A stretch of 64,000 nt of DNA from an uncultured bacterium (GCA_963801165.1 CAWDDT010000006.1:1-64000); one strand, 5' to 3'; positions 1-64,000 are shown, numbered from the stretch's first letter. Numbers and translations are program-made. Notes: generated by a model from the sequence alone, not told the origin.

Positions 1-880
1 AGTGTCGCCTCCAAAACGACCGACATGCGCAACCACGGCAAGGAGCCGGCCGGTCTGACGCGGCGCCAGTACGAAGTCGCCGACAAGCTCGTTGTCTCCA
101 AGATCAAGGAGGCGCTCGGTCTCGCACGGACGATCATCTTGATTACCTTTTCAGCCGCCCCGATCTCGCCCGAGCTGCTCGAGTTCTTCGGCTCGCTCGA
201 CCTGCGCATCCAGGAGGTGTACGGCCAGTCAGAGGACTGTGGTCCGTCGACCATGAACCAGGCCGATGCGATCAGGTTCGGCTCGGGAGGCAGGGCCTTC
301 CCGGGCGACGAGGTGCGGCTCGGCGAGGACGGTGAGATCTGGTGAAAGGCCGCAACGTCTTCGCCGGTTATTACAAGGACCCGGAGGCGACCGCCGAGGA
401 ACTCATCGACGGCTGGCTGCATTCAGGCGACCTCGGCATGATCGACGACGAGGGATTCCTTTGGATCACCGGGCGTAAGAAGGACATCATCATCACCGCC
501 GGCGGCAAGAAGGTTCTCCGAAGCCTCTCGAAGGCGGGCTCAAGAATCACGAGCTGATATCGGAGGCGGTCGTGATCGGTGACCGGCGCAAGTTCCTCTC
601 GGTGTTGGTGACGCTGGATGAGGAAGCCTCGGAGCGTTACATGCTGGAGAAGAACCTCACCGGACCGGCGTATGCCAACAGCGAAGTAAGGCTAGAGGTG
701 CAAAAAGCGGTCGACGAGCTCAACAAGGGCTTTGCCCGTGTCGAGCAGCTGAAGAAGTTCGCGATCCTGCCGAGACAGCTCTCGATCGAAGGCGGTGAGC
801 TGACGCCGACGTTGAAGGTCAAGCGCAACAAGGTCAGTGAGCATTTCGCCGATGTGATCGACGGAATGTACGTCGACTGA
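1..880 (+). CDS. Long-chain acyl-CoA synthetase (AMP-binding), 5'-partial, split across frames 25-345/342-557/572-880
   Basis: Motifs [43 protein letters not shown] across three consecutive ORFs. Confidence 0.9.
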
Positions 881-945
881 TCAGACGGACCTATTCCTTC
901 CATACGTCGGATTGGCATGCGGGGGGTCGGTAACATCAGCCGCGT

Positions 946-1553
946 ATGGATTCTTCAACACTTGTCGAGATAACCGAACCGGCTCTGGAGCAGATCCTGG
1001 CACTGCGTGAGCAGGAGACCATCGCCGATCTCCATCTCGGGCTTCGTATTGCCGGAGTGGGCGCAAACGGGTTCATCTACGGACCGCGTTCCTGCGCCCT
1101 GAGGACGTTTCCGCCGACGATCACCTCGAGCATCACGGCGATCTTTCTGTTGTGATCGCTGCCGACAGCGTGGACAACATGCGCGGTTCTGTGCTGGATC
1201 TCGGTGGCGACCCGGTGTCACCGGGCCTGGTCCTGCGCAACCCAAACCCAGCGACGCCACCTATCACCGACGGCGATGTCGAACTGAGCGGATCGATCGA
1301 AGAGCGTGTACAGCAGCTCATCGAGCTATATATCAACCCGTCGATCGCGGCCCACGGTGGCTTTGTCACCCTGTCCGGCGTCGACGGCGACCGTGCTCTT
1401 GTCGAGCTCGGTGGCGGTTGTCAGGGGTGTGGTCTTGCGGCGATGACCCTGCGTCAGGGGATCGAGGCCTCGATCAAGCACCACGTACCGGAAATCGTCG
1501 AGGTGGTCGACGTCACCGACCACAGCGCCGGGGAGAACCCCTTCTTCGCGTAA
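946..1553 (+). CDS. nfuA: Fe-S biogenesis protein NfuA (A-type-like N-domain + NifU C-domain), frameshifted near 1080-1150
   Basis: N-term VEITEPALEQI...LRIAGVG; C-term INPSIAAHGG...LGGGCQGCG...VPEIVEVVDVTDHSAGENPFF. Confidence 0.85.
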
Positions 1554-1584
1554 ACCTCGTCTTTGTGCACCTCATGCGGTCACA

Positions 1585-1619
1585 GAAGTGGGCGCCCCCA
1601 TTAAGGGGGCGCCCACTTC
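1585..1619. terminator. Bidirectional intrinsic terminator hairpin
   Basis: Perfect 15-bp stem GAAGTGGGCGCCCCC-ATTAA-GGGGGCGCCCACTTC between convergent genes. Confidence 0.85.
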
Positions 1620-1677
1620 GCCTGAAGGGAGTTGCGTGTGAGTAGCCAGGCGCGTGCGGGCCGCTGGCGACACTCCC

Positions 1678-2538
1678 TCAGGCTGTTCGAACCGCCAGGT
1701 CGTCGTCTCCGTCGTTCTTGTCGGAGTCGTCGGGCTCATGGGTCATATGAGCCCGCATCGCTGTCGCTGCGGCGAGGGCGCTACGTCCGGCTTCTTCGCC
1801 GATACGCGGGAGTTTCACCGAGCGACGCCCCGAGAACGATTCGCGAATACGGGCAGCGTTTAGCGCATCGCTGTCCTCTTCGCGATCGGGGCCGCTCTCA
1901 GGTTGCGATACGGCTGCGGTTCTGCCCTCAGCGGTAGGAGAGGGCGGATCTTGGGGCGGCGACGGTGCGGGCGGCGGTGCGGCAGGCGTTGCCTGAGGCG
2001 TTGGCTGAGACCGGGTCTCGCGATCGGAGGCAATTGAGCGCAAGGTGTTGATCCGGTCGATGAGAAGAGAACTCTCGGCTTCGTATTCGTCACGCATATT
2101 CTGGAGCGCGACGGTGCGTGCTGCGATCATCCGCTCCGTCTCGGCCTCGATCTCGGCGAGGATGTTGAGGGCTTCGTTCCGAGCCGCCGCCACGATGGCC
2201 TTGCCTTCTGCGATGGAGGTCTCGGCATCGGCCCGGGCTTCGGCCATGACGGAGAATGCCTCGTGCCGGGACTTGTCGACGATCTCGTCCGCCTCGGTCC
2301 GGGCGTTGCTGATCATCTCGTCGCTGACGCGCTTGGCGATGACCATGGTCATCTTGAGTGCTTGCTCGGCCTCTTTGTCGAGGGCGACTTCCGCTTCGAG
2401 CTCGGCGATACGTCTGCGCCCGGCGTCTACTTCGGTGCGGAGCTGCAGCATCTGGGTCGCGAGGTATTCATCGACCCTTCCCGGGTCATAACCTTGTTCA
2501 ACAAGTGGGAAATCAGTTGGCAGGCGTTCGCCCGACAC
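1678..2538 (-). CDS. DivIVA-domain coiled-coil protein
   Basis: N-term FPLVEQGYDPGRVDEYL resembles the DivIVA motif; long Ala/Glu coiled coil; Pro-rich tail. Confidence 0.75.
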   Translation of the reverse strand: MSGERLPTDFPLVEQGYDPGRVDEYLATQMLQLRTEVDAGRRRIAELEAEVALDKEAEQALKMTMVIAKRVSDEMISNARTEADEIVDKSRHEAFSVMAEARADAETSIAEGKAIVAAARNEALNILAEIEAETERMIAARTVALQNMRDEYEAESSLLIDRINTLRSIASDRETRSQPTPQATPAAPPPAPSPPQDPPSPTAEGRTAAVSQPESGPDREEDSDALNAARIRESFSGRRSVKLPRIGEEAGRSALAAATAMRAHMTHEPDDSDKNDGDDDLAVRTA

Positions 2539-2635
2539 TTGGCACCTCGGATGAGTCCAGCGCTACTCTCCAGCTACTCGGAGTGTATAGGCAACTACTG
2601 TAGGAAGTCAACTATTTTCTTCACGCGCAAAGTGA

Positions 2636-5002
2636 CTAGTCATCTGGCGGCCTAAAGGCGGCAAGAACGTCCAAATCATCAACGAGACCGCGCAATTCTG
2701 CGGCAAAACTCCTGCGATCGTTGACAATGGTGGGCTTGCCCGTGAAGAGACCACGATTGTCGGCAAGGCTGATGGCAGCCTCGAACAGGACCTTGGAGAC
2801 CGACGCCTGTTTAGCGATGAGACCATCTCGGACGTATTTGGGTCCCAGCCGCATAGCCTCGGTGAGGATGAGCTCGCTGCTGAGACCGCTCTCGAAGGCA
2901 TGCTCTTCGATGATGTCACCGACGACCCGATACGCCCCGAAGAACGGGCGGAGGATGGCGTTGGCGAGGAAGGGGCGGAACCCCTCGAGTATCGCCGCGG
3001 CGTCGTCGTCCTCGAAGTGCTGATTCAGGTCGGGATCATGGTCGGCGAGCTCGCTGCGTATCTCCTGGTCGAACAAGTCGGTTGCCGAGAAGAAGAACTC
3101 GAACTTCAGCACGTCCCGGAGCCGCATCGCCTCGTTGAGAATCGCCCGCCGCAGCGGTCCTGTGTGGCCGGCGGTGACGATGTGGATGAGCGCGACTTCG
3201 GCGATGGCGCTGTTGACGAAGAAATGAATGATCGTGTTGCGGTAATACGCAAGCGCCAGGTGCTGGTTGTCTGAGATGCCGTACATGGCGCTACCCGACC
3301 GTTCGGTCTTGTCCACCACGCCGGCCGCGTGCAGCTCGTCGAGCGTTTCTACGATGGCCGACGGTTCGTCGAGCCGCAGCTTCTCCGATGTGGGCAGGTC
3401 ACGTCTGGCGACGAAATCCAGGTAGGGGGCGAGCAGGGCGGCGGTGTCGGACACGGTGATGGATTGGTCGCCGGCGCTGAGCAGGGCTAGGGCGACGAGT
3501 GAGGTGGGTGTGATGGGGGTCACCTCGTTGAGCCGATTGGCGATCTCGAACGCGAGTTTGGGCACTGCGGGGTTGCGAGTGTCCTCGGGGTCGGCGGGCA
3601 TGTCGTCCTCGAGGGCGAGGAAGGCTTTGATGGAAAGCGGGGCGCCGAAGCGGACGTGGATTGCGCCGTACCGCTGCCGGACCCCGCGGATCGAGGCGAC
3701 CAGCCACTTGAGCGACTCGCGCTCTTTGGCCCCGCCGGACTGCTCGCGGGTGTACGAGCCGACGTCCTGGATCTGGTCGTAGGCGATCGACACTGGGATC
3801 ACTATCACGTCCTCGGCCGAGCCTCGCAGGTAGGAATCGACCACGTAGGCGAGCATCCCGTAGCGGGGTGGGCGCAGCTTCCCCGAGCGGGACCGGCCGC
3901 CCTCGATGTACCACTCCATCGGGAACCGTTTCTCGAGGAGGTGGTCGACGTAGCGGCGGAGTACGAACTTGTACGGCTCGTTGTCGCGGAACTCACGACG
4001 GATGAAGAACACGCCGCTGCGGCGGAGGAAGGGCCCCACCGGGAAGAAGTTCATGTTGATCCCGCCTGCGGTGTGGTTGGCGGGCAAACCGTTCTGGTAA
4101 AGGACGTACTGGAGAACGAGGTGGTCGAAGTTCGACTTGTGCGAGGGCAGGAAGACGAGGGGGTGATGTTGGCTCAGCTCGTACAGCGCGGCCAGCTCGT
4201 CCTCGTCGTAGATGAGGTCGGTATACGCCTTCTCGAGCAGCCACCGGATGGCCCCGGCGACGAGATCGATGACGAATGGCTTGTGGGTGGCGGCGATCTC
4301 CTTGACGTAGCGCCTCGTCCGCAATGCCATGGCCTCATAGGACGTGTTGGCCTCCTGAGCGAGCTGGGCGACACCGGCTGTAAATGCGGGTGACTCGATG
4401 AGCGACTCGCGGAGGAACTTGGGCACCATGTAGCGGCTGCCCCTCAGCTTCCGCTCGGCCCGTTCCAGCTGGATCCACGCCTGGGTGGCGGCGTATGAGG
4501 CGAGGCTGACGCCGGAGCTGCGCCCCCGGCCGTTGGGTGCGTCCCATGCTGCCCGCACGTCGGAGGCTCGTTGTGACTCTCCGGCGACGATGCGGACCCG
4601 GTCCGGCCGCCGGTTGTAGATGACGAATTGGCGCAGTGGATCCGGGTCACGCGGGTCGCCGAAGCTGAGCACGTCCCGCCATCCCACCGTACGGCGGCCC
4701 CCGCGCTTGGCCGGCAGCCAGCAGACACGGAGCGGGATCAGGAGCGGGTCTGTGCCTGATTGGAGAAACGCCTCGATGCGTGGGTCGATGCGGCGCCGGT
4801 TGCGGCGTCGGGTGCGGGGGAGCAGTGCGATCTGCACCTCGCCCTTGTCGGCTTCGTTTGGCTTGTTGCGTTCGATCCAGCCCGTCAGGAGACGCCGTTC
4901 CTGAGGGCCGCTGACCTCGAGCAGAACCAGGTATGGACCCTTTCGGATCGGCCACCGGGGCTCGAACTCGAGCTCGCCATTGCCATTTCGGCTCCCTCCC
5001 AT
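2636..5002 (-). CDS. plsB: Glycerol-3-phosphate 1-O-acyltransferase (actinobacterial PlsB)
   Basis: HxxxxD motif PSHKSNFDH, GVFFIRR, YIEGGRSRSGKL, IPVSIAYD; start uncertain (5002 or 5062). Confidence 0.9.
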   Translation of the reverse strand: MGGSRNGNGELEFEPRWPIRKGPYLVLLEVSGPQERRLLTGWIERNKPNEADKGEVQIALLPRTRRRNRRRIDPRIEAFLQSGTDPLLIPLRVCWLPAKRGGRRTVGWRDVLSFGDPRDPDPLRQFVIYNRRPDRVRIVAGESQRASDVRAAWDAPNGRGRSSGVSLASYAATQAWIQLERAERKLRGSRYMVPKFLRESLIESPAFTAGVAQLAQEANTSYEAMALRTRRYVKEIAATHKPFVIDLVAGAIRWLLEKAYTDLIYDEDELAALYELSQHHPLVFLPSHKSNFDHLVLQYVLYQNGLPANHTAGGINMNFFPVGPFLRRSGVFFIRREFRDNEPYKFVLRRYVDHLLEKRFPMEWYIEGGRSRSGKLRPPRYGMLAYVVDSYLRGSAEDVIVIPVSIAYDQIQDVGSYTREQSGGAKERESLKWLVASIRGVRQRYGAIHVRFGAPLSIKAFLALEDDMPADPEDTRNPAVPKLAFEIANRLNEVTPITPTSLVALALLSAGDQSITVSDTAALLAPYLDFVARRDLPTSEKLRLDEPSAIVETLDELHAAGVVDKTERSGSAMYGISDNQHLALAYYRNTIIHFFVNSAIAEVALIHIVTAGHTGPLRRAILNEAMRLRDVLKFEFFFSATDLFDQEIRSELADHDPDLNQHFEDDDAAAILEGFRPFLANAILRPFFGAYRVVGDIIEEHAFESGLSSELILTEAMRLGPKYVRDGLIAKQASVSKVLFEAAISLADNRGLFTGKPTIVNDRRSFAAELRGLVDDLDVLAAFRPPDD

Positions 5003-5055
5003 AGACGAAGTGTAGAGGTTGAGTCCGTAGGTAGTGATTTTCGTAGAATGGCCGA

Positions 5056-5943
5056 ATGCCAACTGCGTTTCGCCGCTATACCTCAGCCGACGAGGACAGT
5101 GGCCGGTGGGCGGATTTTGTGTTCCGGCAGGGCGACATCGTCATCAGCACCCGTTCCAAGCACGGTACGACCTGGATGCAGATGATCTGTGCGTTACTTG
5201 TGTTCCAGACACCGGAGCTGCCCGACCGGCTGGCAAGGCTGTCGCCCTGGATCGACTGGTTGGTCATTCCGGAGGGCGAGTTGTTTTCACGTCTCGCGGC
5301 GCAGACGCATCGCCGTTTCGTCAAGACACATACTCCGCTCGACGGGATCGTGCTCGATCCGCTGGCGTCGTACATCGTGGTCGCCCGTCACCCGCTCGAC
5401 GCGGCGATGTCGCTCTACCACCAGGGGAGCAACCTGAATCGGGAGCGAATGCGGGAGCTGACCGGCAATGCCACCGAACGTTCCGATCCGCCGCCGCTTG
5501 CAGACTGGCTGCGCAGCTGGGTCGCTCGAGATGCTTCTCCTTTCGATCATCTCGATTCGCTCCCTGGTGTGATGTGGCATCTCGCAGACGCCTGGGCACG
5601 CCGCGACAGCGGCAACGTAGTGCTGGTCCACTACGACGATCTGGTCGGCGATCTCCCGGGGGAGATGGAGCGTCTCGCCGCCCGGCTCGGCATTTCCATC
5701 GGCCCGGAGCCGATCTCGGCGTTGGCCGCTGCGGCGCGGTTCGATGCGATGAAGGACCGCAGCGCCGAGTTGGCACCGGATGCGGGCGGCGTCCTCATCG
5801 ACCCGGCGCGCTTCTTTCGCCGTGGCGGGTCGGGGTCGGCCGCCGAGATCCTCACCGGCGGTGACTTTTCGGCATACGAGGCCCGCGCCGCACAGCTTGC
5901 CCCGCCCGACCTGCTCGAATGGCTGCATCGTCCGAGTTCCTGA
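5056..5943 (+). CDS. Sulfotransferase domain protein
   Basis: PAPS-binding-like STRSKHGTTWMQ, RFVKTH, ARHPLDAAMS, HYDDL, FFRRG. Confidence 0.85.
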   Translation: MPTAFRRYTSADEDSGRWADFVFRQGDIVISTRSKHGTTWMQMICALLVFQTPELPDRLARLSPWIDWLVIPEGELFSRLAAQTHRRFVKTHTPLDGIVLDPLASYIVVARHPLDAAMSLYHQGSNLNRERMRELTGNATERSDPPPLADWLRSWVARDASPFDHLDSLPGVMWHLADAWARRDSGNVVLVHYDDLVGDLPGEMERLAARLGISIGPEPISALAAAARFDAMKDRSAELAPDAGGVLIDPARFFRRGGSGSAAEILTGGDFSAYEARAAQLAPPDLLEWLHRPSS

Positions 5944-6024
5944 GTCACTTCTTCCTGTGTGCTAGGCCGGGTTCGGGGGATGGCGCGGCGTGGCCCGGAC
6001 CCAGGTAATCCTCCCATTTCCCTG

Positions 6025-6265
6025 AATCCGCGGTTTCTCTTCCCTTCAGCGTCTTCGCTTGCCAACGTCAGTGACGCTGACGCCACTTCTGCGAAGGGAG
6101 AAGGAATTCATCCTCCCTCTGGGAGGATCGACCGGCCCGGAGGGCCAGGTCGAGGAGGGCCTTGCGAATCGGTCCAGATTCACAGAGAGCGTGCAAACCT
6201 GGATCGCTCGGAGAGCTGATGAAATCGACCTCTTCGCCTCCCAAGACGCCCAGATCCCGCGGATT
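6025..6265. repeat. Cluster of nested palindromes (REP-like or structured RNA)
   Basis: AATCCGCGG(6025)/CCGCGGATT(6257); TCCCTTC/GAAGGGA; ATCCTCCC-TCT-GGGAGGAT (6110-6128); TCGACC-GGCCC-GGA-GGGCC-A-GGTCGA (6128-6153). Confidence 0.45.
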
Positions 6266-6390
6266 GAGGATTTCGGGCAGAATCGGCCAGGCGTAGCCCG
6301 GGTGAGGGGGGCGGGCGGGCGTTGCCGTTGGATACGGCAGTGTTGACCCAGGATCGAACGATCCCTGCGCTGTTGCAGTCGGCCAAACAA

Positions 6391-6416
6391 AATGGCCCGG
6401 ACTGCTCCGGGCCATT
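6391..6416 (-). terminator. Intrinsic terminator
   Basis: AATGGCCCGGA-CTGC-TCCGGGCCATT followed by a T-rich tract on the minus strand, just after the 6438 stop. Confidence 0.8.
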
Positions 6417-6437
6417 CCCTGCCGTTTTCTCGGCTGT

Positions 6438-6683
6438 TTACTTGCCACCACCGAAGATGCCACCGAGCGCGTCCTTGGCCTGGTCGAGCAGACCCCCGGC
6501 GCCACCGGTGTCGCTGCCACCATCGTCGCCGCCGAGGAACCCCTTGACCTGGCTGGCGATCGGACCGGGCAGCTTGTCCGCGATAAACCCGACCACCGTC
6601 TCGATGACGTCCTGCGCCTTCTCGACGGGGAGACCGGTCTTCTCCTGGATGGTCTTGAGCAGTTCTTCCAAAGTGTCCTCCAC
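6438..6683 (-). CDS. Small hypothetical protein (helical, Gly-rich tail)
   Basis: LEELLKTIQEKTGLPVEKAQDVIETVVGFIADKLPGPIASQV; host-like codon usage; terminator downstream. Confidence 0.75.
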   Translation of the reverse strand: MEDTLEELLKTIQEKTGLPVEKAQDVIETVVGFIADKLPGPIASQVKGFLGGDDGGSDTGGAGGLLDQAKDALGGIFGGGK

Positions 6684-6988
6684 TATGAGCGGTCCGTTGC
6701 CTCGGACACGCTAGCGCGCGGGCGGAAGTTCCCGGATATGGTGCAAGGGAGGGGAAAGAGCGACTAGCGGCTGGGTGGGCGAGTGGCTGCTCGCGCCGAC
6801 CGGGAGGGAGGAGGAGTCGACGCGGGCAGCAGCTCGCTGAGCGTGATACCGGGGGCGAGGCCATGTGAGCATCGGTCCTCGCAATGCCGGTATGGGTCCC
6901 GGCGTTCCTCGGTATTTGACTTCCCAGCCATGGCGTCGTTATCGACCGCACGTCGTCAAGATATGAGTGGTTTTTCCGGGGGGTTTTG

Positions 6989-7342
6989 CTACCCCCATCC
7001 GATCTCGTGGAGGCGATCGTCGCTCATGCCGAGGTGGTGGCCGATCTCGTGGAGGACGGTCTTGCGAATCTGCTTGCGGAGAGCATCGGGGGAGAGGCGC
7101 ATGCGGAGATGTGGTTGGCGAAAGATGGTGATCTTGTCCGGCATGGCGCCGAAGTAGCTCTCGCCCCGATGCGAAAGCATCACACCCTCGTAGAGCCCGA
7201 GCAGGTTGCCATGTCCTCGCCGCTGTGCCGCAGAGGGCTCCTCCTCGACAACGACGACCAGGTTGTCGATCTCGTCGACCACCCAATCGGGCAGCTCGGC
7301 GAGGGTATCGTCGACGACCTGTTCGAACTCAGCCAGTTCCAT
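6989..7342 (-). CDS. Zincin-like metallopeptidase (Zincin_1 family)
   Basis: LLGLYEG, PDKITIF, TVLHEIGHHLG (HExxH). Confidence 0.9.
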   Translation of the reverse strand: MELAEFEQVVDDTLAELPDWVVDEIDNLVVVVEEEPSAAQRRGHGNLLGLYEGVMLSHRGESYFGAMPDKITIFRQPHLRMRLSPDALRKQIRKTVLHEIGHHLGMSDDRLHEIGWG

Positions 7343-7424
7343 GGTCAGATGCTACGACGGCTCGGGTCATCGCACGCCACGGCACGAATTGGCACGACAG
7401 GGCGTCGCCGTTGCCATCCCGGCG

Positions 7425-7789
7425 GTGAGGAAGCAGTATGTCGTGTTGATCCTCATTTGGGGGATTCTCGCCGGTTGCAGCAACGCCGCACTCTGCGGTG
7501 ACGACGAGCCGGAAACCGCCCTCGTTGACGCGGCAGCGTACGCAACGCCGCGAAGCGAGATCGAGGTTTGTATCCTTCCTGCTGACGAACCTGCGACGCC
7601 GGCTGCAACCCTGTGGGCTACTCATCGACCAGCGTGACTTGGCATGGCGATTACCCGGAGATTGTCGACTACACGGTCAAGCGAACCAACGCCGACGGCA
7701 CGTGGGAGACGCTGGTGACCGGGTCGTACCGTCTGCAATGCGAGCCGGGTACGGTTCGGATCGAGCTGGGTGCGAGGCCCGGGCAGTAG
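7425..7789 (+). pseudogene. Putative lipoprotein, frameshifted near 7610
   Basis: Signal and lipobox VLILIWGILAG-C; plausible continuation in another frame (SVTWHGDYPEIVDYTVKRTNADGTWETLVTGSYRLQC) to TAG 7787-7789. Confidence 0.4.
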
Positions 7790-7895
7790 TGATAGCCGCT
7801 ACCGCCGTATCCCACCTCAACAGGCGCGTCGAGGGTCGGATGCGACGACGGCGTTGCTACACTCCGACCGTTCCGGACGAACCCAAGTCCGTCTT

Positions 7896-7967
7896 GGGCG
7901 CTTAGCTCAGCGGGAGAGCGCTGCCTTCACACGGCAGAGGCCACTGGTTCGATCCCAGTAGCGCCCA
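7896..7967 (+). tRNA. trnV: tRNA-Val (anticodon CAC), CCA not fully encoded
   Basis: GGGCGCT acceptor/AGCGCCC-A, D-arm TAGCTCAGCGGGAGAGC, anticodon arm CTGCC-TTCACAC-GGCAG, T-loop GGTTCGATCC. Confidence 0.97.
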
Positions 7968-7972
7968 CCTAC

Positions 7973-8000
7973 AGAATCCCCTGTAAACACAGGGGATTCT
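7973..8000 (+). terminator. Terminator after tRNA
   Basis: AGAATCCCCTGT-AAAC-ACAGGGGATTCT perfect 12-bp stem. Confidence 0.85.
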
Positions 8001-8040
8001 CGCATTTGTCGGATCTTCAATCCGGCTTGCTGCGGTGTCA

Positions 8041-8061
8041 GGTGTCCGTCTGGTGTCCGTC
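8041..8061. repeat. Direct repeat GGTGTCCGTC x2 (11-bp period), candidate integrase arm site
   Basis: 8041-8050 and 8052-8061, 74 bp after the tRNA discriminator. Confidence 0.55.
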
Positions 8062-8116
8062 AGAGATCGAAATCGGAGTTGGCGGGGGCCCGTCTTCTTA
8101 CCGGTTCAGCGGTGGG

Positions 8117-8722
8117 TCAATGGTGTTCGGCGAGTGAGCGGAGGTAGTGGTCGAGAGCGGCGGTTGCGTCGTCGACCGCCATCTGGTCGAGCAGAACGAA
8201 TAGGGACAGGCCGAGCACGAGCGCCAGCAGGCTCACCGCGTCATGGTTGGGATCAAGGCTGGTGCGAACGTCGCCAGCGTCGACCGCAGCGCGGAGATGC
8301 TCGGACAGCGTCTCAATCAGCACTCGACCGTTCGCGAACGCTTCGGCACTGCGGAGCGTCTGATCGGTGACTGCGGCGCCCACGAATCCGTGGTAGACCC
8401 GCATAGCCGCGGTGGACGTCTCGTCGATTGGAATGAACGCTGTGGCGATCACCCGAATCTGGTCTAGGGGCCCGATGGACCCGTCGAGCGCATCGAGTTG
8501 CTTGAGGATGCGGGCGCCGATCGATGCCGACTGTCGGTTGAGGGCGCCGACAAGCAGGTCGTGCTTGGTTGCGACGTAGTGCTGGACGTTGGCGACGGAC
8601 ATCCCAGCCTCTGCGGCGACTTCACGGAAGCTGACGCCGGTCAATCCGTTGGTCGCGGCAAGCCGGGCGACGGCGTCGGCGATCTCGCGGCGGCGCTGGT
8701 CATGATCGACCTTCTTGGGCAT
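8117..8722 (-). CDS. TetR family regulator (BetI-like)
   Basis: MPKKVDHDQRRREIADAV; HTH VSFREVAAEAGMSVANVQHY. Confidence 0.92.
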   Translation of the reverse strand: MPKKVDHDQRRREIADAVARLAATNGLTGVSFREVAAEAGMSVANVQHYVATKHDLLVGALNRQSASIGARILKQLDALDGSIGPLDQIRVIATAFIPIDETSTAAMRVYHGFVGAAVTDQTLRSAEAFANGRVLIETLSEHLRAAVDAGDVRTSLDPNHDAVSLLALVLGLSLFVLLDQMAVDDATAALDHYLRSLAEHH

Positions 8723-8734
8723 CGTCTCTCCTCA

Positions 8735-8758
8735 GTTATAGTACGAACGTACGATAAC
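8735..8758. promoter_or_regulatory. Candidate TetR operator
   Basis: Imperfect palindrome GTTAT-A-GTACG-AA-CGTAC-G-ATAAC in the 59-bp divergent gap. Confidence 0.6.
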
Positions 8759-8781
8759 AGTACTGCATCGAAGGAGTTGGG

Positions 8782-9687
8782 ATGGGCGACAGGTTGAGCG
8801 GATTCCGGAGCCGGCAAGATGCGGAGCGCTACTTCGAGATCTACGACCGGCTGGTGGAGACCCGCTGGCCAGTCCCGCACCGGGAGCTCGGCATCCCGTC
8901 GACGTTCGGAACCACGAGAGTTCGGGTGTCGGGGACGGGTGACGCAGTACCGCTGGTCCTACTGCACCCAACGACCGGATCGTCGGTCGGCTACTACCCG
9001 CTCATCTCGGCGCTGTGCGCCGACCGGCGGGTGTTCACACCCGACACCATCGGCGGTGCCGGCCGCAGCATCCAGACCAAGCCGATCACGAGCGGCGGAG
9101 ACCTAGTGGCATGGCTCGACGAACTACTCGACCGTCTCGAGCTCGATCGATTCCACCTCGCCGGTTACTCCGAAGGCGGGTGGATCGCTGGCCACTTTGC
9201 GGCGCTCACCGACCGTCCGAAGCGACTGGTGTCGCTCACCCTCATCGAACCGGCCGGCGCGATCGAACGGATCCCCGCCAGGTTCATCGCCGGCATGGTG
9301 CTGCGCGGTCTCGGCGTCCTCATCTCTCGCGACAAGCCTGCCGCGGTAGAGCGGCTCAACCGCTGGATGAACGGCGACGTTGACCTCACCGACGCACAGG
9401 TGGAGATGCTCGAAGCGGCCATGGGATCCTTCCGCCAGAAGCTCCCCAACCCGCAACGACTCGATGACGACCAGCTGCGCCGCATCACAGTACCGACGCT
9501 GCTACTCATCGGCGCTGACACGAAACTCTACGACCCGACCCGAGTCCGAGATCGCGCTCTCACGCTCGTGCCAGCTGCCAACGTCGAGATCATTCCGAAC
9601 GCGGGTCACGGCGTCGCGTTCCAATATCCAAACCTTACTACCGCCAAGGTCTGCGATCATCTGCGAACCGTCGAGAACCCATCATGA
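8782..9687 (+). CDS. Alpha/beta hydrolase
   Basis: Nucleophile elbow GYSEGG, C-terminal NAGH. Confidence 0.9.
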   Translation: MGDRLSGFRSRQDAERYFEIYDRLVETRWPVPHRELGIPSTFGTTRVRVSGTGDAVPLVLLHPTTGSSVGYYPLISALCADRRVFTPDTIGGAGRSIQTKPITSGGDLVAWLDELLDRLELDRFHLAGYSEGGWIAGHFAALTDRPKRLVSLTLIEPAGAIERIPARFIAGMVLRGLGVLISRDKPAAVERLNRWMNGDVDLTDAQVEMLEAAMGSFRQKLPNPQRLDDDQLRRITVPTLLLIGADTKLYDPTRVRDRALTLVPAANVEIIPNAGHGVAFQYPNLTTAKVCDHLRTVENPS

Positions 9688-9722
9688 CTCGACGACCCCC
9701 TTCGACCCGATGGGACTCGAGG

Positions 9723-10330
9723 TCATGCTCCATCGCTCGACGAGGATTGTGGATTCCTCGGCCTCGTGTCCATTGACACGACTTTCGATTCTCTCGGAGT
9801 CTGACCGTTGTCGGCCATCCCTTCCGATCGGAGGCGATCGAGACCCTCCATCGCGGCCTCGTCAACCCCTTCGTAGAGGTGTCCGTAGACGTCGAGCACC
9901 GTTCTTGTGCTCTCGTATCCGAGCCGGTCGGCGATGTATCGCGGCGATTGGTTCTCGGCGATGAGCATGGCGACGTGGGTGTGTCGGAGGTCGTGCGGGG
10001 TGCAGGGCGTTCCGACGGAGGCGGTAACGGCGGGGTTCCAGTGCCGGCGGCGGAACCTGTTGTAGTCGAGTGGGCCGCCTTGGGCGTGGGAGAACACGAG
10101 ATCCGACGCCGACGGGTAATCGGTGAGGTGGGCCGCCAGCTCGTCACAAAGGAACCCGGGGATGACGATGGTGCGGTAGGCCTTCTTGGATTTGAGCGGT
10201 CCGGCGACCATCTGCCATGAGCCCTGTCTGCTGAGCTGCCCGTCGACCCGCAGGGTGCGACGAAGTAGGTCGAGGTCGTCGGTGCGAAGAGCGGCGAGTT
10301 CGCCGAAGCGGAGTCCTCGACGACGCCATC
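9723..10330 (-). pseudogene. Tyrosine integrase, C-terminal catalytic domain only
   Basis: GLRFGELAAL (box I), HDLRHT, LGY (in place of LGH), TVLDVYGHLY; N-terminal domains absent. Confidence 0.88.
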
Positions 10331-11178
10331 CGGTTTCTACTATCGGCCAACCCGTTCGTCGAACACACCTGGGGTGGGAAACGGGCCGATTCCTCGACTG
10401 GCGATGGGGCGGCAACATCCTGCGCAACCGAGCCGAACCAGGCTTCTTCGCTGGCAACGGCACGGTCATCGGGCGCAACAACAGCATCTCAGCCCTGGTG
10501 ATTGCCGAGCGAGGCGCCGAAGACCACTGCATCCTCACCGCCACCGAAGACGCAGAACTGGTCGACGCCGTCCTCGCTTGGCTACTCGAAAGACGCGGCC
10601 GGCAGCCGACAATCTTCTATCCGTCGGACGAGGCAACGTGGCTCCGCGACGTTCTGGCCGCCAAAGGTTTCGAGAAGGGTGACGTGGAGGAGATGGGGTG
10701 GGGCTACGACCTCACACAACTCGGCGACCCCCCGCCGCCGCCTGACGGGTTCGTCATCGATCACGTGTCTGGAGAGTCGGACTATCCCGAGATTGCCCGG
10801 TGGCTCGAGGGTGCCTTCGGAGGGGAAGGAGATCGGATTGCCGTCCTGCGCAGCATCGCTCGCAACCCTGGGTACCGGCCGGAGCTTCAACGTGTCGCCC
10901 GCAGTGCCGACGGTCGGATCGCCTCCTACTGCCGCGGCACGGTCGATGCCGACTCAGGGGTGGGGAGTATCGACCCGGTTGCGACTCACCCCGACTTCCA
11001 GGGCAACGGCCTCGGGCGAGCCATCGTGCTCGCCTGTTTCGCTGCCCAGGCACGGCTGGGCGGAAGGGAGATCTATATCGTATCCGGGCCGGTGGGTTCG
11101 GCGGGGAGCCGGCTGTATCGGAAGCTCGATCCAGTGTCGATGATCAGCTATTCCGAGTGGTCGCGACCTACCGCCTGA
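10330..11178 (+). pseudogene. GNAT acetyltransferase, apparently 5'-truncated
   Basis: IDPVATHPDFQGNGLGRAIV acetyl-CoA motif, SRLYRKL; no start/RBS apart from the integrase junction. Confidence 0.7.
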
Positions 11179-11349
11179 GATCCAACGTGGCTTGACCGCC
11201 CGGACCGACCGCGGACGATGGCCATCAGGGTCTTCGTAGCGGACCGCCGGATTGCCCTGCTGCAGGGGTAGCTTGAACTGCAGGTAATCGTACACATATA
11301 GGCGTGCGTGTAAACAATAACCTGCGTTTCGGCCTAGTGACCCTGATGT

Positions 11350-11450
11350 ACCGCAAACGTCAGACACGGTGCGCCGGACCCGAATCAGGTCCCGATGCGG
11401 GTCGAAGTCGCGGAACTGGAGACCTGCCAGCTCTCGGATGCGGAGCCGGC
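11350..11450 (-). pseudogene. Second tyrosine-integrase fragment (box I)
   Basis: Minus-strand translation RLRIRELAGLQFRDFDPHRDLIRVRRTVSDV parallels GLRFGELAALRTDDLDLLRRTLRV. Confidence 0.6.
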
Positions 11451-11461
11451 CGAGCCGAAAC

Positions 11462-12304
11462 TCAGCCCGAGTCGCGCTTGCCCATCAGCGAAAACGCCAC
11501 CACCAAAGCCACCGCGACCCACGTCACCAGCGTGCCGCCACCCGTCAACGGGCCGAGGTACGTCACTGAGTCCGTCTTCAGCTGGGCCGTGCTGAGCTGT
11601 TCCGCGGCCGACGCCGGGAAGTACGCCAGGATGTCACGCTGGACCCACTGCGGCAGCAGCGCACCGAGGATCGCCGGGGCAAAGATGAAGCCGACCGCCG
11701 TCGCGATCGCGCCTGCCGCGCTGCGCATCATCACGCCGAACGACAGGGCCAGCAGCGCGAACGCCGCGAACTCCGCGCCCCAGCCGAGCAGGCTGCGCAC
11801 CACGCCCGGGCCGCCGAGGCCCAGCGTCGGGATGGCCGGGTTTATGCCCAGGACCAGCTGGCCGATGAAGAACGCCGCCGCCGCGGACAGGGTGCCGAGC
11901 ACGAACGCCAGCAGCCCGGCCACCACGGCCTTCGAGATCAGGACCCGGCCGCGGTGCGGGGTGACGGCCAGGGTAAGGCGCATCATCCCTGTCGAGTACT
12001 CACCGGACACGGCGAGCACCCCGAGCACGGAAATGAGGATCAGGCCGAGGTTCATCCCGACCATGCTGATGCCGGCCGAGTCGAAGTCCGCCGTCTGGGC
12101 GGCGGGCAGGTTCTTGTAATCCATCTCGGTCAGGAAGCTGAACAGCACGGAGAACCCGACGCTGACGACGGCCGCCGCGATGACGACGAGCCAGGTCGAG
12201 CGGACCGACTTGAGCTTGGTCCACTCCGCGGCGAGCGAGTTGGTGATGCCGGGCGAGGTCTTCGTCTTCGGCAATGAAGCCGTTGCGGTCGTCACGTCTC
12301 TCAC
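11462..12304 (-). CDS. ABC transporter permease (ABC-2 type)
   Basis: AEWTKLKSVRS, GEYSTGMMRLTL, about 6 TM segments. Confidence 0.9.
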   Translation of the reverse strand: MRDVTTATASLPKTKTSPGITNSLAAEWTKLKSVRSTWLVVIAAAVVSVGFSVLFSFLTEMDYKNLPAAQTADFDSAGISMVGMNLGLILISVLGVLAVSGEYSTGMMRLTLAVTPHRGRVLISKAVVAGLLAFVLGTLSAAAAFFIGQLVLGINPAIPTLGLGGPGVVRSLLGWGAEFAAFALLALSFGVMMRSAAGAIATAVGFIFAPAILGALLPQWVQRDILAYFPASAAEQLSTAQLKTDSVTYLGPLTGGGTLVTWVAVALVVAFSLMGKRDSG

Positions 12305-13269
12305 TCCGTTCCGCCGCGAGCGCGTCGGACCGTCTCGAGAACCTTGTGCTCCTCCGGCGGCGCGCCGCTGTGGGAGCGGTACTGCACACGGTCCTTCGTA
12401 AGGTCCATGAACGCGGTCTCGAGGCTGGCGCGGACCGGCGTGAGCTCGTGCAGCCCGAACCGGCGCTCCAGCGCAAGGTCGCCGATCTCCGGCGCGTCCA
12501 GGCCCACGATGTTGAGCGATCCGTCGTCCAGCTTCGTCACCTTGCCGCCCGCCCGTTCGAGAGCTTCGGCGAGTTCGGCGGCGTGCGGCGAGACGACGTG
12601 GACGTGGCTGTGCGCGCTGCGCTGGGTGAAGTCGGCGATTGGCATGTCGGCGATGAGCTCGCCCCGGCCGATCACGATGACGTGCGCGGCGGTCTCTTCC
12701 ATCTCGTTCATCAGGTGGCTGGACACGAAGACCGTCCGCCCCTCAGCGGCGAGGTCCTGCATGAGGGTCCTGATCCAGTAGATGCCCTCGGGGTCGAGGC
12801 CGTTGACCGGCTCGTCGAACAGCAGCGTAGGCGGGTCGCCCAGCAGGGCGGTCGCGATGCCGAGCCGCTGGTACATGCCGAGCGAGAAGTTGCCGACCTT
12901 CTTGCCCGCGACGTCGGTAAGGCCGACGGTGTCGAGCACCTCGTCCACCCGCTTGCGCGGGATGCCGCCGGCCTGCGCCACCCACTGCACGTGCCGGTAC
13001 GCCGTGCGCGCGCCGTGGACGGCCTTCGCGTCGAGCAGCGCCCCGACCTCCCGCATCGGCGCCGGCAGGTCCCGGTAGGCCTTGCCGTTGACCGTGACCG
13101 AGCCGCCGCTGGGGGCGTCCAGGCCGAGGATCATGCGCATCGTGGTCGACTTGCCCGCACCGTTGGGCCCCAGGAAACCGGTCACGACGCCAGGCTTGAT
13201 GTCGAACGACAGGCCGTTGACGGCCGTCGTGTCCCCGTATCGCTTCGTCAGATCTCGTGCTGTGATCAA
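12301..13269 (-). CDS. ABC transporter ATP-binding protein
   Basis: Walker A GPNGAGKST, FSLGMYQR, LLFDEP, SSH. Confidence 0.95.
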   Translation of the reverse strand: MITARDLTKRYGDTTAVNGLSFDIKPGVVTGFLGPNGAGKSTTMRMILGLDAPSGGSVTVNGKAYRDLPAPMREVGALLDAKAVHGARTAYRHVQWVAQAGGIPRKRVDEVLDTVGLTDVAGKKVGNFSLGMYQRLGIATALLGDPPTLLFDEPVNGLDPEGIYWIRTLMQDLAAEGRTVFVSSHLMNEMEETAAHVIVIGRGELIADMPIADFTQRSAHSHVHVVSPHAAELAEALERAGGKVTKLDDGSLNIVGLDAPEIGDLALERRFGLHELTPVRASLETAFMDLTKDRVQYRSHSGAPPEEHKVLETVRRARGGTE

Positions 13270-13871
13270 GCGCCTGCTCCGAACCCGATCTTATAGCGCA
13301 GGTGGGTCACACCGGTACCCGCAGTCACTATCGGGTCGTCGAGGACAACCGGCGTGTGGGCGAGGTGGTCAAACAGCCGGATGCCGGAACCGAGAAGAAC
13401 CGCCGCCACGTCGATGGAGAGCTCGTCGATCAGGCCGGCGTTCAGCAGCTGCTGAATTGTGTCAGCGCCGTGCACCCCGACCGACTTTCCGGCGGCAGCA
13501 GCCTTGGCCTGGTCGACGGCGCTCTCGAGACCATCGGTTACGAAGCGGACCGTCGAGTCGGCTCGGGGCCAGCCGTCTGGGATCTCGTGGGTGAGGACGA
13601 AGGCCGGACCCCACGCGTGGTTGCCGCCCCAGCCGTCGGCTACCGCGAAAGTCCGGCGCCCAGTCAGCACAGCGCCCAGTTCTGACGTGAGTCGGCGAAT
13701 GTGCTCAGCGCTCGGACCCGACACCCGGAGGGTCATCGGGTCCGACCCTCCGGTGTCGAGCTCGACATCACCTGACCCGAAATACCAGTTGAACACCTCC
13801 GCGACACCATCGTTGGCGTCTGCGACGAAGCCGTCGACCGACATCGACATGATGGCGATGACCTTCGACAT
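13266..13871 (-). CDS. Dihydrofolate reductase/RibD C-terminal family protein (copy 1)
   Basis: MSKVIAIMSMSVDGFVA, GRRTF, HGADTIQQLLNAGLIDEL, LLGSGIRLF. Confidence 0.9.
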   Translation of the reverse strand: MSKVIAIMSMSVDGFVADANDGVAEVFNWYFGSGDVELDTGGSDPMTLRVSGPSAEHIRRLTSELGAVLTGRRTFAVADGWGGNHAWGPAFVLTHEIPDGWPRADSTVRFVTDGLESAVDQAKAAAAGKSVGVHGADTIQQLLNAGLIDELSIDVAAVLLGSGIRLFDHLAHTPVVLDDPIVTAGTGVTHLRYKIGFGAGA

Positions 13872-13903
13872 TCCGTCGCGCCTCTCGTTACCGGCGCGGC
13901 GAG

Positions 13904-14107
13904 TCATGCGCGGCGGACATTCTGCCCGGCGTCCTTCACCAGTCGCTCGCCGAGATGGAGTTCCTTCCACAGCGACCGGTCGACCCTGATCTTCTCGGTT
14001 TCGCCGCCATCGGTCTCGACGCTGACCCGCCGGTAGAGGTTCGAGCCGTCCAGCAGTTCGCGCGACTTCTTGATCACCGTGCCGCTCCAAGCGCCTTTGC
14101 GGGCCAT
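13904..14107 (-). CDS. Small hypothetical protein (67 aa)
   Basis: RBS GGAAGGA; MARKGAWSGTVIKKSRELLDGSNLYRR...; first gene of the operon. Confidence 0.7.
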   Translation of the reverse strand: MARKGAWSGTVIKKSRELLDGSNLYRRVSVETDGGETEKIRVDRSLWKELHLGERLVKDAGQNVRRA

Positions 14108-14191
14108 ATGATTTCCTTCCATCCGACGGAGGTTCCGCGGATGAAGATTATCGATGATAGCCTTCGTCGTCAAACGTGATAATCTCTGACT

Positions 14192-14818
14192 ATGCCGTAC
14201 CCGTCGCGCACCGATCGAGCGTCGATCGTGGCCGCCGCCATCACCGTGCTGGCTGAGCGCGGGCTGGACGACCTCTCGCTCCGAACGATCGCAACGCATC
14301 TCGGCGTCCGTCAACCCGCGCTCTACCACCACATCGCCAGCAAAGCCGAGTTGCTGGATGCCATGGCCGACGAGGTCCTGGATCGTTGGCACACCGACCG
14401 TCTCCCCGTCGACGGTGAACGGTGGGACGTGTTCGTCGCCAGGAACGCGCGGAGCTTTCGACGGGCGATGCTCAGCGTTCGCGACGGGGCGAGGCTGATC
14501 GCGTCCGCGGGTTCTCGAAGCCCTCAGCTCGATAACGCGATCGCCCAGGTGGCTCTCCTGGAAGACGCCGGCTTCCCCTCGACGTATGCCGTCCTAGCGC
14601 TGATCGCGGTCTCCCGTTACACGATCGGTTCGGCGATCGAACAGCAAACGAGCCGTGATGACGGACGCATTGTGATCGACACCGACCGGGACGATGACGC
14701 GGCGGTCCACATCATCGAGACCACACGGCACGTTGTCGCTCTCGGTCAAGACCACGAGTTCGAGACCGGTCTCGCCGCCCTCATCCGAGGACTCCACCCC
14801 ACTACGGCGCACTCCTAG
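14192..14818 (+). CDS. TetR family regulator (tetracycline-repressor-like C-domain)
   Basis: LSLRTIATHLGVRQPALYHH, RDGARL, FETGLAALIRG. Confidence 0.9.
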   Translation: MPYPSRTDRASIVAAAITVLAERGLDDLSLRTIATHLGVRQPALYHHIASKAELLDAMADEVLDRWHTDRLPVDGERWDVFVARNARSFRRAMLSVRDGARLIASAGSRSPQLDNAIAQVALLEDAGFPSTYAVLALIAVSRYTIGSAIEQQTSRDDGRIVIDTDRDDDAAVHIIETTRHVVALGQDHEFETGLAALIRGLHPTTAHS

Positions 14819-15177
14819 AAGCACGCTATCCGCCCATCGCCGCGCCGGGTGAGCGATATGGGCGGTCTGCGGTGGCCCGATGCGATCGATGGGGTTTCAG
14901 GCGAGGAAGGTCAGATGACGGGATGGGGTTGTACAGGGAGAGCCTGGCTCGCGCAATCGTTCTCCCTGAACCGCAGCACCCCACAATCCACTCGGAATCG
15001 TGATGTCGGCGAGCGTTGGCCGGCGCGGGAGTGCTGGAACTGTCGGGGTCAACCGGTGACGGTGCGTCTACAACGGGTGCGGATGGTCGGTCAGCCGATC
15101 TTGCCGTGTCTCGGGGTTTGGGGTTTGGTTGTCGCTCAGGTGACCGCGATCGCCTCCGCGGGAGCTGTTGGGAGTGG

Positions 15178-15843
15178 CTAACCAAAGTGCTCGGCGATAG
15201 CTGTCTTGCCGGTTTGGGTGACTCGGATGGATCTGGGTTGCTGTCCGTGGGTGACCCAGCGTCGTTCGAGAAAAGTGTGGAGGAGGGCTGCGCCGGCGGC
15301 TCCGGCGAGATGGGGTCGACGTTCGGTCCAGTCGAGGCACTTGCGGACGGTTGGGCGTCGGCTGGTTTTGGCGGTGTCGATGTCGACTCCGATGTTCTCG
15401 AGGTGTTGGGTGCCCGATGCGGTCAGTTGGAGCTGGTGGTCTGTTTCGATTAAGTGGCCGTTTGCAATGAGTTGGGTACAGATCTGGACTGCTAGTTCGC
15501 CGGCGAGGTGGTCGTAGCAGGTGCGGGCGTAGGCGAGGGCAGCCGGGGCTCGGGGTGGTGCGGGCAGCTGGACAGTGGTTGTTGCACCGAGGGTTTCGAG
15601 TAGTTGTGCGATCTCTGGGCCAGCGAGCTGGAAGTAGCGGTGACGGGCCTGGGCTTCGACGGTGACCATGCCGGCATCGAGCAGTTTTGAGAGGTGTTCG
15701 CTGACGGTGGAAGGGCTAACTCCAAGGTAGCGGGCGAGTTCACCTCCGGTGTGGACTCGTCCGTCCATCAACACGGTGAGGAGCTCGGCGCGGGTGTCGT
15801 CGGACAGCAGGGAGCCTAGGGCGGCGAGCGGACTGTGAGCCAT
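15178..15843 (-). CDS. ArsR family regulator with winged-helix C-domain
   Basis: GELARYLGVSPSTVSEHLSKL, ARTCYDHLAG, CLDWTERRPHLAG. Confidence 0.9.
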   Translation of the reverse strand: MAHSPLAALGSLLSDDTRAELLTVLMDGRVHTGGELARYLGVSPSTVSEHLSKLLDAGMVTVEAQARHRYFQLAGPEIAQLLETLGATTTVQLPAPPRAPAALAYARTCYDHLAGELAVQICTQLIANGHLIETDHQLQLTASGTQHLENIGVDIDTAKTSRRPTVRKCLDWTERRPHLAGAAGAALLHTFLERRWVTHGQQPRSIRVTQTGKTAIAEHFG

Positions 15844-15866
15844 GCACCGAACACTAGCGCGACAAC

Positions 15867-15886
15867 GTTTCGGCGCTGGCCGAAAC
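15867..15886. promoter_or_regulatory. Candidate ArsR operator
   Basis: GTTTCGGC-GCTG-GCCGAAAC perfect 8-bp inverted repeat in the divergent gap. Confidence 0.6.
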
Positions 15887-15952
15887 ATCCACGTCCTATG
15901 TTGCTATCGGAACGGCGCTGACGAGGTACCGATCACCGAGAGGAGACCACCT

Positions 15953-16306
15953 TTGATTGCCATGCTTTTCGAGTTCTGGTTCGACCCGGACACACCCGAG
16001 GTGTTCGCCGAGTACCTCCGGGAGTCAGCCCAGGTGCGGGCTCACCTCACCGGGGTGGACGGGTTCCAAGGGGTGGAGCGGTTTGAAAGCTCCTCGGAGC
16101 CGGGCAAGTTCGTGGCGATCGGCTTCTTCGACAACGAAGAAGCGGTGACCGAGTGGCGGAACCGGTCCGAGCATCGCCGTGTCCAAGCGCTGGGTCGGAG
16201 CCGGTTGTTCACCAATTACCGGCTACGGATGGCACAGGTGATCCGGGACTGCGGACCCAACGATCGTGACCAGGCACCGGCCGACAGCCGCGCGCTCCAC
16301 CGATGA
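15953..16306 (+). CDS. Antibiotic biosynthesis monooxygenase (ABM) family
   Basis: RBS AGGAG + TTG; DGFQGVERFES, WRNRSEHRRVQ, YRLRMA. Confidence 0.85.
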   Translation: MIAMLFEFWFDPDTPEVFAEYLRESAQVRAHLTGVDGFQGVERFESSSEPGKFVAIGFFDNEEAVTEWRNRSEHRRVQALGRSRLFTNYRLRMAQVIRDCGPNDRDQAPADSRALHR

Positions 16307-16335
16307 ACCACATCCAAGAAAGGAGAACCTGAGAC

Positions 16336-16749
16336 ATGTACGACCTTGAGATCATCATGGAGAACCAGCCTGGTCAGCTCGCCCTCATGGGTGAAACCCT
16401 CGGCAAGGCTGGCTTCAGCGTCGAGGGAGGCGGCATGTTCCTTGTCGACGATACTGGCGTGGCCCACTTCTTGTTCGAGGACGGCCCCGGCGCCCAGACC
16501 GCCCTCCAGGCGGCCGGACTGACGGTCAAGGCGTGTCGAGAGGTGCTGGTGCAGCGATTGAGCCAGGATGAACCCGGACAGCTCGGAAAGATCTGTCGAG
16601 CCATGGCCGACGCCGGTGCCAACATCGAGACCCTCTACAGCGACCACGACCACCAACTCGTCCTCGTCGTCGACGACTCTGCCAGGGGCTACCAAGTTTC
16701 CGAGAAGTGGACAACACAGCGAGCGGGCATCGGCGGCGCGCACCAGTGA
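16336..16749 (+). CDS. ACT-domain protein
   Basis: Two ACT-like repeats ENQPGQL and QDEPGQLGKICRAMADAGANIE. Confidence 0.85.
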   Translation: MYDLEIIMENQPGQLALMGETLGKAGFSVEGGGMFLVDDTGVAHFLFEDGPGAQTALQAAGLTVKACREVLVQRLSQDEPGQLGKICRAMADAGANIETLYSDHDHQLVLVVDDSARGYQVSEKWTTQRAGIGGAHQ

Positions 16750-17681
16750 AGCACCCTACCCGAGGTGGCGAGTCGCGCGTTCTGCGAACCGCCGATGGTT
16801 CGAACACCGATGCGTTTGACGCCGCGGACTGGGGTCTCGCTCTCTTAGTGGCATTGATCTGGGGATCTTCGTTCCTGTGGACAGCCATAGGCCTTGACTC
16901 GATCGACCCAGCCGCGGTTGCCTTTCTCCGGGTCGCTCTTGGCGCCATAGCGTTGTGGGCGTTCCCGCCAGCCCGTCGTCCGGTCGCCAGGGCGGTGTGG
17001 CCCGCAATCGTGGTCGTCGCCATCGCCGGCAATGCTGGCCCTGCACTGTTGTTTGCAATCGCCCAACAACGGGTCGAGTCCTCGGTTGCCGGGATGATTA
17101 ACGCTGCTACTCCCTTGCTGGTCCTCACCATCGGCGTTTCACTCACACGACGAAGCCCCGGGCCCCACCAGATCGCCGGGCTCACCACTGGCTTCATCGG
17201 AGTTGCAGTCATGGCCGCTCCGAATCTGGTCGGAGCCAACGCCGAGCCGCTCGGGATCGCGTTGTTGGTTTTGGCCGTGGCGGGCTATGGCCTTTCCAAC
17301 AACATCATTGTTCCGCTCCAACAAAGGCACGGATCACCTGCCATCGTCGGACGGGCACTGATTGTCGGTTCAATACTCCTCGCCCCGATCGGGGTGGTCG
17401 GGCTCACACGCTCCAGCCCCACCGTTGGATCATTGGTCGCTGTGGCAATCCTCGGCGTATTGGGGACCGGTCTGGCCCGGGCGCTCAACGCCACCCTCGC
17501 TGGTCGCACTGGTGCCGCTCGAGGCTCGATCACTACCTACCTCGTGCCTGTTGTCGCCATCGGTCTCGGCGTGGTCTTCCGCAATGACGCCATCCAGACT
17601 GCCGAGACGGTTGGCCTAGCCCTCGTACTCGGCGGCGCCTACCTGATCAGTCGACGCCAACGAACCACCACCATGACCTAG
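16746..17681 (+). CDS. DMT/EamA family transporter
   Basis: IWGSSF, RVALGA, SSVAGMINAATP, TYLVPVVA; about 10 TM. Confidence 0.9.
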   Translation: MKHPTRGGESRVLRTADGSNTDAFDAADWGLALLVALIWGSSFLWTAIGLDSIDPAAVAFLRVALGAIALWAFPPARRPVARAVWPAIVVVAIAGNAGPALLFAIAQQRVESSVAGMINAATPLLVLTIGVSLTRRSPGPHQIAGLTTGFIGVAVMAAPNLVGANAEPLGIALLVLAVAGYGLSNNIIVPLQQRHGSPAIVGRALIVGSILLAPIGVVGLTRSSPTVGSLVAVAILGVLGTGLARALNATLAGRTGAARGSITTYLVPVVAIGLGVVFRNDAIQTAETVGLALVLGGAYLISRRQRTTTMT

Positions 17682-17948
17682 CGACGCGCCGGTGCGGCAG
17701 AAGGGCGTGAAATCGAGCAACAATGACGTCGGTTCCGGTGTCATTCTCGTGTCGTTGCACATGCCGCACCAGCCCGCGTGCGATCGGCCCATCTCACCGC
17801 CCGACAACGACAAATATGGGCGATATCACCCCAAATATCGAGTGCGCGAGAACGGCACTTCCCCGCTTGGTGGGATAGACACTCACGGTGGTGGTGACGC
17901 TCCGGCTGCTTCAGGAACCGGATCTGGGTGAGGTAACGTCGAACAGAT

Positions 17949-18515
17949 ATGCCGCTGTCAGCGCGATACGCCCTGCTGCTGGTTGTTGCTGCTGGAACGC
18001 CGGTGACGGGGTGCTCGTCGTAACCGGACATCTTCCGCGCACAATCATCTGGCGATGGCACCACGCTGCGCTTCGAAATGAATGCCTGTCACGGAGACTA
18101 TGCGGTGACGATCAGCGAAGATCTCGAGGAGGTCCGTGTCAGCATTACCGATCAGCGCCGCCGTACCCCGTTCTCGGGCGGTGACGACTGCGGTGATGTC
18201 GTTGGCCCGGTTGTGCTTGAGGAACCGTTGGGTGATCGTCGCTTGATCGATACCAACCACGATATTGAGATTCGGGTGCTGTTCACACCGTGGAACCACT
18301 CCAAGTACTCCGGAGCCGACTACCTGTCAGCGGTAGAAGCGGCTGCACAATGTATTGAGGACATGGACCGGCAGGCGACCGTCAGTATCGTGACGAACCA
18401 AGGCGGTAATCCAGACCTCAGAGTGGACCTTCCAGAGCTCGGAGACGGCGAAAGCCGCCAAATCAACCCCGAGACAGTCTGTGTCGAACAGCACATAGAC
18501 CCACTCCGCCATTAG
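17949..18515 (+). pseudogene. Putative lipoprotein with in-frame TAA at 18021
   Basis: MPLSARYALLLVVAAGTPVTG-CSS* then in frame with ORF 18078-18515. Confidence 0.5.
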
Positions 18516-18665
18516 CCACGCCGATCAGAAGATCCCGCTCGATAATGAGCATCTCGCCGAGCGAGAGATATCGGCACCTCTCCGCTGGGTGGTCGGACAC
18601 GCTCGGTTGTGTCGTTCGCTAGGAGGCCAAGCGGATGACACCCACATTCTGCTTTGGGTGAGTGC

Positions 18666-18941
18666 CTATCGGGGTCGGTAGATATCTGCCCGATGGTCGA
18701 TGTAGATGACCTGGACCGTCCGGTTGATCTCGCTGATCTCGTAGACGATGCGATAGGCGCCGACTCTTGCGGAATGAAGGCCGACTAGGTCGCCCCGCAG
18801 TGGTTTACCGACCCGATGCGGGTCTTCGAGTAGTGGACCAACAAGGTAGTCCAGGACTGCGAGGGCAATCTTTTCGGGGAGTCGATCAATAGCTCTTCGG
18901 GCCGGCCCGGCGACGACCAGATCCCAAGGCGGTTCTGTCAT
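18666..18941 (-). CDS. RelE/ParE family toxin (copy 1)
   Basis: PHRVGKPLRGDLVGLHSARVGAYRIVYEI...IDHRADIYR. Confidence 0.92.
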   Translation of the reverse strand: MTEPPWDLVVAGPARRAIDRLPEKIALAVLDYLVGPLLEDPHRVGKPLRGDLVGLHSARVGAYRIVYEISEINRTVQVIYIDHRADIYRPR

Positions 18942-19225
18942 GCCGTCTTGGAGCGGAGTTGGGTACGCAGCGCTTCGATCTCGTCCATCGTGACAACATC
19001 GCCACTGGCAATGGCAGCCCGTCCTCGCTTGATCTCGCGCATAGCCGCCGGATCCGAGAGGATGGCCAGCGTCTCTTCGATTGCCTCCAGATCGTCTGTG
19101 CTGAGCACAACAGCGACCGGACGTCCGTTTCGTGTGACTGTGACACGTTCTTGGGTGGTGACGACTTCGTCGACGACCTCTGACAGTTTGGCCTTGACCT
19201 CGGAGAGCGGGAGTGTTCTTGACAT
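18938..19225 (-). CDS. Phd/YefM family antitoxin (copy 1)
   Basis: LPLSEVKAKLSEVVDEV, VTRNGRPVAVV, LEAIEETLAILSDP; overlaps toxin start. Confidence 0.92.
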   Translation of the reverse strand: MSRTLPLSEVKAKLSEVVDEVVTTQERVTVTRNGRPVAVVLSTDDLEAIEETLAILSDPAAMREIKRGRAAIASGDVVTMDEIEALRTQLRSKTA

Positions 19226-19232
19226 GACCATA

Positions 19233-19260
19233 ATTATAGTCTGAATGAGGGTTCGGTCAA
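19233..19260 (-). promoter_or_regulatory. Sigma70-type promoter, likely leaderless TA mRNA
   Basis: TTGACC-16-TATAAT, ATG 7 nt after the -10; same at 28785-28812. Confidence 0.7.
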
Positions 19261-19642
19261 TCCCCTTAGGGGTTTCCGGTTGTTACTCGGTTGCGGGCTC
19301 GGAGCACGGATTGATGTTGCGAGGATGGCGGCCGTGAAGCCCGAGATCTGTTCTAGCGGTGATCCACCCGGTGGCGAGGTTGTGTTGATCATCGGGGGGA
19401 GGGCCTCCGTCAAGCCGACACGATACGCGATCCGGAGTAACAGGACGCTCCCAACAAGCCAAGGTCTGAGCGCTGCCCACCTGTCTGGAAAGGGGGGGTA
19501 TCAAGGCATGGTGTCGCAGCGGGTTCCATCGTCTCCGAACGGATCGGGTGCTTCGTAGCCTCTTCCGAGCGGGGCCCTGAGGATGGGTGCTTCGTCGGCC
19601 GTCAGTCACGCTGCATCTCGGCGCTTGGGTTGCAGGACCGAC

Positions 19643-19685
19643 ACGAAAGACACTTGCGCAAGTCACTTGCGCAAGTGTCTTTCGT
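19643..19685. promoter_or_regulatory. 43-bp perfect palindrome, candidate operator over a leaderless promoter
   Basis: 21-bp arms around C19664; TTGCGC-17-TAGGGT then ATG 19703. Confidence 0.7.
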
Positions 19686-19702
19686 AAAGTAGGGTCGTCG
19701 GC

Positions 19703-20272
19703 ATGACTAGCAACAGGCCCGATCCCATCGACGACGCTGAGCGGATTCGTGCCCTCAGCCATCCCCTCCGTCTGGACCTCCTGGACTTCCTCAGTGAAGT
19801 GGAGGAAGCGACTGCCACGGATTGTGCGCGCCATACGGGCGAGTCCGTTGCATCTTGCTCATTTCATCTGCGAACGCTCGAGAGACACGGCTATATCGAG
19901 CGGTCTTCAAGGCGGGGGCGTGAGAAGCCCTGGCGGATCATTCGAGCAGTACGAGAGTTTCAGGGCTCACCCGGTGACCCCGACTCACTTTCGGCGACTA
20001 CGCGGCTCGCCGTCACCGTGTTCTCGTCGGAAGTCGACCGTATTCGGCGCTACTTCGCCGCCCCAGAGGTCGAAGACCCATCGTGGCACGACGCCTCTGC
20101 CATCATGAGAGCAGCCTTGTGGGTTACCCCGGATGAGCTCGAAGGGCTTCAGAACGAGGTCAAGCTACTAGTCACCAAGTACAACGATAGGAACGTCGAC
20201 CCGTCTCTCCGGCCGACAGGGGCACGACGCGTTCGCTACCTCGGCGTTGTCAATCCTGATCCCCGTGGATGA
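19703..20272 (+). CDS. ArsR/HTH_20 family regulator
   Basis: RALSHPLRLDLL, ATATDCARHTGESVASCSFHLRTL. Confidence 0.9.
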   Translation: MTSNRPDPIDDAERIRALSHPLRLDLLDFLSEVEEATATDCARHTGESVASCSFHLRTLERHGYIERSSRRGREKPWRIIRAVREFQGSPGDPDSLSATTRLAVTVFSSEVDRIRRYFAAPEVEDPSWHDASAIMRAALWVTPDELEGLQNEVKLLVTKYNDRNVDPSLRPTGARRVRYLGVVNPDPRG

Positions 20273-20276
20273 GACG

Positions 20277-21467
20277 ATGCCACTACGACGCCCCGCGGCA
20301 ATGCGCCACCGCGGCTTTCGTCAGCTAGTTCGGGCGTGGGTGTTCACCAACATCGCTGATAGCTCGCTCTCGCTCATGTCGGCCGCTTGGGTCAAAGAGC
20401 TCTCAGGCTCGGATGGTGCCGCAGCGATGGTGTTCGTAGCCCTCGGCCTGCCAGCACTGTTGGCCCCAACAATGGGACATATCGCTGATCGAACGTCGAG
20501 GAGAAGGCTGCTCGCCATCTCCAACCTCGCAATGATGGTGGCATTGACCAGCCTCCTAGGTGTTTCCGACCAAACGGATGTCTGGCGGATCTACGTCGTC
20601 GTCTTCCTCTATGGCATGATGGCGTTGCTCACCACCGCCGCCGGCTCGGGACTGATAAAGGACCTGCTGGCGGACGAAGAGCTGGCGTCCGGCAACGCGA
20701 CATTGCAGACAATCGACCGAATCCTCCAACTCGTGGCGCCATTGGCCGGAACCGTGCTCTACGCATCGATCGGACCATACGCCGTCGTCGCGCTCGCAGG
20801 CGCATGCTTCGGCATCACAGCGCTCCTCCTGTCACGGCTGCGCATAACAGAGAGCGAGCCTCCGCCGCGGGATACCGACAACACATACTGGAGCGAGGTG
20901 TCTGAGGGCTTCCGCCACATATTGACGACTGCTCCCCTCAAGGCGGTCACCATCGTCCTAAGTGTCACATTCGGAGTAGTGGGAATGGTGAACGCGTCGA
21001 TCTTTGCAATTATGGACAACGGCCTAGGAGTCCGGCCCGAACTGATCGGAGTCCTTGTAAGCGTCCAAGGTATAGGAGCCATTTGTGGAGGCCTCACGTC
21101 GGCCGCCGCCATTCGCCGATTCGGTGAGAAAGGCACGGTTGCACGAGGTTCAATACTCTTGGCCATCGGACTGCTCCCGCTTGCCGGAACCAGCATCGAA
21201 TTGGTCCTCTTTGGCATGGTAATTATCGGCCTGGGTGTCCCGTGGATCGTCGTCGCCTATACAACACTGCGGCAACGGCTGACGCCCCCAAGCCTCCAGG
21301 GGCGCACGGCAGCGGCTTCCAGTGTCGCGTTCAAGGTACCCGAAACGCTATCGATCATGGCCGCCGCCGCAGTGATCGGGATTATCGACTATCGGATCAT
21401 GATCGCCGCCGCGGTCATTGTCACCTTTAGCTGCGCCGTGTCCACCCTCCGGCACACCGTCGCCTAG
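20277..21467 (+). CDS. MFS transporter (DHA3-like)
   Basis: GHIADRTSRRRLL motif A, QRLTPPSLQGRT; about 12 TM. Confidence 0.9.
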   Translation: MPLRRPAAMRHRGFRQLVRAWVFTNIADSSLSLMSAAWVKELSGSDGAAAMVFVALGLPALLAPTMGHIADRTSRRRLLAISNLAMMVALTSLLGVSDQTDVWRIYVVVFLYGMMALLTTAAGSGLIKDLLADEELASGNATLQTIDRILQLVAPLAGTVLYASIGPYAVVALAGACFGITALLLSRLRITESEPPPRDTDNTYWSEVSEGFRHILTTAPLKAVTIVLSVTFGVVGMVNASIFAIMDNGLGVRPELIGVLVSVQGIGAICGGLTSAAAIRRFGEKGTVARGSILLAIGLLPLAGTSIELVLFGMVIIGLGVPWIVVAYTTLRQRLTPPSLQGRTAAASSVAFKVPETLSIMAAAAVIGIIDYRIMIAAAVIVTFSCAVSTLRHTVA

Positions 21468-21679
21468 CTGTATCGGCCATCAGGTTGATCACCGCCATCC
21501 ACCGCAGTGCGAAGCGCGACGCATCGTCAAGCGACGAGGACACGCGACTCTTCGGATTTCGATAGCGGGTGATGGTGGCGACGAGTTTCCAGTTGGCTCA
21601 GCTGGCGTAGAGCAGTGCTCGGATCCGGTCGAGACCACCTCGTTTCCGAACGGCGTTGTCGCGCACGGGCGTACGACCC

Positions 21680-22588
21680 TTACGAGGCTGCGACAGTGGG
21701 GATGACGCTACGGTGCGCGTCATTGATTGTCCGGGCGGCGTCCTTGATTGCGGTGATGAGTGCGAGGGCGGCGGGCGGGTCGGGCGGCTCGCCGTAGGTG
21801 GCGACGTAGAGCCGGCGGGCGAAGCCCTTCAGCTCGGTGGCATGCACGTCGGGCCGGCGGTGTGCCCGCAAGGCGAGGCCGGGCAGGATCGCGACGCCCG
21901 CTCCCGCCGCGACGAGGGACTGGACGACGACCATGTCGTCGCTGACCGAGCCGATGCGCGGGCTGAAGCCCGAGGCCCGGCAGACGCCCGCGAGCTCCTC
22001 TCGGCAGCGTTCGCACCCGCCGATCCAGGGGGAATGGCGGTGGTTCGCCAGGTGGTCGTTGGCGTTTTGGCTGATCAGGAAGATCGGGTCGTCGGCGATG
22101 TATTCGAGCCGAACGCCGTTCTCCTCGGCCGGGGTGTCGGCGGCACGGAACATCAAGGCGACGTCTATCTCGCCGTCTCGCACCGCCTTGAGGCCCTCGA
22201 CCGGGTGACGATCGACCGCCGTCAGCTCGAGGCCGGGATGCGTGTCGGTGAGCAACGTGGCGGCGATCGACCCGATCGTGCTTAACGCCGAGGCGTTCGC
22301 GGCCAGCCGGACCCGCCCGGACTGCAGGCCCACCTGCGCCGCCAGCTCGTTCGCCGCGGCGTCGACGCGGCGCAGGATTTCGATGGCCCGGCTGGCCAGC
22401 AGCCGCCCTTCCGGGGTCAGCCGGATCCCGCGGCCGACTCGTTGCACCAGCTTGACATCGATAGCCGCTTCCAGGCGGGACAAGTGATGGCTGATCGACG
22501 GCTGGGAGTAGTGCAGCTCCTTGGCTGCTTCTGTCACGGACTCGTTTCGGGCTACCGCGGCCAGCACCTTGAGTTGGATCAGGTTCAT
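21680..22588 (-). CDS. LysR family regulator
   Basis: SVTEAAKELHYSQPSISHHLSRLE, LTPEG, LVAAGAGVAILP. Confidence 0.95.
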   Translation of the reverse strand: MNLIQLKVLAAVARNESVTEAAKELHYSQPSISHHLSRLEAAIDVKLVQRVGRGIRLTPEGRLLASRAIEILRRVDAAANELAAQVGLQSGRVRLAANASALSTIGSIAATLLTDTHPGLELTAVDRHPVEGLKAVRDGEIDVALMFRAADTPAEENGVRLEYIADDPIFLISQNANDHLANHRHSPWIGGCERCREELAGVCRASGFSPRIGSVSDDMVVVQSLVAAGAGVAILPGLALRAHRRPDVHATELKGFARRLYVATYGEPPDPPAALALITAIKDAARTINDAHRSVIPTVAAS

Positions 22589-22700
22589 CACAGATCAAGA
22601 CTATCAATGAGAAGTGCGTCGTATTGGCATTGGACGTCATGAGTGGTCGTCGACCATGCTGGCGGTCATCGAGAAACGCTTGTGTGGAAGGAGACAACTC

Positions 22701-23339
22701 ATGGGCAAGGTGACCAGCGATCTGTCGATCTCGGCCGATGGGTTTTCCGCCGGTCTCAACCAGACGGAGCAGCGGCCGTTCGGTGACGACGGTGGCGATG
22801 GCTGGGGCGACAGGCTGCACGGCTGGATCTTCGCAACCCCGACCGTGCAGGATGGCGACTACTCCAACGTCCAGGCGGTCGCCGGTGGCGCCACCGAGGT
22901 CGAGCCTCCCGGCGCGTTCATCATGGGTCGAAACATGTTCGGTCCCGTACGTGGCGAGTGGGATCGGCCGTGGAGCGGGTGGTGGGGTGACAACCCGCCG
23001 TACCACGCGCCGGTGTTCGTGCTGACGCACTACGCGCGGGAGCCGCAGGAGATGGAAGGCGGGACCACGTTCTACTTCGTTACCGAGGGCATCGAGTCCG
23101 CGTTCAACCAGGCGCGCGAGGCGGCGGGGGAGCGGGGGATCTCGATCCACGGTGGCGCGACGACGATCAACCAGTACCTCGCGGCCGGTCTCGTCGATGA
23201 GTTGCGGCTCCACATCGTGCCGATCCTGATCGGTGCCGGGACGCGTATCTTCGACGGCGTACAGGCTCTGACCATGGAGCAGGTCGAGACCAAGCCAGCG
23301 TCCGACGTCACGCACGTTACGTACCGCATCCTGCACTGA
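22701..23339 (+). CDS. DHFR/RibD-C family protein (copy 2)
   Basis: RBS AAGGAG; LSISADGFSAG, IMGRNMF, GGATTINQYLAAGLVDEL. Confidence 0.92.
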   Translation: MGKVTSDLSISADGFSAGLNQTEQRPFGDDGGDGWGDRLHGWIFATPTVQDGDYSNVQAVAGGATEVEPPGAFIMGRNMFGPVRGEWDRPWSGWWGDNPPYHAPVFVLTHYAREPQEMEGGTTFYFVTEGIESAFNQAREAAGERGISIHGGATTINQYLAAGLVDELRLHIVPILIGAGTRIFDGVQALTMEQVETKPASDVTHVTYRILH

Positions 23340-23386
23340 CGGACGGTTTTTGCGGGTGACGGCACGCTTGCCGGTGAGCGTGGCGC

Positions 23387-23503
23387 CTCTGCGAGCGGTT
23401 CGAGAGCCGCTGGATTGACCAGATGCGCGGCCCCGGTCATAGCTACGGCAAATCGGAGCACTTCCGCCGTCGTCTGCCCAGAGAGGCGATCGCGGCTCTG
23501 GTC
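23387..23503 (+). pseudogene. Internal relic of a BBE-type FAD oxidase
   Basis: LCERFESRWIDQMRGPGHSYGKSEHFRRRLPREAIAALV matches LGERFDDGWTGEMSAPGHSYSKSEYFRRPLAREAIDGLI in gene 33821-35314. Confidence 0.7.
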
Positions 23504-23811
23504 GTGGCGTTCCAATTCCCTCAGGTGGTGACCGCCCGCATTCTTTGTCACGTTGAGTCTGACGGCCACCGAGGCGCGCCTGGGAACTGAGCCACGATCA
23601 CTCCAGAGCGTTTTCAACTCGAGGTCAGCGATGTTGACCACGCTCGTGTCCAGAGCTCAGATGACAGCTTCAAGTCCTCACCCGCGGCCACACCGCGACC
23701 ACACGAGGACGAGCAGCGACCAGTGATGACCGTGGGCAACCTGTGGTGAGAATCCCGCCAACTCTGGACAATCGGCGGTGACCGTTGATGACCGGTGGTA
23801 TCGGTTTCGCG

Positions 23812-23874
23812 TTCACACGGCAGAGGTCGCCGACCGCAAGCGGTCCGTCCGTTCGATCCCAGTAGCGCCCACCA
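23812..23874 (+). repeat. att-like copy of tRNA-Val 3' half with 18-nt insertion
   Basis: TTCACACGGCAGAGG-TCGCCG-[ACCGCAAGCGGTCCGTCC]-GTTCGATCCCAGTAGCGCCCACCA. Confidence 0.9.
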
Positions 23875-24016
23875 CACGAAGTCCCCAGGAAGGCGGGGGG
23901 TTTTGTGTCAGGCCTCTTTCTGTGGTTCTCCTTTCTGGGTGCCGCGTGCACATTCCGTGCACTTCAGATCCGGCCCAGGGAGGCTCGAGGGTGTCGGCGG
24001 CGTCCCGATCGATGCC
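23813..24016 (-). pseudogene. Integrase C-terminal tail relic reading through the att copy
   Basis: GIDRDAADTLEPPWAGSEVHGMCTR...VVGATGIERTDRLRSATSAV*; start resembles EGVDEAAMEGL of the 9723 integrase. Confidence 0.45.
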
Positions 24017-24095
24017 CCCGCCCGTCGTCTATCGTCGGCGGCCGGTCGTTTCGGCCAATGCGCCACTTCACCAACGTGGGGTGTGTGCTCCACAT

Positions 24096-25316
24096 CTATG
24101 AGAATCCGTCGATCACCGAACCGTCTTGGTTATAGAGCGTCATCGTGTGGCTGGCGAATATGTCGTCTTCGAGGCAGAGGTAGAGCTCGGTGTCGGTGTC
24201 CGTTCCACAGCGGGCGTGAACGAAGATCTGCTGTTTTGGGTCGATCGTGAGTCCGTCGGGGAACTGCAGGGAGAAGGAATCGCCTTCGAGGCTCCAACCG
24301 GTCAGGTCGGCGGGCAGCTCCCCCGAGTTGACGATGACCATGGTATCGCCGGCTCCGGCTTCGCCGTCGGTGTAGATGTGGGGTATCCAGATCGATGCTG
24401 GGTTCGCTTCCAGGTCCGAAACAGGTGTGCGCAACAGGGACTGATCGGTTACCGCCCTGATTCGTGGGCAGTTCGCTGACGCGACTATCTCAAGGCTGCC
24501 ACCGAGGGTGACTTCGGCAGCGGTGTCCTCATAGGCCGTGTAGCTCACCAACGTATCGCCGCTCGCGGCATCAACTATGGCAACGTTGCAGAGAGGATTC
24601 CCCACGTGTGCCTGGATATCGATCCACCAACGGTTGGGAGCATCAACCGAGAGCGTCACCTCTGAGCTGGCTTTCAAATCCTCGTTGCTGACGTAGGATG
24701 CCAGCAGAAGCGGCATCCGACCAGCGAGCGGCTCCCCACAATCGACCAGGACCAGATCGCGGTAGACGCTGCCCTGCCCATATGCGGGGCCCCCGACCCA
24801 GTCTGGCGCCCACTGCGCAGCAAACTCGCCCCCCGGCCAATCGAGAACGACAGGTGCGCTGAGGTAAACCGCTACCAGGAAACCATCCAAGTCGACCTGG
24901 GTGAGACCCTGGGCAGGAGCTATCGGCAATGCGACGCTGAAGGTCTCCGGGATCGCATCCTGTGACGCGATGTACTCGACACAAGCCTCCTCCCCGTAGA
25001 GGTTCAACGATTCGGGATTCAATGCCTGACCAATCAGTGCCGCCGATCCGGTTTCGTGGACGTTGTTCCACGCCTCGACAAACGGCTGATACCTCTCCTC
25101 GACGAGGGAGGTTGTCGTCACGGCGGCATCGCTCCCCGCAACGGTGGCCACGTCAGAGGCTTGGCGCGACTCCGACGCTTCCGTAGTCGAGGTGGTTTCT
25201 CTGACCTGATCACCAATCGAAGTGCCAGAGGTCTCCGAACCCGGGGTCGGGTCGGTCCCGGAACACCCCCCGAGCACAACAAACAGCGCCACCACCGAGA
25301 TCACGAATCGGCTCAT
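24096..25316 (-). CDS. Lipoprotein with C-terminal lamin-tail-like domain
   Basis: Lipobox VLGG-C; C-term VIVNSGELPADLTGWSL, FPDGLTIDPKQQIFV, LYNQDGSVID. Confidence 0.75.
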   Translation of the reverse strand: MSRFVISVVALFVVLGGCSGTDPTPGSETSGTSIGDQVRETTSTTEASESRQASDVATVAGSDAAVTTTSLVEERYQPFVEAWNNVHETGSAALIGQALNPESLNLYGEEACVEYIASQDAIPETFSVALPIAPAQGLTQVDLDGFLVAVYLSAPVVLDWPGGEFAAQWAPDWVGGPAYGQGSVYRDLVLVDCGEPLAGRMPLLLASYVSNEDLKASSEVTLSVDAPNRWWIDIQAHVGNPLCNVAIVDAASGDTLVSYTAYEDTAAEVTLGGSLEIVASANCPRIRAVTDQSLLRTPVSDLEANPASIWIPHIYTDGEAGAGDTMVIVNSGELPADLTGWSLEGDSFSLQFPDGLTIDPKQQIFVHARCGTDTDTELYLCLEDDIFASHTMTLYNQDGSVIDGFS

Positions 25317-25758
25317 CCGACCCCCATCTGGAATCCTCTGCATGCTTGGACGGTGTACCAGGTGTCAATGGTTCCCAACCAATCTCAATCATGCCATTTG
25401 CTTCCGTGCGTGGCAACGTGGCCGCCGACAAGCAGCAACAGGACGGGCACATCTACCAGCACGGTCAGAGGCCCACAGCCCAGAACGCCAAACCTCGCCC
25501 GACAATGAGCACTTCGGATGGCCCGTGCCTCCGCTCGCTTGTGTACCTGGCGTCATGTTGGGTGATTGCTCGTGTTGCCTAGGCCAGACAACAACCACTC
25601 CAAGGCAATCGCTCCGAGAGCGTCGAACATGTCAGGCGAGGCATGACCCTCCGTTGGTGGAGTCGCGAGACAGAGAGTCGTCGCGCCTGCACCCCAGACA
25701 TGGCGGAGCTTGTTGGCGCCTACGCTATGGGTGAAAGAGACCATGGGAACGGATCATC

Positions 25759-26184
25759 GTGCGCATCGGAGATGACGAGCCGGACGACGGACTTCCGAGT
25801 GTCTTGGAGGAACGCCTTTCAACGTTCCCTGTTGCCGCCGTACACGACGACACCGACCGGTTGGCGGCGACGGCTGAGGAGCTACGACAGGTCGCTGCCA
25901 TCGTGAAGGATCTGGGCGCCGACGACAATCGGCGACAGCAGCTGAGGCAGCTCTATTTGAAGGCCCTCCATGCTCGTCTTGCCGAGGCAGGCAAGCTGCC
26001 CCCACAGTCGGATCGTTCTGGAATGGGTTTCGTCATGGTGACCCGCCCACGCGGTGTGCCTCAGACGCTATTTCCGGTAGCTCGATGGCTGAGCTCACGG
26101 ATTGGCGGACCGGTGAGGGCGTGGGTCTCGAACCGTCGGGTGGGGTGGCGCCGCCGTAGGTGGCGACGCCTACTGGCCCGGTGA
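25759..26184 (+). CDS. Hypothetical protein
   Basis: 141-aa ORF, helical N-half, Arg/Trp-rich end; no family recognised. Confidence 0.4.
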   Translation: MRIGDDEPDDGLPSVLEERLSTFPVAAVHDDTDRLAATAEELRQVAAIVKDLGADDNRRQQLRQLYLKALHARLAEAGKLPPQSDRSGMGFVMVTRPRGVPQTLFPVARWLSSRIGGPVRAWVSNRRVGWRRRRWRRLLAR

Positions 26185-26322
26185 GTCGGGAGCGTCCAGG
26201 ACGCGAATAGGACGCGATTTGCTGAAAGACGGTGCAAACTGACGAAAGCCAATGGGCATCAAGTCTCAATGAATCCGGGCGATTATGGCCATTCTCCCAG
26301 GTCGGCGAAACAGCCTGGAAGA

Positions 26323-26367
26323 CCTTCACATGGCAGAGGTCACTGGTTCGATCCCAGTAGCGCCCAC
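26323..26367 (+). repeat. att-like copy of tRNA-Val 3' half (no insertion)
   Basis: CCTTCACATGGCAGAGGTCACTGGTTCGATCCCAGTAGCGCCCAC, 2 mismatches to 7924-7968. Confidence 0.92.
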
Positions 26368-26679
26368 GGAAACCCTTCTCCTTTCTCTGGGCGAGGGACT
26401 TCGCTGTTTTCCATTGTTCAGCAGGGCGAGCGGACGATCAGTCCTGCCTGGACTGCGTCGGAGAAGATGCGGCGAGCAGTTGGAACGCCCTACGGATCGT
26501 GGCCGGTGCGTAGCCCTGGGTGTCGCAGTCATTGTCCGCCAAAAAAGCGACCGGCGTCAGCGAAGGTGCTTCGTGGTGATCCCTACCCATAGCGCAGGGG
26601 GCGCCCGGATGGACTCGCCCCATCGGAGGTTGTGGTCGAGGGGTAGTGTTCGAGGTTCTCTCTGAGCGGAGGACAGATC

Positions 26680-27507
26680 ATGGTTCATGTGGTGCAGCCG
26701 GGCGAGACGTTGGGAGCGATCGCTGCCAGGTTCGGGTCAACGGTGGCGGCGTTTCTAGCGTCCAATCCACAGGTACCGAACGGTGATCTGATCTTCCCGG
26801 GACAGGAACTGACAGTCCCCGGAAACGCCGATGGCGCAGCTGGTGCAGACATTGCCGAGGTCACGGAGGTCGCTCCGGCGGCGTACACCGTGCGTTCGGG
26901 TGACACCTTCCGCAAGATCGCCAGCCACTTCAGCGTGTCGACCGCCGAGCTGATTGCAGCGAACCCGGAGATCTCCAACCCCGCCCTGATCCGACCCGGC
27001 CAACAGATTACAGTCCCCGGCGGAAGGCGCACCAAGGCTGCCGACATGGTGACCACCCCGGTGAAGGGTGGGCTACCGAGATGGGTGGCGGTCGCCAAAC
27101 GAGAGATGGACACGGGTATCGACGAAATACCGGGCTCGGCAGACAACCCGCGGATTGTCGAATACAACCGGACCACAAGCCTTCCGGCTGCGATGGCTGC
27201 CGAGGATGAGACGCCATGGTGTTCGAGCTTCGTCAATTGGTGCATGGCCCAAGCCGGGCTGCGAGGGACTGGCAATGCGATGGCACTGTCGTGGCTCGAC
27301 TGGGGTACCGTCGTGGCTGATCGGCCTAAGCGGGGCACGGTCACGGTGTTTCGACGTGATGGCGGTCCGACTCGTGGGCATGTGGGGTTCTACTGGCAGT
27401 CGTCCGGTGATCGAATCCTGGTGTTGGGTGGCAATCAAAGTGATCAGGTGTCGATCAAGGGCTACCCGAAAGCCGACCTGCTCGGATTCCGCTGGCCGCG
27501 GCCCTAG
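26680..27507 (+). CDS. 2x LysM + TIGR02594-type (NlpC/P60/CHAP-like) peptidoglycan hydrolase
   Basis: HVVQPGETLGAIA and YTVRSGDTFRKIA LysM repeats; DETPWCSSFVNW, GHVGF, LGGNQSDQV. Confidence 0.9.
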   Translation: MVHVVQPGETLGAIAARFGSTVAAFLASNPQVPNGDLIFPGQELTVPGNADGAAGADIAEVTEVAPAAYTVRSGDTFRKIASHFSVSTAELIAANPEISNPALIRPGQQITVPGGRRTKAADMVTTPVKGGLPRWVAVAKREMDTGIDEIPGSADNPRIVEYNRTTSLPAAMAAEDETPWCSSFVNWCMAQAGLRGTGNAMALSWLDWGTVVADRPKRGTVTVFRRDGGPTRGHVGFYWQSSGDRILVLGGNQSDQVSIKGYPKADLLGFRWPRP

Positions 27508-27733
27508 CTGTGAGCTGCCTGCACCTCGGTTCGGCTGCCGGTTCCGACGTGCGAATGCCCGAGTCTCGGCAGATGGCAGAAAGCCAAGCGGAAATCGGCG
27601 TATCGAGGTTGGACACGCTGATCGCCGAGCCCGCCCAATCGTGAAAACGAAATCTGCGGTTGACGCTGAGCCTCATTCCCAGCTCGGTTTCAAGCAAGAG
27701 CGATCTGTCACACGCGTAGATACCTTCACGCCC

Positions 27734-27928
27734 ATGAGCTGCATAGATCTCAACGACGACCAGGGGGGTCTTCTCGCCGTCATCGCCACCAAACAGGCCG
27801 TCCCGGAGCACATGGTGCCCCTGGTCGACGACTTGCGCCGACGGGAGTGGATGATGCCGAACACGTTGGAGCTGACTGGGACAAGGAGGCGACATGTGGA
27901 GAACGCGGGGCCAGGACTGCTCGGGTAG
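27734..27928 (+). CDS. Small hypothetical protein
   Basis: MSCIDLNDDQGGLLAVIAT...LELTGT; no family recognised. Confidence 0.35.
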   Translation: MSCIDLNDDQGGLLAVIATKQAVPEHMVPLVDDLRRREWMMPNTLELTGTRRRHVENAGPGLLG

Positions 27929-27945
27929 GGTTGGGTGGCACCCCG

Positions 27946-28123
27946 CTAAGTCGCGGAGTGCCAGCGATCGTCGATCATCGAGTGGACGTAGTCGTGGCCG
28001 ATCCGGGCGTTCTTGGTGGCGGGGGGCGGCCCCATCTGCCGGCCCCAAGCCCGCCACCCGCCACCTGGAGGGATGCGACCGAGCTTCTTGACGTCGACAT
28101 GGACCAGTTCGCCGGGCCAATCA
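27946..28123 (-). mobile_element. IS481-family transposase internal fragment
   Basis: PGELVHVDVKKLGRIPPGGGWR...IGHDYVHSMIDD, typical of actinobacterial IS481. Confidence 0.8.
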
Positions 28124-28217
28124 GGCACGTCTCTGCTCGGGTGGTCGGATACTGTCAGTTTGTGTCGTTCGCTGGCGGGCCAAGCCGATGACCCTATAGA
28201 CCCCCACGGTGGGCGAG

Positions 28218-28493
28218 CTATCGGGGTCGGTAGATGTCTGCCCGATGGTCGATGTAGATGACCCGGACCGTCCGGTTGATTTCGCTGATCTCGTAGACGA
28301 TGCGATAGGCGCCGACTCTTGCGGAGTGAAGGCCGACTAGGTCGCCTCGCAGCGGTTTGCCGACCCGATGCGGGTTCTCGAGTAATGGGCCTACGAGGTA
28401 GTCCAGGACTGCGAGGGCGATCTTCTCGGGGAGTCGATCAATCGCTCTTCGGGCTGGCCCGGCAACAACCAGATCCCAAGGTGCAGCTGTCAC
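28218..28493 (-). CDS. RelE/ParE family toxin (copy 2)
   Basis: Differs from copy 1 at only a few residues. Confidence 0.92.
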   Translation of the reverse strand: MTAAPWDLVVAGPARRAIDRLPEKIALAVLDYLVGPLLENPHRVGKPLRGDLVGLHSARVGAYRIVYEISEINRTVRVIYIDHRADIYRPR

Positions 28494-28777
28494 GCCGTCT
28501 TGGAGCGGAGTTGGCTACGCAGCGTCTCGATGTCGTCCTTGGTGACGACGTCACCGCTGGCGATGGCTGCCCGTCCTTGTTGGATCTCGCGCATTGCCGC
28601 CGGATCCGAGAGGATCGCCAGGGTCTCTTCGATGGCCTCCAAATCGTCTGTGCTGAGCAGAACGGCGACTGGGCGTCCGTTGCGGGTGACAGTGATCCGT
28701 TCCTGGGTGGTTACCACCTCGTCGACGACTTCTGACAGTTTGGCTTTGACTTCGGAGAGCGGGAGTGTTCTTGACAT
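28490..28777 (-). CDS. Phd/YefM family antitoxin (copy 2)
   Basis: Near-identical to 18938-19225. Confidence 0.92.
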   Translation of the reverse strand: MSRTLPLSEVKAKLSEVVDEVVTTQERITVTRNGRPVAVLLSTDDLEAIEETLAILSDPAAMREIQQGRAAIASGDVVTKDDIETLRSQLRSKTA

Positions 28778-28796
28778 GACCAAAATTATAGTCTGA

Positions 28797-29792
28797 ATGG
28801 AGCTTCGGTCAATCCACGAGCTTGTGGCACGAGCAACGGACCCGAGTTCAAATGAGACCCGGTGGCTCGGCTATGGAGCTACGCCATCCTCATGTCCCAC
28901 TACCGCTGCGGGTCCGGGTGAGTTGGTGGTGCCTTCATGCCCGGACAACGCAACGTGTCCTCTTGCGTTTGTTCTCAATGACGTGTTCTACACAGTGAGC
29001 TGTGCCGCAATCCGGGAGTGGGCGGTAGGCGATGACATGATCGGCAGCGGCGACTTCCACGGCGATAATGTCACGGTCCATCGCATTGACGGGGTCGACG
29101 ATTCGGTGATGGTCGCACTCAGCGTCCCGGGCGGTTTCTGTTCGGAGAACGACCCGGACGAACGCCACACCCCGTGGAGCATGGCATTTGCTGACGAGGC
29201 TGACGATGACCAACTCTCTAACGCACTGTGCGAAGTCGGTGAACTCTCCGCGGCACAGCGACTTGCCGACAGATGTCATCTCGGACAAGAACTCCTGACC
29301 TGCGGCTCAGGACCCGGGTTCCCACCCGACGTACTCGACGACTTGACCCTATACCCACAACCAACCAACAGCTTCGGCGCCGATATCGCCGCTCTCGTCG
29401 GCACAGACGACCCAAACGAACTTGTCGGCTGGCACGCGATCGTCGAGGAACAACAGAGCGATGGGAGCTACATCCAACTCCTACTTCGTGAAGACCCCAA
29501 CAGCGGCGAGCTGCAGTACCTACTCGACGGCAGCGCCGACACCTTCAGCGCCCGCGCTGATGCGAGCCCGAAACGCTCAACTAGTCCGATGACGCGATCG
29601 AACTATCGGGGGCGGTACATTTGTGCCCGATGGTCGATGCAGACGACTCGGAGGTACTGGTGGCTTGGTCGAGTTCGTAGACGATGCGATATGCGGCGAC
29701 TCGTGTCGAGCGAAGACCGGCTGTTTCGCCTCCAGGTGGTCTGCCGACCCGTTGTGGGCTGTCGAGTTGGGGGGTTGTCGCATTTGGCCTAG
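28797..29792 (+). CDS. Cys-containing acidic hypothetical protein; both ends probably damaged
   Basis: Acidic core to about 29560; 5' end overlaps the TA promoter, 3' end is antisense to the relE relic. Confidence 0.4.
   Translation: MELRSIHELVARATDPSSNETRWLGYGATPSSCPTTAAGPGELVVPSCPDNATCPLAFVLNDVFYTVSCAAIREWAVGDDMIGSGDFHGDNVTVHRIDGVDDSVMVALSVPGGFCSENDPDERHTPWSMAFADEADDDQLSNALCEVGELSAAQRLADRCHLGQELLTCGSGPGFPPDVLDDLTLYPQPTNSFGADIAALVGTDDPNELVGWHAIVEEQQSDGSYIQLLLREDPNSGELQYLLDGSADTFSARADASPKRSTSPMTRSNYRGRYICARWSMQTTRRYWWLGRVRRRCDMRRLVSSEDRLFRLQVVCRPVVGCRVGGLSHLA
29603..29766 (-). pseudogene. Third, diverged relE relic (frameshifted, 5'-truncated)
   Basis: LDSPQRVGRPPGGETAGLRSTRVAAYRIVYEL / LRVVCIDHRAQMYRPR*. 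Confidence 0.75.
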
Positions 29793-29847
29793 ACGATCAT
29801 CAGACCGCGCCGATGATCGGCGTCGACCAGCATGGCGGGGCAGCGTC

Positions 29848-31260
29848 TCAGGGTTCGAGGCACTCGGTGAGTAGTCGGACGGCGGCTGGGATGTCGGCGG
29901 TCTCGAGGGCTCCGAAGCCGAGGATGATTCCTGGCTGTGGCTCGGTGGTTCGATAGGTCCGGCGGAGTGTCGAGACGGATAGGTCGCGTTCGGCTGTGCG
30001 TGAGACAATTTCGTTGTCGGTGGGGGCGTTGGGTGCGCGAAGGGTGAGATGGAGACCGGCGTGTCCTGGTAGCACCGTGACCGATTTGGGAGCCTGGCGG
30101 TGTAGTTCGTGTCGCAGTCGATGGTGCCGTTCGGTGTAGACGCGTCGCGCCCGGCGTAAATGACCGTGGAGGTGGCCTTCGGCGATGAAGATGGCCATGG
30201 CGGCGTCGATGAGGTGGGGTGGACCGAAGTCGGTTGCTTGTCGAACGGCGAGCAGTGTCGGCACGAGCGGGCGGGGTGCGACCATGAAACCGAGGCGCAG
30301 GGTGGGGCTGAGTATCTTGCTGAAAGTACCGATGTAAATGACGCGGCCGGTCTGGTCGATGCGGTGGAGCGGTTCGAGGGGTCTCTGCCCATGACGGAAT
30401 TCACTGTCGTAGTCGTCCTCGATGATGACAGCGTCGTTCGTAGCTGCCCACTCGAGAAGTGCAAGCCGGCGTTTGCGAGCGAGCACATGGCCTAGCGGGT
30501 ATTGGTGCGACGGGGTGACGTAAACGAGTTTCGCCCCGGCTGGGAGCTCATCGACGACAAGTCCGTCTCGGTCGACGGGCACGCCGGCGACCACGATGCC
30601 GTGGCTCTCGAGGTTGGTGGCAGCGGGCGGGTAGCCGGGTTCTTCGACTGCTGCGATGTCGCCGGGGCGAAGCAACGTACGGGCGAGCAGGTCGAGGGCT
30701 TGGGTGGCGCCTTGGGTGGCGATGATCTGGTCGGGTGAGGCCACAACTCCACGTGACTGGGTGATCCAGCGAGCAAGCTCTTTGCGGAGTTGGGCGCTTC
30801 CGGCGAGATCGCAGTACTCGGCGAGCCCCTTCCTGTCGACTAGCGCCGCCCGTACGCAACGTCGCCAGGCAGAGAGCGGGAACAGGCTGGCATCGACGTG
30901 TCCGGGGGTCATGTCGTAGCGGAAGTCGGTCATGACACCGGTGCCGTACCGCTGCAATCTGGCCGCTGTCGGTGTTGGACGCACGGCGGTGACGTCGTCC
31001 TGGGGGACGGTCGGTGTGGTCTGCGTTGCGTCGATCACGGTGCCCCCGCCCCGCCGACCGTGGGCGTATCCCTCAGCGACGAGCCGCCCGTAGGCGTCTG
31101 CCACGGTGGCTCGGGAGATGCCGAGCTCCTGGGCGAGGACACGGGTGGGTGTGAGCCGATAGCCGGAGGGAAGCGCACCTTCGGCGATGGCGTCGCGGAG
31201 TTGTTCGTAGATCTGGACGACCATGCTCCGCTCGTCGTCTGGTTTGAGGATCACATCCAA
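29848..31260 (-). CDS. MocR/GabR family regulator (GntR HTH + PLP aminotransferase domain)
   Basis: TRVLAQELGISRATVADAY, YVTPSHQYPLG, IIEDDYDSEF, GTFSK. Confidence 0.93.
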   Translation of the reverse strand: MDVILKPDDERSMVVQIYEQLRDAIAEGALPSGYRLTPTRVLAQELGISRATVADAYGRLVAEGYAHGRRGGGTVIDATQTTPTVPQDDVTAVRPTPTAARLQRYGTGVMTDFRYDMTPGHVDASLFPLSAWRRCVRAALVDRKGLAEYCDLAGSAQLRKELARWITQSRGVVASPDQIIATQGATQALDLLARTLLRPGDIAAVEEPGYPPAATNLESHGIVVAGVPVDRDGLVVDELPAGAKLVYVTPSHQYPLGHVLARKRRLALLEWAATNDAVIIEDDYDSEFRHGQRPLEPLHRIDQTGRVIYIGTFSKILSPTLRLGFMVAPRPLVPTLLAVRQATDFGPPHLIDAAMAIFIAEGHLHGHLRRARRVYTERHHRLRHELHRQAPKSVTVLPGHAGLHLTLRAPNAPTDNEIVSRTAERDLSVSTLRRTYRTTEPQPGIILGFGALETADIPAAVRLLTECLEP

Positions 31261-31276
31261 TGCGTTGCCTGTCTGA

Positions 31277-31325
31277 TTTGGACTGGTCGGATTATGCCAG
31301 TTTGGCCGTTGTCGTGTAGTCCAAA
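31277..31325. promoter_or_regulatory. Candidate MocR-type binding site
   Basis: TTTGGACT...AGTCCAAA inverted repeat in the divergent gap. Confidence 0.5.
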
Positions 31326-31447
31326 GAGACCTAGCGTCGGAGACTGGGAAGGAAATGACGAACCTGGTGTCGATCCAAGCGCATCTCGTCCGAGCATGAG
31401 AGTGAGGGCCGCACCAAGGCGGTTGCACCAAAGAAAGGAGCGCGCAT

Positions 31448-31996
31448 ATGCGCAGGATCAAGTCCAACTTCTTCATTTCCCTCGACGGGGTTGTCGAATC
31501 GCCCGACAAGTGGCATTTCCCGTACTTCGACGACGAGATGGGAAACGCCGTCGGCGCCGGATTCGCCACCACCGACGCCATCCTCATGGGTCGAGTCCTC
31601 TACCACGAGTGGGCGGCGTACTGGCCCGACCACGCCAATGAGCCGTTTGGCGACGTGATGAACTCGATGAAGAAGTATGTGATCTCCGACAGCCTGAAGA
31701 AGGCCGAGTGGCAGAACACCGAGATCATCAGCGGAGATGTCGCCGGGAAACTCGCCGCGATCAAGGCCGAGGATGGTGGCGATATCACGATGTCGGGGAG
31801 TGCCACGACGGTGCGTCGGCTGCTGCGCCACGGTCTCGTCGACGAACTCAACCTACTCGTCCACCCGCTCGTCGTCGGTGGGGGTCTTGCCCGGCTCTTC
31901 CCACCAGACGAGGAAAGCCTCCCGCTGAAGCTGGCGAACGCCGAGACCTTCGAGAGCGGGGTGCTGAACCTCACCTACGTCCGCGACAACAACTGA
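31448..31996 (+). CDS. DHFR/RibD-C family protein (copy 3)
   Basis: FISLDGVVE, LMGRVLY, GSATTVRRLLRHGLVDEL. Confidence 0.92.
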   Translation: MRRIKSNFFISLDGVVESPDKWHFPYFDDEMGNAVGAGFATTDAILMGRVLYHEWAAYWPDHANEPFGDVMNSMKKYVISDSLKKAEWQNTEIISGDVAGKLAAIKAEDGGDITMSGSATTVRRLLRHGLVDELNLLVHPLVVGGGLARLFPPDEESLPLKLANAETFESGVLNLTYVRDNN

Positions 31997-32117
31997 TGGA
32001 ATACGGATGGCGGGGTATCCAAATGCTCGGGATCGGGTACCGAGTTGGTCGCCCCAACTCCAGCCAGCTTTGTACGGGATTGCATCGCGGCGGAGGGAAG
32101 GTGATTGGAGGTATGCG

Positions 32118-32504
32118 ATGAAGCGATTCGATGAGTTTCTCGACATGTGGCTCCGGGCGGAACGCAGCGGTGATGCCGAGACGACCGCGTGGCTGTTGAC
32201 CGACGACTTTGTTGGTATCGGGCCGCTTGGCTTTCAGCTCCCCAAGACGGCGTGGGTTGGACGCTTTGCCGGCGGCCTGCACTACGACGGGCTGGACCTC
32301 GATGAGGTGGCGACTCGGTTCCACGGAAACTGCTCGATCACGACTGCGCGCTGGAACGCCAAGGGCACGTCACAAGGGCGGCCGATTCCGGAAGCGGCGC
32401 GGGTCACACTGGTCGGTGTCGACGTTGACGGGTGGAAGGTCGCCGCCGTTCATTTGAGCTTCATCGCCGGGACCCCGGGTGCTCCGGCGATGGGTCCATC
32501 ATGA
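32118..32504 (+). CDS. NTF2-like (DUF4440-type) protein
   Basis: LLTDDFVGIGPLGFQL, WKVAAVHLS. Confidence 0.8.
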   Translation: MKRFDEFLDMWLRAERSGDAETTAWLLTDDFVGIGPLGFQLPKTAWVGRFAGGLHYDGLDLDEVATRFHGNCSITTARWNAKGTSQGRPIPEAARVTLVGVDVDGWKVAAVHLSFIAGTPGAPAMGPS

Positions 32505-33046
32505 CCGGACGGGTTGGCGTGGAGACGCCGCCCCGCACGGACCGATCCGCCTGGCGTCTGCGCCGGAGGACACGGCTGTGGGTACTGACGACCCACATCG
32601 TCCTGTCGGTCGGGTTGTTGGGTGATGCCGCCGGGTTCCTGGCGGTCGCCATCCGTCACGTGACGTCGAACGATTCGGCGTTCGTGGCTTCGACGCTCGA
32701 CCTGTTGGGCATGTTCGCCCTCTATTTCGGTATCCCGCTGAGCTTCTTGGCGCTGCTGACCGGCTTGCTCCTCGGGTTGGGCACGAGATGGGGCGTTCTT
32801 CGCTACCCGTGGGTCGTTACCAAGCTCATTCTGATCACGACGGTGATCCTGGTCGGGGCGATTGTGCTGCGGCCGCTGCTTTTCGGCAACGACGTCAACG
32901 ACACGGCCCTCATAGTTGGTGCCGGCTACGACGTTGCCGCGTTGGCGACCGCCACGGGCCTGGCGGTGTTCAAGCCGGGGCGTCGGTTCGGGTCGGCGAC
33001 GACCGAACGTGAAGCGACGAGGCGAAGGGAGGGTGACGTTGATTAG
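32501..33046 (+). CDS. 4-TM membrane protein (DUF2269-like)
   Basis: HIVLSVGLLG, TRWGVLRYPWVVTKL, LAVFKP. Confidence 0.75.
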   Translation: MTGRVGVETPPRTDRSAWRLRRRTRLWVLTTHIVLSVGLLGDAAGFLAVAIRHVTSNDSAFVASTLDLLGMFALYFGIPLSFLALLTGLLLGLGTRWGVLRYPWVVTKLILITTVILVGAIVLRPLLFGNDVNDTALIVGAGYDVAALATATGLAVFKPGRRFGSATTEREATRRREGDVD

Positions 33047-33350
33047 CCGAGACCGCTCCGCACGTCGGCCCGCGCAAGGTGACGTGGCGTTGCTTCAGAC
33101 GCCGTTGGCGCAGCAGCTTCGCACCAGCACGATTCCGGCGCGGCTGGCGTATATCACCAGGTCCGGCGAGCCCAGAATCGTGCCATCGTGGTTCCACTGG
33201 GACGGAGCCAGAGTCGTGACGGCGACGTGGATCGCCGGGCCTCACGTGCGGCACCCGGCCCGCCGGATCCAGGACCTCGCCGCCAACCCGACGGCGGCCG
33301 TCAAGATCGACACCGAAGCTCGGCCGCCGCAGTCGCTGCGAATGCGGGGC
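33033..33350 (+). pseudogene. Pyridoxamine-5'-phosphate oxidase-like (PPOX class) protein, 3'-truncated
   Basis: STIPARLAYITRSGEPRIVPSWFHWDG, LAANPTAAVKID; similarity ends near 33350. Confidence 0.7.
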
Positions 33351-33390
33351 GGGCGACCAAGGGAACTGACCGGATACATGGATGGAGGCG

Positions 33391-33831
33391 ATGAGCATGG
33401 ATTTCAAGTTGGAACTCGTGATGCTGCCGGTTTCGGACGTCGATCGCGCCAAAGACTTCTACACGAACACGCTGGGGTTCAAGCTCGAAGTCGACGGTGG
33501 CGCCAACGAGGGTGCGCGGAACGTGCAGGTGACTCCACCGGGATCGGCGTGCTCGGTCGGCTTTGGGAGCAGCCTGAGCCTCGACAGCGGCCCACTGATC
33601 ACCGCACCTCCCGGATCGCAGCGAGGGCTGCATCTGGCGGTAGCGGACATCGTCGCTGCCCGGGACGAGCTGGTCGGGCGGGGCGTCGGGGTGGGTGAGA
33701 TCGTCCACATGGAAGACGGTCGCTGGCGGCCGGGAGTGGACCCGGGAAGGAGCAGCTACATGTCGTTCGCCGAGTTCACCGACCCGGACGGCAACCTATG
33801 GCTCTTGCAGGAGATCGGACATGACGCGTAG
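33391..33831 (+). CDS. VOC/glyoxalase family protein
   Basis: VSDVDRAKDFY, VQVTPPGSACSV, FTDPDGNLWLLQE. Confidence 0.92.
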   Translation: MSMDFKLELVMLPVSDVDRAKDFYTNTLGFKLEVDGGANEGARNVQVTPPGSACSVGFGSSLSLDSGPLITAPPGSQRGLHLAVADIVAARDELVGRGVGVGEIVHMEDGRWRPGVDPGRSSYMSFAEFTDPDGNLWLLQEIGHDA

Positions 33832-35314
33832 CAGGGGCGCCCAAATGACAGGGGCGCCGACCTCCCCGAGTAGCGACATCAGCGTCGTTTCGTGGCGCGC
33901 CTTCGACGCGACGCTCCGAGGCCGGGTCGTTCTATCGGATGACGCCGATTTCGACCAGGTGCGAAAGGGGCCGATCGCTAGGTTCGACAATGTCTTGCCG
34001 GCGGCAATCGTCCTGTGTCGGTCGGCGGAAGACGTGGCAGCTGCCGTCTCATTCGCCGGCCGCTCGGGGATCGCCCCCACGGTCCGTAGCGGTGGCCACT
34101 CCTTTGCGGGGTATTCCACCGGTTCAGGGATGGTCATCGACGTTAGCCCCATGCGGTCCATCTCCGTCGTCGGCGGGGTGGCCACCGTCGGCGCCGGTGC
34201 CCGGCTCGGCGAGGTCTACGACGCGATGGATCAACGTTCGCTTACGATTCCCGCCGGTTGTGGGCCCACCGTCGGGATCGCCGGTCTGACGCTCGGCGGG
34301 GGACTGGGGATTCTCGGTCGCAGCCACGGACTCACCGCAGACAGCCTGATCGGCGCCGAGGTGGTTATGGCCGACGCACGTATCGTCACCTGCGACTCCG
34401 ACCACGAGCCCGATCTGTTCTGGGCGCTGCGCGGCGCGGGCGCGTGTGGCTTTGGGGTGGTGACGTCCCTGGTGTTCCGCACCATGCCCGCGCCCCACGT
34501 GACCTGCTTCCATCTCACGTGGCCACCGAGTGAGCTGAGCAATGTTGTAGACGTCTGGCAGGGTTGGGCGCCAACAGCGCCCGACGCGCTGGCTGCCAGT
34601 CTCCTCGTCACCGCCGCCGGAGACGCGGCGCCAAGTGTCAACGTCTTTGGGGCGATGGTCGGCAACGAGTCGGCGACCGATCGGCTCCTCGCAGGCCTGG
34701 CGGACAGGATGGGTGGCGACCCGGAGACCTCGTTTCGCGAGGAGATGCCCTATCGCGATGCCAAGAGGTATCTGGCCGCGTTGGGGGAGCGATTTGACGA
34801 CGGATGGACGGGCGAGATGTCGGCACCGGGTCACAGCTATAGCAAGTCGGAGTACTTCCGGCGGCCCCTCGCCAGAGAGGCGATCGACGGGCTCATCGAG
34901 AGGCTGACCAGGGCGACGGCATCTGGTCAGGTGCGTCAACTCGACTTCACACCCTGGGGTGGCGCCTATAACCGTCTCCGATCGGATGCCACCGCCTTTC
35001 CGCATCGAGAAGAGCTCTTCTTGCTCAAACACGAGCTGATCGTCGACCCGACCCAACCCGATTCGACGACAGACGCCGGCGCCCACTGGCTCCAGAAATC
35101 CTGGGAGACGGTGCATCCGTGGGGATCCGGCGGCGTCTATCCGAACTTCCCCGACCCCGATCTGGTGGACGAGGGCCACACCTACTTCCAGGACAACTTC
35201 GAGCGGCTGGTCTCACTGAAGACCAAGTATGACCCTGCCAACGTCTTTCGATCAGCGCTGGCAACGACGACCTCCGCCGTCCAACACCGTCGCCGCGCCG
35301 ATCACGCCACATAG
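33821..35314 (+). CDS. FAD-binding oxidoreductase (BBE/VAO family)
   Basis: RSGGHS covalent-FAD motif, GCGPTVGIAGLTLGGG, DLFWALRG, YPNF, KTKYDPANVF. Confidence 0.92.
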   Translation: MTRSRGAQMTGAPTSPSSDISVVSWRAFDATLRGRVVLSDDADFDQVRKGPIARFDNVLPAAIVLCRSAEDVAAAVSFAGRSGIAPTVRSGGHSFAGYSTGSGMVIDVSPMRSISVVGGVATVGAGARLGEVYDAMDQRSLTIPAGCGPTVGIAGLTLGGGLGILGRSHGLTADSLIGAEVVMADARIVTCDSDHEPDLFWALRGAGACGFGVVTSLVFRTMPAPHVTCFHLTWPPSELSNVVDVWQGWAPTAPDALAASLLVTAAGDAAPSVNVFGAMVGNESATDRLLAGLADRMGGDPETSFREEMPYRDAKRYLAALGERFDDGWTGEMSAPGHSYSKSEYFRRPLAREAIDGLIERLTRATASGQVRQLDFTPWGGAYNRLRSDATAFPHREELFLLKHELIVDPTQPDSTTDAGAHWLQKSWETVHPWGSGGVYPNFPDPDLVDEGHTYFQDNFERLVSLKTKYDPANVFRSALATTTSAVQHRRRADHAT

Positions 35315-35350
35315 CCCGGGCCTCGAGCCTGGAACCTAGGAGGTTTGGAG

Positions 35351-36235
35351 ATGAAGATATCGATCAGTGTCACCAACTACTCGTGGAACGGGGCCGGCGC
35401 GAGTCTCGTCTCGCAGCTCGACGCGATCGCAATCGCTGCCGACGTTGCGGGTGTCGACACCCTCTGGGTGGCCGATCATCTGGTCCAGGCCGACCCGGGC
35501 GCCAGCCTGGATGAGCCGATGCTCGAGGCATATACCACTCTGGGCTATCTCGCCGCCCGAACGTCGAGATTGAACCTGGGGACGATGGTCACGTGGGCGG
35601 GTATCCGCCCCGCCGCATTGCTGGTGAAGGCGGTCACGACCCTGGTCGTCTTGTCGAGGGGTCGTGGATGGCTGGGGCTGGGAGCGGGCTACCGGGATGA
35701 CGAGGCGAAGATGATGGGTCTGCCGTTTGGGTCCACCCGCGAGCGTTTCGAAGTCCTCGAAGACACCATCGAACTGGCCAAACAGATGTGGGCCGGCGAC
35801 GAGGCTGAGTTCGCGGGCCGGCAGGTCCACGTTGAGCGTCCCATCTCACATCCGGAACCGGTCAGCCCGCCCCGGATACTGATCGGAGGGATGGGGGAGA
35901 AGCGGACCCTGCCGCTCGTGGCCCGTCACGCCGACGCCTGCAACCTGTTCGACATCCCCGACGAAGGCAAGACCATCCGACACAAGATCGCCGTCCTCAA
36001 CGATGTCTGTCGTGAAATCGGCCGCAACCCTGCAGAGATCGAAGCCACCGTCAGTGCCCGCCTCGAACCCTCCGAGTCGGTCTCCAGCCTGGTCGACCGA
36101 TGCGTCGACTTTGCTGACTGGGGCATCGATCACGTCGTGCTCATCACCACCGGACCGTGGGACGCCGACCGGGTCGCCACAGTCGGTAACGCAATCCAGA
36201 CGATCACCGACCTGGGCTCTGGAGGACGCCGATGA
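35351..36235 (+). CDS. LLM-class (probably F420-dependent) oxidoreductase
   Basis: LWVADHL, LEAYTTLGYLAA, LIGGMGEKRTL, HADACN. Confidence 0.9.
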   Translation: MKISISVTNYSWNGAGASLVSQLDAIAIAADVAGVDTLWVADHLVQADPGASLDEPMLEAYTTLGYLAARTSRLNLGTMVTWAGIRPAALLVKAVTTLVVLSRGRGWLGLGAGYRDDEAKMMGLPFGSTRERFEVLEDTIELAKQMWAGDEAEFAGRQVHVERPISHPEPVSPPRILIGGMGEKRTLPLVARHADACNLFDIPDEGKTIRHKIAVLNDVCREIGRNPAEIEATVSARLEPSESVSSLVDRCVDFADWGIDHVVLITTGPWDADRVATVGNAIQTITDLGSGGRR

Positions 36236-36368
36236 TGCCAGGCGATTTACGCGACAACCGTGCCCGCGCCCCGACTGGCCGATCAGTGGCGATTCGTTGC
36301 CCCGACCGTCCGATAGCAGCCCGCCCATCCCCGAAAACCAGTCGGAAACCGACTAGGAGAAGCCGCCA

Positions 36369-36914
36369 ATGCGCAAGATCATCAGCTTCACCCACGCCAC
36401 CGCCGACGGCTACATCGATCGCCCCCATGAGTGGGAGCGCTCCAACGAGGAACTGCAGGACTACATACTGAAGATGCACCTCGACGCCGACGCCCTGCTG
36501 CTCGGCCGAATCACCCACGAAGGCATGGCACAAGCCTGGCCCAACAGACACGGTGACCCATTCTCCGACCACGTCAACTCGATGACCAAGTACGTCGTCG
36601 CGTCCCAGCCGGTCGACACCACGGCATGGGAACCGAGCGTGGTCATCGCCGGAGCCGACCTGCTCGACGAGGTCAGCCGCCTGAAGCAGGCCGATGGCGG
36701 TGACATCGTCATCTGGGGCACGGGACAGCTCACCGATGCCCTCGCCGAGGCTGGTCTGCTCGACGAGTATCGAATCTGCACCGCCCCGGTCATCAAAGGG
36801 GGAGGCGAGCCCCTGTTTCGCCCCGCCAGCGCCGGCGCTCTCGAGCTCCTGGACACCAAGGTCGTTGCCACCGGAGCCGTCGTTCACACCTACCACCCTA
36901 TCTCAGCCCAATGA
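36369..36914 (+). CDS. DHFR/RibD-C family protein (copy 4)
   Basis: HATADGYID, LLLGRITH, WGTGQLTDALAEAGLLDEY. Confidence 0.92.
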   Translation: MRKIISFTHATADGYIDRPHEWERSNEELQDYILKMHLDADALLLGRITHEGMAQAWPNRHGDPFSDHVNSMTKYVVASQPVDTTAWEPSVVIAGADLLDEVSRLKQADGGDIVIWGTGQLTDALAEAGLLDEYRICTAPVIKGGGEPLFRPASAGALELLDTKVVATGAVVHTYHPISAQ

Positions 36915-37076
36915 CCAGCGACTTCGAGCCGACGGCTCGGCAGCGACAACGAGGAGACACGCCATGAACACCTACCTACCGGCGAGACGGTGATCAAGGC
37001 GACCCGAAGGCCACGATCGTCACCCTCTCGATGTCCTGCTTGCAGCTAAGAACGTGACCGTCACTGGAGGAATGCG

Positions 37077-37679
37077 ATGAGTGAACTGATAGTCGACTTT
37101 ATTACCTCGCTCGACGGGTATGCATCGGCGGATGGCTGGCCGGGATGGTGGGGTGTCGCATCCCCCGAGTACCTCGGATGGCTCGGTGAGCAGCCCGAAG
37201 CCACGCTCTTGATGGGCGCCACCACTTACCGTCTCATGTCGGGCATGGCAGAAGGTCGGAACCCGGACGGCACCGACGGGTTTTCTGACGATGAGCAGGC
37301 GGCGATCGACGGGCTAACTCGAGCTTCGAAGGTCGTGTTCTCGTCCACTCTCGATGAGCCGTTGTCGTGGCCAAACAGCACGCTGGTACGGGGCGACGCA
37401 GTGGATGCCGTGCGGGCCATGAAAGAGGACGGCTCAGGTCTGTTGACCACGATCGGCAGTGTCAGCCTGTGCCGGTCACTCGTCACGGCCGGTCTCGTCG
37501 ACCGATTCCGGGTCGTGATATTCCCCGTCATCACCGGCGCCACCGGAGCGGAACGCATCTACGACGGCTACTCCGATATCGCGCTCGAGATGACGCAGAG
37601 CCGCACTTTCGAGGGTGGCCTCCAGATGGTCGAGTACCGACCCCGCGTTCTCGAGCACCCGCCGCTCTACGCCCCATGA
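37077..37679 (+). CDS. DHFR/RibD-C family protein (copy 5)
   Basis: FITSLDGYAS, LMGATTY, GSVSLCRSLVTAGLVDRF. Confidence 0.92.
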   Translation: MSELIVDFITSLDGYASADGWPGWWGVASPEYLGWLGEQPEATLLMGATTYRLMSGMAEGRNPDGTDGFSDDEQAAIDGLTRASKVVFSSTLDEPLSWPNSTLVRGDAVDAVRAMKEDGSGLLTTIGSVSLCRSLVTAGLVDRFRVVIFPVITGATGAERIYDGYSDIALEMTQSRTFEGGLQMVEYRPRVLEHPPLYAP

Positions 37680-37772
37680 CCTGTGTTTCCCGGTGGATAA
37701 TGACGTCCGAACCAACGTTGCCTGAGCGCGATTGCCGTGGATCGTTCAGGCTGAGGTGAGAGGGATCCGGGT

Positions 37773-38579
37773 ATGACCAGGCCGTTCCGATTCGGGGTCG
37801 TTGCCCCGCTGGTAACCGACATGGCGTCGTGGCGGGACCGGCTACGCCGCGTCGCCGACTCCGGCTACGCGACGTTGCTGATGCCTGACGTGCCGCAATG
37901 GCAGCCGGCGCCCGGCCCCACGCTGGCATACGCAGCGGCGCTCGCCGATCTGAAGGTGGGTACCTGGGTTTATGCCTCCCCATTGCGGCCGGCGTGGAGC
38001 ACTGCGTGGGAAGCACATTCGCTGTCGGTACTCACCGACGGGCGTTTCGAGATGGGAATCGGTACCGGCCGGCCAGGAATCGAAGACGAACTCCGCGAAC
38101 TGGGCTTGCCCGTGGTCCCGCCCAGCGAGCGGCTGGCATCGGTGCGTGACACCGTGACGGCTCTGCGGGATCTGGATGGTCCCGACCTTCACACGCCGGT
38201 GGTGATGGCCGTGCGGGGACCGAAGGCCCGGGCGCTGGCGGCCGAACTCGCAGATACGGTCACGTTCGCACTGATGCCGGATGAATCCCGGGCCATGGTG
38301 GCGCGGCTGGCATCGGACTTCCGTGCCGTCGCGGACGTCGAACTAGCACTCCATGTGCCGGTCATAGGCGACGCCGTCGCGCCTTTCATGGCGCCCCCGG
38401 ACACGGATCCAGCGGCGCTTCGGGCCTGGGACTCGCTCGCAGTACTTCCCGATGACCCGGCCGCGGCCGCCGAGGAAATCCAACGGCGACGAGAGGAGAT
38501 CGGCTTTTCCTACTTCGTGTTCGGCGCCGACTTCGCCGACGCGTTCGCACCGGTCGTCGCTCGGCTGGCCGGTAACTAA
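37773..38579 (+). CDS. LLM-class oxidoreductase
   Basis: PFRFGV, LSVLTDGRFEMGIGTG, RRREEIGFSY. Confidence 0.85.
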   Translation: MTRPFRFGVVAPLVTDMASWRDRLRRVADSGYATLLMPDVPQWQPAPGPTLAYAAALADLKVGTWVYASPLRPAWSTAWEAHSLSVLTDGRFEMGIGTGRPGIEDELRELGLPVVPPSERLASVRDTVTALRDLDGPDLHTPVVMAVRGPKARALAAELADTVTFALMPDESRAMVARLASDFRAVADVELALHVPVIGDAVAPFMAPPDTDPAALRAWDSLAVLPDDPAAAAEEIQRRREEIGFSYFVFGADFADAFAPVVARLAGN

Positions 38580-38584
38580 GCCGG

Positions 38585-39097
38585 GTGGAGGCGAAGATGG
38601 ATCGCGGACCGAAGCCCCCGTCGGCAACAGCCGAGACGGACGCTACCCGCCCCACCGCTCGCCGTTCACGAAGCGCCCGCCGCGTTGGATATGCACTCAC
38701 CGCCGGTGTCAACCTCATCGCGTGGTGGATCACCCTCAACCTGCTCGATTGGGGATGGCCCTCATTCCTGACCGGCGCCTTCGAGGATCTGTCGGCGCTG
38801 ATCGGGTTCTCGCTTGCGGCCACCGCCGTGATGAACTTGACCTGGATGGCGCACGACCCGCCGCGGTTCAAACACACCGCCCAGATCGCGCTGAATGTCG
38901 TCAGCATGGCGGTGACCATCCGGACATGGCAGGTATTCCCATTCGATTTCTCGACATTCTCATACGACTGGACGGTGGTGGTGCGCCTCGCAATAGGGGC
39001 GAGCATGCTCGGGCTGATCGTGGCTTCGGTCAGCGAGTTGGTGAAGGTGGTGCCGTTGGCAGGAGATGACGAGCGGAAAGGGGACGGCGATGGCTAA
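38585..39097 (+). CDS. Membrane hypothetical protein
   Basis: 4 hydrophobic segments, VFPFDFS motif. Confidence 0.7.
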   Translation: MEAKMDRGPKPPSATAETDATRPTARRSRSARRVGYALTAGVNLIAWWITLNLLDWGWPSFLTGAFEDLSALIGFSLAATAVMNLTWMAHDPPRFKHTAQIALNVVSMAVTIRTWQVFPFDFSTFSYDWTVVVRLAIGASMLGLIVASVSELVKVVPLAGDDERKGDGDG

Positions 39098-39989
39098 AGA
39101 AAACGCGCAGTTCGAAGTAAGAGAGACCGACCTGAAGCTCGGCGACGGGCGCGTGTTGCATTTCTACGACGCGGGAGTGCTCTCCGATCGGGCGACTACG
39201 GTGTTCTGGCTCCACGGGACCCCCAACGTCGGCGCACCACCCGAACCGCTGTTTCCCGCTGCGGCTCGGCTCGGGCTGCGCTGGGTTTCCTATGACCGGC
39301 CCGGGTACGGCGGATCGACCCCGAATCCGGGTCGTGCGGTGGCTTCGGCAGCCCTGATGTCGCTGCGATTGCGGACGCGGCCGGCGTTGACGTCTTTGCT
39401 GTGATGGGTCACTCAGGCGGGGCCCCACACGCGTTGGCGTGTGGGGCGTTGCTCGGGGAGCGGGTGAACGGCGTCGCCGCCGGGTCGGGTCTGGCACCGC
39501 GCGCCGCATCGGGGCTCAACTGGTTTGCGGGGATGGCCGCACCCGGAACTGCAGAGCTGCGGGCGGCACAGGCCGGACGTGTGGCGTTGGAAGACTATAT
39601 CTCGGGTGCGGTCTTCGACCCGGAGGTCTTTACCCCGGCAGATCTGGCGATATTGCAGGGAGAGTGGGCGTGGCTGGGGATGGTGGCGCAGCGGGGAATG
39701 GAGTCCGGGCCCGCTGGGATGGTGGACGACGACCTAGGCTTACGTTTCCCCCTGGGGGTTCGATCCGGAAGATGTCACGGCGCCGACCTTGATCGTCCAC
39801 GGCGGGCGGGACCGCATCGTGCCCTGCTCGCACGGCGAATGGTTGTCCGATCACATACCGTGCGCCGAGCTCTGGCTGCGTCCAGGCGCAGGTCACGTCT
39901 CGGTGCTCGAGAGCGCAGAGGAGGCGCTCGCCTGGCTGCTCGAAAGGGATCGATCAGGTGGGGAGATGATGACTGATGTCAATATCTGA
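39090..39989 (+). pseudogene. Alpha/beta hydrolase with two frameshifts
   Basis: HGTP, YDRPGYGGS (frame 1); GHSGGAPH (frame 2); IVHGGRDRIVP, GAGH (frame 3). Confidence 0.85.
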
Positions 39990-40773
39990 GGTTGGAGTGC
40001 TCCAGGGTCGTGTGGCGGTGGTCACGGGTGCCGGGTCGGGTATCGGCCGGGCAACGGCCATCGAGCTCGCGGACGCCGCAGCAGACGTCTTCGGCGCCGA
40101 CCTGAACGTCGCCGGTCTCGACAAGACCCGGAAGCTGATCGAGGGCGACTCAGGGTCGTTCGTCGGCGTGCAATGCGATGTCACAGCCGCCGGTGACCTC
40201 GACCGCCTATACGCGGCGGCCGCTTCGAGGTTCGGCGGCGTCGACATCGTCTGCAACATCGCCGGTGTAGGGGGAGGCGACGATTGGCTCACCGATTCCG
40301 ATGGCGAGTGGCGGCGGGTCATCGACATCGATTTGGTCGCCGTCATCGATGCCACCCGCGCCGCGTTGACGCATCTGCGTGACGGCGGGATCATCGTCAA
40401 CGTGGCGTCGTTGATCGGCCTGTACCCGATGGCCTCGGCAGCGATCTACGGAGCAGCCAAAGCCGGAGTCGTTCACTTCACGCGCTCACTAGCCGACATC
40501 GGCGCACAACGGAATTGTCATGCGGTCGCTATTTGTCCGGAACTCGTCGACACCCCGCTGGCCGAAACCGGGATGGGCGCCGACGCAATGAGCCGGCTGC
40601 GCCAAGAAGGGGCAGTCGTCACACCAGCCGACATCGGCGGCCTCATCCGGGACATCGTTGTCGACCCGATGTCATATGGCACCGTCGTCCAAATCACCCA
40701 GCAGGGCGGCGTCGAGACGATCGACCTCACCCCGACTACAGTCACAACCGAGACAAAAAGCAGCACGCAATGA
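39976..40773 (+). CDS. SDR family oxidoreductase
   Basis: TGAGSGIG, CNIAG, YGAAK (YxxxK). Confidence 0.93.
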   Translation: MSISEVGVLQGRVAVVTGAGSGIGRATAIELADAAADVFGADLNVAGLDKTRKLIEGDSGSFVGVQCDVTAAGDLDRLYAAAASRFGGVDIVCNIAGVGGGDDWLTDSDGEWRRVIDIDLVAVIDATRAALTHLRDGGIIVNVASLIGLYPMASAAIYGAAKAGVVHFTRSLADIGAQRNCHAVAICPELVDTPLAETGMGADAMSRLRQEGAVVTPADIGGLIRDIVVDPMSYGTVVQITQQGGVETIDLTPTTVTTETKSSTQ

Positions 40774-41121
40774 GCAAACTGATCGGCGAGTTCATCGCAT
40801 CGGCTGCCAGAGACCCCGACGGGTTCGTCGCCAGCGGCATCGAAAAGGGTGCAGCCGGGGGCTTCTCGTCCCAGTCCGTCGCTCGCGGTTTGAACGAATT
40901 CCGCCCCGACGAGATGACGGGGCCGGCCCCCTCCGCCTGTACCGGGCGACGGCTATCGGCCTCTGGGTGCTGGGAGAGCACGACCAGCGGATACCGGTCA
41001 GGCTCGAATGATGCGCCCCGAATCCGCCTCAATGACTCCACACGCCGCACATCCGATGCTGCCCGATCGCTGGTCACTCACGCCATGCCGAGTCCACCAT
41101 ACGCTCGAGCGACGAAGAACG

Positions 41122-41256
41122 TCAGGGAGGCGGCACCGAGTCGCTGTCCCAATTGTGACGATCGACCCAGGCGCCGTGAATCAGCACGAGCGGAGGACCG
41201 TTCCGTCCCGTCCGCTCCCACCAGAGGCCGACTCCGTTGATCACGGTCTTCGGCAT
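41122..41256 (-). pseudogene. Alpha/beta hydrolase N-terminal fragment
   Basis: RBS GAGGAGG; MPKTVINGVGLWWERTGRNGPPLVLIHGAWVDRHNW then stop. Confidence 0.7.
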
Positions 41257-41451
41257 GTTGCCTCCTCGCTGCCGTGCGGGACGCATCCACGGTCCGAGAC
41301 TACCGAACGGCGCCGACCCGTGCTCCGTCGGCACCGCAAGCAAACCACGGGAACGTGACAACCAGCAATTGCGGTCATGGCCGGCAACAACCAGTGGTGA
41401 ACCGTGGATGCTCGGAGGGAACCGGTGATGGTCGGTGGCGTCGGTTGCGCG

Positions 41452-41514
41452 TTCACATCGCAGAGGTCGCGGACCGCAAGCGGTCCGTCCGTTCGATCCC
41501 GGTAGCGCCCACCA
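41452..41514 (+). repeat. att-like copy of tRNA-Val 3' half with the same 18-nt insertion
   Basis: TTCACATCGCAGAGG-TCGCGG-[ACCGCAAGCGGTCCGTCC]-GTTCGATCCCGGTAGCGCCCACCA. Confidence 0.88.
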
Positions 41515-41679
41515 GGAAAGGCGGTAATGGTCTGGCTAATCCCCGACAGGACGGTCTGTCGTCCGAGGTCGGTTTGTGCAACCGATCATGGGCGAGTTCG
41601 TGCACTGGCTTTCGGCACTCGGGCATGCCCGGCGCTTTCGCCCGCTGTGCCAACACGCCGTACATAAAGCTGTAGTGTT

Positions 41680-42540
41680 TTGGGCGTGGTGTCAAGGTTC
41701 GTTTCAGTAGGTGACATCAAACTCTTCGTCGTGAGTGAGGGGTCTGGCGATCCTGTGATGTTGGTGCACGGAGGGCCCGGGATAGGTCACTACTACCTCA
41801 AGTCCATGATCGAGCATTTAGCGGACCGGTTTACCGTCTATTCCTATGACCAAAGGGCGAGCGGCAGATCGGAGGTTGGCGACGTCGGCAAGATAACTCT
41901 CGGAGACTCGGTCGCTGATCTGGACAACCTGAGGGAAGCCTTGGGACTCGAGCGTTTTGTGCTGCTCGGGCATTCATTCGGGTCGATCATCGCCCTTCTC
42001 TATGCGGCGAGATACCCCGAGCGGGTTGTATCTCTAGCCCTCATCAATCCGGCCCCGCCAGTTGACCCGGACGAACAGGCGCTGTTCTACTCGGACCTCA
42101 GGGGGCGATTCACCCCTGAACAAAGGGCCAGGGTTGAAGACTTCGAGAATCGGAAGCTCTACGAGAACGCGGATCCGGAAGAATTCCGCGAGTACTACGG
42201 CGCGTACTTCGGTCCCTGCTTCGATGACGCGGGGAACGCGAGAGGCTTCGACTTTGGCTTCACCAAGACCACGGCCCAAAACCTGTGGCTCTCGTTCACC
42301 AGGCTGTGGGCCGATGTGGAAGTTCAGAGGCCATTGGAGAGAGCAGAAGATATCGTTGCGCCGACGCTGGTGGTCCACTGTGAGAACGACCCCATCCCGG
42401 AATCGTTTCCCCGCAGGCTGTCGTCTCTGATCGGCGGCGCCGAGTATGTCGTTCTCAACGATGTCAACCATTTCGCATTCTTCGAGAATCCCGGGCCCTT
42501 CTATCGCGTTTTGGATCCGTTCTTGGACGCACACTCCTAA
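41680..42540 (+). CDS. Alpha/beta hydrolase (proline iminopeptidase-like)
   Basis: HGGPG, YDQRASGRS, GHSFG, C-terminal His (VNHF). Confidence 0.88.
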   Translation: MGVVSRFVSVGDIKLFVVSEGSGDPVMLVHGGPGIGHYYLKSMIEHLADRFTVYSYDQRASGRSEVGDVGKITLGDSVADLDNLREALGLERFVLLGHSFGSIIALLYAARYPERVVSLALINPAPPVDPDEQALFYSDLRGRFTPEQRARVEDFENRKLYENADPEEFREYYGAYFGPCFDDAGNARGFDFGFTKTTAQNLWLSFTRLWADVEVQRPLERAEDIVAPTLVVHCENDPIPESFPRRLSSLIGGAEYVVLNDVNHFAFFENPGPFYRVLDPFLDAHS

Positions 42541-42740
42541 CCGGCCGATGCGGATTGCCGTGGGTTGAGCGTTGAGTTCATCGGATCGTCAGCCGTTGGC
42601 TGGCTCTGTCGACGATCGCCGTCACTGGTGCACACCTCGTGATCGGGATTCCACCGTCTCGACAGGGAGGCGATGGGCTGCGAACCCCACGCAGGGGAGT
42701 GGCCGGCGATTCTGTCGTTGAGGACGACGGTGCTGTGGGT

Positions 42741-44093
42741 TCAAGCATCCGTGCCTGACTGTGTCCGTCTCAGCACCAGGGTGCCGATGGTGCCCGCGAT
42801 GAGCGATCCGGCGAAGATTCCCACCTTGGCGAGATCGCCCAGAGATGGATCGGTGAAGGCGAGGCCGGTAACGAACAGCGAGACGGTGAAACCGACCCCG
42901 GCGACCGCGGCAAGACCGACGATATGGCGCCAGGTTGTCCCCGGTGGTAGGCGGCCCAGGCCGAACCGCACTGTCGCCAGGGAAGCGGCGGAGATTCCCA
43001 CCACCTTGCCGAGCACCAGCCCTCCGCCTACGCCTAACGCCACCGGTGATGTGAGCGCCTCGGTCATGTCGACCCCGCGGAAGTCGACGCCGGCGTTGGC
43101 GAGGGCGAAGACCGGGATGATCACGAACGAACTCCATCCCACGAGGACGTGTTCCATGCGGCTGAGAGGCGACACCGACTCACCGGCGATCCTGGATATC
43201 AACAGCGTCAGGTGATCGATGTGCTCCTGCGGGTGCGGGATCTCTGCGTCGTCGGCGGGAAACCGTTCCATGATCGCTTGTGCCCGCTGCTCGAAGTCCT
43301 CTCTGTCGTAGTACGGCCGGGCGGGCGTGAGGAGGCCGAGCGCCACTCCGGCCAGGGTGGCGTGGACACCGGATTCGAGCGTCAGATACCAGATCACCAG
43401 GGCAAGCGGCACGTAGAACCAGAGTGCTCGCACCTGCACCTTGCTGGCCACCCACACCACGATAAGCCCGGCCACGGCCGCTGCCAGGTAGCCGGCCCTC
43501 AGGTCCGAGGTATAGAAGATGGCGATCACTGCAATGACGCCGATGTCGTCGACGACGGCGACCGCCAGCAGAAACAGCTTCGCACCCGGGGGGATGCGCG
43601 GCCCGACGAGCGCCACGATCCCGACGGCGAAGGCGATGTCTGTTGCCATCGGGATTCCCCAGCCCCCGGCGACTTCGGCGCCCTTGCCTGCCGTGACCAA
43701 CGCGTAGACGAGCGCAGGGAGGACCATCCCTCCCACGGCGGCCGTCACGGGAAGGATCGCCGCCTTGGGGTCCCGGAGATCACCCACAACCAGCTCGCGC
43801 TTTATCTCCAGACCGACCACGAAGAAGAAGACCGCCATCAGGCCGTCGTTGATCATGTGGAGGACGGACTCGTCGAGATGAAAGGAACCGAGTTCGACGA
43901 CCAGGTGGGTATCGAGAATCGCACGGTAAGTGTCCGAGCCTGCGCTGTTGGCCCAGAGCAGCGCAACGACGGCCGCGGCTAGCAGCACGATGCCAGAAGA
44001 AGCCTCGATCTGGCCGAACCGGAGGAGCGGCCTTATGAACGCCTTCGGTATGAACCTCTCCGACGTGGCCCAGGTTTGGTGAGTCGGTTTCAT
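42741..44093 (-). CDS. nhaA: Na+/H+ antiporter NhaA
   Basis: INDGLMAVFF, GLEIKRE, PMATDIAFA, AVVDDIG, FALANAG, GVGFTVSLF. Confidence 0.95.
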   Translation of the reverse strand: MKPTHQTWATSERFIPKAFIRPLLRFGQIEASSGIVLLAAAVVALLWANSAGSDTYRAILDTHLVVELGSFHLDESVLHMINDGLMAVFFFVVGLEIKRELVVGDLRDPKAAILPVTAAVGGMVLPALVYALVTAGKGAEVAGGWGIPMATDIAFAVGIVALVGPRIPPGAKLFLLAVAVVDDIGVIAVIAIFYTSDLRAGYLAAAVAGLIVVWVASKVQVRALWFYVPLALVIWYLTLESGVHATLAGVALGLLTPARPYYDREDFEQRAQAIMERFPADDAEIPHPQEHIDHLTLLISRIAGESVSPLSRMEHVLVGWSSFVIIPVFALANAGVDFRGVDMTEALTSPVALGVGGGLVLGKVVGISAASLATVRFGLGRLPPGTTWRHIVGLAAVAGVGFTVSLFVTGLAFTDPSLGDLAKVGIFAGSLIAGTIGTLVLRRTQSGTDA

Positions 44094-44301
44094 GTCAGCC
44101 ACCAGACTATCTCTCGACCCCGCCCGGTCGAGCCCCGATGACGGCAGACCACATCCGACCACATGAGGACCGGCAAATGACCGGGACACCGGTGACAAGC
44201 GGCGCTGAGAAGCCAGAACGCCGCGGATGATCGGTGGTAGATCTCGACGTCCTGTCGACGTCCGGCCATGACGTCCGCGGCTACATCACGACCCAAGATC
44301 T

Positions 44302-44997
44302 CTACAGGCCTCTACCAATGTCGGTCGACGGTTCACCGTCTACAGACACCTCGAGTCTCGACTCGCGGTCGATTCCGGTTGAACCTGAAGCCCACCGGCT
44401 TGGGTCCGCCGCACCCATGCGTATGGGGTAGCGCTCCTCACCCCAGTAGGCCTGAGGTTCACCCAGCACGGTGACCTCGAAGCCGAGGTGCTCGAACAGG
44501 TCGAGTATTTCACTGGTTGCGGTGCCCGCTGCCCAGCGAAAGCCAAGCTTGCGCATTAGCAGCCACGCAGTAGCGGAGAGTCCGCCGAGGACTCGATGCT
44601 CTCCGTCGCGATACGGTCGAGCGACGATGACGCGTCCGGCGCCTATCACCTCGCCGCGCGGTTCGACGACCAGCCCGTACGCCGCTTCGACCGGCAGCGG
44701 TCGGTCGTGCCGCGGGGGGATGAGCCTGAGGGTGCCGGCCAGGGTGTCACCGTCCCACGCTGCGATCTGTAGCGCCTGTTCGTCGTACTCGTCGCTCTCC
44801 GTGGGCTCGCGCAGGTCGTCGGGCGGAAGCCAGCCATGCTCGGTCACGATCTCGTGGCGGAGGCGGAAGACGGCATCGAGTTCAGCCGGCGTGGCGGCGA
44901 CAGAGAATTGGATCGGGTGAGCTCGGGCGATCAACCGCCGCGATAGTGCATCGGCCGAGTCCAGCCACCGCGGGTCCTCCGGTGCGGACCGCGTCAC
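44302..44997 (-). CDS. GNAT acyltransferase, LuxI/FeeM-like (N-acyl amino acid synthase)
   Basis: AVFRLRHEI..GW, ESDEYD, GTLRL, LPVE; GTGA overlap with upstream gene. Confidence 0.7.
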   Translation of the reverse strand: MTRSAPEDPRWLDSADALSRRLIARAHPIQFSVAATPAELDAVFRLRHEIVTEHGWLPPDDLREPTESDEYDEQALQIAAWDGDTLAGTLRLIPPRHDRPLPVEAAYGLVVEPRGEVIGAGRVIVARPYRDGEHRVLGGLSATAWLLMRKLGFRWAAGTATSEILDLFEHLGFEVTVLGEPQAYWGEERYPIRMGAADPSRWASGSTGIDRESRLEVSVDGEPSTDIGRGL

Positions 44998-45692
44998 TGC
45001 GCTGCAGCCCGCCGCCACAAGACCAGGCCGGTCCAGCCGTACCAGATGGGAGCCAATACGGTGGCCACGGCGACCACTCCGGTGAGGAAGGTAGGAGCCG
45101 CGGCACCCGAGCCGACAGCCGCCAGGACGCTCAGCAAGCCGATCGCCAAGCCTAGGTAGCACAGGACGGCGGGAAGCCGCCCGAGCCGCAGGGCGAGCAA
45201 ACTGACGAGGACGATGAAGGCACCGACTGCAAGGAATTGCCAATACCCCTGCAGGTCGAGACTGCTGCGCCAGGTCGCCAGGAGAGCGGCTTTCGTTGAC
45301 TCGTCACCAGCCACATACGCCGCCGCCAACTTCGGCAGGCGGCCCAGAGCGAAGAAGTAGCTCGCCGCAGTGACGGCATAGCCCACCGTGGCGATGGTCC
45401 CGATCCAACGCACGAGGCCCTCGTTCGCTTCTCTGACGAGCTGAGTCAGAGCGGGCACCAGTCCCAAGCCGAAGAGAGCGACGAGTGCGAGGAGAACGAA
45501 TTCGAGTTTCAACATGCCGGCGCCAGACGCGACGGACGGCAAGAGCTTGGCGCCTCCCACCGCGGCCCTCTGTGCGGATGGCATCGCCAGGTACGTAATC
45601 GCCGCAGCCAACGTGAGGCTTCCAGCCGCGACGCTGCACATAGCTCCGACCCGAAGCACGCTCGACTCACCGGCGGTTCGGTCATCTCCCAT
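44994..45692 (-). CDS. Membrane protein (DUF4386-like)
   Basis: About 6 TM segments, APIWYGWTGLVLWR C-terminus. Confidence 0.7.
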   Translation of the reverse strand: MGDDRTAGESSVLRVGAMCSVAAGSLTLAAAITYLAMPSAQRAAVGGAKLLPSVASGAGMLKLEFVLLALVALFGLGLVPALTQLVREANEGLVRWIGTIATVGYAVTAASYFFALGRLPKLAAAYVAGDESTKAALLATWRSSLDLQGYWQFLAVGAFIVLVSLLALRLGRLPAVLCYLGLAIGLLSVLAAVGSGAAAPTFLTGVVAVATVLAPIWYGWTGLVLWRRAAAQ

Positions 45693-46196
45693 GTCTATGC
45701 CTGCTCTCCCTTGACTCCCGAATTGTAGCGAGAGGGACTTTTGGTTGCTAGGGCGGCTCGAGGCGATCTCCGTGATCGCTTCGTAAGGCCTCCCGATCCA
45801 AACCGGGGCACGGGTGTTGGAGGTCTGTCAGTGTGTCATCACCGCTCAGACTCGAGTTGCTAGAGAAACGATCCAAAACTGGCGAAAGGCGATGGGCGTC
45901 GACACGCCGGTGAAATCGGGGGATGGCGCCCGGTTGGGACACAAGGGCGGACCTGTCGCCTCGCGGGTTTTATGCGAGCAGGCCGCGACCCCAGGAGGAC
46001 TAGAAACCTCCGGTGGTGACCGGGACCTACCGGTACTGAGATCCTGCCAAAGCGCCCACGACAGAAATCCCTTTGCGGGGTAGACGATTCACGGATTTGG
46101 CTCTCATCTAGGACCGCTCGCTCACTGACACCTACGCCCGGGCGGTATTTAGCCCGACCACGCCGTGCACCGTGCGATGAGCGTGCCGTAATGGTG

Positions 46197-47555
46197 CTAG
46201 TTGGTCTCCCTGAGGGGCTGTACCTGCGCCCGCTCCTGGAACAGAACGATGATGTCCGATCCGCCGAAGGTGAAGTAGCCGAACACCTCTCCCTTCTGAC
46301 ACTCGTAGCCTCCCGGGCCGTACAGTGGTGAACCCGGCTCATCGTGCATGAGCTGGGCGGGGTGGGTCATGTTCACGCCCGAGACCTGGCACATGCCGAT
46401 CGGGACCACCGCCACGACGCCGATATCGCCGTAGGGCGAGCCGGCCATGTCGATCGTGATGACACCCCGGGCTTGCGTGAACTCGTAGCCCTCGCCGCCC
46501 TTGGCCGAGCCGGGCTCGGCCCCGTCGGGGGCGTTGAACTGGCCGGAAATACCGCCCTCGCCCCCAAGATCACGTTGAGAAACACTCTTGCGGCGACCGG
46601 GTAGCACTCCTTGACCGTCCCTGCCACCGGAGTGTGGAAACGATGATACGAGTATGGCGCCAGAAAGTAGTGGACGAAGTGGCCGTTGGCGAAAGCGTCG
46701 GCGTAGCCGCTTCCCTGGAGAAGATCGCGGACGTTGCCGATCCGGTGCGTGCCCTTGAGGGTGACCTCCTCGACATTGGAGTCTCCATCGATCGGGAAAT
46801 CTTGGTGGTAGCCGCAGTCGGCGGGAGACGTCACGTACGCGGTGTCGGTCGATTCCGCAATCGGGCGCAGGCCGGGATTTAACTCTCGTGCGAAGAACTG
46901 ATTGAACGTCAGCCAGCCGCTGGGGGCGTTCGGCCGCCACATGGGATCTGGCTGCGAGTCGTGGATCATTGCCTGCGAGTCGTGGATCATTGCCTGCGAG
47001 TCGTGGATCATTGCCTGCGAGTCGTGGATCATTGCCTGCGAGTCGTGGATCATATAGTCGTGCAACGAGTACCAAGGGTCGTCGGCGAATCCCTGAAGGA
47101 TCTCGTCGTTGAACGACTCGGGGGTGTCGAGATACTCTCCCCACGTTTGCGTATGCGACCAGCCACTCGCTGAACCAGGGGATGTTCTCAACCATCACGG
47201 AGTCGTTGTCGCCCACGGGCTGATCAACGAGCCAGTAGAAGTGGCAAAGCCGGTCGTACGCCTCCTGGTACTCGGACGTGCCCGGCCTCTTCCAGCCCTC
47301 GTGCCTGTTCTGTTGCGGTGTCCACCGATAGAACCAGCGGAGGTACTCGATGTACCCGTCGAAGTCCGTCGGCCACCCGAGTTTACCCTTCGGGGGCGTG
47401 ACCTTCAATGCCTGGTACAGGTCGGCATCGAGCCGCTCCATCCCTCGGCCGCCGCGCCGCGCGATATCGTTGGCCCGCTCGAGTGACGCCACCAGAAGTC
47501 GCTTGAAGTCACCATCGGATTTGTTAATCAGCTGTTGGATGAGGCTGTCAGCCAT
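46197..47555 (-). CDS. psd: Phosphatidylserine decarboxylase family protein, two compensating frameshifts (~47145, ~46570)
   Basis: RBS AAGGAGG; TFNQFFAR, SPADC, LAPYSYHRFHTPV, GYFTFGGSDII (pyruvoyl GGS). Confidence 0.85.
   Translation of the reverse strand: MADSLIQQLINKSDGDFKRLLVASLERANDIARRGGRGMERLDADLYQALKVTPPKGKLGWPTDFDGYIEYLRWFYRWTPQQNRHEGWKRPGTSEYQEAYDRLCHFYWLVDQPVGDNDSVMVENIPWFSEWLVAYANVGRVSRHPRVVQRRDPSGIRRRPLVLVARLYDPRLAGNDPRLAGNDPRLAGNDPRLAGNDPRLAARSHVAAERPQRLADVQSVLRTRVKSRPAPDCGIDRHRVRDVSRRLRLPPRFPDRWRLQCRGGHPQGHAPDRQRPRSSPGKRLRRRFRQRPLRPLLSGAILVSSFPHSGGRDGQGVLPGRRKSVSQRDLGGEGGISGQFNAPDGAEPGSAKGGEGYEFTQARGVITIDMAGSPYGDIGVVAVVPIGMCQVSGVNMTHPAQLMHDEPGSPLYGPGGYECQKGEVFGYFTFGGSDIIVLFQERAQVQPLRETN
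46952..47053. repeat. 21-bp tandem repeat, 4 full copies + 18 nt
   Basis: Unit CTGCGAGTCGTGGATCATTGC, perfect; encodes MIHDSQA repeats in psd. Confidence 0.97.
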
Positions 47556-47960
47556 GGCGGGTTCCTCCTTGGAGGAGTAGTCGGTTCCCCGGTCACGAGG
47601 TCTTGATCGGCTGACGCCGGCCGACCGAGCGGTAGCGCCCATGCGGGAACTGGATCGGAAGCGTGGAATGTCGACAGCGGACGCCCCCTTCCAGAGCGCC
47701 CAGACGCGGCACGTCTCAACCGAGCGGACTCGCACGTCGGTCGGTTTGGCTGCCTGGGCGTGGACTCTCTGCAGGTCGTTTCGTCGTCCCTCACTGTCAC
47801 CAACGACCGCTCCTGGCCCGAACTCGAATTGATTCGGCGTCGAGACCGTCGCGACCCATCGTGGGTTGCCCGGGGTGAGATCTACGTCCATATTGCGGCT
47901 GAGCCGGCCCCGCGAGGTCACAACCATCTGCGTTTCGGTGGGGCGGTAGCATCAAGGCCC

Positions 47961-48647
47961 ATGGATGACACCATCCTCGCAATGGATGAGCTCGTCGCGC
48001 GGTGGGGTGACGCAGACCGGCGATCCATCTTTGTCCGCGCCTATCGGGAGATGACATCCAGCATGCTTGCCGCCATCGCAGCCGGAGAGTTCGAGGACGG
48101 CCATTGGGTGGAACGCTTGTTGGAGCGCTTCGCCGAATACTATTTCGAAGCTGTTGCACTCCATGCATCGGACCCCGACCGATGTCCCGCGGTCTGGCGC
48201 GTGGCTTTCGACGCCACCGCCGGGAGCGGACTCAGTTCCCTGCGGGCCTTGTTCCTCGGCATCAACGCCCACATCAACTACGACCTAGCGTTGTGCGTGG
48301 CAGATGTCATGGATGATTGGGCGAACCTGGACGACTGCACTCGAGAGTCGCGTCAGAACGACTACGAACGCGTCAACTCCGTGATAAAGCGAACGGTTGA
48401 CACCGTGCAAGACAAGGTCGTGGAACCGATCGCTCCCGGATGGGCGGTCGTTGATCTCCTCATGGGCCCGGTGGATGAGTGGTTGTTCTCAACGCTCATC
48501 GCCGACTGGCGCCACGATACATGGGACGATGCCTTGGCCCTCCTCGAGGCATCTCCCGACCTCGTCGGCCCCGTGCGAGTTCGGATCGAGGGCGAGGCCT
48601 TGGCCATGGCCGACAAGGTCGTACACCTCGGTCCGGATCGACTCTGA
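47961..48647 (+). CDS. DUF5995-like helical protein
   Basis: FVRAYREMT, FAEYYFEA, LFLGINAHINYDL, DYERVN. Confidence 0.75.
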   Translation: MDDTILAMDELVARWGDADRRSIFVRAYREMTSSMLAAIAAGEFEDGHWVERLLERFAEYYFEAVALHASDPDRCPAVWRVAFDATAGSGLSSLRALFLGINAHINYDLALCVADVMDDWANLDDCTRESRQNDYERVNSVIKRTVDTVQDKVVEPIAPGWAVVDLLMGPVDEWLFSTLIADWRHDTWDDALALLEASPDLVGPVRVRIEGEALAMADKVVHLGPDRL

Positions 48648-48672
48648 GCACGTCGCCAAGGAAGTCGGAGGC

Positions 48673-49143
48673 TCAGCTCTCTGGGAAGATCACGCCGCGA
48701 TAGGAAACGTCGGCGTCGGTTGTCAGCCGAACGATCAGCGCGGCGGCATCGTCCTCGGTCAAACCGTGAGCCACCACGCTGAACCCGTCACCGGCTGACT
48801 TCTCCTTCACGAAGTGGTTGAAGCCATTGGCGGAAAGGACCGTCAGCGTCTCGTCGGCGGTTGCCTCATGGACTTGATGCTGGACCCGGACGAAAAACGT
48901 CCCGCTGTCCGTGTCGACCGCGGATCCGGAGGTTTCCGCTTCTATTGGAAAGGTAGTTCTGGTCGCAACATCGTTGCCGGACGAACCGCCGCACGCCGCA
49001 ACCAGCATGACAATAGCCAGGCATGCCGCAGGCAAGCGGATACGAAAGCGGGACCGGTAGAGGTTCTTGGATGAGTCCCGGATGGCTCCCGCCTCACATA
49101 TCACGTGTGGGACCGCTGGGTTCTTCTCGTATCGCCGACTCAT
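48673..49143 (-). CDS. Putative lipoprotein with small SPOR-like domain
   Basis: Lipobox MLVAA-C-GG; short alpha/beta C-domain; start uncertain. Confidence 0.5.
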   Translation of the reverse strand: MSRRYEKNPAVPHVICEAGAIRDSSKNLYRSRFRIRLPAACLAIVMLVAACGGSSGNDVATRTTFPIEAETSGSAVDTDSGTFFVRVQHQVHEATADETLTVLSANGFNHFVKEKSAGDGFSVVAHGLTEDDAAALIVRLTTDADVSYRGVIFPES

Positions 49144-49197
49144 GGCACCTAACGTACGAAGGAGCGCTAAAGGATCACTTAAGGGGAGTTCGCGCAG

Positions 49198-52047
49198 ATG
49201 AAGGGCGATTCGGAGGATCGGTTGACCGCAATCAGGATCATGGGCCCGATGAAGATCGAGGTCGACGCCGTCCAGATTCGGTTTCCTCCTGCGGCCCGGA
49301 GACTGTTGTCCATCTTGCTCGTGGATCCGGAAGCTGAGCTCTCCACCGACACGATCATCGATCGGATGTGGGGTGACGATGCCCCGGCGAGCGCCCGCAC
49401 CGCGCTTCATGTGCACATATCGAGTCTGCGCAAGCGTCTTCCCGGTGTCGTGGAGACCACCGGGGCGGGGTATCGGCTCGAAGAAGCACGGTTTCGCTCC
49501 GACCGTGCCCGCTTCGAGTCGTTCGCCCGGGACGCGCAAAGGGCCGGGCTCCGAGCTGAATGGGAGACGGTCAAAGACAAGGCGGGAGAGGCGCTGGAGC
49601 TCTGGCGTGGCGCGCCACTCACAGACGTGGCGGACGACGAGTTCGCGCTCGGCGAGATTGCCCGCCTCAACGAGATCCAGGTCGGGCTCTTAGAGTTGCA
49701 TATCGACGCCCTCCTTGAACTCGGTCGCAACGATGCGGCGGTCCCACGGTTGCGAAGGCTGATCGCCGACCATCCTCTCCACGAGAGGTTCCGCGAACAA
49801 CTGCTCCTGGCGCTGTACCGGAGCGGCAGGCAGAGCGAGGCGCTGCGGGAATACCAGGCACTACGGAAACAACTCGGCGAGGAGCTGGGGATCGAGCCGA
49901 ATGAAGCCATCAGGGATCTGGAAGAGCGGATCTTGATCCACGACCCGACCCTCGGTACGCAATCTTCGTTGGCGACGCCACACAACCTCCCGGAAACCAC
50001 CACCAGCTTCATCGGCCGACTCGAGGACGTGCGGGAGATCGTGCAGCGCTTTACCGAGACTCGTCTGATCACCGTGACCGGCGGACCGGGCTTCGGCAAG
50101 TCACGTCTCGCAGTGGAAGTGGGTCGCGCCCTTATGGAGAGCAGACCGGGCGGAATCTGGCTCGCCGAATTGGCAGGGGCCGACAGCTCGAGGTCACTAA
50201 CGGCGACGGTCGCCGCGGTCACCGGGGTTGGCGAGCAGATCGACACGCTCGAGCGTCTTGCGGATGCGGTTCGCTCCCGACCGATTCTCCTGATCCTCGA
50301 CAACTGTGAGCATCTGAAGGAACCGGTCCGCCGGCTGCTTGTGGCCTTATTGGCCAAGCCCGGAGCGTGTCGGGTGCTCGCCACCAGCAGAGTGCCCCTT
50401 TCCGTCCCTGGTGGGAGGATCCATCGGCTCGATCCGCTGGACACCGGGATAGATGAGTCCGTTGCCCTGCTGGTCGATCGCGTGCGCAGTGTGGATCGCT
50501 CTTTTGTTCCAGACCCGGACATCGCTGACGAGCTTGTCGCGTTGTCCCGGCGCCTAGGTGGTATCCCGCTCGGGATCGAGCTCGTGGCGAGGTGGATTCC
50601 CAGTCTGGGCGTGCGCGACACCGGTCGGCTGCTCGAACAGGTCCGCGGCGAGAATGCTCTCGAGACCGCCTTCGAGTGGAGCGCTCGGCTGATTCCACCG
50701 ACCGACTTCGAGCTCTTGTGCTCCGTCTCCGTGTTCGGCGCCCCATTCACTCTCGAGCGCGCTCAATCCGTTTGTGACGATCCCGACCTCCTTGCCACCG
50801 CCGGGTCGATATCGCGGCTCGTTGATGCGTCACTTCTGGCGGTCGAATGGTCCGGTGGGGGGACTCGGTACCGCATGCTGGAGCCGATTCGCCAACTCGC
50901 AGGTGTGCGCCTCGAACCCGGTCGGCGGGACTGGCTCGTCGCTCGTCATGCCGGTTCATACCTCGACTCGGCAGACTCGGTGACTGCGGCGTCGTCTCGA
51001 CCCGATCAATCTGCGGCGTTTGCCATGCTCGACGTCGAGATCCCCGACTACCGGGCGGCCCTTTCTCATCTTCGGTCGTCCGGTGATTGGGCCGGTCTCA
51101 CCAGGATTGCCGAGGCGCTGTCCCGCTACTGGTACTCGCGTTACCTGGGGTGGGAGGGTCGATCATGGTTGGACGAGGTACCGCTCGAGGAACTGGGCGA
51201 TACCGACAGGGGCCGGCTGCATCGCGTTTCCGGGTTCCTTGCGTGGGCCGTACACGATTACGAGACCGCGGATCGCCACTACATCGGGCTTTTGGACATC
51301 GGGCGCCGCACCAGCAACGACAAGACCATTGCCGATGCTCTTTACGGTCGCGGCCTCATCCACCAGAAGCGTCGATTTGAGAACGGTGCTGCAATGTTGG
51401 AGGAGGCGGCTTCGCTATACCGCGGAATGGACGACTGCCGACTCGAGTTGGGCCAATGTCTGCTGTTCCGGGGTCTCGATGAGGCATTGAACGGGGACGC
51501 GAGTCTGGGAGAGAGCCTGCTCGCGGAGGCGGTTGATCTGCTCGAGGACGCCGGGCATCTCCGCCAGGTTTCCAAGGCGGAGCGCTGGCGTGCTCATTCG
51601 GCCTGGCGACGCTCCGATCCGGAGACGGCACGCCATCATGCGGACCGTGCCGAGAGTCTGGCGCGGTCTGCAGGCGACCCAATCGCATTGGCCGGGGCCC
51701 TGGTCGAGCAGGCCAACATCGAGATCACCTGGGGCGACCCCGGCAGGGCAGCTCAGCATCTCAGCGAGGCGATGCACCCCATTCCCGCCGATGACGAGGT
51801 CGACACCGCCCAGGTGCTCATCTCCGTCGCCGGGTTGGCTCTTAGCGTCGGCAACGTCGCGCTGGCCGCATGCCTGGTGGCAACCATCGAGGACGTCTAT
51901 GAGCGATACGGGTGGCTCCCCCTTGATGCTTCCCCAACCGGCGGGGCACTAAAGGCACAGGTCGACGGGGTCTCCTCCACGACGGCAGATCCTGTCGCCG
52001 ACGCAGCACGTTTCCTCCATTCGGTGGCCGAATCATCGGGCTCCTGA
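49198..52047 (+). CDS. AfsR/SARP-type regulator (wHTH-BTAD-NB-ARC-like ATPase-TPR)
   Basis: ALELWRG, HPLHERF..LALYRSGRQSEAL, SFIGR, Walker A GGPGFGKS, LILDNCEH, GGIPLGIEL. Confidence 0.93.
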   Translation: MKGDSEDRLTAIRIMGPMKIEVDAVQIRFPPAARRLLSILLVDPEAELSTDTIIDRMWGDDAPASARTALHVHISSLRKRLPGVVETTGAGYRLEEARFRSDRARFESFARDAQRAGLRAEWETVKDKAGEALELWRGAPLTDVADDEFALGEIARLNEIQVGLLELHIDALLELGRNDAAVPRLRRLIADHPLHERFREQLLLALYRSGRQSEALREYQALRKQLGEELGIEPNEAIRDLEERILIHDPTLGTQSSLATPHNLPETTTSFIGRLEDVREIVQRFTETRLITVTGGPGFGKSRLAVEVGRALMESRPGGIWLAELAGADSSRSLTATVAAVTGVGEQIDTLERLADAVRSRPILLILDNCEHLKEPVRRLLVALLAKPGACRVLATSRVPLSVPGGRIHRLDPLDTGIDESVALLVDRVRSVDRSFVPDPDIADELVALSRRLGGIPLGIELVARWIPSLGVRDTGRLLEQVRGENALETAFEWSARLIPPTDFELLCSVSVFGAPFTLERAQSVCDDPDLLATAGSISRLVDASLLAVEWSGGGTRYRMLEPIRQLAGVRLEPGRRDWLVARHAGSYLDSADSVTAASSRPDQSAAFAMLDVEIPDYRAALSHLRSSGDWAGLTRIAEALSRYWYSRYLGWEGRSWLDEVPLEELGDTDRGRLHRVSGFLAWAVHDYETADRHYIGLLDIGRRTSNDKTIADALYGRGLIHQKRRFENGAAMLEEAASLYRGMDDCRLELGQCLLFRGLDEALNGDASLGESLLAEAVDLLEDAGHLRQVSKAERWRAHSAWRRSDPETARHHADRAESLARSAGDPIALAGALVEQANIEITWGDPGRAAQHLSEAMHPIPADDEVDTAQVLISVAGLALSVGNVALAACLVATIEDVYERYGWLPLDASPTGGALKAQVDGVSSTTADPVADAARFLHSVAESSGS

Positions 52048-52154
52048 CTCAGTACCACCAGTGTTGCGCGAGGGCGTCTTTAGCGGTCGTTTAGTGCCGT
52101 CGCGTACCGTCGGGCCAAAGCGGTTGGAATGGGGACGTAGTGGAGGGAATAGGA

Positions 52155-53042
52155 ATGGTTGTCTCGAGAAGGTCTTTAGGTCGGCTTGCTTGCTTGGCCG
52201 TATTGCTGGTCGTTCTGACGGCGTGTGGGGCGAACGATGTGGCGGAGCGTGTGGCAGAGGCAAGCAGCGGGGAAGATGTTGATGTCACCCTGGGCGACGA
52301 CGGATCATTCCGGGTGAGTACCGACGAGGGTGAGATGCAGCTCGGTGTGAACGAGCGCCCCGATTGGCTACCGAGCGACTTCTATCTCCCGCCCGACCTC
52401 GAGATCGTCGGTTCGAGCAGTAGCACCGAGACAGGAAGGAATGAACTCGGGGGCGCATCTCCGAGTCTCGACGCCGATCAGTTGATCGCCGACGTCCAGC
52501 AACACCTGCTCGACGCCGGCTATGAGTTGCTAAGCGAGGACGAGGTAAACAGGAGCGTGGTCTTTGCCAAGGGGGGCATTGGGCTGGTCAAGCTCGGCAC
52601 GACAGAGGGAATGATCGGATTCCCGGACGCCGGTGGTCTCTCCATCGTCATCGAACCAAATGCCGACCTCGACGAAGTCAGGCTCCAGTACGAGGCAGAG
52701 TCGGTCACCGAGGGGGAAGGGGTCGCCGTGGCGGACGGCGCGGAGTTCCGGACCACAGGCGAGTGCCGGATCCAGGGGCACAGCTTCTCCTTTACCGCCG
52801 GCGATGGGTCGATGGCGCTGCAAATCGACACGAGCACGACGCCGGTCTATGCAGCAGGTAACGTGGTCGACTTCTCAGTCGATCCGCCGGTCTTCTTCAT
52901 CATGGACACAACGCTACCGGGGGGCGAGGGTATCGAGTCGCAGACCGCCAAGTCCGGATTCTCCGCCACCGGCCCTATGAGGAACGGCATCGACACCGCT
53001 CAGGACCCGGTTCCGGGCTCGATCCAGGTGACCTGCGGGTAG
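52155..53042 (+). CDS. Lipoprotein, hypothetical
   Basis: Lipobox VLTA-C; acidic; ends in QVTCG. Confidence 0.8.
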   Translation: MVVSRRSLGRLACLAVLLVVLTACGANDVAERVAEASSGEDVDVTLGDDGSFRVSTDEGEMQLGVNERPDWLPSDFYLPPDLEIVGSSSSTETGRNELGGASPSLDADQLIADVQQHLLDAGYELLSEDEVNRSVVFAKGGIGLVKLGTTEGMIGFPDAGGLSIVIEPNADLDEVRLQYEAESVTEGEGVAVADGAEFRTTGECRIQGHSFSFTAGDGSMALQIDTSTTPVYAAGNVVDFSVDPPVFFIMDTTLPGGEGIESQTAKSGFSATGPMRNGIDTAQDPVPGSIQVTCG

Positions 53043-53066
53043 CGGGCCACTGAGGAGATCCTCGGG

Positions 53067-55556
53067 ATGCGAATCCGAACCCAGAAGACCCGGTGGGCGC
53101 ATATGGCTCTCCTCTGCGCACTTGCCGCACTGGCCTCTGCTTGCACGGGCCCGGCAAACGGCGAATCCGCAACGACCGCATCACCTGCACCGGCGCTGCC
53201 GGCCGCGGCTCTGATGGACCAGGTGTTCGGCGGAACCCAGGCCGTGCAGGACTTCGCCATCCACATCGACATGGCCAAGCAGACCGACGACGTGCCGGTG
53301 AGTTTCTATCACGAGGTCCTGGACAGGGCAGCCGTCGGCCAGGGCGATCCGGTCGATCTCGCCGGGGGCTTCACTTTCACTCCTACCACCTCCATCGAAG
53401 GGCAGGAAGTGGACGGCGACGGTGACGTCCTGCCCAGCCTCTCGGTGGACTTCGGGCTGCTGGGAGCGTCACCCGAGGTGCTTGCTGCCGCCAAGAACGA
53501 TCTGGTCGACGCGTTTCGAAACCGCGGCAACGACGAGGTCGCGGATCTCTTAGCTGAAGCGGAGCCGGCGGACGTTCAGATGCTCGTGGAGATCGTCACC
53601 GCGGACCTGGCAGAGCGACGCACCCATGTCGGCCCGGGCGACCGCTCCGCCGTCGACATCACCTTCACCTCGGTTTCGCCTGGTGACGGGATCACCTCGG
53701 TCTACCTGTTCGGCGAGACGCTGCCCGGTGATCCCACCGAGGAGTCCGGCCTCTCGGACACGGAGCTGTTCGTCTACCGATGGAACCACGGACTCATCTC
53801 GATTCTTGGCGGCGACGAGGGTCTCGACGTAGTCATGGATGAGACCGCGATCGCTGTCAAGGGCTCCACCATCCTCTCTCGGGAGACTAAGCGAGCCGTG
53901 CTGGCCGATGCCAGCCTGGAAGGCTTCCTTCGCGGAATCCGACTCGCGGAGGATTCGTTGTCATCCGGAAAAGTCTTCGTGAATGAGGATGGTTGGGCCG
54001 TGTGGGATGATGGTGCGAATCAGATGAGGGTCGGTACCCCCGCGGAACTCGTGCTCGAGGGTGCCGTGTTTGCAGCCGAGGTCTACTGCCAATGGGCTGC
54101 GGCGAAACTCAACGCCTGGAACAAGTGGCAGGGTACGCATCCCCAGGTCGAGTCGGATGCCAGCACTGCGCCTGCGGGAGATGACGAAGGCGACACGCTC
54201 GGAGAGACCACGACCACGGTGCGGCCGCCGGGCCCGGTTTCTTGTCACCCTCCCTCGCAGACAAAGTTCGAGCCGCCGTTTCTTGGTGCCCCTGCTCCCG
54301 CGGCCGTGTACGGAGACGTGCACGTCCTGACGTTCGACGGCGCGACGTACGCAAACCAGGCCGCGGGGGAGTTCGCACTATTCGACAATGGTGGCGCTAC
54401 CGTTCAGGTGCGTACCGAGCCGTACGAGGATTCCGACGTGGTATCGGTCGCCACGGCGGTAGCGGCACAGATGGATGGGCACGCGGTGTCAGTCCATGCA
54501 AGTGGGGAAACGTACGTCGACGACGAGCGCACCGAGCTCACGCGGGGAGTGCCGTTCTCCGTCGGGAGCGGCGCCGTGCTCCGGTCCCAGACAGGGTGGG
54601 TGCTCGCGTGGCCCAACGGGACCGCGGTCACGGTCAATGCCTACGACGGACATCTCTCGGTATTCGTTGCCCAGCCGGCAGGTCCATCAACCGGGATGCT
54701 CGGCGATGGCGACGGCGATCCCGACAATGACCTCGTCGCCAGGTCTGGAGCGATGCTCGATCCGAACGCGACGAGCTTCGAGACGTTCTATCCCGAATAC
54801 ATCGATACGTGGCGGATCACCGATGACGAGTCGCTCTTCCATTACGGACCGGGCCAAAGCACGAACACGTTCGCTATCGATGGGTTCCCTGCCGAGGAGT
54901 CTTCGGTCGAGGCACTGCCCCATCAGACCCGGGACGAGGCTGAGGCGGCGTGTCGGGACCTCGCCATCAGCAGAGAGGATCTGCTGCTCGACTGCATCCT
55001 GGATGTAGGTCTCACCGGTGACAGGAGCTTCGCCTATCCCGTGTTTGAAGTTGAGGCCTCGGCGCCGGAGCGCGACGTGGACCCAACCGACGGTGGTTCC
55101 AGCTCCGCTGAGGCGGGCCCGGACACATTGACCGTGGGTGACCTCACGTTCGCATTTGGTCCTAACCCGCCCATCCAGGACCCGAGTGGGTTTCAGCCGC
55201 AGTGGACGTGCTCAACAGCCGGTGGAGCCTTCTACGCCACCAGCAGATTCGTCGAATCCCCAGGACGGGAGATCAAGGTCACGATCGAATACCGTGATGC
55301 TGAGGCCAGTGGAACCGGTGAGCAGCGGTTTGCGATGGTGGTCGAGCTGAACGCTGAGCCGTACGCCTGGATGGTGACCTTCGTCGAACCGGCTCCGGGA
55401 TCCATCGATGAGCTCTCCGTGGACGGTTCGACGCTGACCGCCAGTGGTACGGCCTACCTCAACGATCCGATCGACCCGAACCTGTCTCCGTTCGCCCTGC
55501 TGCCGGAGCGAAGCACCTTCCAGCCATTCCGGCTCAGCGCCACGTGCGATGAGTGA
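53067..55556 (+). CDS. Lipoprotein with von Willebrand D (VWD)-like domain
   Basis: Lipobox LASA-C; YGDVHVLTFDGATYANQAAGEF, GMLGDGDGDPDND, WRIT..ESLF, DCILDV. Confidence 0.8.
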   Translation: MRIRTQKTRWAHMALLCALAALASACTGPANGESATTASPAPALPAAALMDQVFGGTQAVQDFAIHIDMAKQTDDVPVSFYHEVLDRAAVGQGDPVDLAGGFTFTPTTSIEGQEVDGDGDVLPSLSVDFGLLGASPEVLAAAKNDLVDAFRNRGNDEVADLLAEAEPADVQMLVEIVTADLAERRTHVGPGDRSAVDITFTSVSPGDGITSVYLFGETLPGDPTEESGLSDTELFVYRWNHGLISILGGDEGLDVVMDETAIAVKGSTILSRETKRAVLADASLEGFLRGIRLAEDSLSSGKVFVNEDGWAVWDDGANQMRVGTPAELVLEGAVFAAEVYCQWAAAKLNAWNKWQGTHPQVESDASTAPAGDDEGDTLGETTTTVRPPGPVSCHPPSQTKFEPPFLGAPAPAAVYGDVHVLTFDGATYANQAAGEFALFDNGGATVQVRTEPYEDSDVVSVATAVAAQMDGHAVSVHASGETYVDDERTELTRGVPFSVGSGAVLRSQTGWVLAWPNGTAVTVNAYDGHLSVFVAQPAGPSTGMLGDGDGDPDNDLVARSGAMLDPNATSFETFYPEYIDTWRITDDESLFHYGPGQSTNTFAIDGFPAEESSVEALPHQTRDEAEAACRDLAISREDLLLDCILDVGLTGDRSFAYPVFEVEASAPERDVDPTDGGSSSAEAGPDTLTVGDLTFAFGPNPPIQDPSGFQPQWTCSTAGGAFYATSRFVESPGREIKVTIEYRDAEASGTGEQRFAMVVELNAEPYAWMVTFVEPAPGSIDELSVDGSTLTASGTAYLNDPIDPNLSPFALLPERSTFQPFRLSATCDE

Positions 55557-55568
55557 CCAGATCCCGGT

Positions 55569-55910
55569 TCACGGGAGCGAGATTTCGTCGTAGGGATCCC
55601 ATTGCGTCAGTTGGTAGATGAATTGGTCGTCATGCCGGTGCTCCTGATGCCCAGCTGGGGTTCGGGAGCGCGGTCGGCGATGCGCGCAGCGTATTCGGTT
55701 TTCAGTTTGATCGATCAGTTCGGGCATGGCCGACTCGAGTGCCTCGCTGTATGCCGGGGCGATGTCCTTGGCGAGGTCCCGCCCCTTGCGGGTTTCCGGC
55801 GGGCCGAATCTGTAATGGAGGATGGTTCCGGAGGTGTCCCGGTCGAACTTGATCGTGTGGAGGAAACGTACCGGACCGACTGACGTATCGGCGATCGTGC
55901 AGTCCGTGGC
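55569..55910 (-). pseudogene. C-terminal gene fragment (possibly DUF2652-type)
   Basis: PVRFLHTIKFDRDTSGTILHYRFGPPET; no plausible N-terminus. Confidence 0.35.
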
Positions 55911-56011
55911 GTTTGGATGCTTCTCCGTCTCGAGCTCCATCCGTTCTCAGGGTCGGACAGTCACCCAGGCGCTCGCCAGGACCGGCTATCGCCAGTTGGT
56001 ACTCTCCGACT

Positions 56012-57631
56012 ATGGCCGAGTCCGCAGACGCGTTGATAGAGGAAGGGCGGATCGCCGCGGAGGACCACGCGTGGCAGCGGGTCTTCGACGCGTATACCGC
56101 CGCCGGCGGTGCCGGTGTACTCAACGAAGGCGATCTGGAGTCCTATTGGACGGCGGCCTATCTCATCGGCGACGTCGCCGCCGCAGTCGATGCTCTCTCC
56201 CGCCGCTACCAGTCCGCCCTCGGGGCCGGCGAGCAGAGTGCCGCGGCCATCGTCGGCGGGTGGGCGGTGTTCATGCTCATCATGCATGGGGCAGTTGCCC
56301 AGGCCGGAGGCTGGCTTTCGAGGCTGGGACCCATTGTCGCCGACCTGCCAGAGGCCGATGTGGCCCGCGGGTACATGCGCTGTCTCGAGGCATTCCGCAG
56401 CACCGCGATGGAACGCGACTACGCGGCGGGCCACGAGGCGGCGAGCGAGGTGATCGCCGCGGCCCGCCATCACGGGGATCACGACCTTCTCGCTCTCGGG
56501 CTCAACATCGACGCCCGGGCTCTGGTGCGAGCCGGCCACATCGACGAGGGAATGCGCCGTTTTGATGAGGCCATGGTGGAGTTGGTCTCCGGTGCCCTGT
56601 CGCCGATTGTTACCGGCACCGTCTACTGCTCGATGATCGAAGCGTGCGAGGAGATCGCCGAGATTCAGCGCGCCAGGGAGTGGACCGAGACGCTCACCAC
56701 GTGGTGTGAGAGACAGCACGGGATGGTGACGTTCAACGGACAGTGCCTCACCCATCGCGCCACCATCTTGCGCCAGCAGGGGCGGTGGGACGAGGCGGCG
56801 ATTGAGGCAGAGCAGGCTCGGGAGAAGTTCGTAGGGGCAGCCGACCAGCCGGCGACGGGCCGCGCCTGGTACGAGCGCGCCGAGATCCACCGGCTGCGCG
56901 GCGAGTGGCCTGAGGCCGAAGCTGCGTATCGGGAGGCCGCGCAATGGGGCCACGACCCCCAGCCGGGCCTCGCCTTGCTCAGGATCGCCGGGGGAGACGT
57001 CCCCACAGCTGCGGCCGCGATGCGGCGACGTCTTGCCGAGGCGCCGGATCTCGTCGACCGTGTCCGTCTCCTCCCGGCCCATGTCGACGTCATGCTCGCC
57101 GCCGGGGCACCGTCCGAGGCGGCCGCCGCCGCGGCGGAGCTGTCGCGGCTCGCATCCACCTACGGCACCGTCGCCCTACAGGCTCGTGCCGATTTTGCCT
57201 CGGCTGTGGTCCGCCTTGCCGGCGACGACCCGGAGCCTGCCCTTGTCGAGCTACGCCAGGCCGCGGCGGCGTGGAGGTCGCTGCAATCGCCATACGAGGA
57301 GGCACGCACCCGGATGCGGATCGCAGAGGCGTGTCGCTCCCTCGGAGATGAGGAGGCCGCGGTTCTCGAAGAGACGACTGCCGTCGACACCTTCGCCCGC
57401 CTGGGTGCGGCAAAGCCTGCTGTGGAGCCGGAAGTGTCGCATCCGCTGTCGCCTCGCGAGTTGGAGGTGCTCGCCCTCGTGGCTACGGGGATGACGAACC
57501 AGCAGATCGCCGATGAGCTGTTTCTCGCCGTCAAGACGATCGAGCGCCACGTGGGCAACATCCTCATGAAACTGGACGTGCCTTCCCGTACGGGCGCCAC
57601 CGCCTACGCCTACGAGCACCACCTTGTCTGA
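56012..57631 (+). CDS. LuxR family regulator with TPR-like region
   Basis: YCSMIEAC, GHDPQPGLALL, LSPRELEVLALVATGMTNQQIA..KTIERHVGNI. Confidence 0.93.
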   Translation: MAESADALIEEGRIAAEDHAWQRVFDAYTAAGGAGVLNEGDLESYWTAAYLIGDVAAAVDALSRRYQSALGAGEQSAAAIVGGWAVFMLIMHGAVAQAGGWLSRLGPIVADLPEADVARGYMRCLEAFRSTAMERDYAAGHEAASEVIAAARHHGDHDLLALGLNIDARALVRAGHIDEGMRRFDEAMVELVSGALSPIVTGTVYCSMIEACEEIAEIQRAREWTETLTTWCERQHGMVTFNGQCLTHRATILRQQGRWDEAAIEAEQAREKFVGAADQPATGRAWYERAEIHRLRGEWPEAEAAYREAAQWGHDPQPGLALLRIAGGDVPTAAAAMRRRLAEAPDLVDRVRLLPAHVDVMLAAGAPSEAAAAAAELSRLASTYGTVALQARADFASAVVRLAGDDPEPALVELRQAAAAWRSLQSPYEEARTRMRIAEACRSLGDEEAAVLEETTAVDTFARLGAAKPAVEPEVSHPLSPRELEVLALVATGMTNQQIADELFLAVKTIERHVGNILMKLDVPSRTGATAYAYEHHLV

Positions 57632-57655
57632 CCGATGAGGGGAAACCCTCATCGG
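57632..57655 (+). promoter_or_regulatory. Palindrome (terminator or LuxR operator)
   Basis: CCGATGAGGG-GAAA-CCCTCATCGG right after the stop, no U-tract. Confidence 0.55.
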
Positions 57656-57744
57656 CGATTGCGACAGAACGCGGGACCTCCCCGAAGTCGCAGCAGAGTC
57701 CTCGTCGTACGTTGACGCTGAGCAGTCCAAATGAGGAGGATCTG

Positions 57745-58857
57745 ATGATCGAGCCAGAGCGGATCAACACCGTCGTTATCGGAGGGGGACAGAGCGGATT
57801 GTCAGTCGGGTATCACCTCGCCCGGCGTCGGATCCCGTTCGTCATCCTGGACGCAAAGGAGCGAATCGGAGATGCCTGGCGCAACCGTTGGGACTCGCTG
57901 CGTCTCTTCACCCCCGCCCACGAGGACGGGCTGGACGGCATGGAGTTTCCGGCGCCGGGGGAGTACGCCCCGACGAAAGACGAGATGGCCGACTATCTAG
58001 AGAGTTATGCCGAGCACTTCGAGCTGCCGGTGCGCCTCCGTACGCGAGTCGATCGGCTCTCCGCCAACGGTGACACCTATATGGTGGCGAGCGGCGCTCA
58101 CGTGATCGAGGCCGCCAACGTCGTGGTGGCGATGTCGGGTTGGCAGCGTGGGCGGGTGCTGGACCTCGCGGCCGATCTCGATCCGAACATCTACCAGATC
58201 CGATCGGAGGAGTACCGGCGCCCATCGCAGCTGCCGGTCGGCGACGTGCTCGTGGTGGGGGCCGCGAACTCGGGGGCGGAAGTTGCCCTCGACCTGGCCG
58301 CGGACCGCCATGTGTGGTTGGCCGGCCGCCACCCAGGGCATATTCCGTTCGACATCGACGGCTGGTTCGGGCGCAAGATCGGGGTTCGGCTTGTCGGCTT
58401 CTTGTTCCACCGGGTCTTCACCAAGGCCAATCCGCTCGGGCGCAAGTTCATCGCCAAGGTATACGGCAAGGGCATGCCGCTGGTGCGCACCAAGCCGAAG
58501 GATCTCGTTGCAGCCGGTGTCGAGATGGTCGGCCGCATCGATGAGGTGCGGGACGGGATGCCAGTAGCTACCGACGGCGAGGTTATCTCCCCGGATGTGA
58601 TCGTATGGGCGTGCGGCTACGAGCCGGGGTTCGACTGGATCGACATCGGCGTGCTCGACGACGGCGGTTACCCACGTCACCGCTCGGGCATCGTCGACGA
58701 GCAGCCGGGGCTCTACTTCGTCGGACTACCGTTCCTGTACTCTGTCTCCTCGCACACTGTCGATGGGGTCGGGCGAGATGCCGACAGGGTCGCAGATGAC
58801 ATCGCCGCCCGAAACGACGCCCGCCAACTGGTGAGCGGTGTGGCTAGCCGCTCGTAG
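57745..58857 (+). CDS. Flavin-containing monooxygenase-like oxidoreductase
   Basis: IGGGQSG, WDSLRLFTP, VVGAANSGAE, WACGY, GLYFVGL. Confidence 0.9.
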   Translation: MIEPERINTVVIGGGQSGLSVGYHLARRRIPFVILDAKERIGDAWRNRWDSLRLFTPAHEDGLDGMEFPAPGEYAPTKDEMADYLESYAEHFELPVRLRTRVDRLSANGDTYMVASGAHVIEAANVVVAMSGWQRGRVLDLAADLDPNIYQIRSEEYRRPSQLPVGDVLVVGAANSGAEVALDLAADRHVWLAGRHPGHIPFDIDGWFGRKIGVRLVGFLFHRVFTKANPLGRKFIAKVYGKGMPLVRTKPKDLVAAGVEMVGRIDEVRDGMPVATDGEVISPDVIVWACGYEPGFDWIDIGVLDDGGYPRHRSGIVDEQPGLYFVGLPFLYSVSSHTVDGVGRDADRVADDIAARNDARQLVSGVASRS

Positions 58858-59301
58858 CTGTCTCGACGGCGGCATCGGACGGCTGCCGCGACACATGGTG
58901 ATGCTTGGTACAACGCCACTTCATGTCCGGCAGCGCAGCGAGGGACTCCGCGGGTCAATGTCCATAGGTCTCTGGGATCTAGCGGCACCACGGACGACAC
59001 TGTGAAGGGCGGCACAATCTCGAAGACGACCGCGGACCCGTCCGCATCCTCGGTCCCGACAGCCACAGACCGCACAACCACAGACGGGTTGCTCTGGGAG
59101 GCACAGGCGTGGGTTCGGGCGTCGAAGAACCTGCCGTCGGAATGTCCGGCTGCGGCGTCTTGCCCGGTCACGATCGAATCGCATATCATTGACCATCCGG
59201 GCGGGACCCGCCGGGTGCCCCAGGGCGCCGATTGTGGCCAATGTCGCTGGCCTTCGCCGAATTTGCGCCGCTGGGGGTTTTTGAGCGGAAGGCGGCCAGT
59301 G

Positions 59302-59532
59302 ATGAGTTCAGTATCAGGTTTCTATTCGAAAATCCGAGGACGGCTGACTGATAGGAGGTCACGTCGAAACCGGGAGGATCTGATCACTCGGATCGGTGAG
59401 CTGACCTACGTGCAGCGCAGCGATCCCTCCACCGGCTACGACGCGGAGATCGAGGGGCTTGTTGAAGAGGTTCGGCACCTGGAGCGCGTGCAAGAACTCC
59501 GCCACCGCAAAGAGATTGCCGAGGGTGATTAG
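59302..59532 (+). CDS. Small hypothetical protein
   Basis: RRNREDLITRIGELTYVQR..YDAEIEGLVEEVR helical pattern. Confidence 0.55.
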   Translation: MSSVSGFYSKIRGRLTDRRSRRNREDLITRIGELTYVQRSDPSTGYDAEIEGLVEEVRHLERVQELRHRKEIAEGD

Positions 59533-60004
59533 CACTAGTAGTCGATTTCATCGAAATCGATGGAAGCGGTTGGGGGCCGGCTAGGGGAAGCTGGGCATCC
59601 ACGCGCTCGTGCCTCGATGGTGACATCTCGCCGATGATCTCATTGCTCGGGCCATTCTCGAGCACGAACACATAGTCAGCCTCGGGGTCATGCCAGCCCG
59701 ACGACTACACACCCACATCAACGACCACCGTCAACGTTGAAAAGGCGATGGTTGTGCTGCCAGTGTTGTGAGCGGCCGCTATCACCACGGCAACGGCATG
59801 CTGAATGGCCGATGACAAGGCCCCCAAAAACAGTCCGGTTCCGACGAACTCGGGCTCGGCTATGACTGTTGGCGTGGGCTCTGTCGTGGGGATTCGCTGA
59901 GTGGAGCGACGGGACGGCTTTTCCGTCCAGATCGGCGTCTTCGACGGCCACGTTCGTATCCTCTCGTGATGCGCGTTCGCCGCGGCGCGACCGCGGCGAA
60001 CTCC

Positions 60005-60145
60005 TCAGGAGTCAGTTTCGGGAGGAGGCATTTCTTCTTGCGGTGGTGTTTCGCGGTTGCCACGCCGAGATATCCGCGCAACGAACGCGGCGATTGCGGT
60101 CCCGACTGCTGCCAGACCCAGCCACTTCTTCTTAGAATCGCCCAT
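60005..60145 (-). CDS. Small single-TM protein (46 aa)
   Basis: RBS AAGGAGG; KKKWLGLAAVGTAIAAFVARISRR. Confidence 0.6.
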   Translation of the reverse strand: MGDSKKKWLGLAAVGTAIAAFVARISRRGNRETPPQEEMPPPETDS

Positions 60146-60237
60146 GCTCTCCTCCTTGACTATTGACCTGCTTATCATGTTACTTGACATCTAACTATAC
60201 TTCAGACTTGATTCCCTACACCCGAACGGAGCTAGAC

Positions 60238-60834
60238 GTGACCGATCGTGTCGACAGCATCATCGAGGAGTGGCAGCAGCGACGACCGGACCTCGACACC
60301 TCCGCTCTCGCGGTCGTCTCTCGTGTGCTCCGAGCGTCCCATCATCTCCAGGCGACGCTGGACGACATCGCAGCTGCCTACGGCCTGAGTCATCAGGGCG
60401 ATCTCGACGTTCTCACCGAGATCTATCGGGCGAACCCGGAGCACGGGCTCACGCCGAGCAGGCTCGCGGACGCTCTGCTATTGACAGCCGGAGGCATGAC
60501 GGTTCGCCTTCATCGCCTCCAGGACGCCGGACTGGTCAGCCGTACCCCCAACCCGCACGACGGCCGGGGCGTTCTTGTCCGCCTAACGCCGAAAGGGATC
60601 GACCTGGCCGAGCACGCACTCTTGACACATCTCGACGCCCAGGCCAACAGCATCCGAAGCCTATCGGCGGTCGATCGCGGCGAACTTGCCAGCCTTCTCC
60701 GAACCCTGCTCGAGGGTCTCGGCGACGTACCCGCATTCCGGCCACCAATATCGGTCGAGAGAAACCACGTAGGACCATCTCGCGCCAGGATCGGTGATCG
60801 GTCGAAGGATCGAAGTCACCAACACCGCGCGTGA
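60238..60834 (+). CDS. MarR family regulator
   Basis: DRVDSIIEEW..RPDLDTS, LTAGGMTVRL, PHDGRGVLVRLTPKG. Confidence 0.92.
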   Translation: MTDRVDSIIEEWQQRRPDLDTSALAVVSRVLRASHHLQATLDDIAAAYGLSHQGDLDVLTEIYRANPEHGLTPSRLADALLLTAGGMTVRLHRLQDAGLVSRTPNPHDGRGVLVRLTPKGIDLAEHALLTHLDAQANSIRSLSAVDRGELASLLRTLLEGLGDVPAFRPPISVERNHVGPSRARIGDRSKDRSHQHRA

Positions 60835-60983
60835 ATCCGTCGCCGCGTCGTTGTATGCCGTCGCCGCTGGAATCGAAGGTGGCCGCTTCGTTGGGGCGGA
60901 CGGGCACATGCCCGACGACCTGACGCCGAACCTCGTTGCCCCGGACGGACCACATGGCCAGGGCGCCGGCAATGCCGCATCAC

Positions 60984-61601
60984 TCACTCGGGCTCGAGCA
61001 AAGCACCGGTCAGTGCCACAACGAGCCATTGACGGTAGCGTTCTGGAGACCAGACGCCCTCGCTGACGAGCTTCTGGTAGACGCGCGGGTGGGCGAGGGA
61101 CCAGATGGCCGCAGCGGCCTCCTCCTCGCCGAGTCGGCAACGCCGCGGGCTCTTCTCGACCATGAGCCGGGCCGGCATCCGGTAGTTGGCCATGCGTCTG
61201 TCTTCACGTTCCCGTTCGAAGGCGGCGACTTCAGAGTCGACCGCGGCAGCCTCCCGGATCATGCGAAACACGGGTCCCGATCGGGCGTGCACCTCCACGA
61301 ACCAGTCGGCCAGGACATCGATGATGTCCGTAGCGTCCGCGAGTTGCTCGGTTCTTCTGCTCATGAACTCCGGCACCGGTCGTGGAGCCTCGGAGCCTGA
61401 GACGGTTTCATCGAGCACGAGATTGAGGACTGCGGCCTTTGATCCCACGACGTTGTAGATGGTCTGAATCGCAACGCCGGCTTCGGCGGCGAGGTCGGCG
61501 ATGGTCGTGGCTCGATATCCGCGCTGAAGGAAGAGCGCGGTTGCTGCTTCTGCGATCCGGCGTGCGGTCGCTCGTTGCATTTGGTCTTGACGGATGGTCA
61601 T
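60984..61601 (-). CDS. TetR family regulator
   Basis: TTIADLAAEAGVAIQTIYNVVGSKA, WSPERYRQWL; start uncertain. Confidence 0.9.
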   Translation of the reverse strand: MTIRQDQMQRATARRIAEAATALFLQRGYRATTIADLAAEAGVAIQTIYNVVGSKAAVLNLVLDETVSGSEAPRPVPEFMSRRTEQLADATDIIDVLADWFVEVHARSGPVFRMIREAAAVDSEVAAFEREREDRRMANYRMPARLMVEKSPRRCRLGEEEAAAAIWSLAHPRVYQKLVSEGVWSPERYRQWLVVALTGALLEPE

Positions 61602-61622
61602 TTGGAATGCCATACTAAACAA

Positions 61623-62129
61623 ATGGAATCATATTCTAATCATGAATCGCTCGGGTCGCCTATCCACCGTCGGCTCGGCGAGGGCGAGGCCGTCTGGGCG
61701 ATGGGTTCACTCTTCGAGATCAAGCTCGACACGGCAGAGACCGCTGGGGGTTTCGAGCTCGCCGAGATCCATCAGCCGCCCGGGGTTGCCACCCCTTTGC
61801 ATAGCCACCGGCGGGAGGCCGAGGTGTTCTACGTGATAGACGGGAGACTCGACTATGAGGCAGGTGGCGAGATTTATCAGCTGGAGGCGGGCTCGACCAT
61901 GTACCTGCCGATGGGGGTACCTCACCGCTTCCGGATCAGGGGCACCACACCGGCGACGATTCTTGCAATGGTCAGTCCGGGAGGCCTATTCGACCTATAC
62001 CGCCAGGTGGGAGTTCCCGCCGGTGATCGATCTATCCCCGAGTACCCGGATCCCGCTGAGCTTGGCCGGTGGGGCAATGTAGCGCCCCGGTTTGGGCTGG
62101 AGGTGCTTGGTCCACCACTTCCCGAGTGA
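61623..62129 (+). CDS. Cupin-domain protein (quercetinase-like)
   Basis: TPLHSHRREAEVFYVIDG, LPMGVPHRF. Confidence 0.88.
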   Translation: MESYSNHESLGSPIHRRLGEGEAVWAMGSLFEIKLDTAETAGGFELAEIHQPPGVATPLHSHRREAEVFYVIDGRLDYEAGGEIYQLEAGSTMYLPMGVPHRFRIRGTTPATILAMVSPGGLFDLYRQVGVPAGDRSIPEYPDPAELGRWGNVAPRFGLEVLGPPLPE

Positions 62130-62151
62130 CCCGTCGTGGAGAAATCACGTC

Positions 62152-62208
62152 AGGCTTGACCATAGGCTTGACGGCAGGCTTGACGGCAGGCTTGACCGTA
62201 GGCTTGTC
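62152..62208. repeat. 12-bp tandem repeat AGGCTTGACnnn, 4 copies + partial
   Basis: AGGCTTGACCAT AGGCTTGACGGC AGGCTTGACGGC AGGCTTGACCGT AGGCTTGTC. Confidence 0.9.
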
Positions 62209-62342
62209 AGTTCAACGGACGGCCCTGTAACCATAGGAGATCGAACGATGTCCGCCTTCACCAGAACCAATCAGCAGCTGGTGAGCCCGGCCTAGACGGC
62301 GTTCGAGAAGATGTGGCCGAGCAGGCTGGAATGCTGCGTTGG

Positions 62343-62486
62343 TCAGCGTCCGAAGGCGCGGTCCACCGAGTGGTTCGCCGCGCTCTCGGCAGCGGACCGC
62401 TTTGCCTTCTTGTCGAGGCGTTTCTCCTTGAGGCCTTTGGCGGCCACCTTCTTGGTATTTCGGCTGCCCTTGTCCTTGGTACCCAT
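62343..62486 (-). CDS. Small Lys-rich basic protein (47 aa; not in ORF track)
   Basis: RBS GGGAGG; MGTKDKGSRNTKKVAAKGLKEKRLDKKAKRSAAESAANHSVDRAFGR*. Confidence 0.65.
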   Translation of the reverse strand: MGTKDKGSRNTKKVAAKGLKEKRLDKKAKRSAAESAANHSVDRAFGR

Positions 62487-62835
62487 TAGTGCCTCCCGGC
62501 CGGCGACCGAAAGCGGTCACCATATGCCATTGTCCCACACCCGGCGGTCCAGAGCACGCGACATCGGATCGATTAGAGCGTAGAGATAAGAGCCGTGTCC
62601 GGGTGCGCCTATCAATGCGGCGCACAGCATAAGCAGTCCCCGTCGCCCGTCGCCACCGATTCCCGTCTTGCAGGTGGGGATCAACGTCCGCTCTCTTCAT
62701 GCCATCCGCTGCAAGCACCAACCGAGTCTGGAGCTGCTGGCTCTCAGCTTCAGCCGACCACGTCCCGGAGAAGCGAATCCCAATGCTCTTTTGCCCGTCT
62801 AGTCCATGGACCAAGCGTCGACGCTTCGCCGCACC

Positions 62836-63210
62836 CTATGGCTCGGGGTCCGTTTGGACCGCGGTTTTCTGTTTGAGTAGCGCCGAGATTCTCTGGCGGG
62901 TGACGCTGAAGAGCGCTGCGATGGTCTCGATGGTGAGTCCTTCGGCTCGCAAGGCGAGGGCTTCGGCGGCTCGGAACTCGGCGCCGGCGGTTTCCAGAGT
63001 GGCCATGTTGGTTGATATCAATTCGACCATGCGGGGGGTGTCCTCGGCCTCGATCAACTCGACGAGGCTTTCTCCTGCTTGAAGTCGCCGACGGAGATGG
63101 TGAGCACGTCGCTGGAGCTGGCGGTTGCGCTCGACGTTGTCCGCAACGGCGGCTTCGATGTCGGTGAGGGCATCGAGGAGTCGCCCGATCGGTGCATCGT
63201 GTGTGGCCAT
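62836..63210 (-). CDS. Protein with C-terminal HTH
   Basis: LRAEGLTIETIAALFSVTRQRISALL. Confidence 0.75.
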   Translation of the reverse strand: MATHDAPIGRLLDALTDIEAAVADNVERNRQLQRRAHHLRRRLQAGESLVELIEAEDTPRMVELISTNMATLETAGAEFRAAEALALRAEGLTIETIAALFSVTRQRISALLKQKTAVQTDPEP

Positions 63211-63313
63211 TGGCGCGAGTAAAGCAGGCGCAATCCCCCATGTCAACGGCTATAGCCGAAATAGCTATTGCGACGAGACGACCGGGTCCGTATGCTTGCG
63301 TCTGTAACCGAAG

Positions 63314-63589
63314 GTGCAGCTGAACATCGGAGTTGATGTGGCAATTGGAGTTTTCGGGTTCCTGGTCCTGCTGGCGGTGCTGGCCGGCATCGCTCTACCG
63401 ATCGTGGCGCTGGTCGATCTCGTTAGGCGCCCTGCCGCTACGTGGGCGTTGGCGGGTCACAATCAGCTCGTCTGGGCATTGATCATCGTGTTTGTAGGCT
63501 TCGTCGGACCGATCCTGTATCTGCTGATTGCGCGCCCCGCCCTCGATGTCGCGGAAGCGCGGCGCGAAGCGACGGCGGGCCCCGCATAA
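63314..63589 (+). CDS. PLDc_N/DUF2516-like small membrane protein
   Basis: ALVDLVRRP...LVWALIIVFVGFVGPILYL. Confidence 0.75.
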   Translation: MQLNIGVDVAIGVFGFLVLLAVLAGIALPIVALVDLVRRPAATWALAGHNQLVWALIIVFVGFVGPILYLLIARPALDVAEARREATAGPA

Positions 63590-63759
63590 TACGAACAAGA
63601 AGGTGCGCGACGAGAGCGAATCTTCTTGGAGGTGATCCTGTCGTCGAAGGCACCGAGGCCATCCACACCACACAACGGTGGCGTCGATAGAATCGGTTCG
63701 AATCGGTTTGAGGCGGGTTCCTTCCGGCGCCGACGCCGGCTGGCAGATCGGGAGACTCC

Positions 63760-64000
63760 ATGGTCGGGTTGGCGTCGCTGGCGGCGCCGCACGGGGCCGT
63801 TCTCGAGGTATTGATCTCGTTTACCGCGCTCTTGGTGAGTGCCAGGCTTCTCGGTGCGGTCGCTTTGAAATTGGGCCAGAGCTCTGTCGTCGGCGAGCTA
63901 CTCGCTGGCGTTGTGTTGGGGCCGTCGCTTGTCGGTCGGCTCTGGCCGCCGGTGACCGCCTGGTTTGCTCCGCGCACCGAGATCGGGGGGGCGCTGCTGG
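63760..64000 (+). CDS. Cation:proton antiporter (CPA2/Kef type), runs off window end
   Basis: RBS GGAG; ARLLGAVALKLGQSSVVGELLAGVVLGPSLVG. Confidence 0.85.
   Translation, partial: MVGLASLAAPHGAVLEVLISFTALLVSARLLGAVALKLGQSSVVGELLAGVVLGPSLVGRLWPPVTAWFAPRTEIGGALL

Follow-up and report, generated by a model that had tools for sequence, protein, structure and literature searches.

Displaced fragments of tRNA genes serve as the customary markers in genomic-island mapping and are generally regarded as inert copies. In the 64,000-nt window analyzed here, two such fragments, copies a and b, carry the same short hairpin, which raises the question of how one insertion came to reside at two separate sites. 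The 18-mer ACCGCAAGCGGTCCGTCC lies at 23833-23850 and 41473-41490, as the first-pass annotation had reported, and has no further copy in the 13-contig, 4.55-Mb genome. A search permitting up to two mismatches returned two matches, against 0.02 expected from shuffled sequences. Each copy is part of a displaced tRNA-Val(CAC) 3' half that lies downstream of the intact gene (7896-7969). The annotation was also correct that this gene and a third fragment (26325-26367) are free of the insert.

The reading that we favor, at a probability of about 0.5, is that both sites carry a single old attR/attB' allele that cannot restore the tRNA gene. This allele, the “hairpin half,” would have been reshuffled by site-specific recombination and gene conversion, would bound islands without integrases, and would be excluded from live tRNA genes. 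Hairpin halves would then represent one widespread, nonrepairing leftover variant, for which the odds are again about even, and not the product of a new insertion mechanism.

The setting of the two sites is given by the following features, listed in order along the window.

7896-7969, + strand: intact tRNA-Val(CAC), the live attachment gene heading the island array (ARAGORN; Rfam RF00005, 68.1 bits).
9723-10544, - strand: truncated tyrosine integrase, a 273-aa ORF (Pfam PF00589, 2.5e-14, profile positions 34-169 only; genome-wide PF00589 scan; tblastn).
18666-19231, - strand: Phd/YefM antitoxin and ParE toxin pair, module copy 1 of ~700 bp (Pfam).
23882-23909, + strand: terminator-like hairpin and T run, the start of a right flank reaching ~24016.
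26195-26367, + strand: type-C arm and normal displaced half without hairpin (the half being 26325-26367).
28218-28783, - strand: Phd/YefM and ParE pair, module copy 2 (Pfam; 28124-28815 is an 86% self-match to copy 1).
42741-44198, - strand: NhaA Na+/H+ antiporter (Pfam PF06965, 2.6e-140).

The fragments had originally been described as displaced att copies, and this description was borne out in the form of a tandem array consisting of an intact tRNA gene and same-strand fragments. The gene is on the + strand upstream of the fragments at 23812, 26325, and 41452, all of which are also on the + strand, the arrangement that characterizes attR-type junctions. Fragments 23812 and 41452 repeat the tRNA from TTCACA to CCCACC, interrupted by the 18-nt insertion and a changed T-stem strand. 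Both sites are probably right-end (attR-type) junctions of old islands arrayed at tRNA-Val(CAC). The Islander report (PMC4383910) likewise describes islands in which an intact tRNA gene is followed by same-orientation 3' copies that begin in the anticodon loop and each mark an island end. Its arrays also resemble this one in having several islands in series, with an element arm of repeated motifs to the left of each fragment. An anticodon-centered subsite for tDNA fragments is listed in the same report (PMC4383910), and in every arm type here identity to the tRNA sets in precisely at the anticodon loop.

NhaA is the first gene to the right of the array with synteny in two related genomes, G047 and G048. 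From the last fragment to NhaA, these two genomes and the present one (G000) have different DNA, and a vertical relic at a fixed chromosomal border was rejected on these grounds. Elsewhere, the Phd/YefM-ParE module is found ~170 bp to the left of type-B island ends, with ~90% matches in G040, G046, G047, and G048.

Between the tRNA gene and 41514, the sole integrase remnant is the truncated ORF at 9723-10544, which does not abut the tRNA. Because the first island holds only this truncated ORF and a PF00589 scan of 26368-41451 detected no integrase, these islands are relics rather than active elements, the first retaining a truncated integrase only and the other none at all. Eight tRNA-integrase pairs with a layout like that of pSAM2 are present in this genome, and none of its eight tRNA-adjacent integrase frames overlaps the tRNA; all of them end 1-101 nt past it. 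The idea that an antisense integrase tail reads through the hairpin was abandoned, as neither site matches PF00589, the three ORFs (P0001-P0003) have no Pfam family, and the open frames differ between copies a and b. More broadly, no full-length integrase (one truncated) is present in nine islands that end at a hairpin half, versus four full-length and two partial integrases among nine that end at a normal half; this contrast (0/9 vs 4-6/9) is borderline in size, comes from kindred genomes, and may only reflect age. No integrase was found beside hairpin halves in the metagenome contigs or in G130.

The two junctions themselves can be divided into matching parts.

23690-23811, + strand: type-A island arm of copy a, the P-arm side of the junction (sequence; alignments with the same arm elsewhere).
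23812-23828, + strand: core of copy a, anticodon-loop TTCACAC plus GGCAGAGGTC; an invariant block and putative crossover core, where tRNA identity starts exactly.
23829-23846, + strand: 18-nt palindromic insertion of copy a, GCCGACCGCAAGCGGTCC; stem GACCGC/GCGGTC, center AA.
23847-23873, + strand: 3' part of copy a, comprising the mutated T-stem strand GTCCG, T loop, T-stem 3' strand, acceptor 3' strand, and ACC.
41330-41451, + strand: type-A island arm of copy b, 82% identical to the arm of metagenome contig L060.
41452-41468, + strand: core of copy b, TTCACAT plus CGCAGAGGTC; two changes relative to the tRNA.
41469-41486, + strand: 18-nt palindromic insertion of copy b, GCGGACCGCAAGCGGTCC; 8-bp arms CGGACCGC/GCGGTCCG counting neighboring bases.
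41487-41513, + strand: 3' part of copy b, comprising GTCCG, T loop, CCGGT, acceptor 3' strand, and ACC.

Each junction combines a type-A element arm, a putative anticodon-loop crossover core, and a degenerate tRNA 3' half in which the T stem is ruined and the palindrome sits at the variable-loop/T-stem boundary. The arm at 23690-23811 contains four direct repeats of approximately CCNGTGRTGA that resemble arm-type sites. In both copies, the palindrome begins immediately after a 10-bp core site. The first-pass annotation was right about the hairpin and misplaced it inside the 5' strand of the T stem. When the boundary is set by the T-stem strand of relatives (AGTTG in G130, GCTGG in G226), the insertion falls between the variable loop AGGTC and the T stem, at 23829-23846 and 41469-41486, and reads GC(C/G)GACCGCAAGCGGTCC. 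The 5' T-stem strand itself is mutated from ACTGG to GTCCG in both copies.

The identity of the inserts amid differing surroundings, which had drawn attention to the locus, is real but not singular. Over 103 bp, copies a and b share 87% identity, with a longest perfect run of 29 nt, and the arms upstream of them are homologous members of one family (62% over 140 nt). Because both the copies and their arms are homologous, the shared 18 nt are unremarkable. Read support is not the same for the two: copy b is matched with one difference by a 4673-nt contig from the probable source run, and its hairpin recurs in a relative (X5) from an independent salt-marsh run, whereas cover of copy a in Logan contigs is thin (depth ~2) and counts neither for nor against it.

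Several simpler identities for the insertion were discarded. A dispersed palindromic repeat of the REP/MITE type does not fit, since GACCGC..GCGGTC occurs at two sites only in 4.55 Mb, and derivation from another tRNA of the genome does not fit either, the best local alignments of the insert region with 48 predicted tRNAs scoring only 10-12. The one terminator called, at 23882-23909, lies outside the insertion, and scanning of 41250-41750 gave no call. The DNA folding is ordinary (z = 0.72 and -0.59). A 94-nt “tRNA-Gly” on contig C4 is a false ARAGORN call within a coding region.

The objection that only two copies might exist does not apply, because homologous hairpin halves are present in 11 genomes from three families of the same order (among them G040, G046, G047, G130, G132, G033, G024, G165, G156, and G226) and in six metagenome contigs (L052, L053 with two copies, L057, L060, and L065/L074). 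Stems are kept while loops vary (AA, T, ACA, CAT, TTT, TAGG, and others), and in 15 copies the stems are 89% paired around a center of 1-5 nt. The most conserved columns of these 15 halves form the anticodon-loop core block. The same unpaired T-stem strand, GTCCG, is found in nine of the 15, which argues for a single nonfunctional ancestor. Repeated site-specific micro-insertion, one of the original proposals, is accordingly unlikely: all variants are homologous and have the mutated strand in common, pointing to one origin. The palindrome would not have been inserted twice; both sites would instead carry one displaced-fragment allele.

In all 401 genomes of the order, no hairpin half is joined to a tRNA 5' half, and every example is a displaced fragment. 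Within the genus, the hairpin is found in none of 12 tRNA-Val(CAC) genes and in five of 16 displaced anticodon-type halves. The expectation that no normal tRNA could be rebuilt thus agrees with both the broken T stem and the absence of the joined form. This inability would explain why the hairpin half occupies displaced positions only. It would be a dead-end partner, in that excision rejoining it to the 5' half would break tRNA-Val(CAC), and the islands it bounds would therefore tend to be fixed. An isotype-blind pattern applied to metagenomes returned 31 stretches, six of them tRNA-Val-like hairpin fragments and 23 in unrelated contexts. Two others (L071 and L079) look by eye like genuine class II tRNAs. 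Two patterns applied to viral contigs returned no stretches.

One aspect of this distribution counts against our preferred reading. Hairpin halves are ~85-100% alike across families, whereas shared genes are only ~70-76% identical even within the genus, so a passive relic would need a vehicle of horizontal spread, as judged from these sequence identities.

The position of the hairpin, between the anticodon stem and the T stem, matches that of the long variable arm of class II tRNAs, as the first-pass annotation had observed. When the 5' half is joined in silico, ARAGORN calls the product a tRNA-Val(cac) whose extra arm is long. Valine is not a class II isotype. We regard it as extremely improbable that the hairpin half belongs, or once belonged, to a tRNA-like RNA that is transcribed, or to a native tRNA-Val of class II type. 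In copy b, L053 copy 2, and (in its own register) G024, an A-to-G change in the 3' T-stem strand does restore one pair, but the T stem is only 65% paired including wobbles, compared with 89% for the hairpin, and no pair is changed on both sides, which is no better than shuffles. In situ, ARAGORN and Rfam call only 7896-7969, the 5' half is attached nowhere, and the joined molecule does not have a cloverleaf as its minimum-energy fold. A scan of species representatives yielded the G040 fragment only. The native class II version is ruled out by the unpaired GTCCG and the missing joined form. Unlike a class II tRNA, then, the hairpin half has no 5' half in situ, a broken T stem, and no covariation.

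How the allele reached different neighbors can be read from the arms and flanks. Seventeen aligned junctions share the type-A arm but differ in cargo; 10 have hairpin halves and seven have normal halves (G024:C67, normal, is an additional case), and the two kinds are intermixed in the arm tree. The hairpin-bearing arm G226:C31 is 91% identical to the normal G226:C8, and the arm of copy a is 79% identical to that of G232 (normal) but only 62% to that of copy b. Because left arms of one type carry either half interchangeably, arm and hairpin appear to have been separated by recombination at the invariant anticodon-loop core. This independent assortment is only indirect evidence for excision or integration there, where a tyrosine-recombinase crossover would swap the hairpin half against different left arms. 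The type-A arm was not found in any intact element that retains an integrase and both junctions, and for this reason we infer its crossover point.

Right flanks appear to have been exchanged as well. The flank of copy a from 23882 to ~24016 is homologous to the DNA after intact tRNA-Val genes in other genomes, with 77-86% identity to flanks behind such genes with normal halves, and in G047 an integrase comes after a flank of this type. These flanks could be swapped either by gene conversion over short tracts or by another crossover within the identity block from the T loop to the 3' end, and such a route would be the simplest reason for the identity between copies a and b. A conversion tract between them would be at most ~40 nt, with flanking identity of 17 and 23 nt.

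An alternative already raised at the outset assigns the hairpin to the P arm of elements of one family, for which the crossover would be in the T loop or 3' end and the attP would hold a degenerate tRNA mimic (anticodon-like core, hairpin, and GTCCG). The mimic core would then serve anticodon-loop elements as a secondary target, which would explain the varied left arms. We consider this unlikely, and it persists as a minority rival. The conserved unit stops at the tRNA 3' end with right flanks that differ in almost every case, and in many hairpin halves the T loop and acceptor strand are almost undamaged, near-perfect in several; this fits a young, host-derived 3' end at least as well as it fits our preferred reading, against which it must be counted. 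Crossing over in the T loop would also explain the absent joined form without any selection. Fragments that start in the T loop exist in the family (G039, G107, and G092), T-loop and junction subsites are recognized by Islander (PMC4383910), and an 11-nt D-arm-like AGCTCAGCGGG lies upstream of L053 copy 1. Also counted in its favor are the halves in G165, G033, and G132, where core and hairpin are well kept but the 3' part has decayed. However, arm lineage and hairpin assort independently, no consistent left arm of its own was found, and no attP was found in viral contigs. GTCCG also mirrors CCAGT poorly as a T-loop core site. Finally, hairpin-free type-A or type-A-like junctions have noncanonical yet matching T-stem strands (ACGGG/CCTGT in G078, GGCGG/CCGCC in G082, and ACCGG/CTGGG in G027), which suggests that both strands come from one tRNA and that the crossover was to their left.

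Alternatively, elements with the hairpin in attP may have delivered hairpin halves by integrating at the anticodon loop. The resulting damage to tRNA-Val(CAC) would be tolerable through tRNA-Val(UAC), until a later island with a good half displaced the hairpin half and repaired the gene. The right flank of copy a does belong to the P' flank family of the integrase-bearing G047 element, a 49-aa integrase remnant lies 60 nt to the right of the hairpin half in G226:C31, and the genome has tRNA-Val(TAC) and tRNA-Val(GAC). Islander counts 148 islands “with damage” (PMC4383910). This sequence of events is still decidedly improbable: the damaged intermediate appears in none of the 401 genomes, no hairpin half examined has an intact integrase to its right, and the right flanks are not one family.

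The palindrome might instead be a selected cis element of displaced sites, either a site for a dimeric protein, a structural block adjacent to the B' core that locks excision or re-use, or a mark of safe secondary landing. Its well-paired stems, its place directly after the 10-bp core site, its conservation across three families, and the lack of intact integrases in the nine bounded islands would all suit such a role. We hold it to be doubtful. The stems show no compensatory change and may simply be young, and a center of varying length is easier to reconcile with a palindrome prone to mutation than with a fixed protein site. In addition, the folding energies are unexceptional, the palindrome has no candidate binding protein as a recurrent neighbor, and the genome has only two copies.

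These features invite comparison with other integrative systems. CIMEs are integrase-less, cis-mobilizable remnants in accretion arrays of ICEs and IMEs, and the present array resembles such arrays in its shared att sites, in members without recombination genes, and in internal junctions that are hybrids of neighbors. It differs from CIMEs in that the junction variant cannot regenerate the target gene. pSAM2 is an actinomycete element that integrates at a tRNA gene; here too the hosts are Actinomycetota, the stretch of att identity begins in the anticodon loop and extends to the tRNA 3' end, and the integrase converges on the tRNA. Unlike pSAM2, islands with hairpin halves lack replication and transfer genes and an intact integrase. 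Compared with the fragments in the Islander report (PMC4383910), the hairpin half has a conserved 18-nt palindrome and a mutated T-stem strand from which the gene is not restorable, and the same variant recurs in three families with different arms and flanks.

The hairpin half is thus a fragment variant that keeps the recombination core but cannot rebuild the gene, and that recurs in three families with different partners. Island finders based on fragment matching would miss or mis-bound such islands because the repeat is interrupted and there is no integrase; the Islander filters (PMC4383910) would reject them for having no intact integrase genes. If exclusion from live tRNA genes reflects selection, variants of this kind would decide which islands of an array can leave and which become permanent host DNA. 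A stronger version, to which we assign a low probability, is that the hairpin half is a selected “dead-end” attachment site traveling with islands, its palindrome beside the core blocking the last excision step or making it deleterious. If this is true, the array at tRNA-Val(CAC) would never be emptied and its cargo islands would be fixed in the host, the site acting as a cis-acting lock or ratchet on island loss that serves several element families in one Acidimicrobiia order.

The hairpin half, a displaced 3' half of tRNA-Val(CAC) carrying a palindromic insertion, is a variant form of the displaced tRNA fragments that are well known from tandem island arrays. Two such halves (copies a and b) and one normal half lie in the window, which belongs to the genome G000. 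Below, other G numbers denote further genomes of the order (":C" marks a contig), L numbers metagenome contigs or sequence stretches, and X5 a salt-marsh sequencing run.

7896-7969: tRNA-Val(CAC), the sole tRNA of the window (ARAGORN; Rfam, 68.1 bits)
9723-10544: truncated integrase (273-aa ORF), the only integrase trace from the tRNA to 41514
23812, same strand as the tRNA: copy of its 3' part with extra bases (copy a; sequence comparison)
26325, same strand: copy of the 3' part lacking the extra bases (normal half; sequence comparison)
41452, same strand: copy of the 3' part with extra bases (copy b; sequence comparison)
23829-23846 and 41469-41486: 18-nt insertion GC[C/G]GACCGCAAGCGGTCC, separating the variable loop AGGTC from the T stem
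42741-44198: NhaA, the first gene rightward with synteny in G047 and G048

The 18-mer ACCGCAAGCGGTCCGTCC occurs at 23833-23850 and 41473-41490 (two matches versus 0.02 expected from shuffling) and has no further copy in the whole 13-contig, 4.55 Mb assembly. Its presence in both copies is in itself unsurprising, given 87% identity between them over 103 bp and arms of a single family. The first-pass annotation correctly described an identical hairpin at the two displaced sites, but it had put the insertion within the 5' T-stem strand. Relatives retain the strand before the T loop (AGTTG in G130, GCTGG in G226), which places the insertion at the boundary given here; in the hairpin copies that strand has itself been replaced, from ACTGG to GTCCG. 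Read support, which had also been raised as a check, differs between the two: copy b is backed by a 4673-nt short-read contig from the probable source run, and its hairpin shows no differences in a salt-marsh relative from an independent run. For copy a, read cover is thin only.

It had been suggested that the hairpin half is transcribed as a tRNA-like RNA. Neither ARAGORN nor Rfam called a tRNA in situ over the hairpin halves of the window. The hairpin is 89% paired and the T stem 65%, yet no hairpin pair has changed on both sides, the score is no better than that of shuffles, and folding energies are ordinary. When the molecule is joined in silico, ARAGORN reads it as a tRNA-Val that has a long extra arm, although the T stem is weak and the minimum-energy fold is not a cloverleaf. 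An RNA role for the hairpin half is thus unsupported.

Homologous hairpin halves are present in 4 of 15 genomes of the genus (G000, G040, G046, and G047), where tRNA-Val(CAC) 3' halves commonly form tandem arrays and all 15 genomes have 3'-end matches. They also occur in other genera of the same family (G130, G132, G033, and G024, plus a remnant in G022), in two further families (G165 and G156 in f5, G226 in f6), and in six metagenome contigs; L065 and L074 are identical in sequence, and L053 has two copies. The locus at 41452 has an orthologue in L060 and in run X5, with the same hydrolase at its right. Among these halves the stems GACCGC/GCGGTC are conserved, and neither the length nor the sequence of the centre is constant (AA, T, ACA, CAT, TTT, TGC, ATG, TAGG, and TTCCG). 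The unpaired T-stem strand GTCCG is common to 9 of the 15 aligned hairpin halves, and from this we infer that the variants are descendants of one already non-functional ancestor, rather than products of repeated insertions or remains of a once-functional native allele. A site-specific micro-insertion made repeatedly is therefore unlikely. Hairpin halves are ~85-100% alike across families, although shared genes are only ~70-76% identical even inside the genus.

Several related structures were encountered among these genomes. In L136 (G226:C31, 1605-1681), a longer hairpin half has two palindromes, GACCGC-T-GCGGTC followed by GGCTGC-TCC-GCAGCC, and a nearly intact T stem (GCTGG/CCAGT). The first hairpin half of L053 has a left arm that opens, at the contig end (1-26), with AGCTCAGCGGG, identical to the tRNA D-arm region and followed by 15 unrelated bases; it is perhaps left over from a longer tRNA-like arm. 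At four sites, the core TTCACAC plus G[G/A]CAGAGGTC has no T loop or acceptor behind it:

L139 (G024:C34), 13641
L130 (G244:C150)
L153 (G232:C2), 5820
L129 (G203:C66), 1506

The ~60 nt after this core are common to G024 and G244, which are of different families, and begin with GGGGACCG, resembling the hairpin start.

The hairpin half was never seen in the live gene. We screened 401 genomes sampled from the order for a tRNA anticodon stem running straight into the hairpin start, and 8 gave a match. Each of the eight proved to hold fragments with foreign left arms or, in G203, a truncated copy without the hairpin, leaving 0 of the 401 with a hairpin half joined to the tRNA 5' half. Within the genus, the hairpin is found in 0 of 12 tRNA-Val(CAC) genes versus 5 of 16 displaced anticodon-type halves (one-sided hypergeometric ~0.04, our own figure, for genomes that are kin). 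A gap-pattern scan of one genome per species matched only the fragment of G040. In G040, G046, and G047 no fragment lies farther from the tRNA than the hairpin half; in G130, G165, and G033 it is the sole fragment, and in G000 hairpin halves are the first and last of three. Separately, the tRNA-Val(CAC) gene of L048 (G049:C63, ~16900-16966) reads CTGCC TTCAC GGCAG, with an anticodon loop two bases short, which reflects either damage to the gene or misassembly.

Left of the anticodon-loop core, island ends carry arms of several types (A, B, and C among them), and tRNA identity starts exactly at the anticodon loop for all of them. The most conserved block in hairpin halves, TTCACAC plus GGCAGAGGTC, corresponds to the anticodon-centred subsite, which Islander names along with T-loop and junction subsites (PMC4383910). 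Type-A arms have four CCNGTGRTGA-like repeats, and the cargo to their left is unrelated between occurrences. Of the type-A junctions, 10 have a hairpin half, whereas 7 aligned ones and G024:C67 have a normal half, and the two kinds are intermixed in the arm tree. Arm identity is 91% between G226:C31 (hairpin) and G226:C8 (normal), and 78-79% between copy a and the normal-half arms of G226:C8 and G232, versus only 62% between copies a and b. Type-B arms are likewise found with the hairpin (G040 and G047) and without it (G044, G046, G047, and twice in G048). Because both arm types occur in both states, arm and hairpin can be separated, and crossover at the core would be the simplest route. In G078, G082, and G027, which have type-A or type-A-like arms and no hairpin, the T-stem strands fit each other but depart from the canonical pair. 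Both strands would thus derive from a single tRNA, which places the likely crossover to their left.

To the right of copy a, the flank shares 77-86% identity with the DNA following intact tRNA-Val genes that have normal halves in G047, G041, G038, and G045. The hairpin is therefore separable from its right flank too, and this would require either gene conversion over a short tract or a second exchange within the 23-nt block of identity that spans the T loop through the 3' end. The family does include fragments that start at the T loop, and the position of the hairpin is exactly intermediate between the two known subsites.

The main alternative, also put forward at first pass, is an element that crosses over in the T loop and carries a tRNA mimic in its P arm. 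It would account for conservation that ends sharply at the tRNA 3' end and for the fresh-looking 3' parts. It is a poor fit with the unlinked arms. A palindrome under selection, as a lock or a candidate protein-binding site, is a further possible reading. Tandem series of tRNA-Val 3' ends starting near the T loop, spaced ~100-165 bp, were also seen (four copies in G120:C30:2363-2831), with further short series in G126:C165, G114:C44, G035:C103, G021:C24, and G039:C176; in G039 the right flanks of tRNA and fragment are identical. These series resemble small tandem duplications or junctions of the T-loop type.

The genes from the tRNA to 41514 are ordinary cargo: TetR, hydrolases, ABC transporter, MFS, LysR, RibD_C, LTD protein, LysM/CHAP, aminotransferase-GntR, oxidoreductases, and SDR. 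The first-pass observation of two hairpin copies is confirmed and its interpretation is supported in part. The antisense integrase tail is among the parts that are not. Antisense frames across copies a and b are short, the frame is not the same in the two, and no Pfam family was found for them, so this reading is unsupported. Eight integrase frames elsewhere in G000 converge on tRNA genes, all ending 1-101 nt past the tRNA 3' end with no overlaps. A 94-nt ARAGORN 'tRNA-Gly(ccc)' in G000 (C4:505752-505845) sits in an apparent coding region and is a false positive.

A Phd/YefM-ParE toxin-antitoxin module is present twice in the window (18568-19267 and 28105-28815, 86% identical). The same ~700-bp module, about 84-94% identical, lies ~170 bp to the left of the ends of type-B islands in G040, G046, G047, and G048. 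In the window, the type-B arm and its fragment have been lost from both copies; after each copy come cargo and then a type-A arm and hairpin half. The segment 24008-26424 (LTD gene, type-C arm, and normal half) is variable among close relatives, because in the salt-marsh relative (run X5) 23851-24007 is joined to 26425-27169 with 578 other bases in its place.

Full-length integrases are found in 0 of 9 hairpin-half islands, one of which has a truncated gene, whereas nine normal-half islands hold 4 full-length and 2 partial integrases. Greater age or a fixing effect would each be consistent with this contrast. Hairpin halves may instead have been delivered by damaging elements, with later repair; the right flank of copy a and, in G226:C31, an integrase remnant of 49 aa lying 60 nt right of the hairpin half hint at former integrase-bearing elements on that side. 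We favor a hairpin half that would act as a dead-end attB'/attR allele, recombinable at the core and unable to restore the gene. Such an allele would for that reason be tolerated solely at displaced positions, and would tend to bound islands that are no longer mobile.
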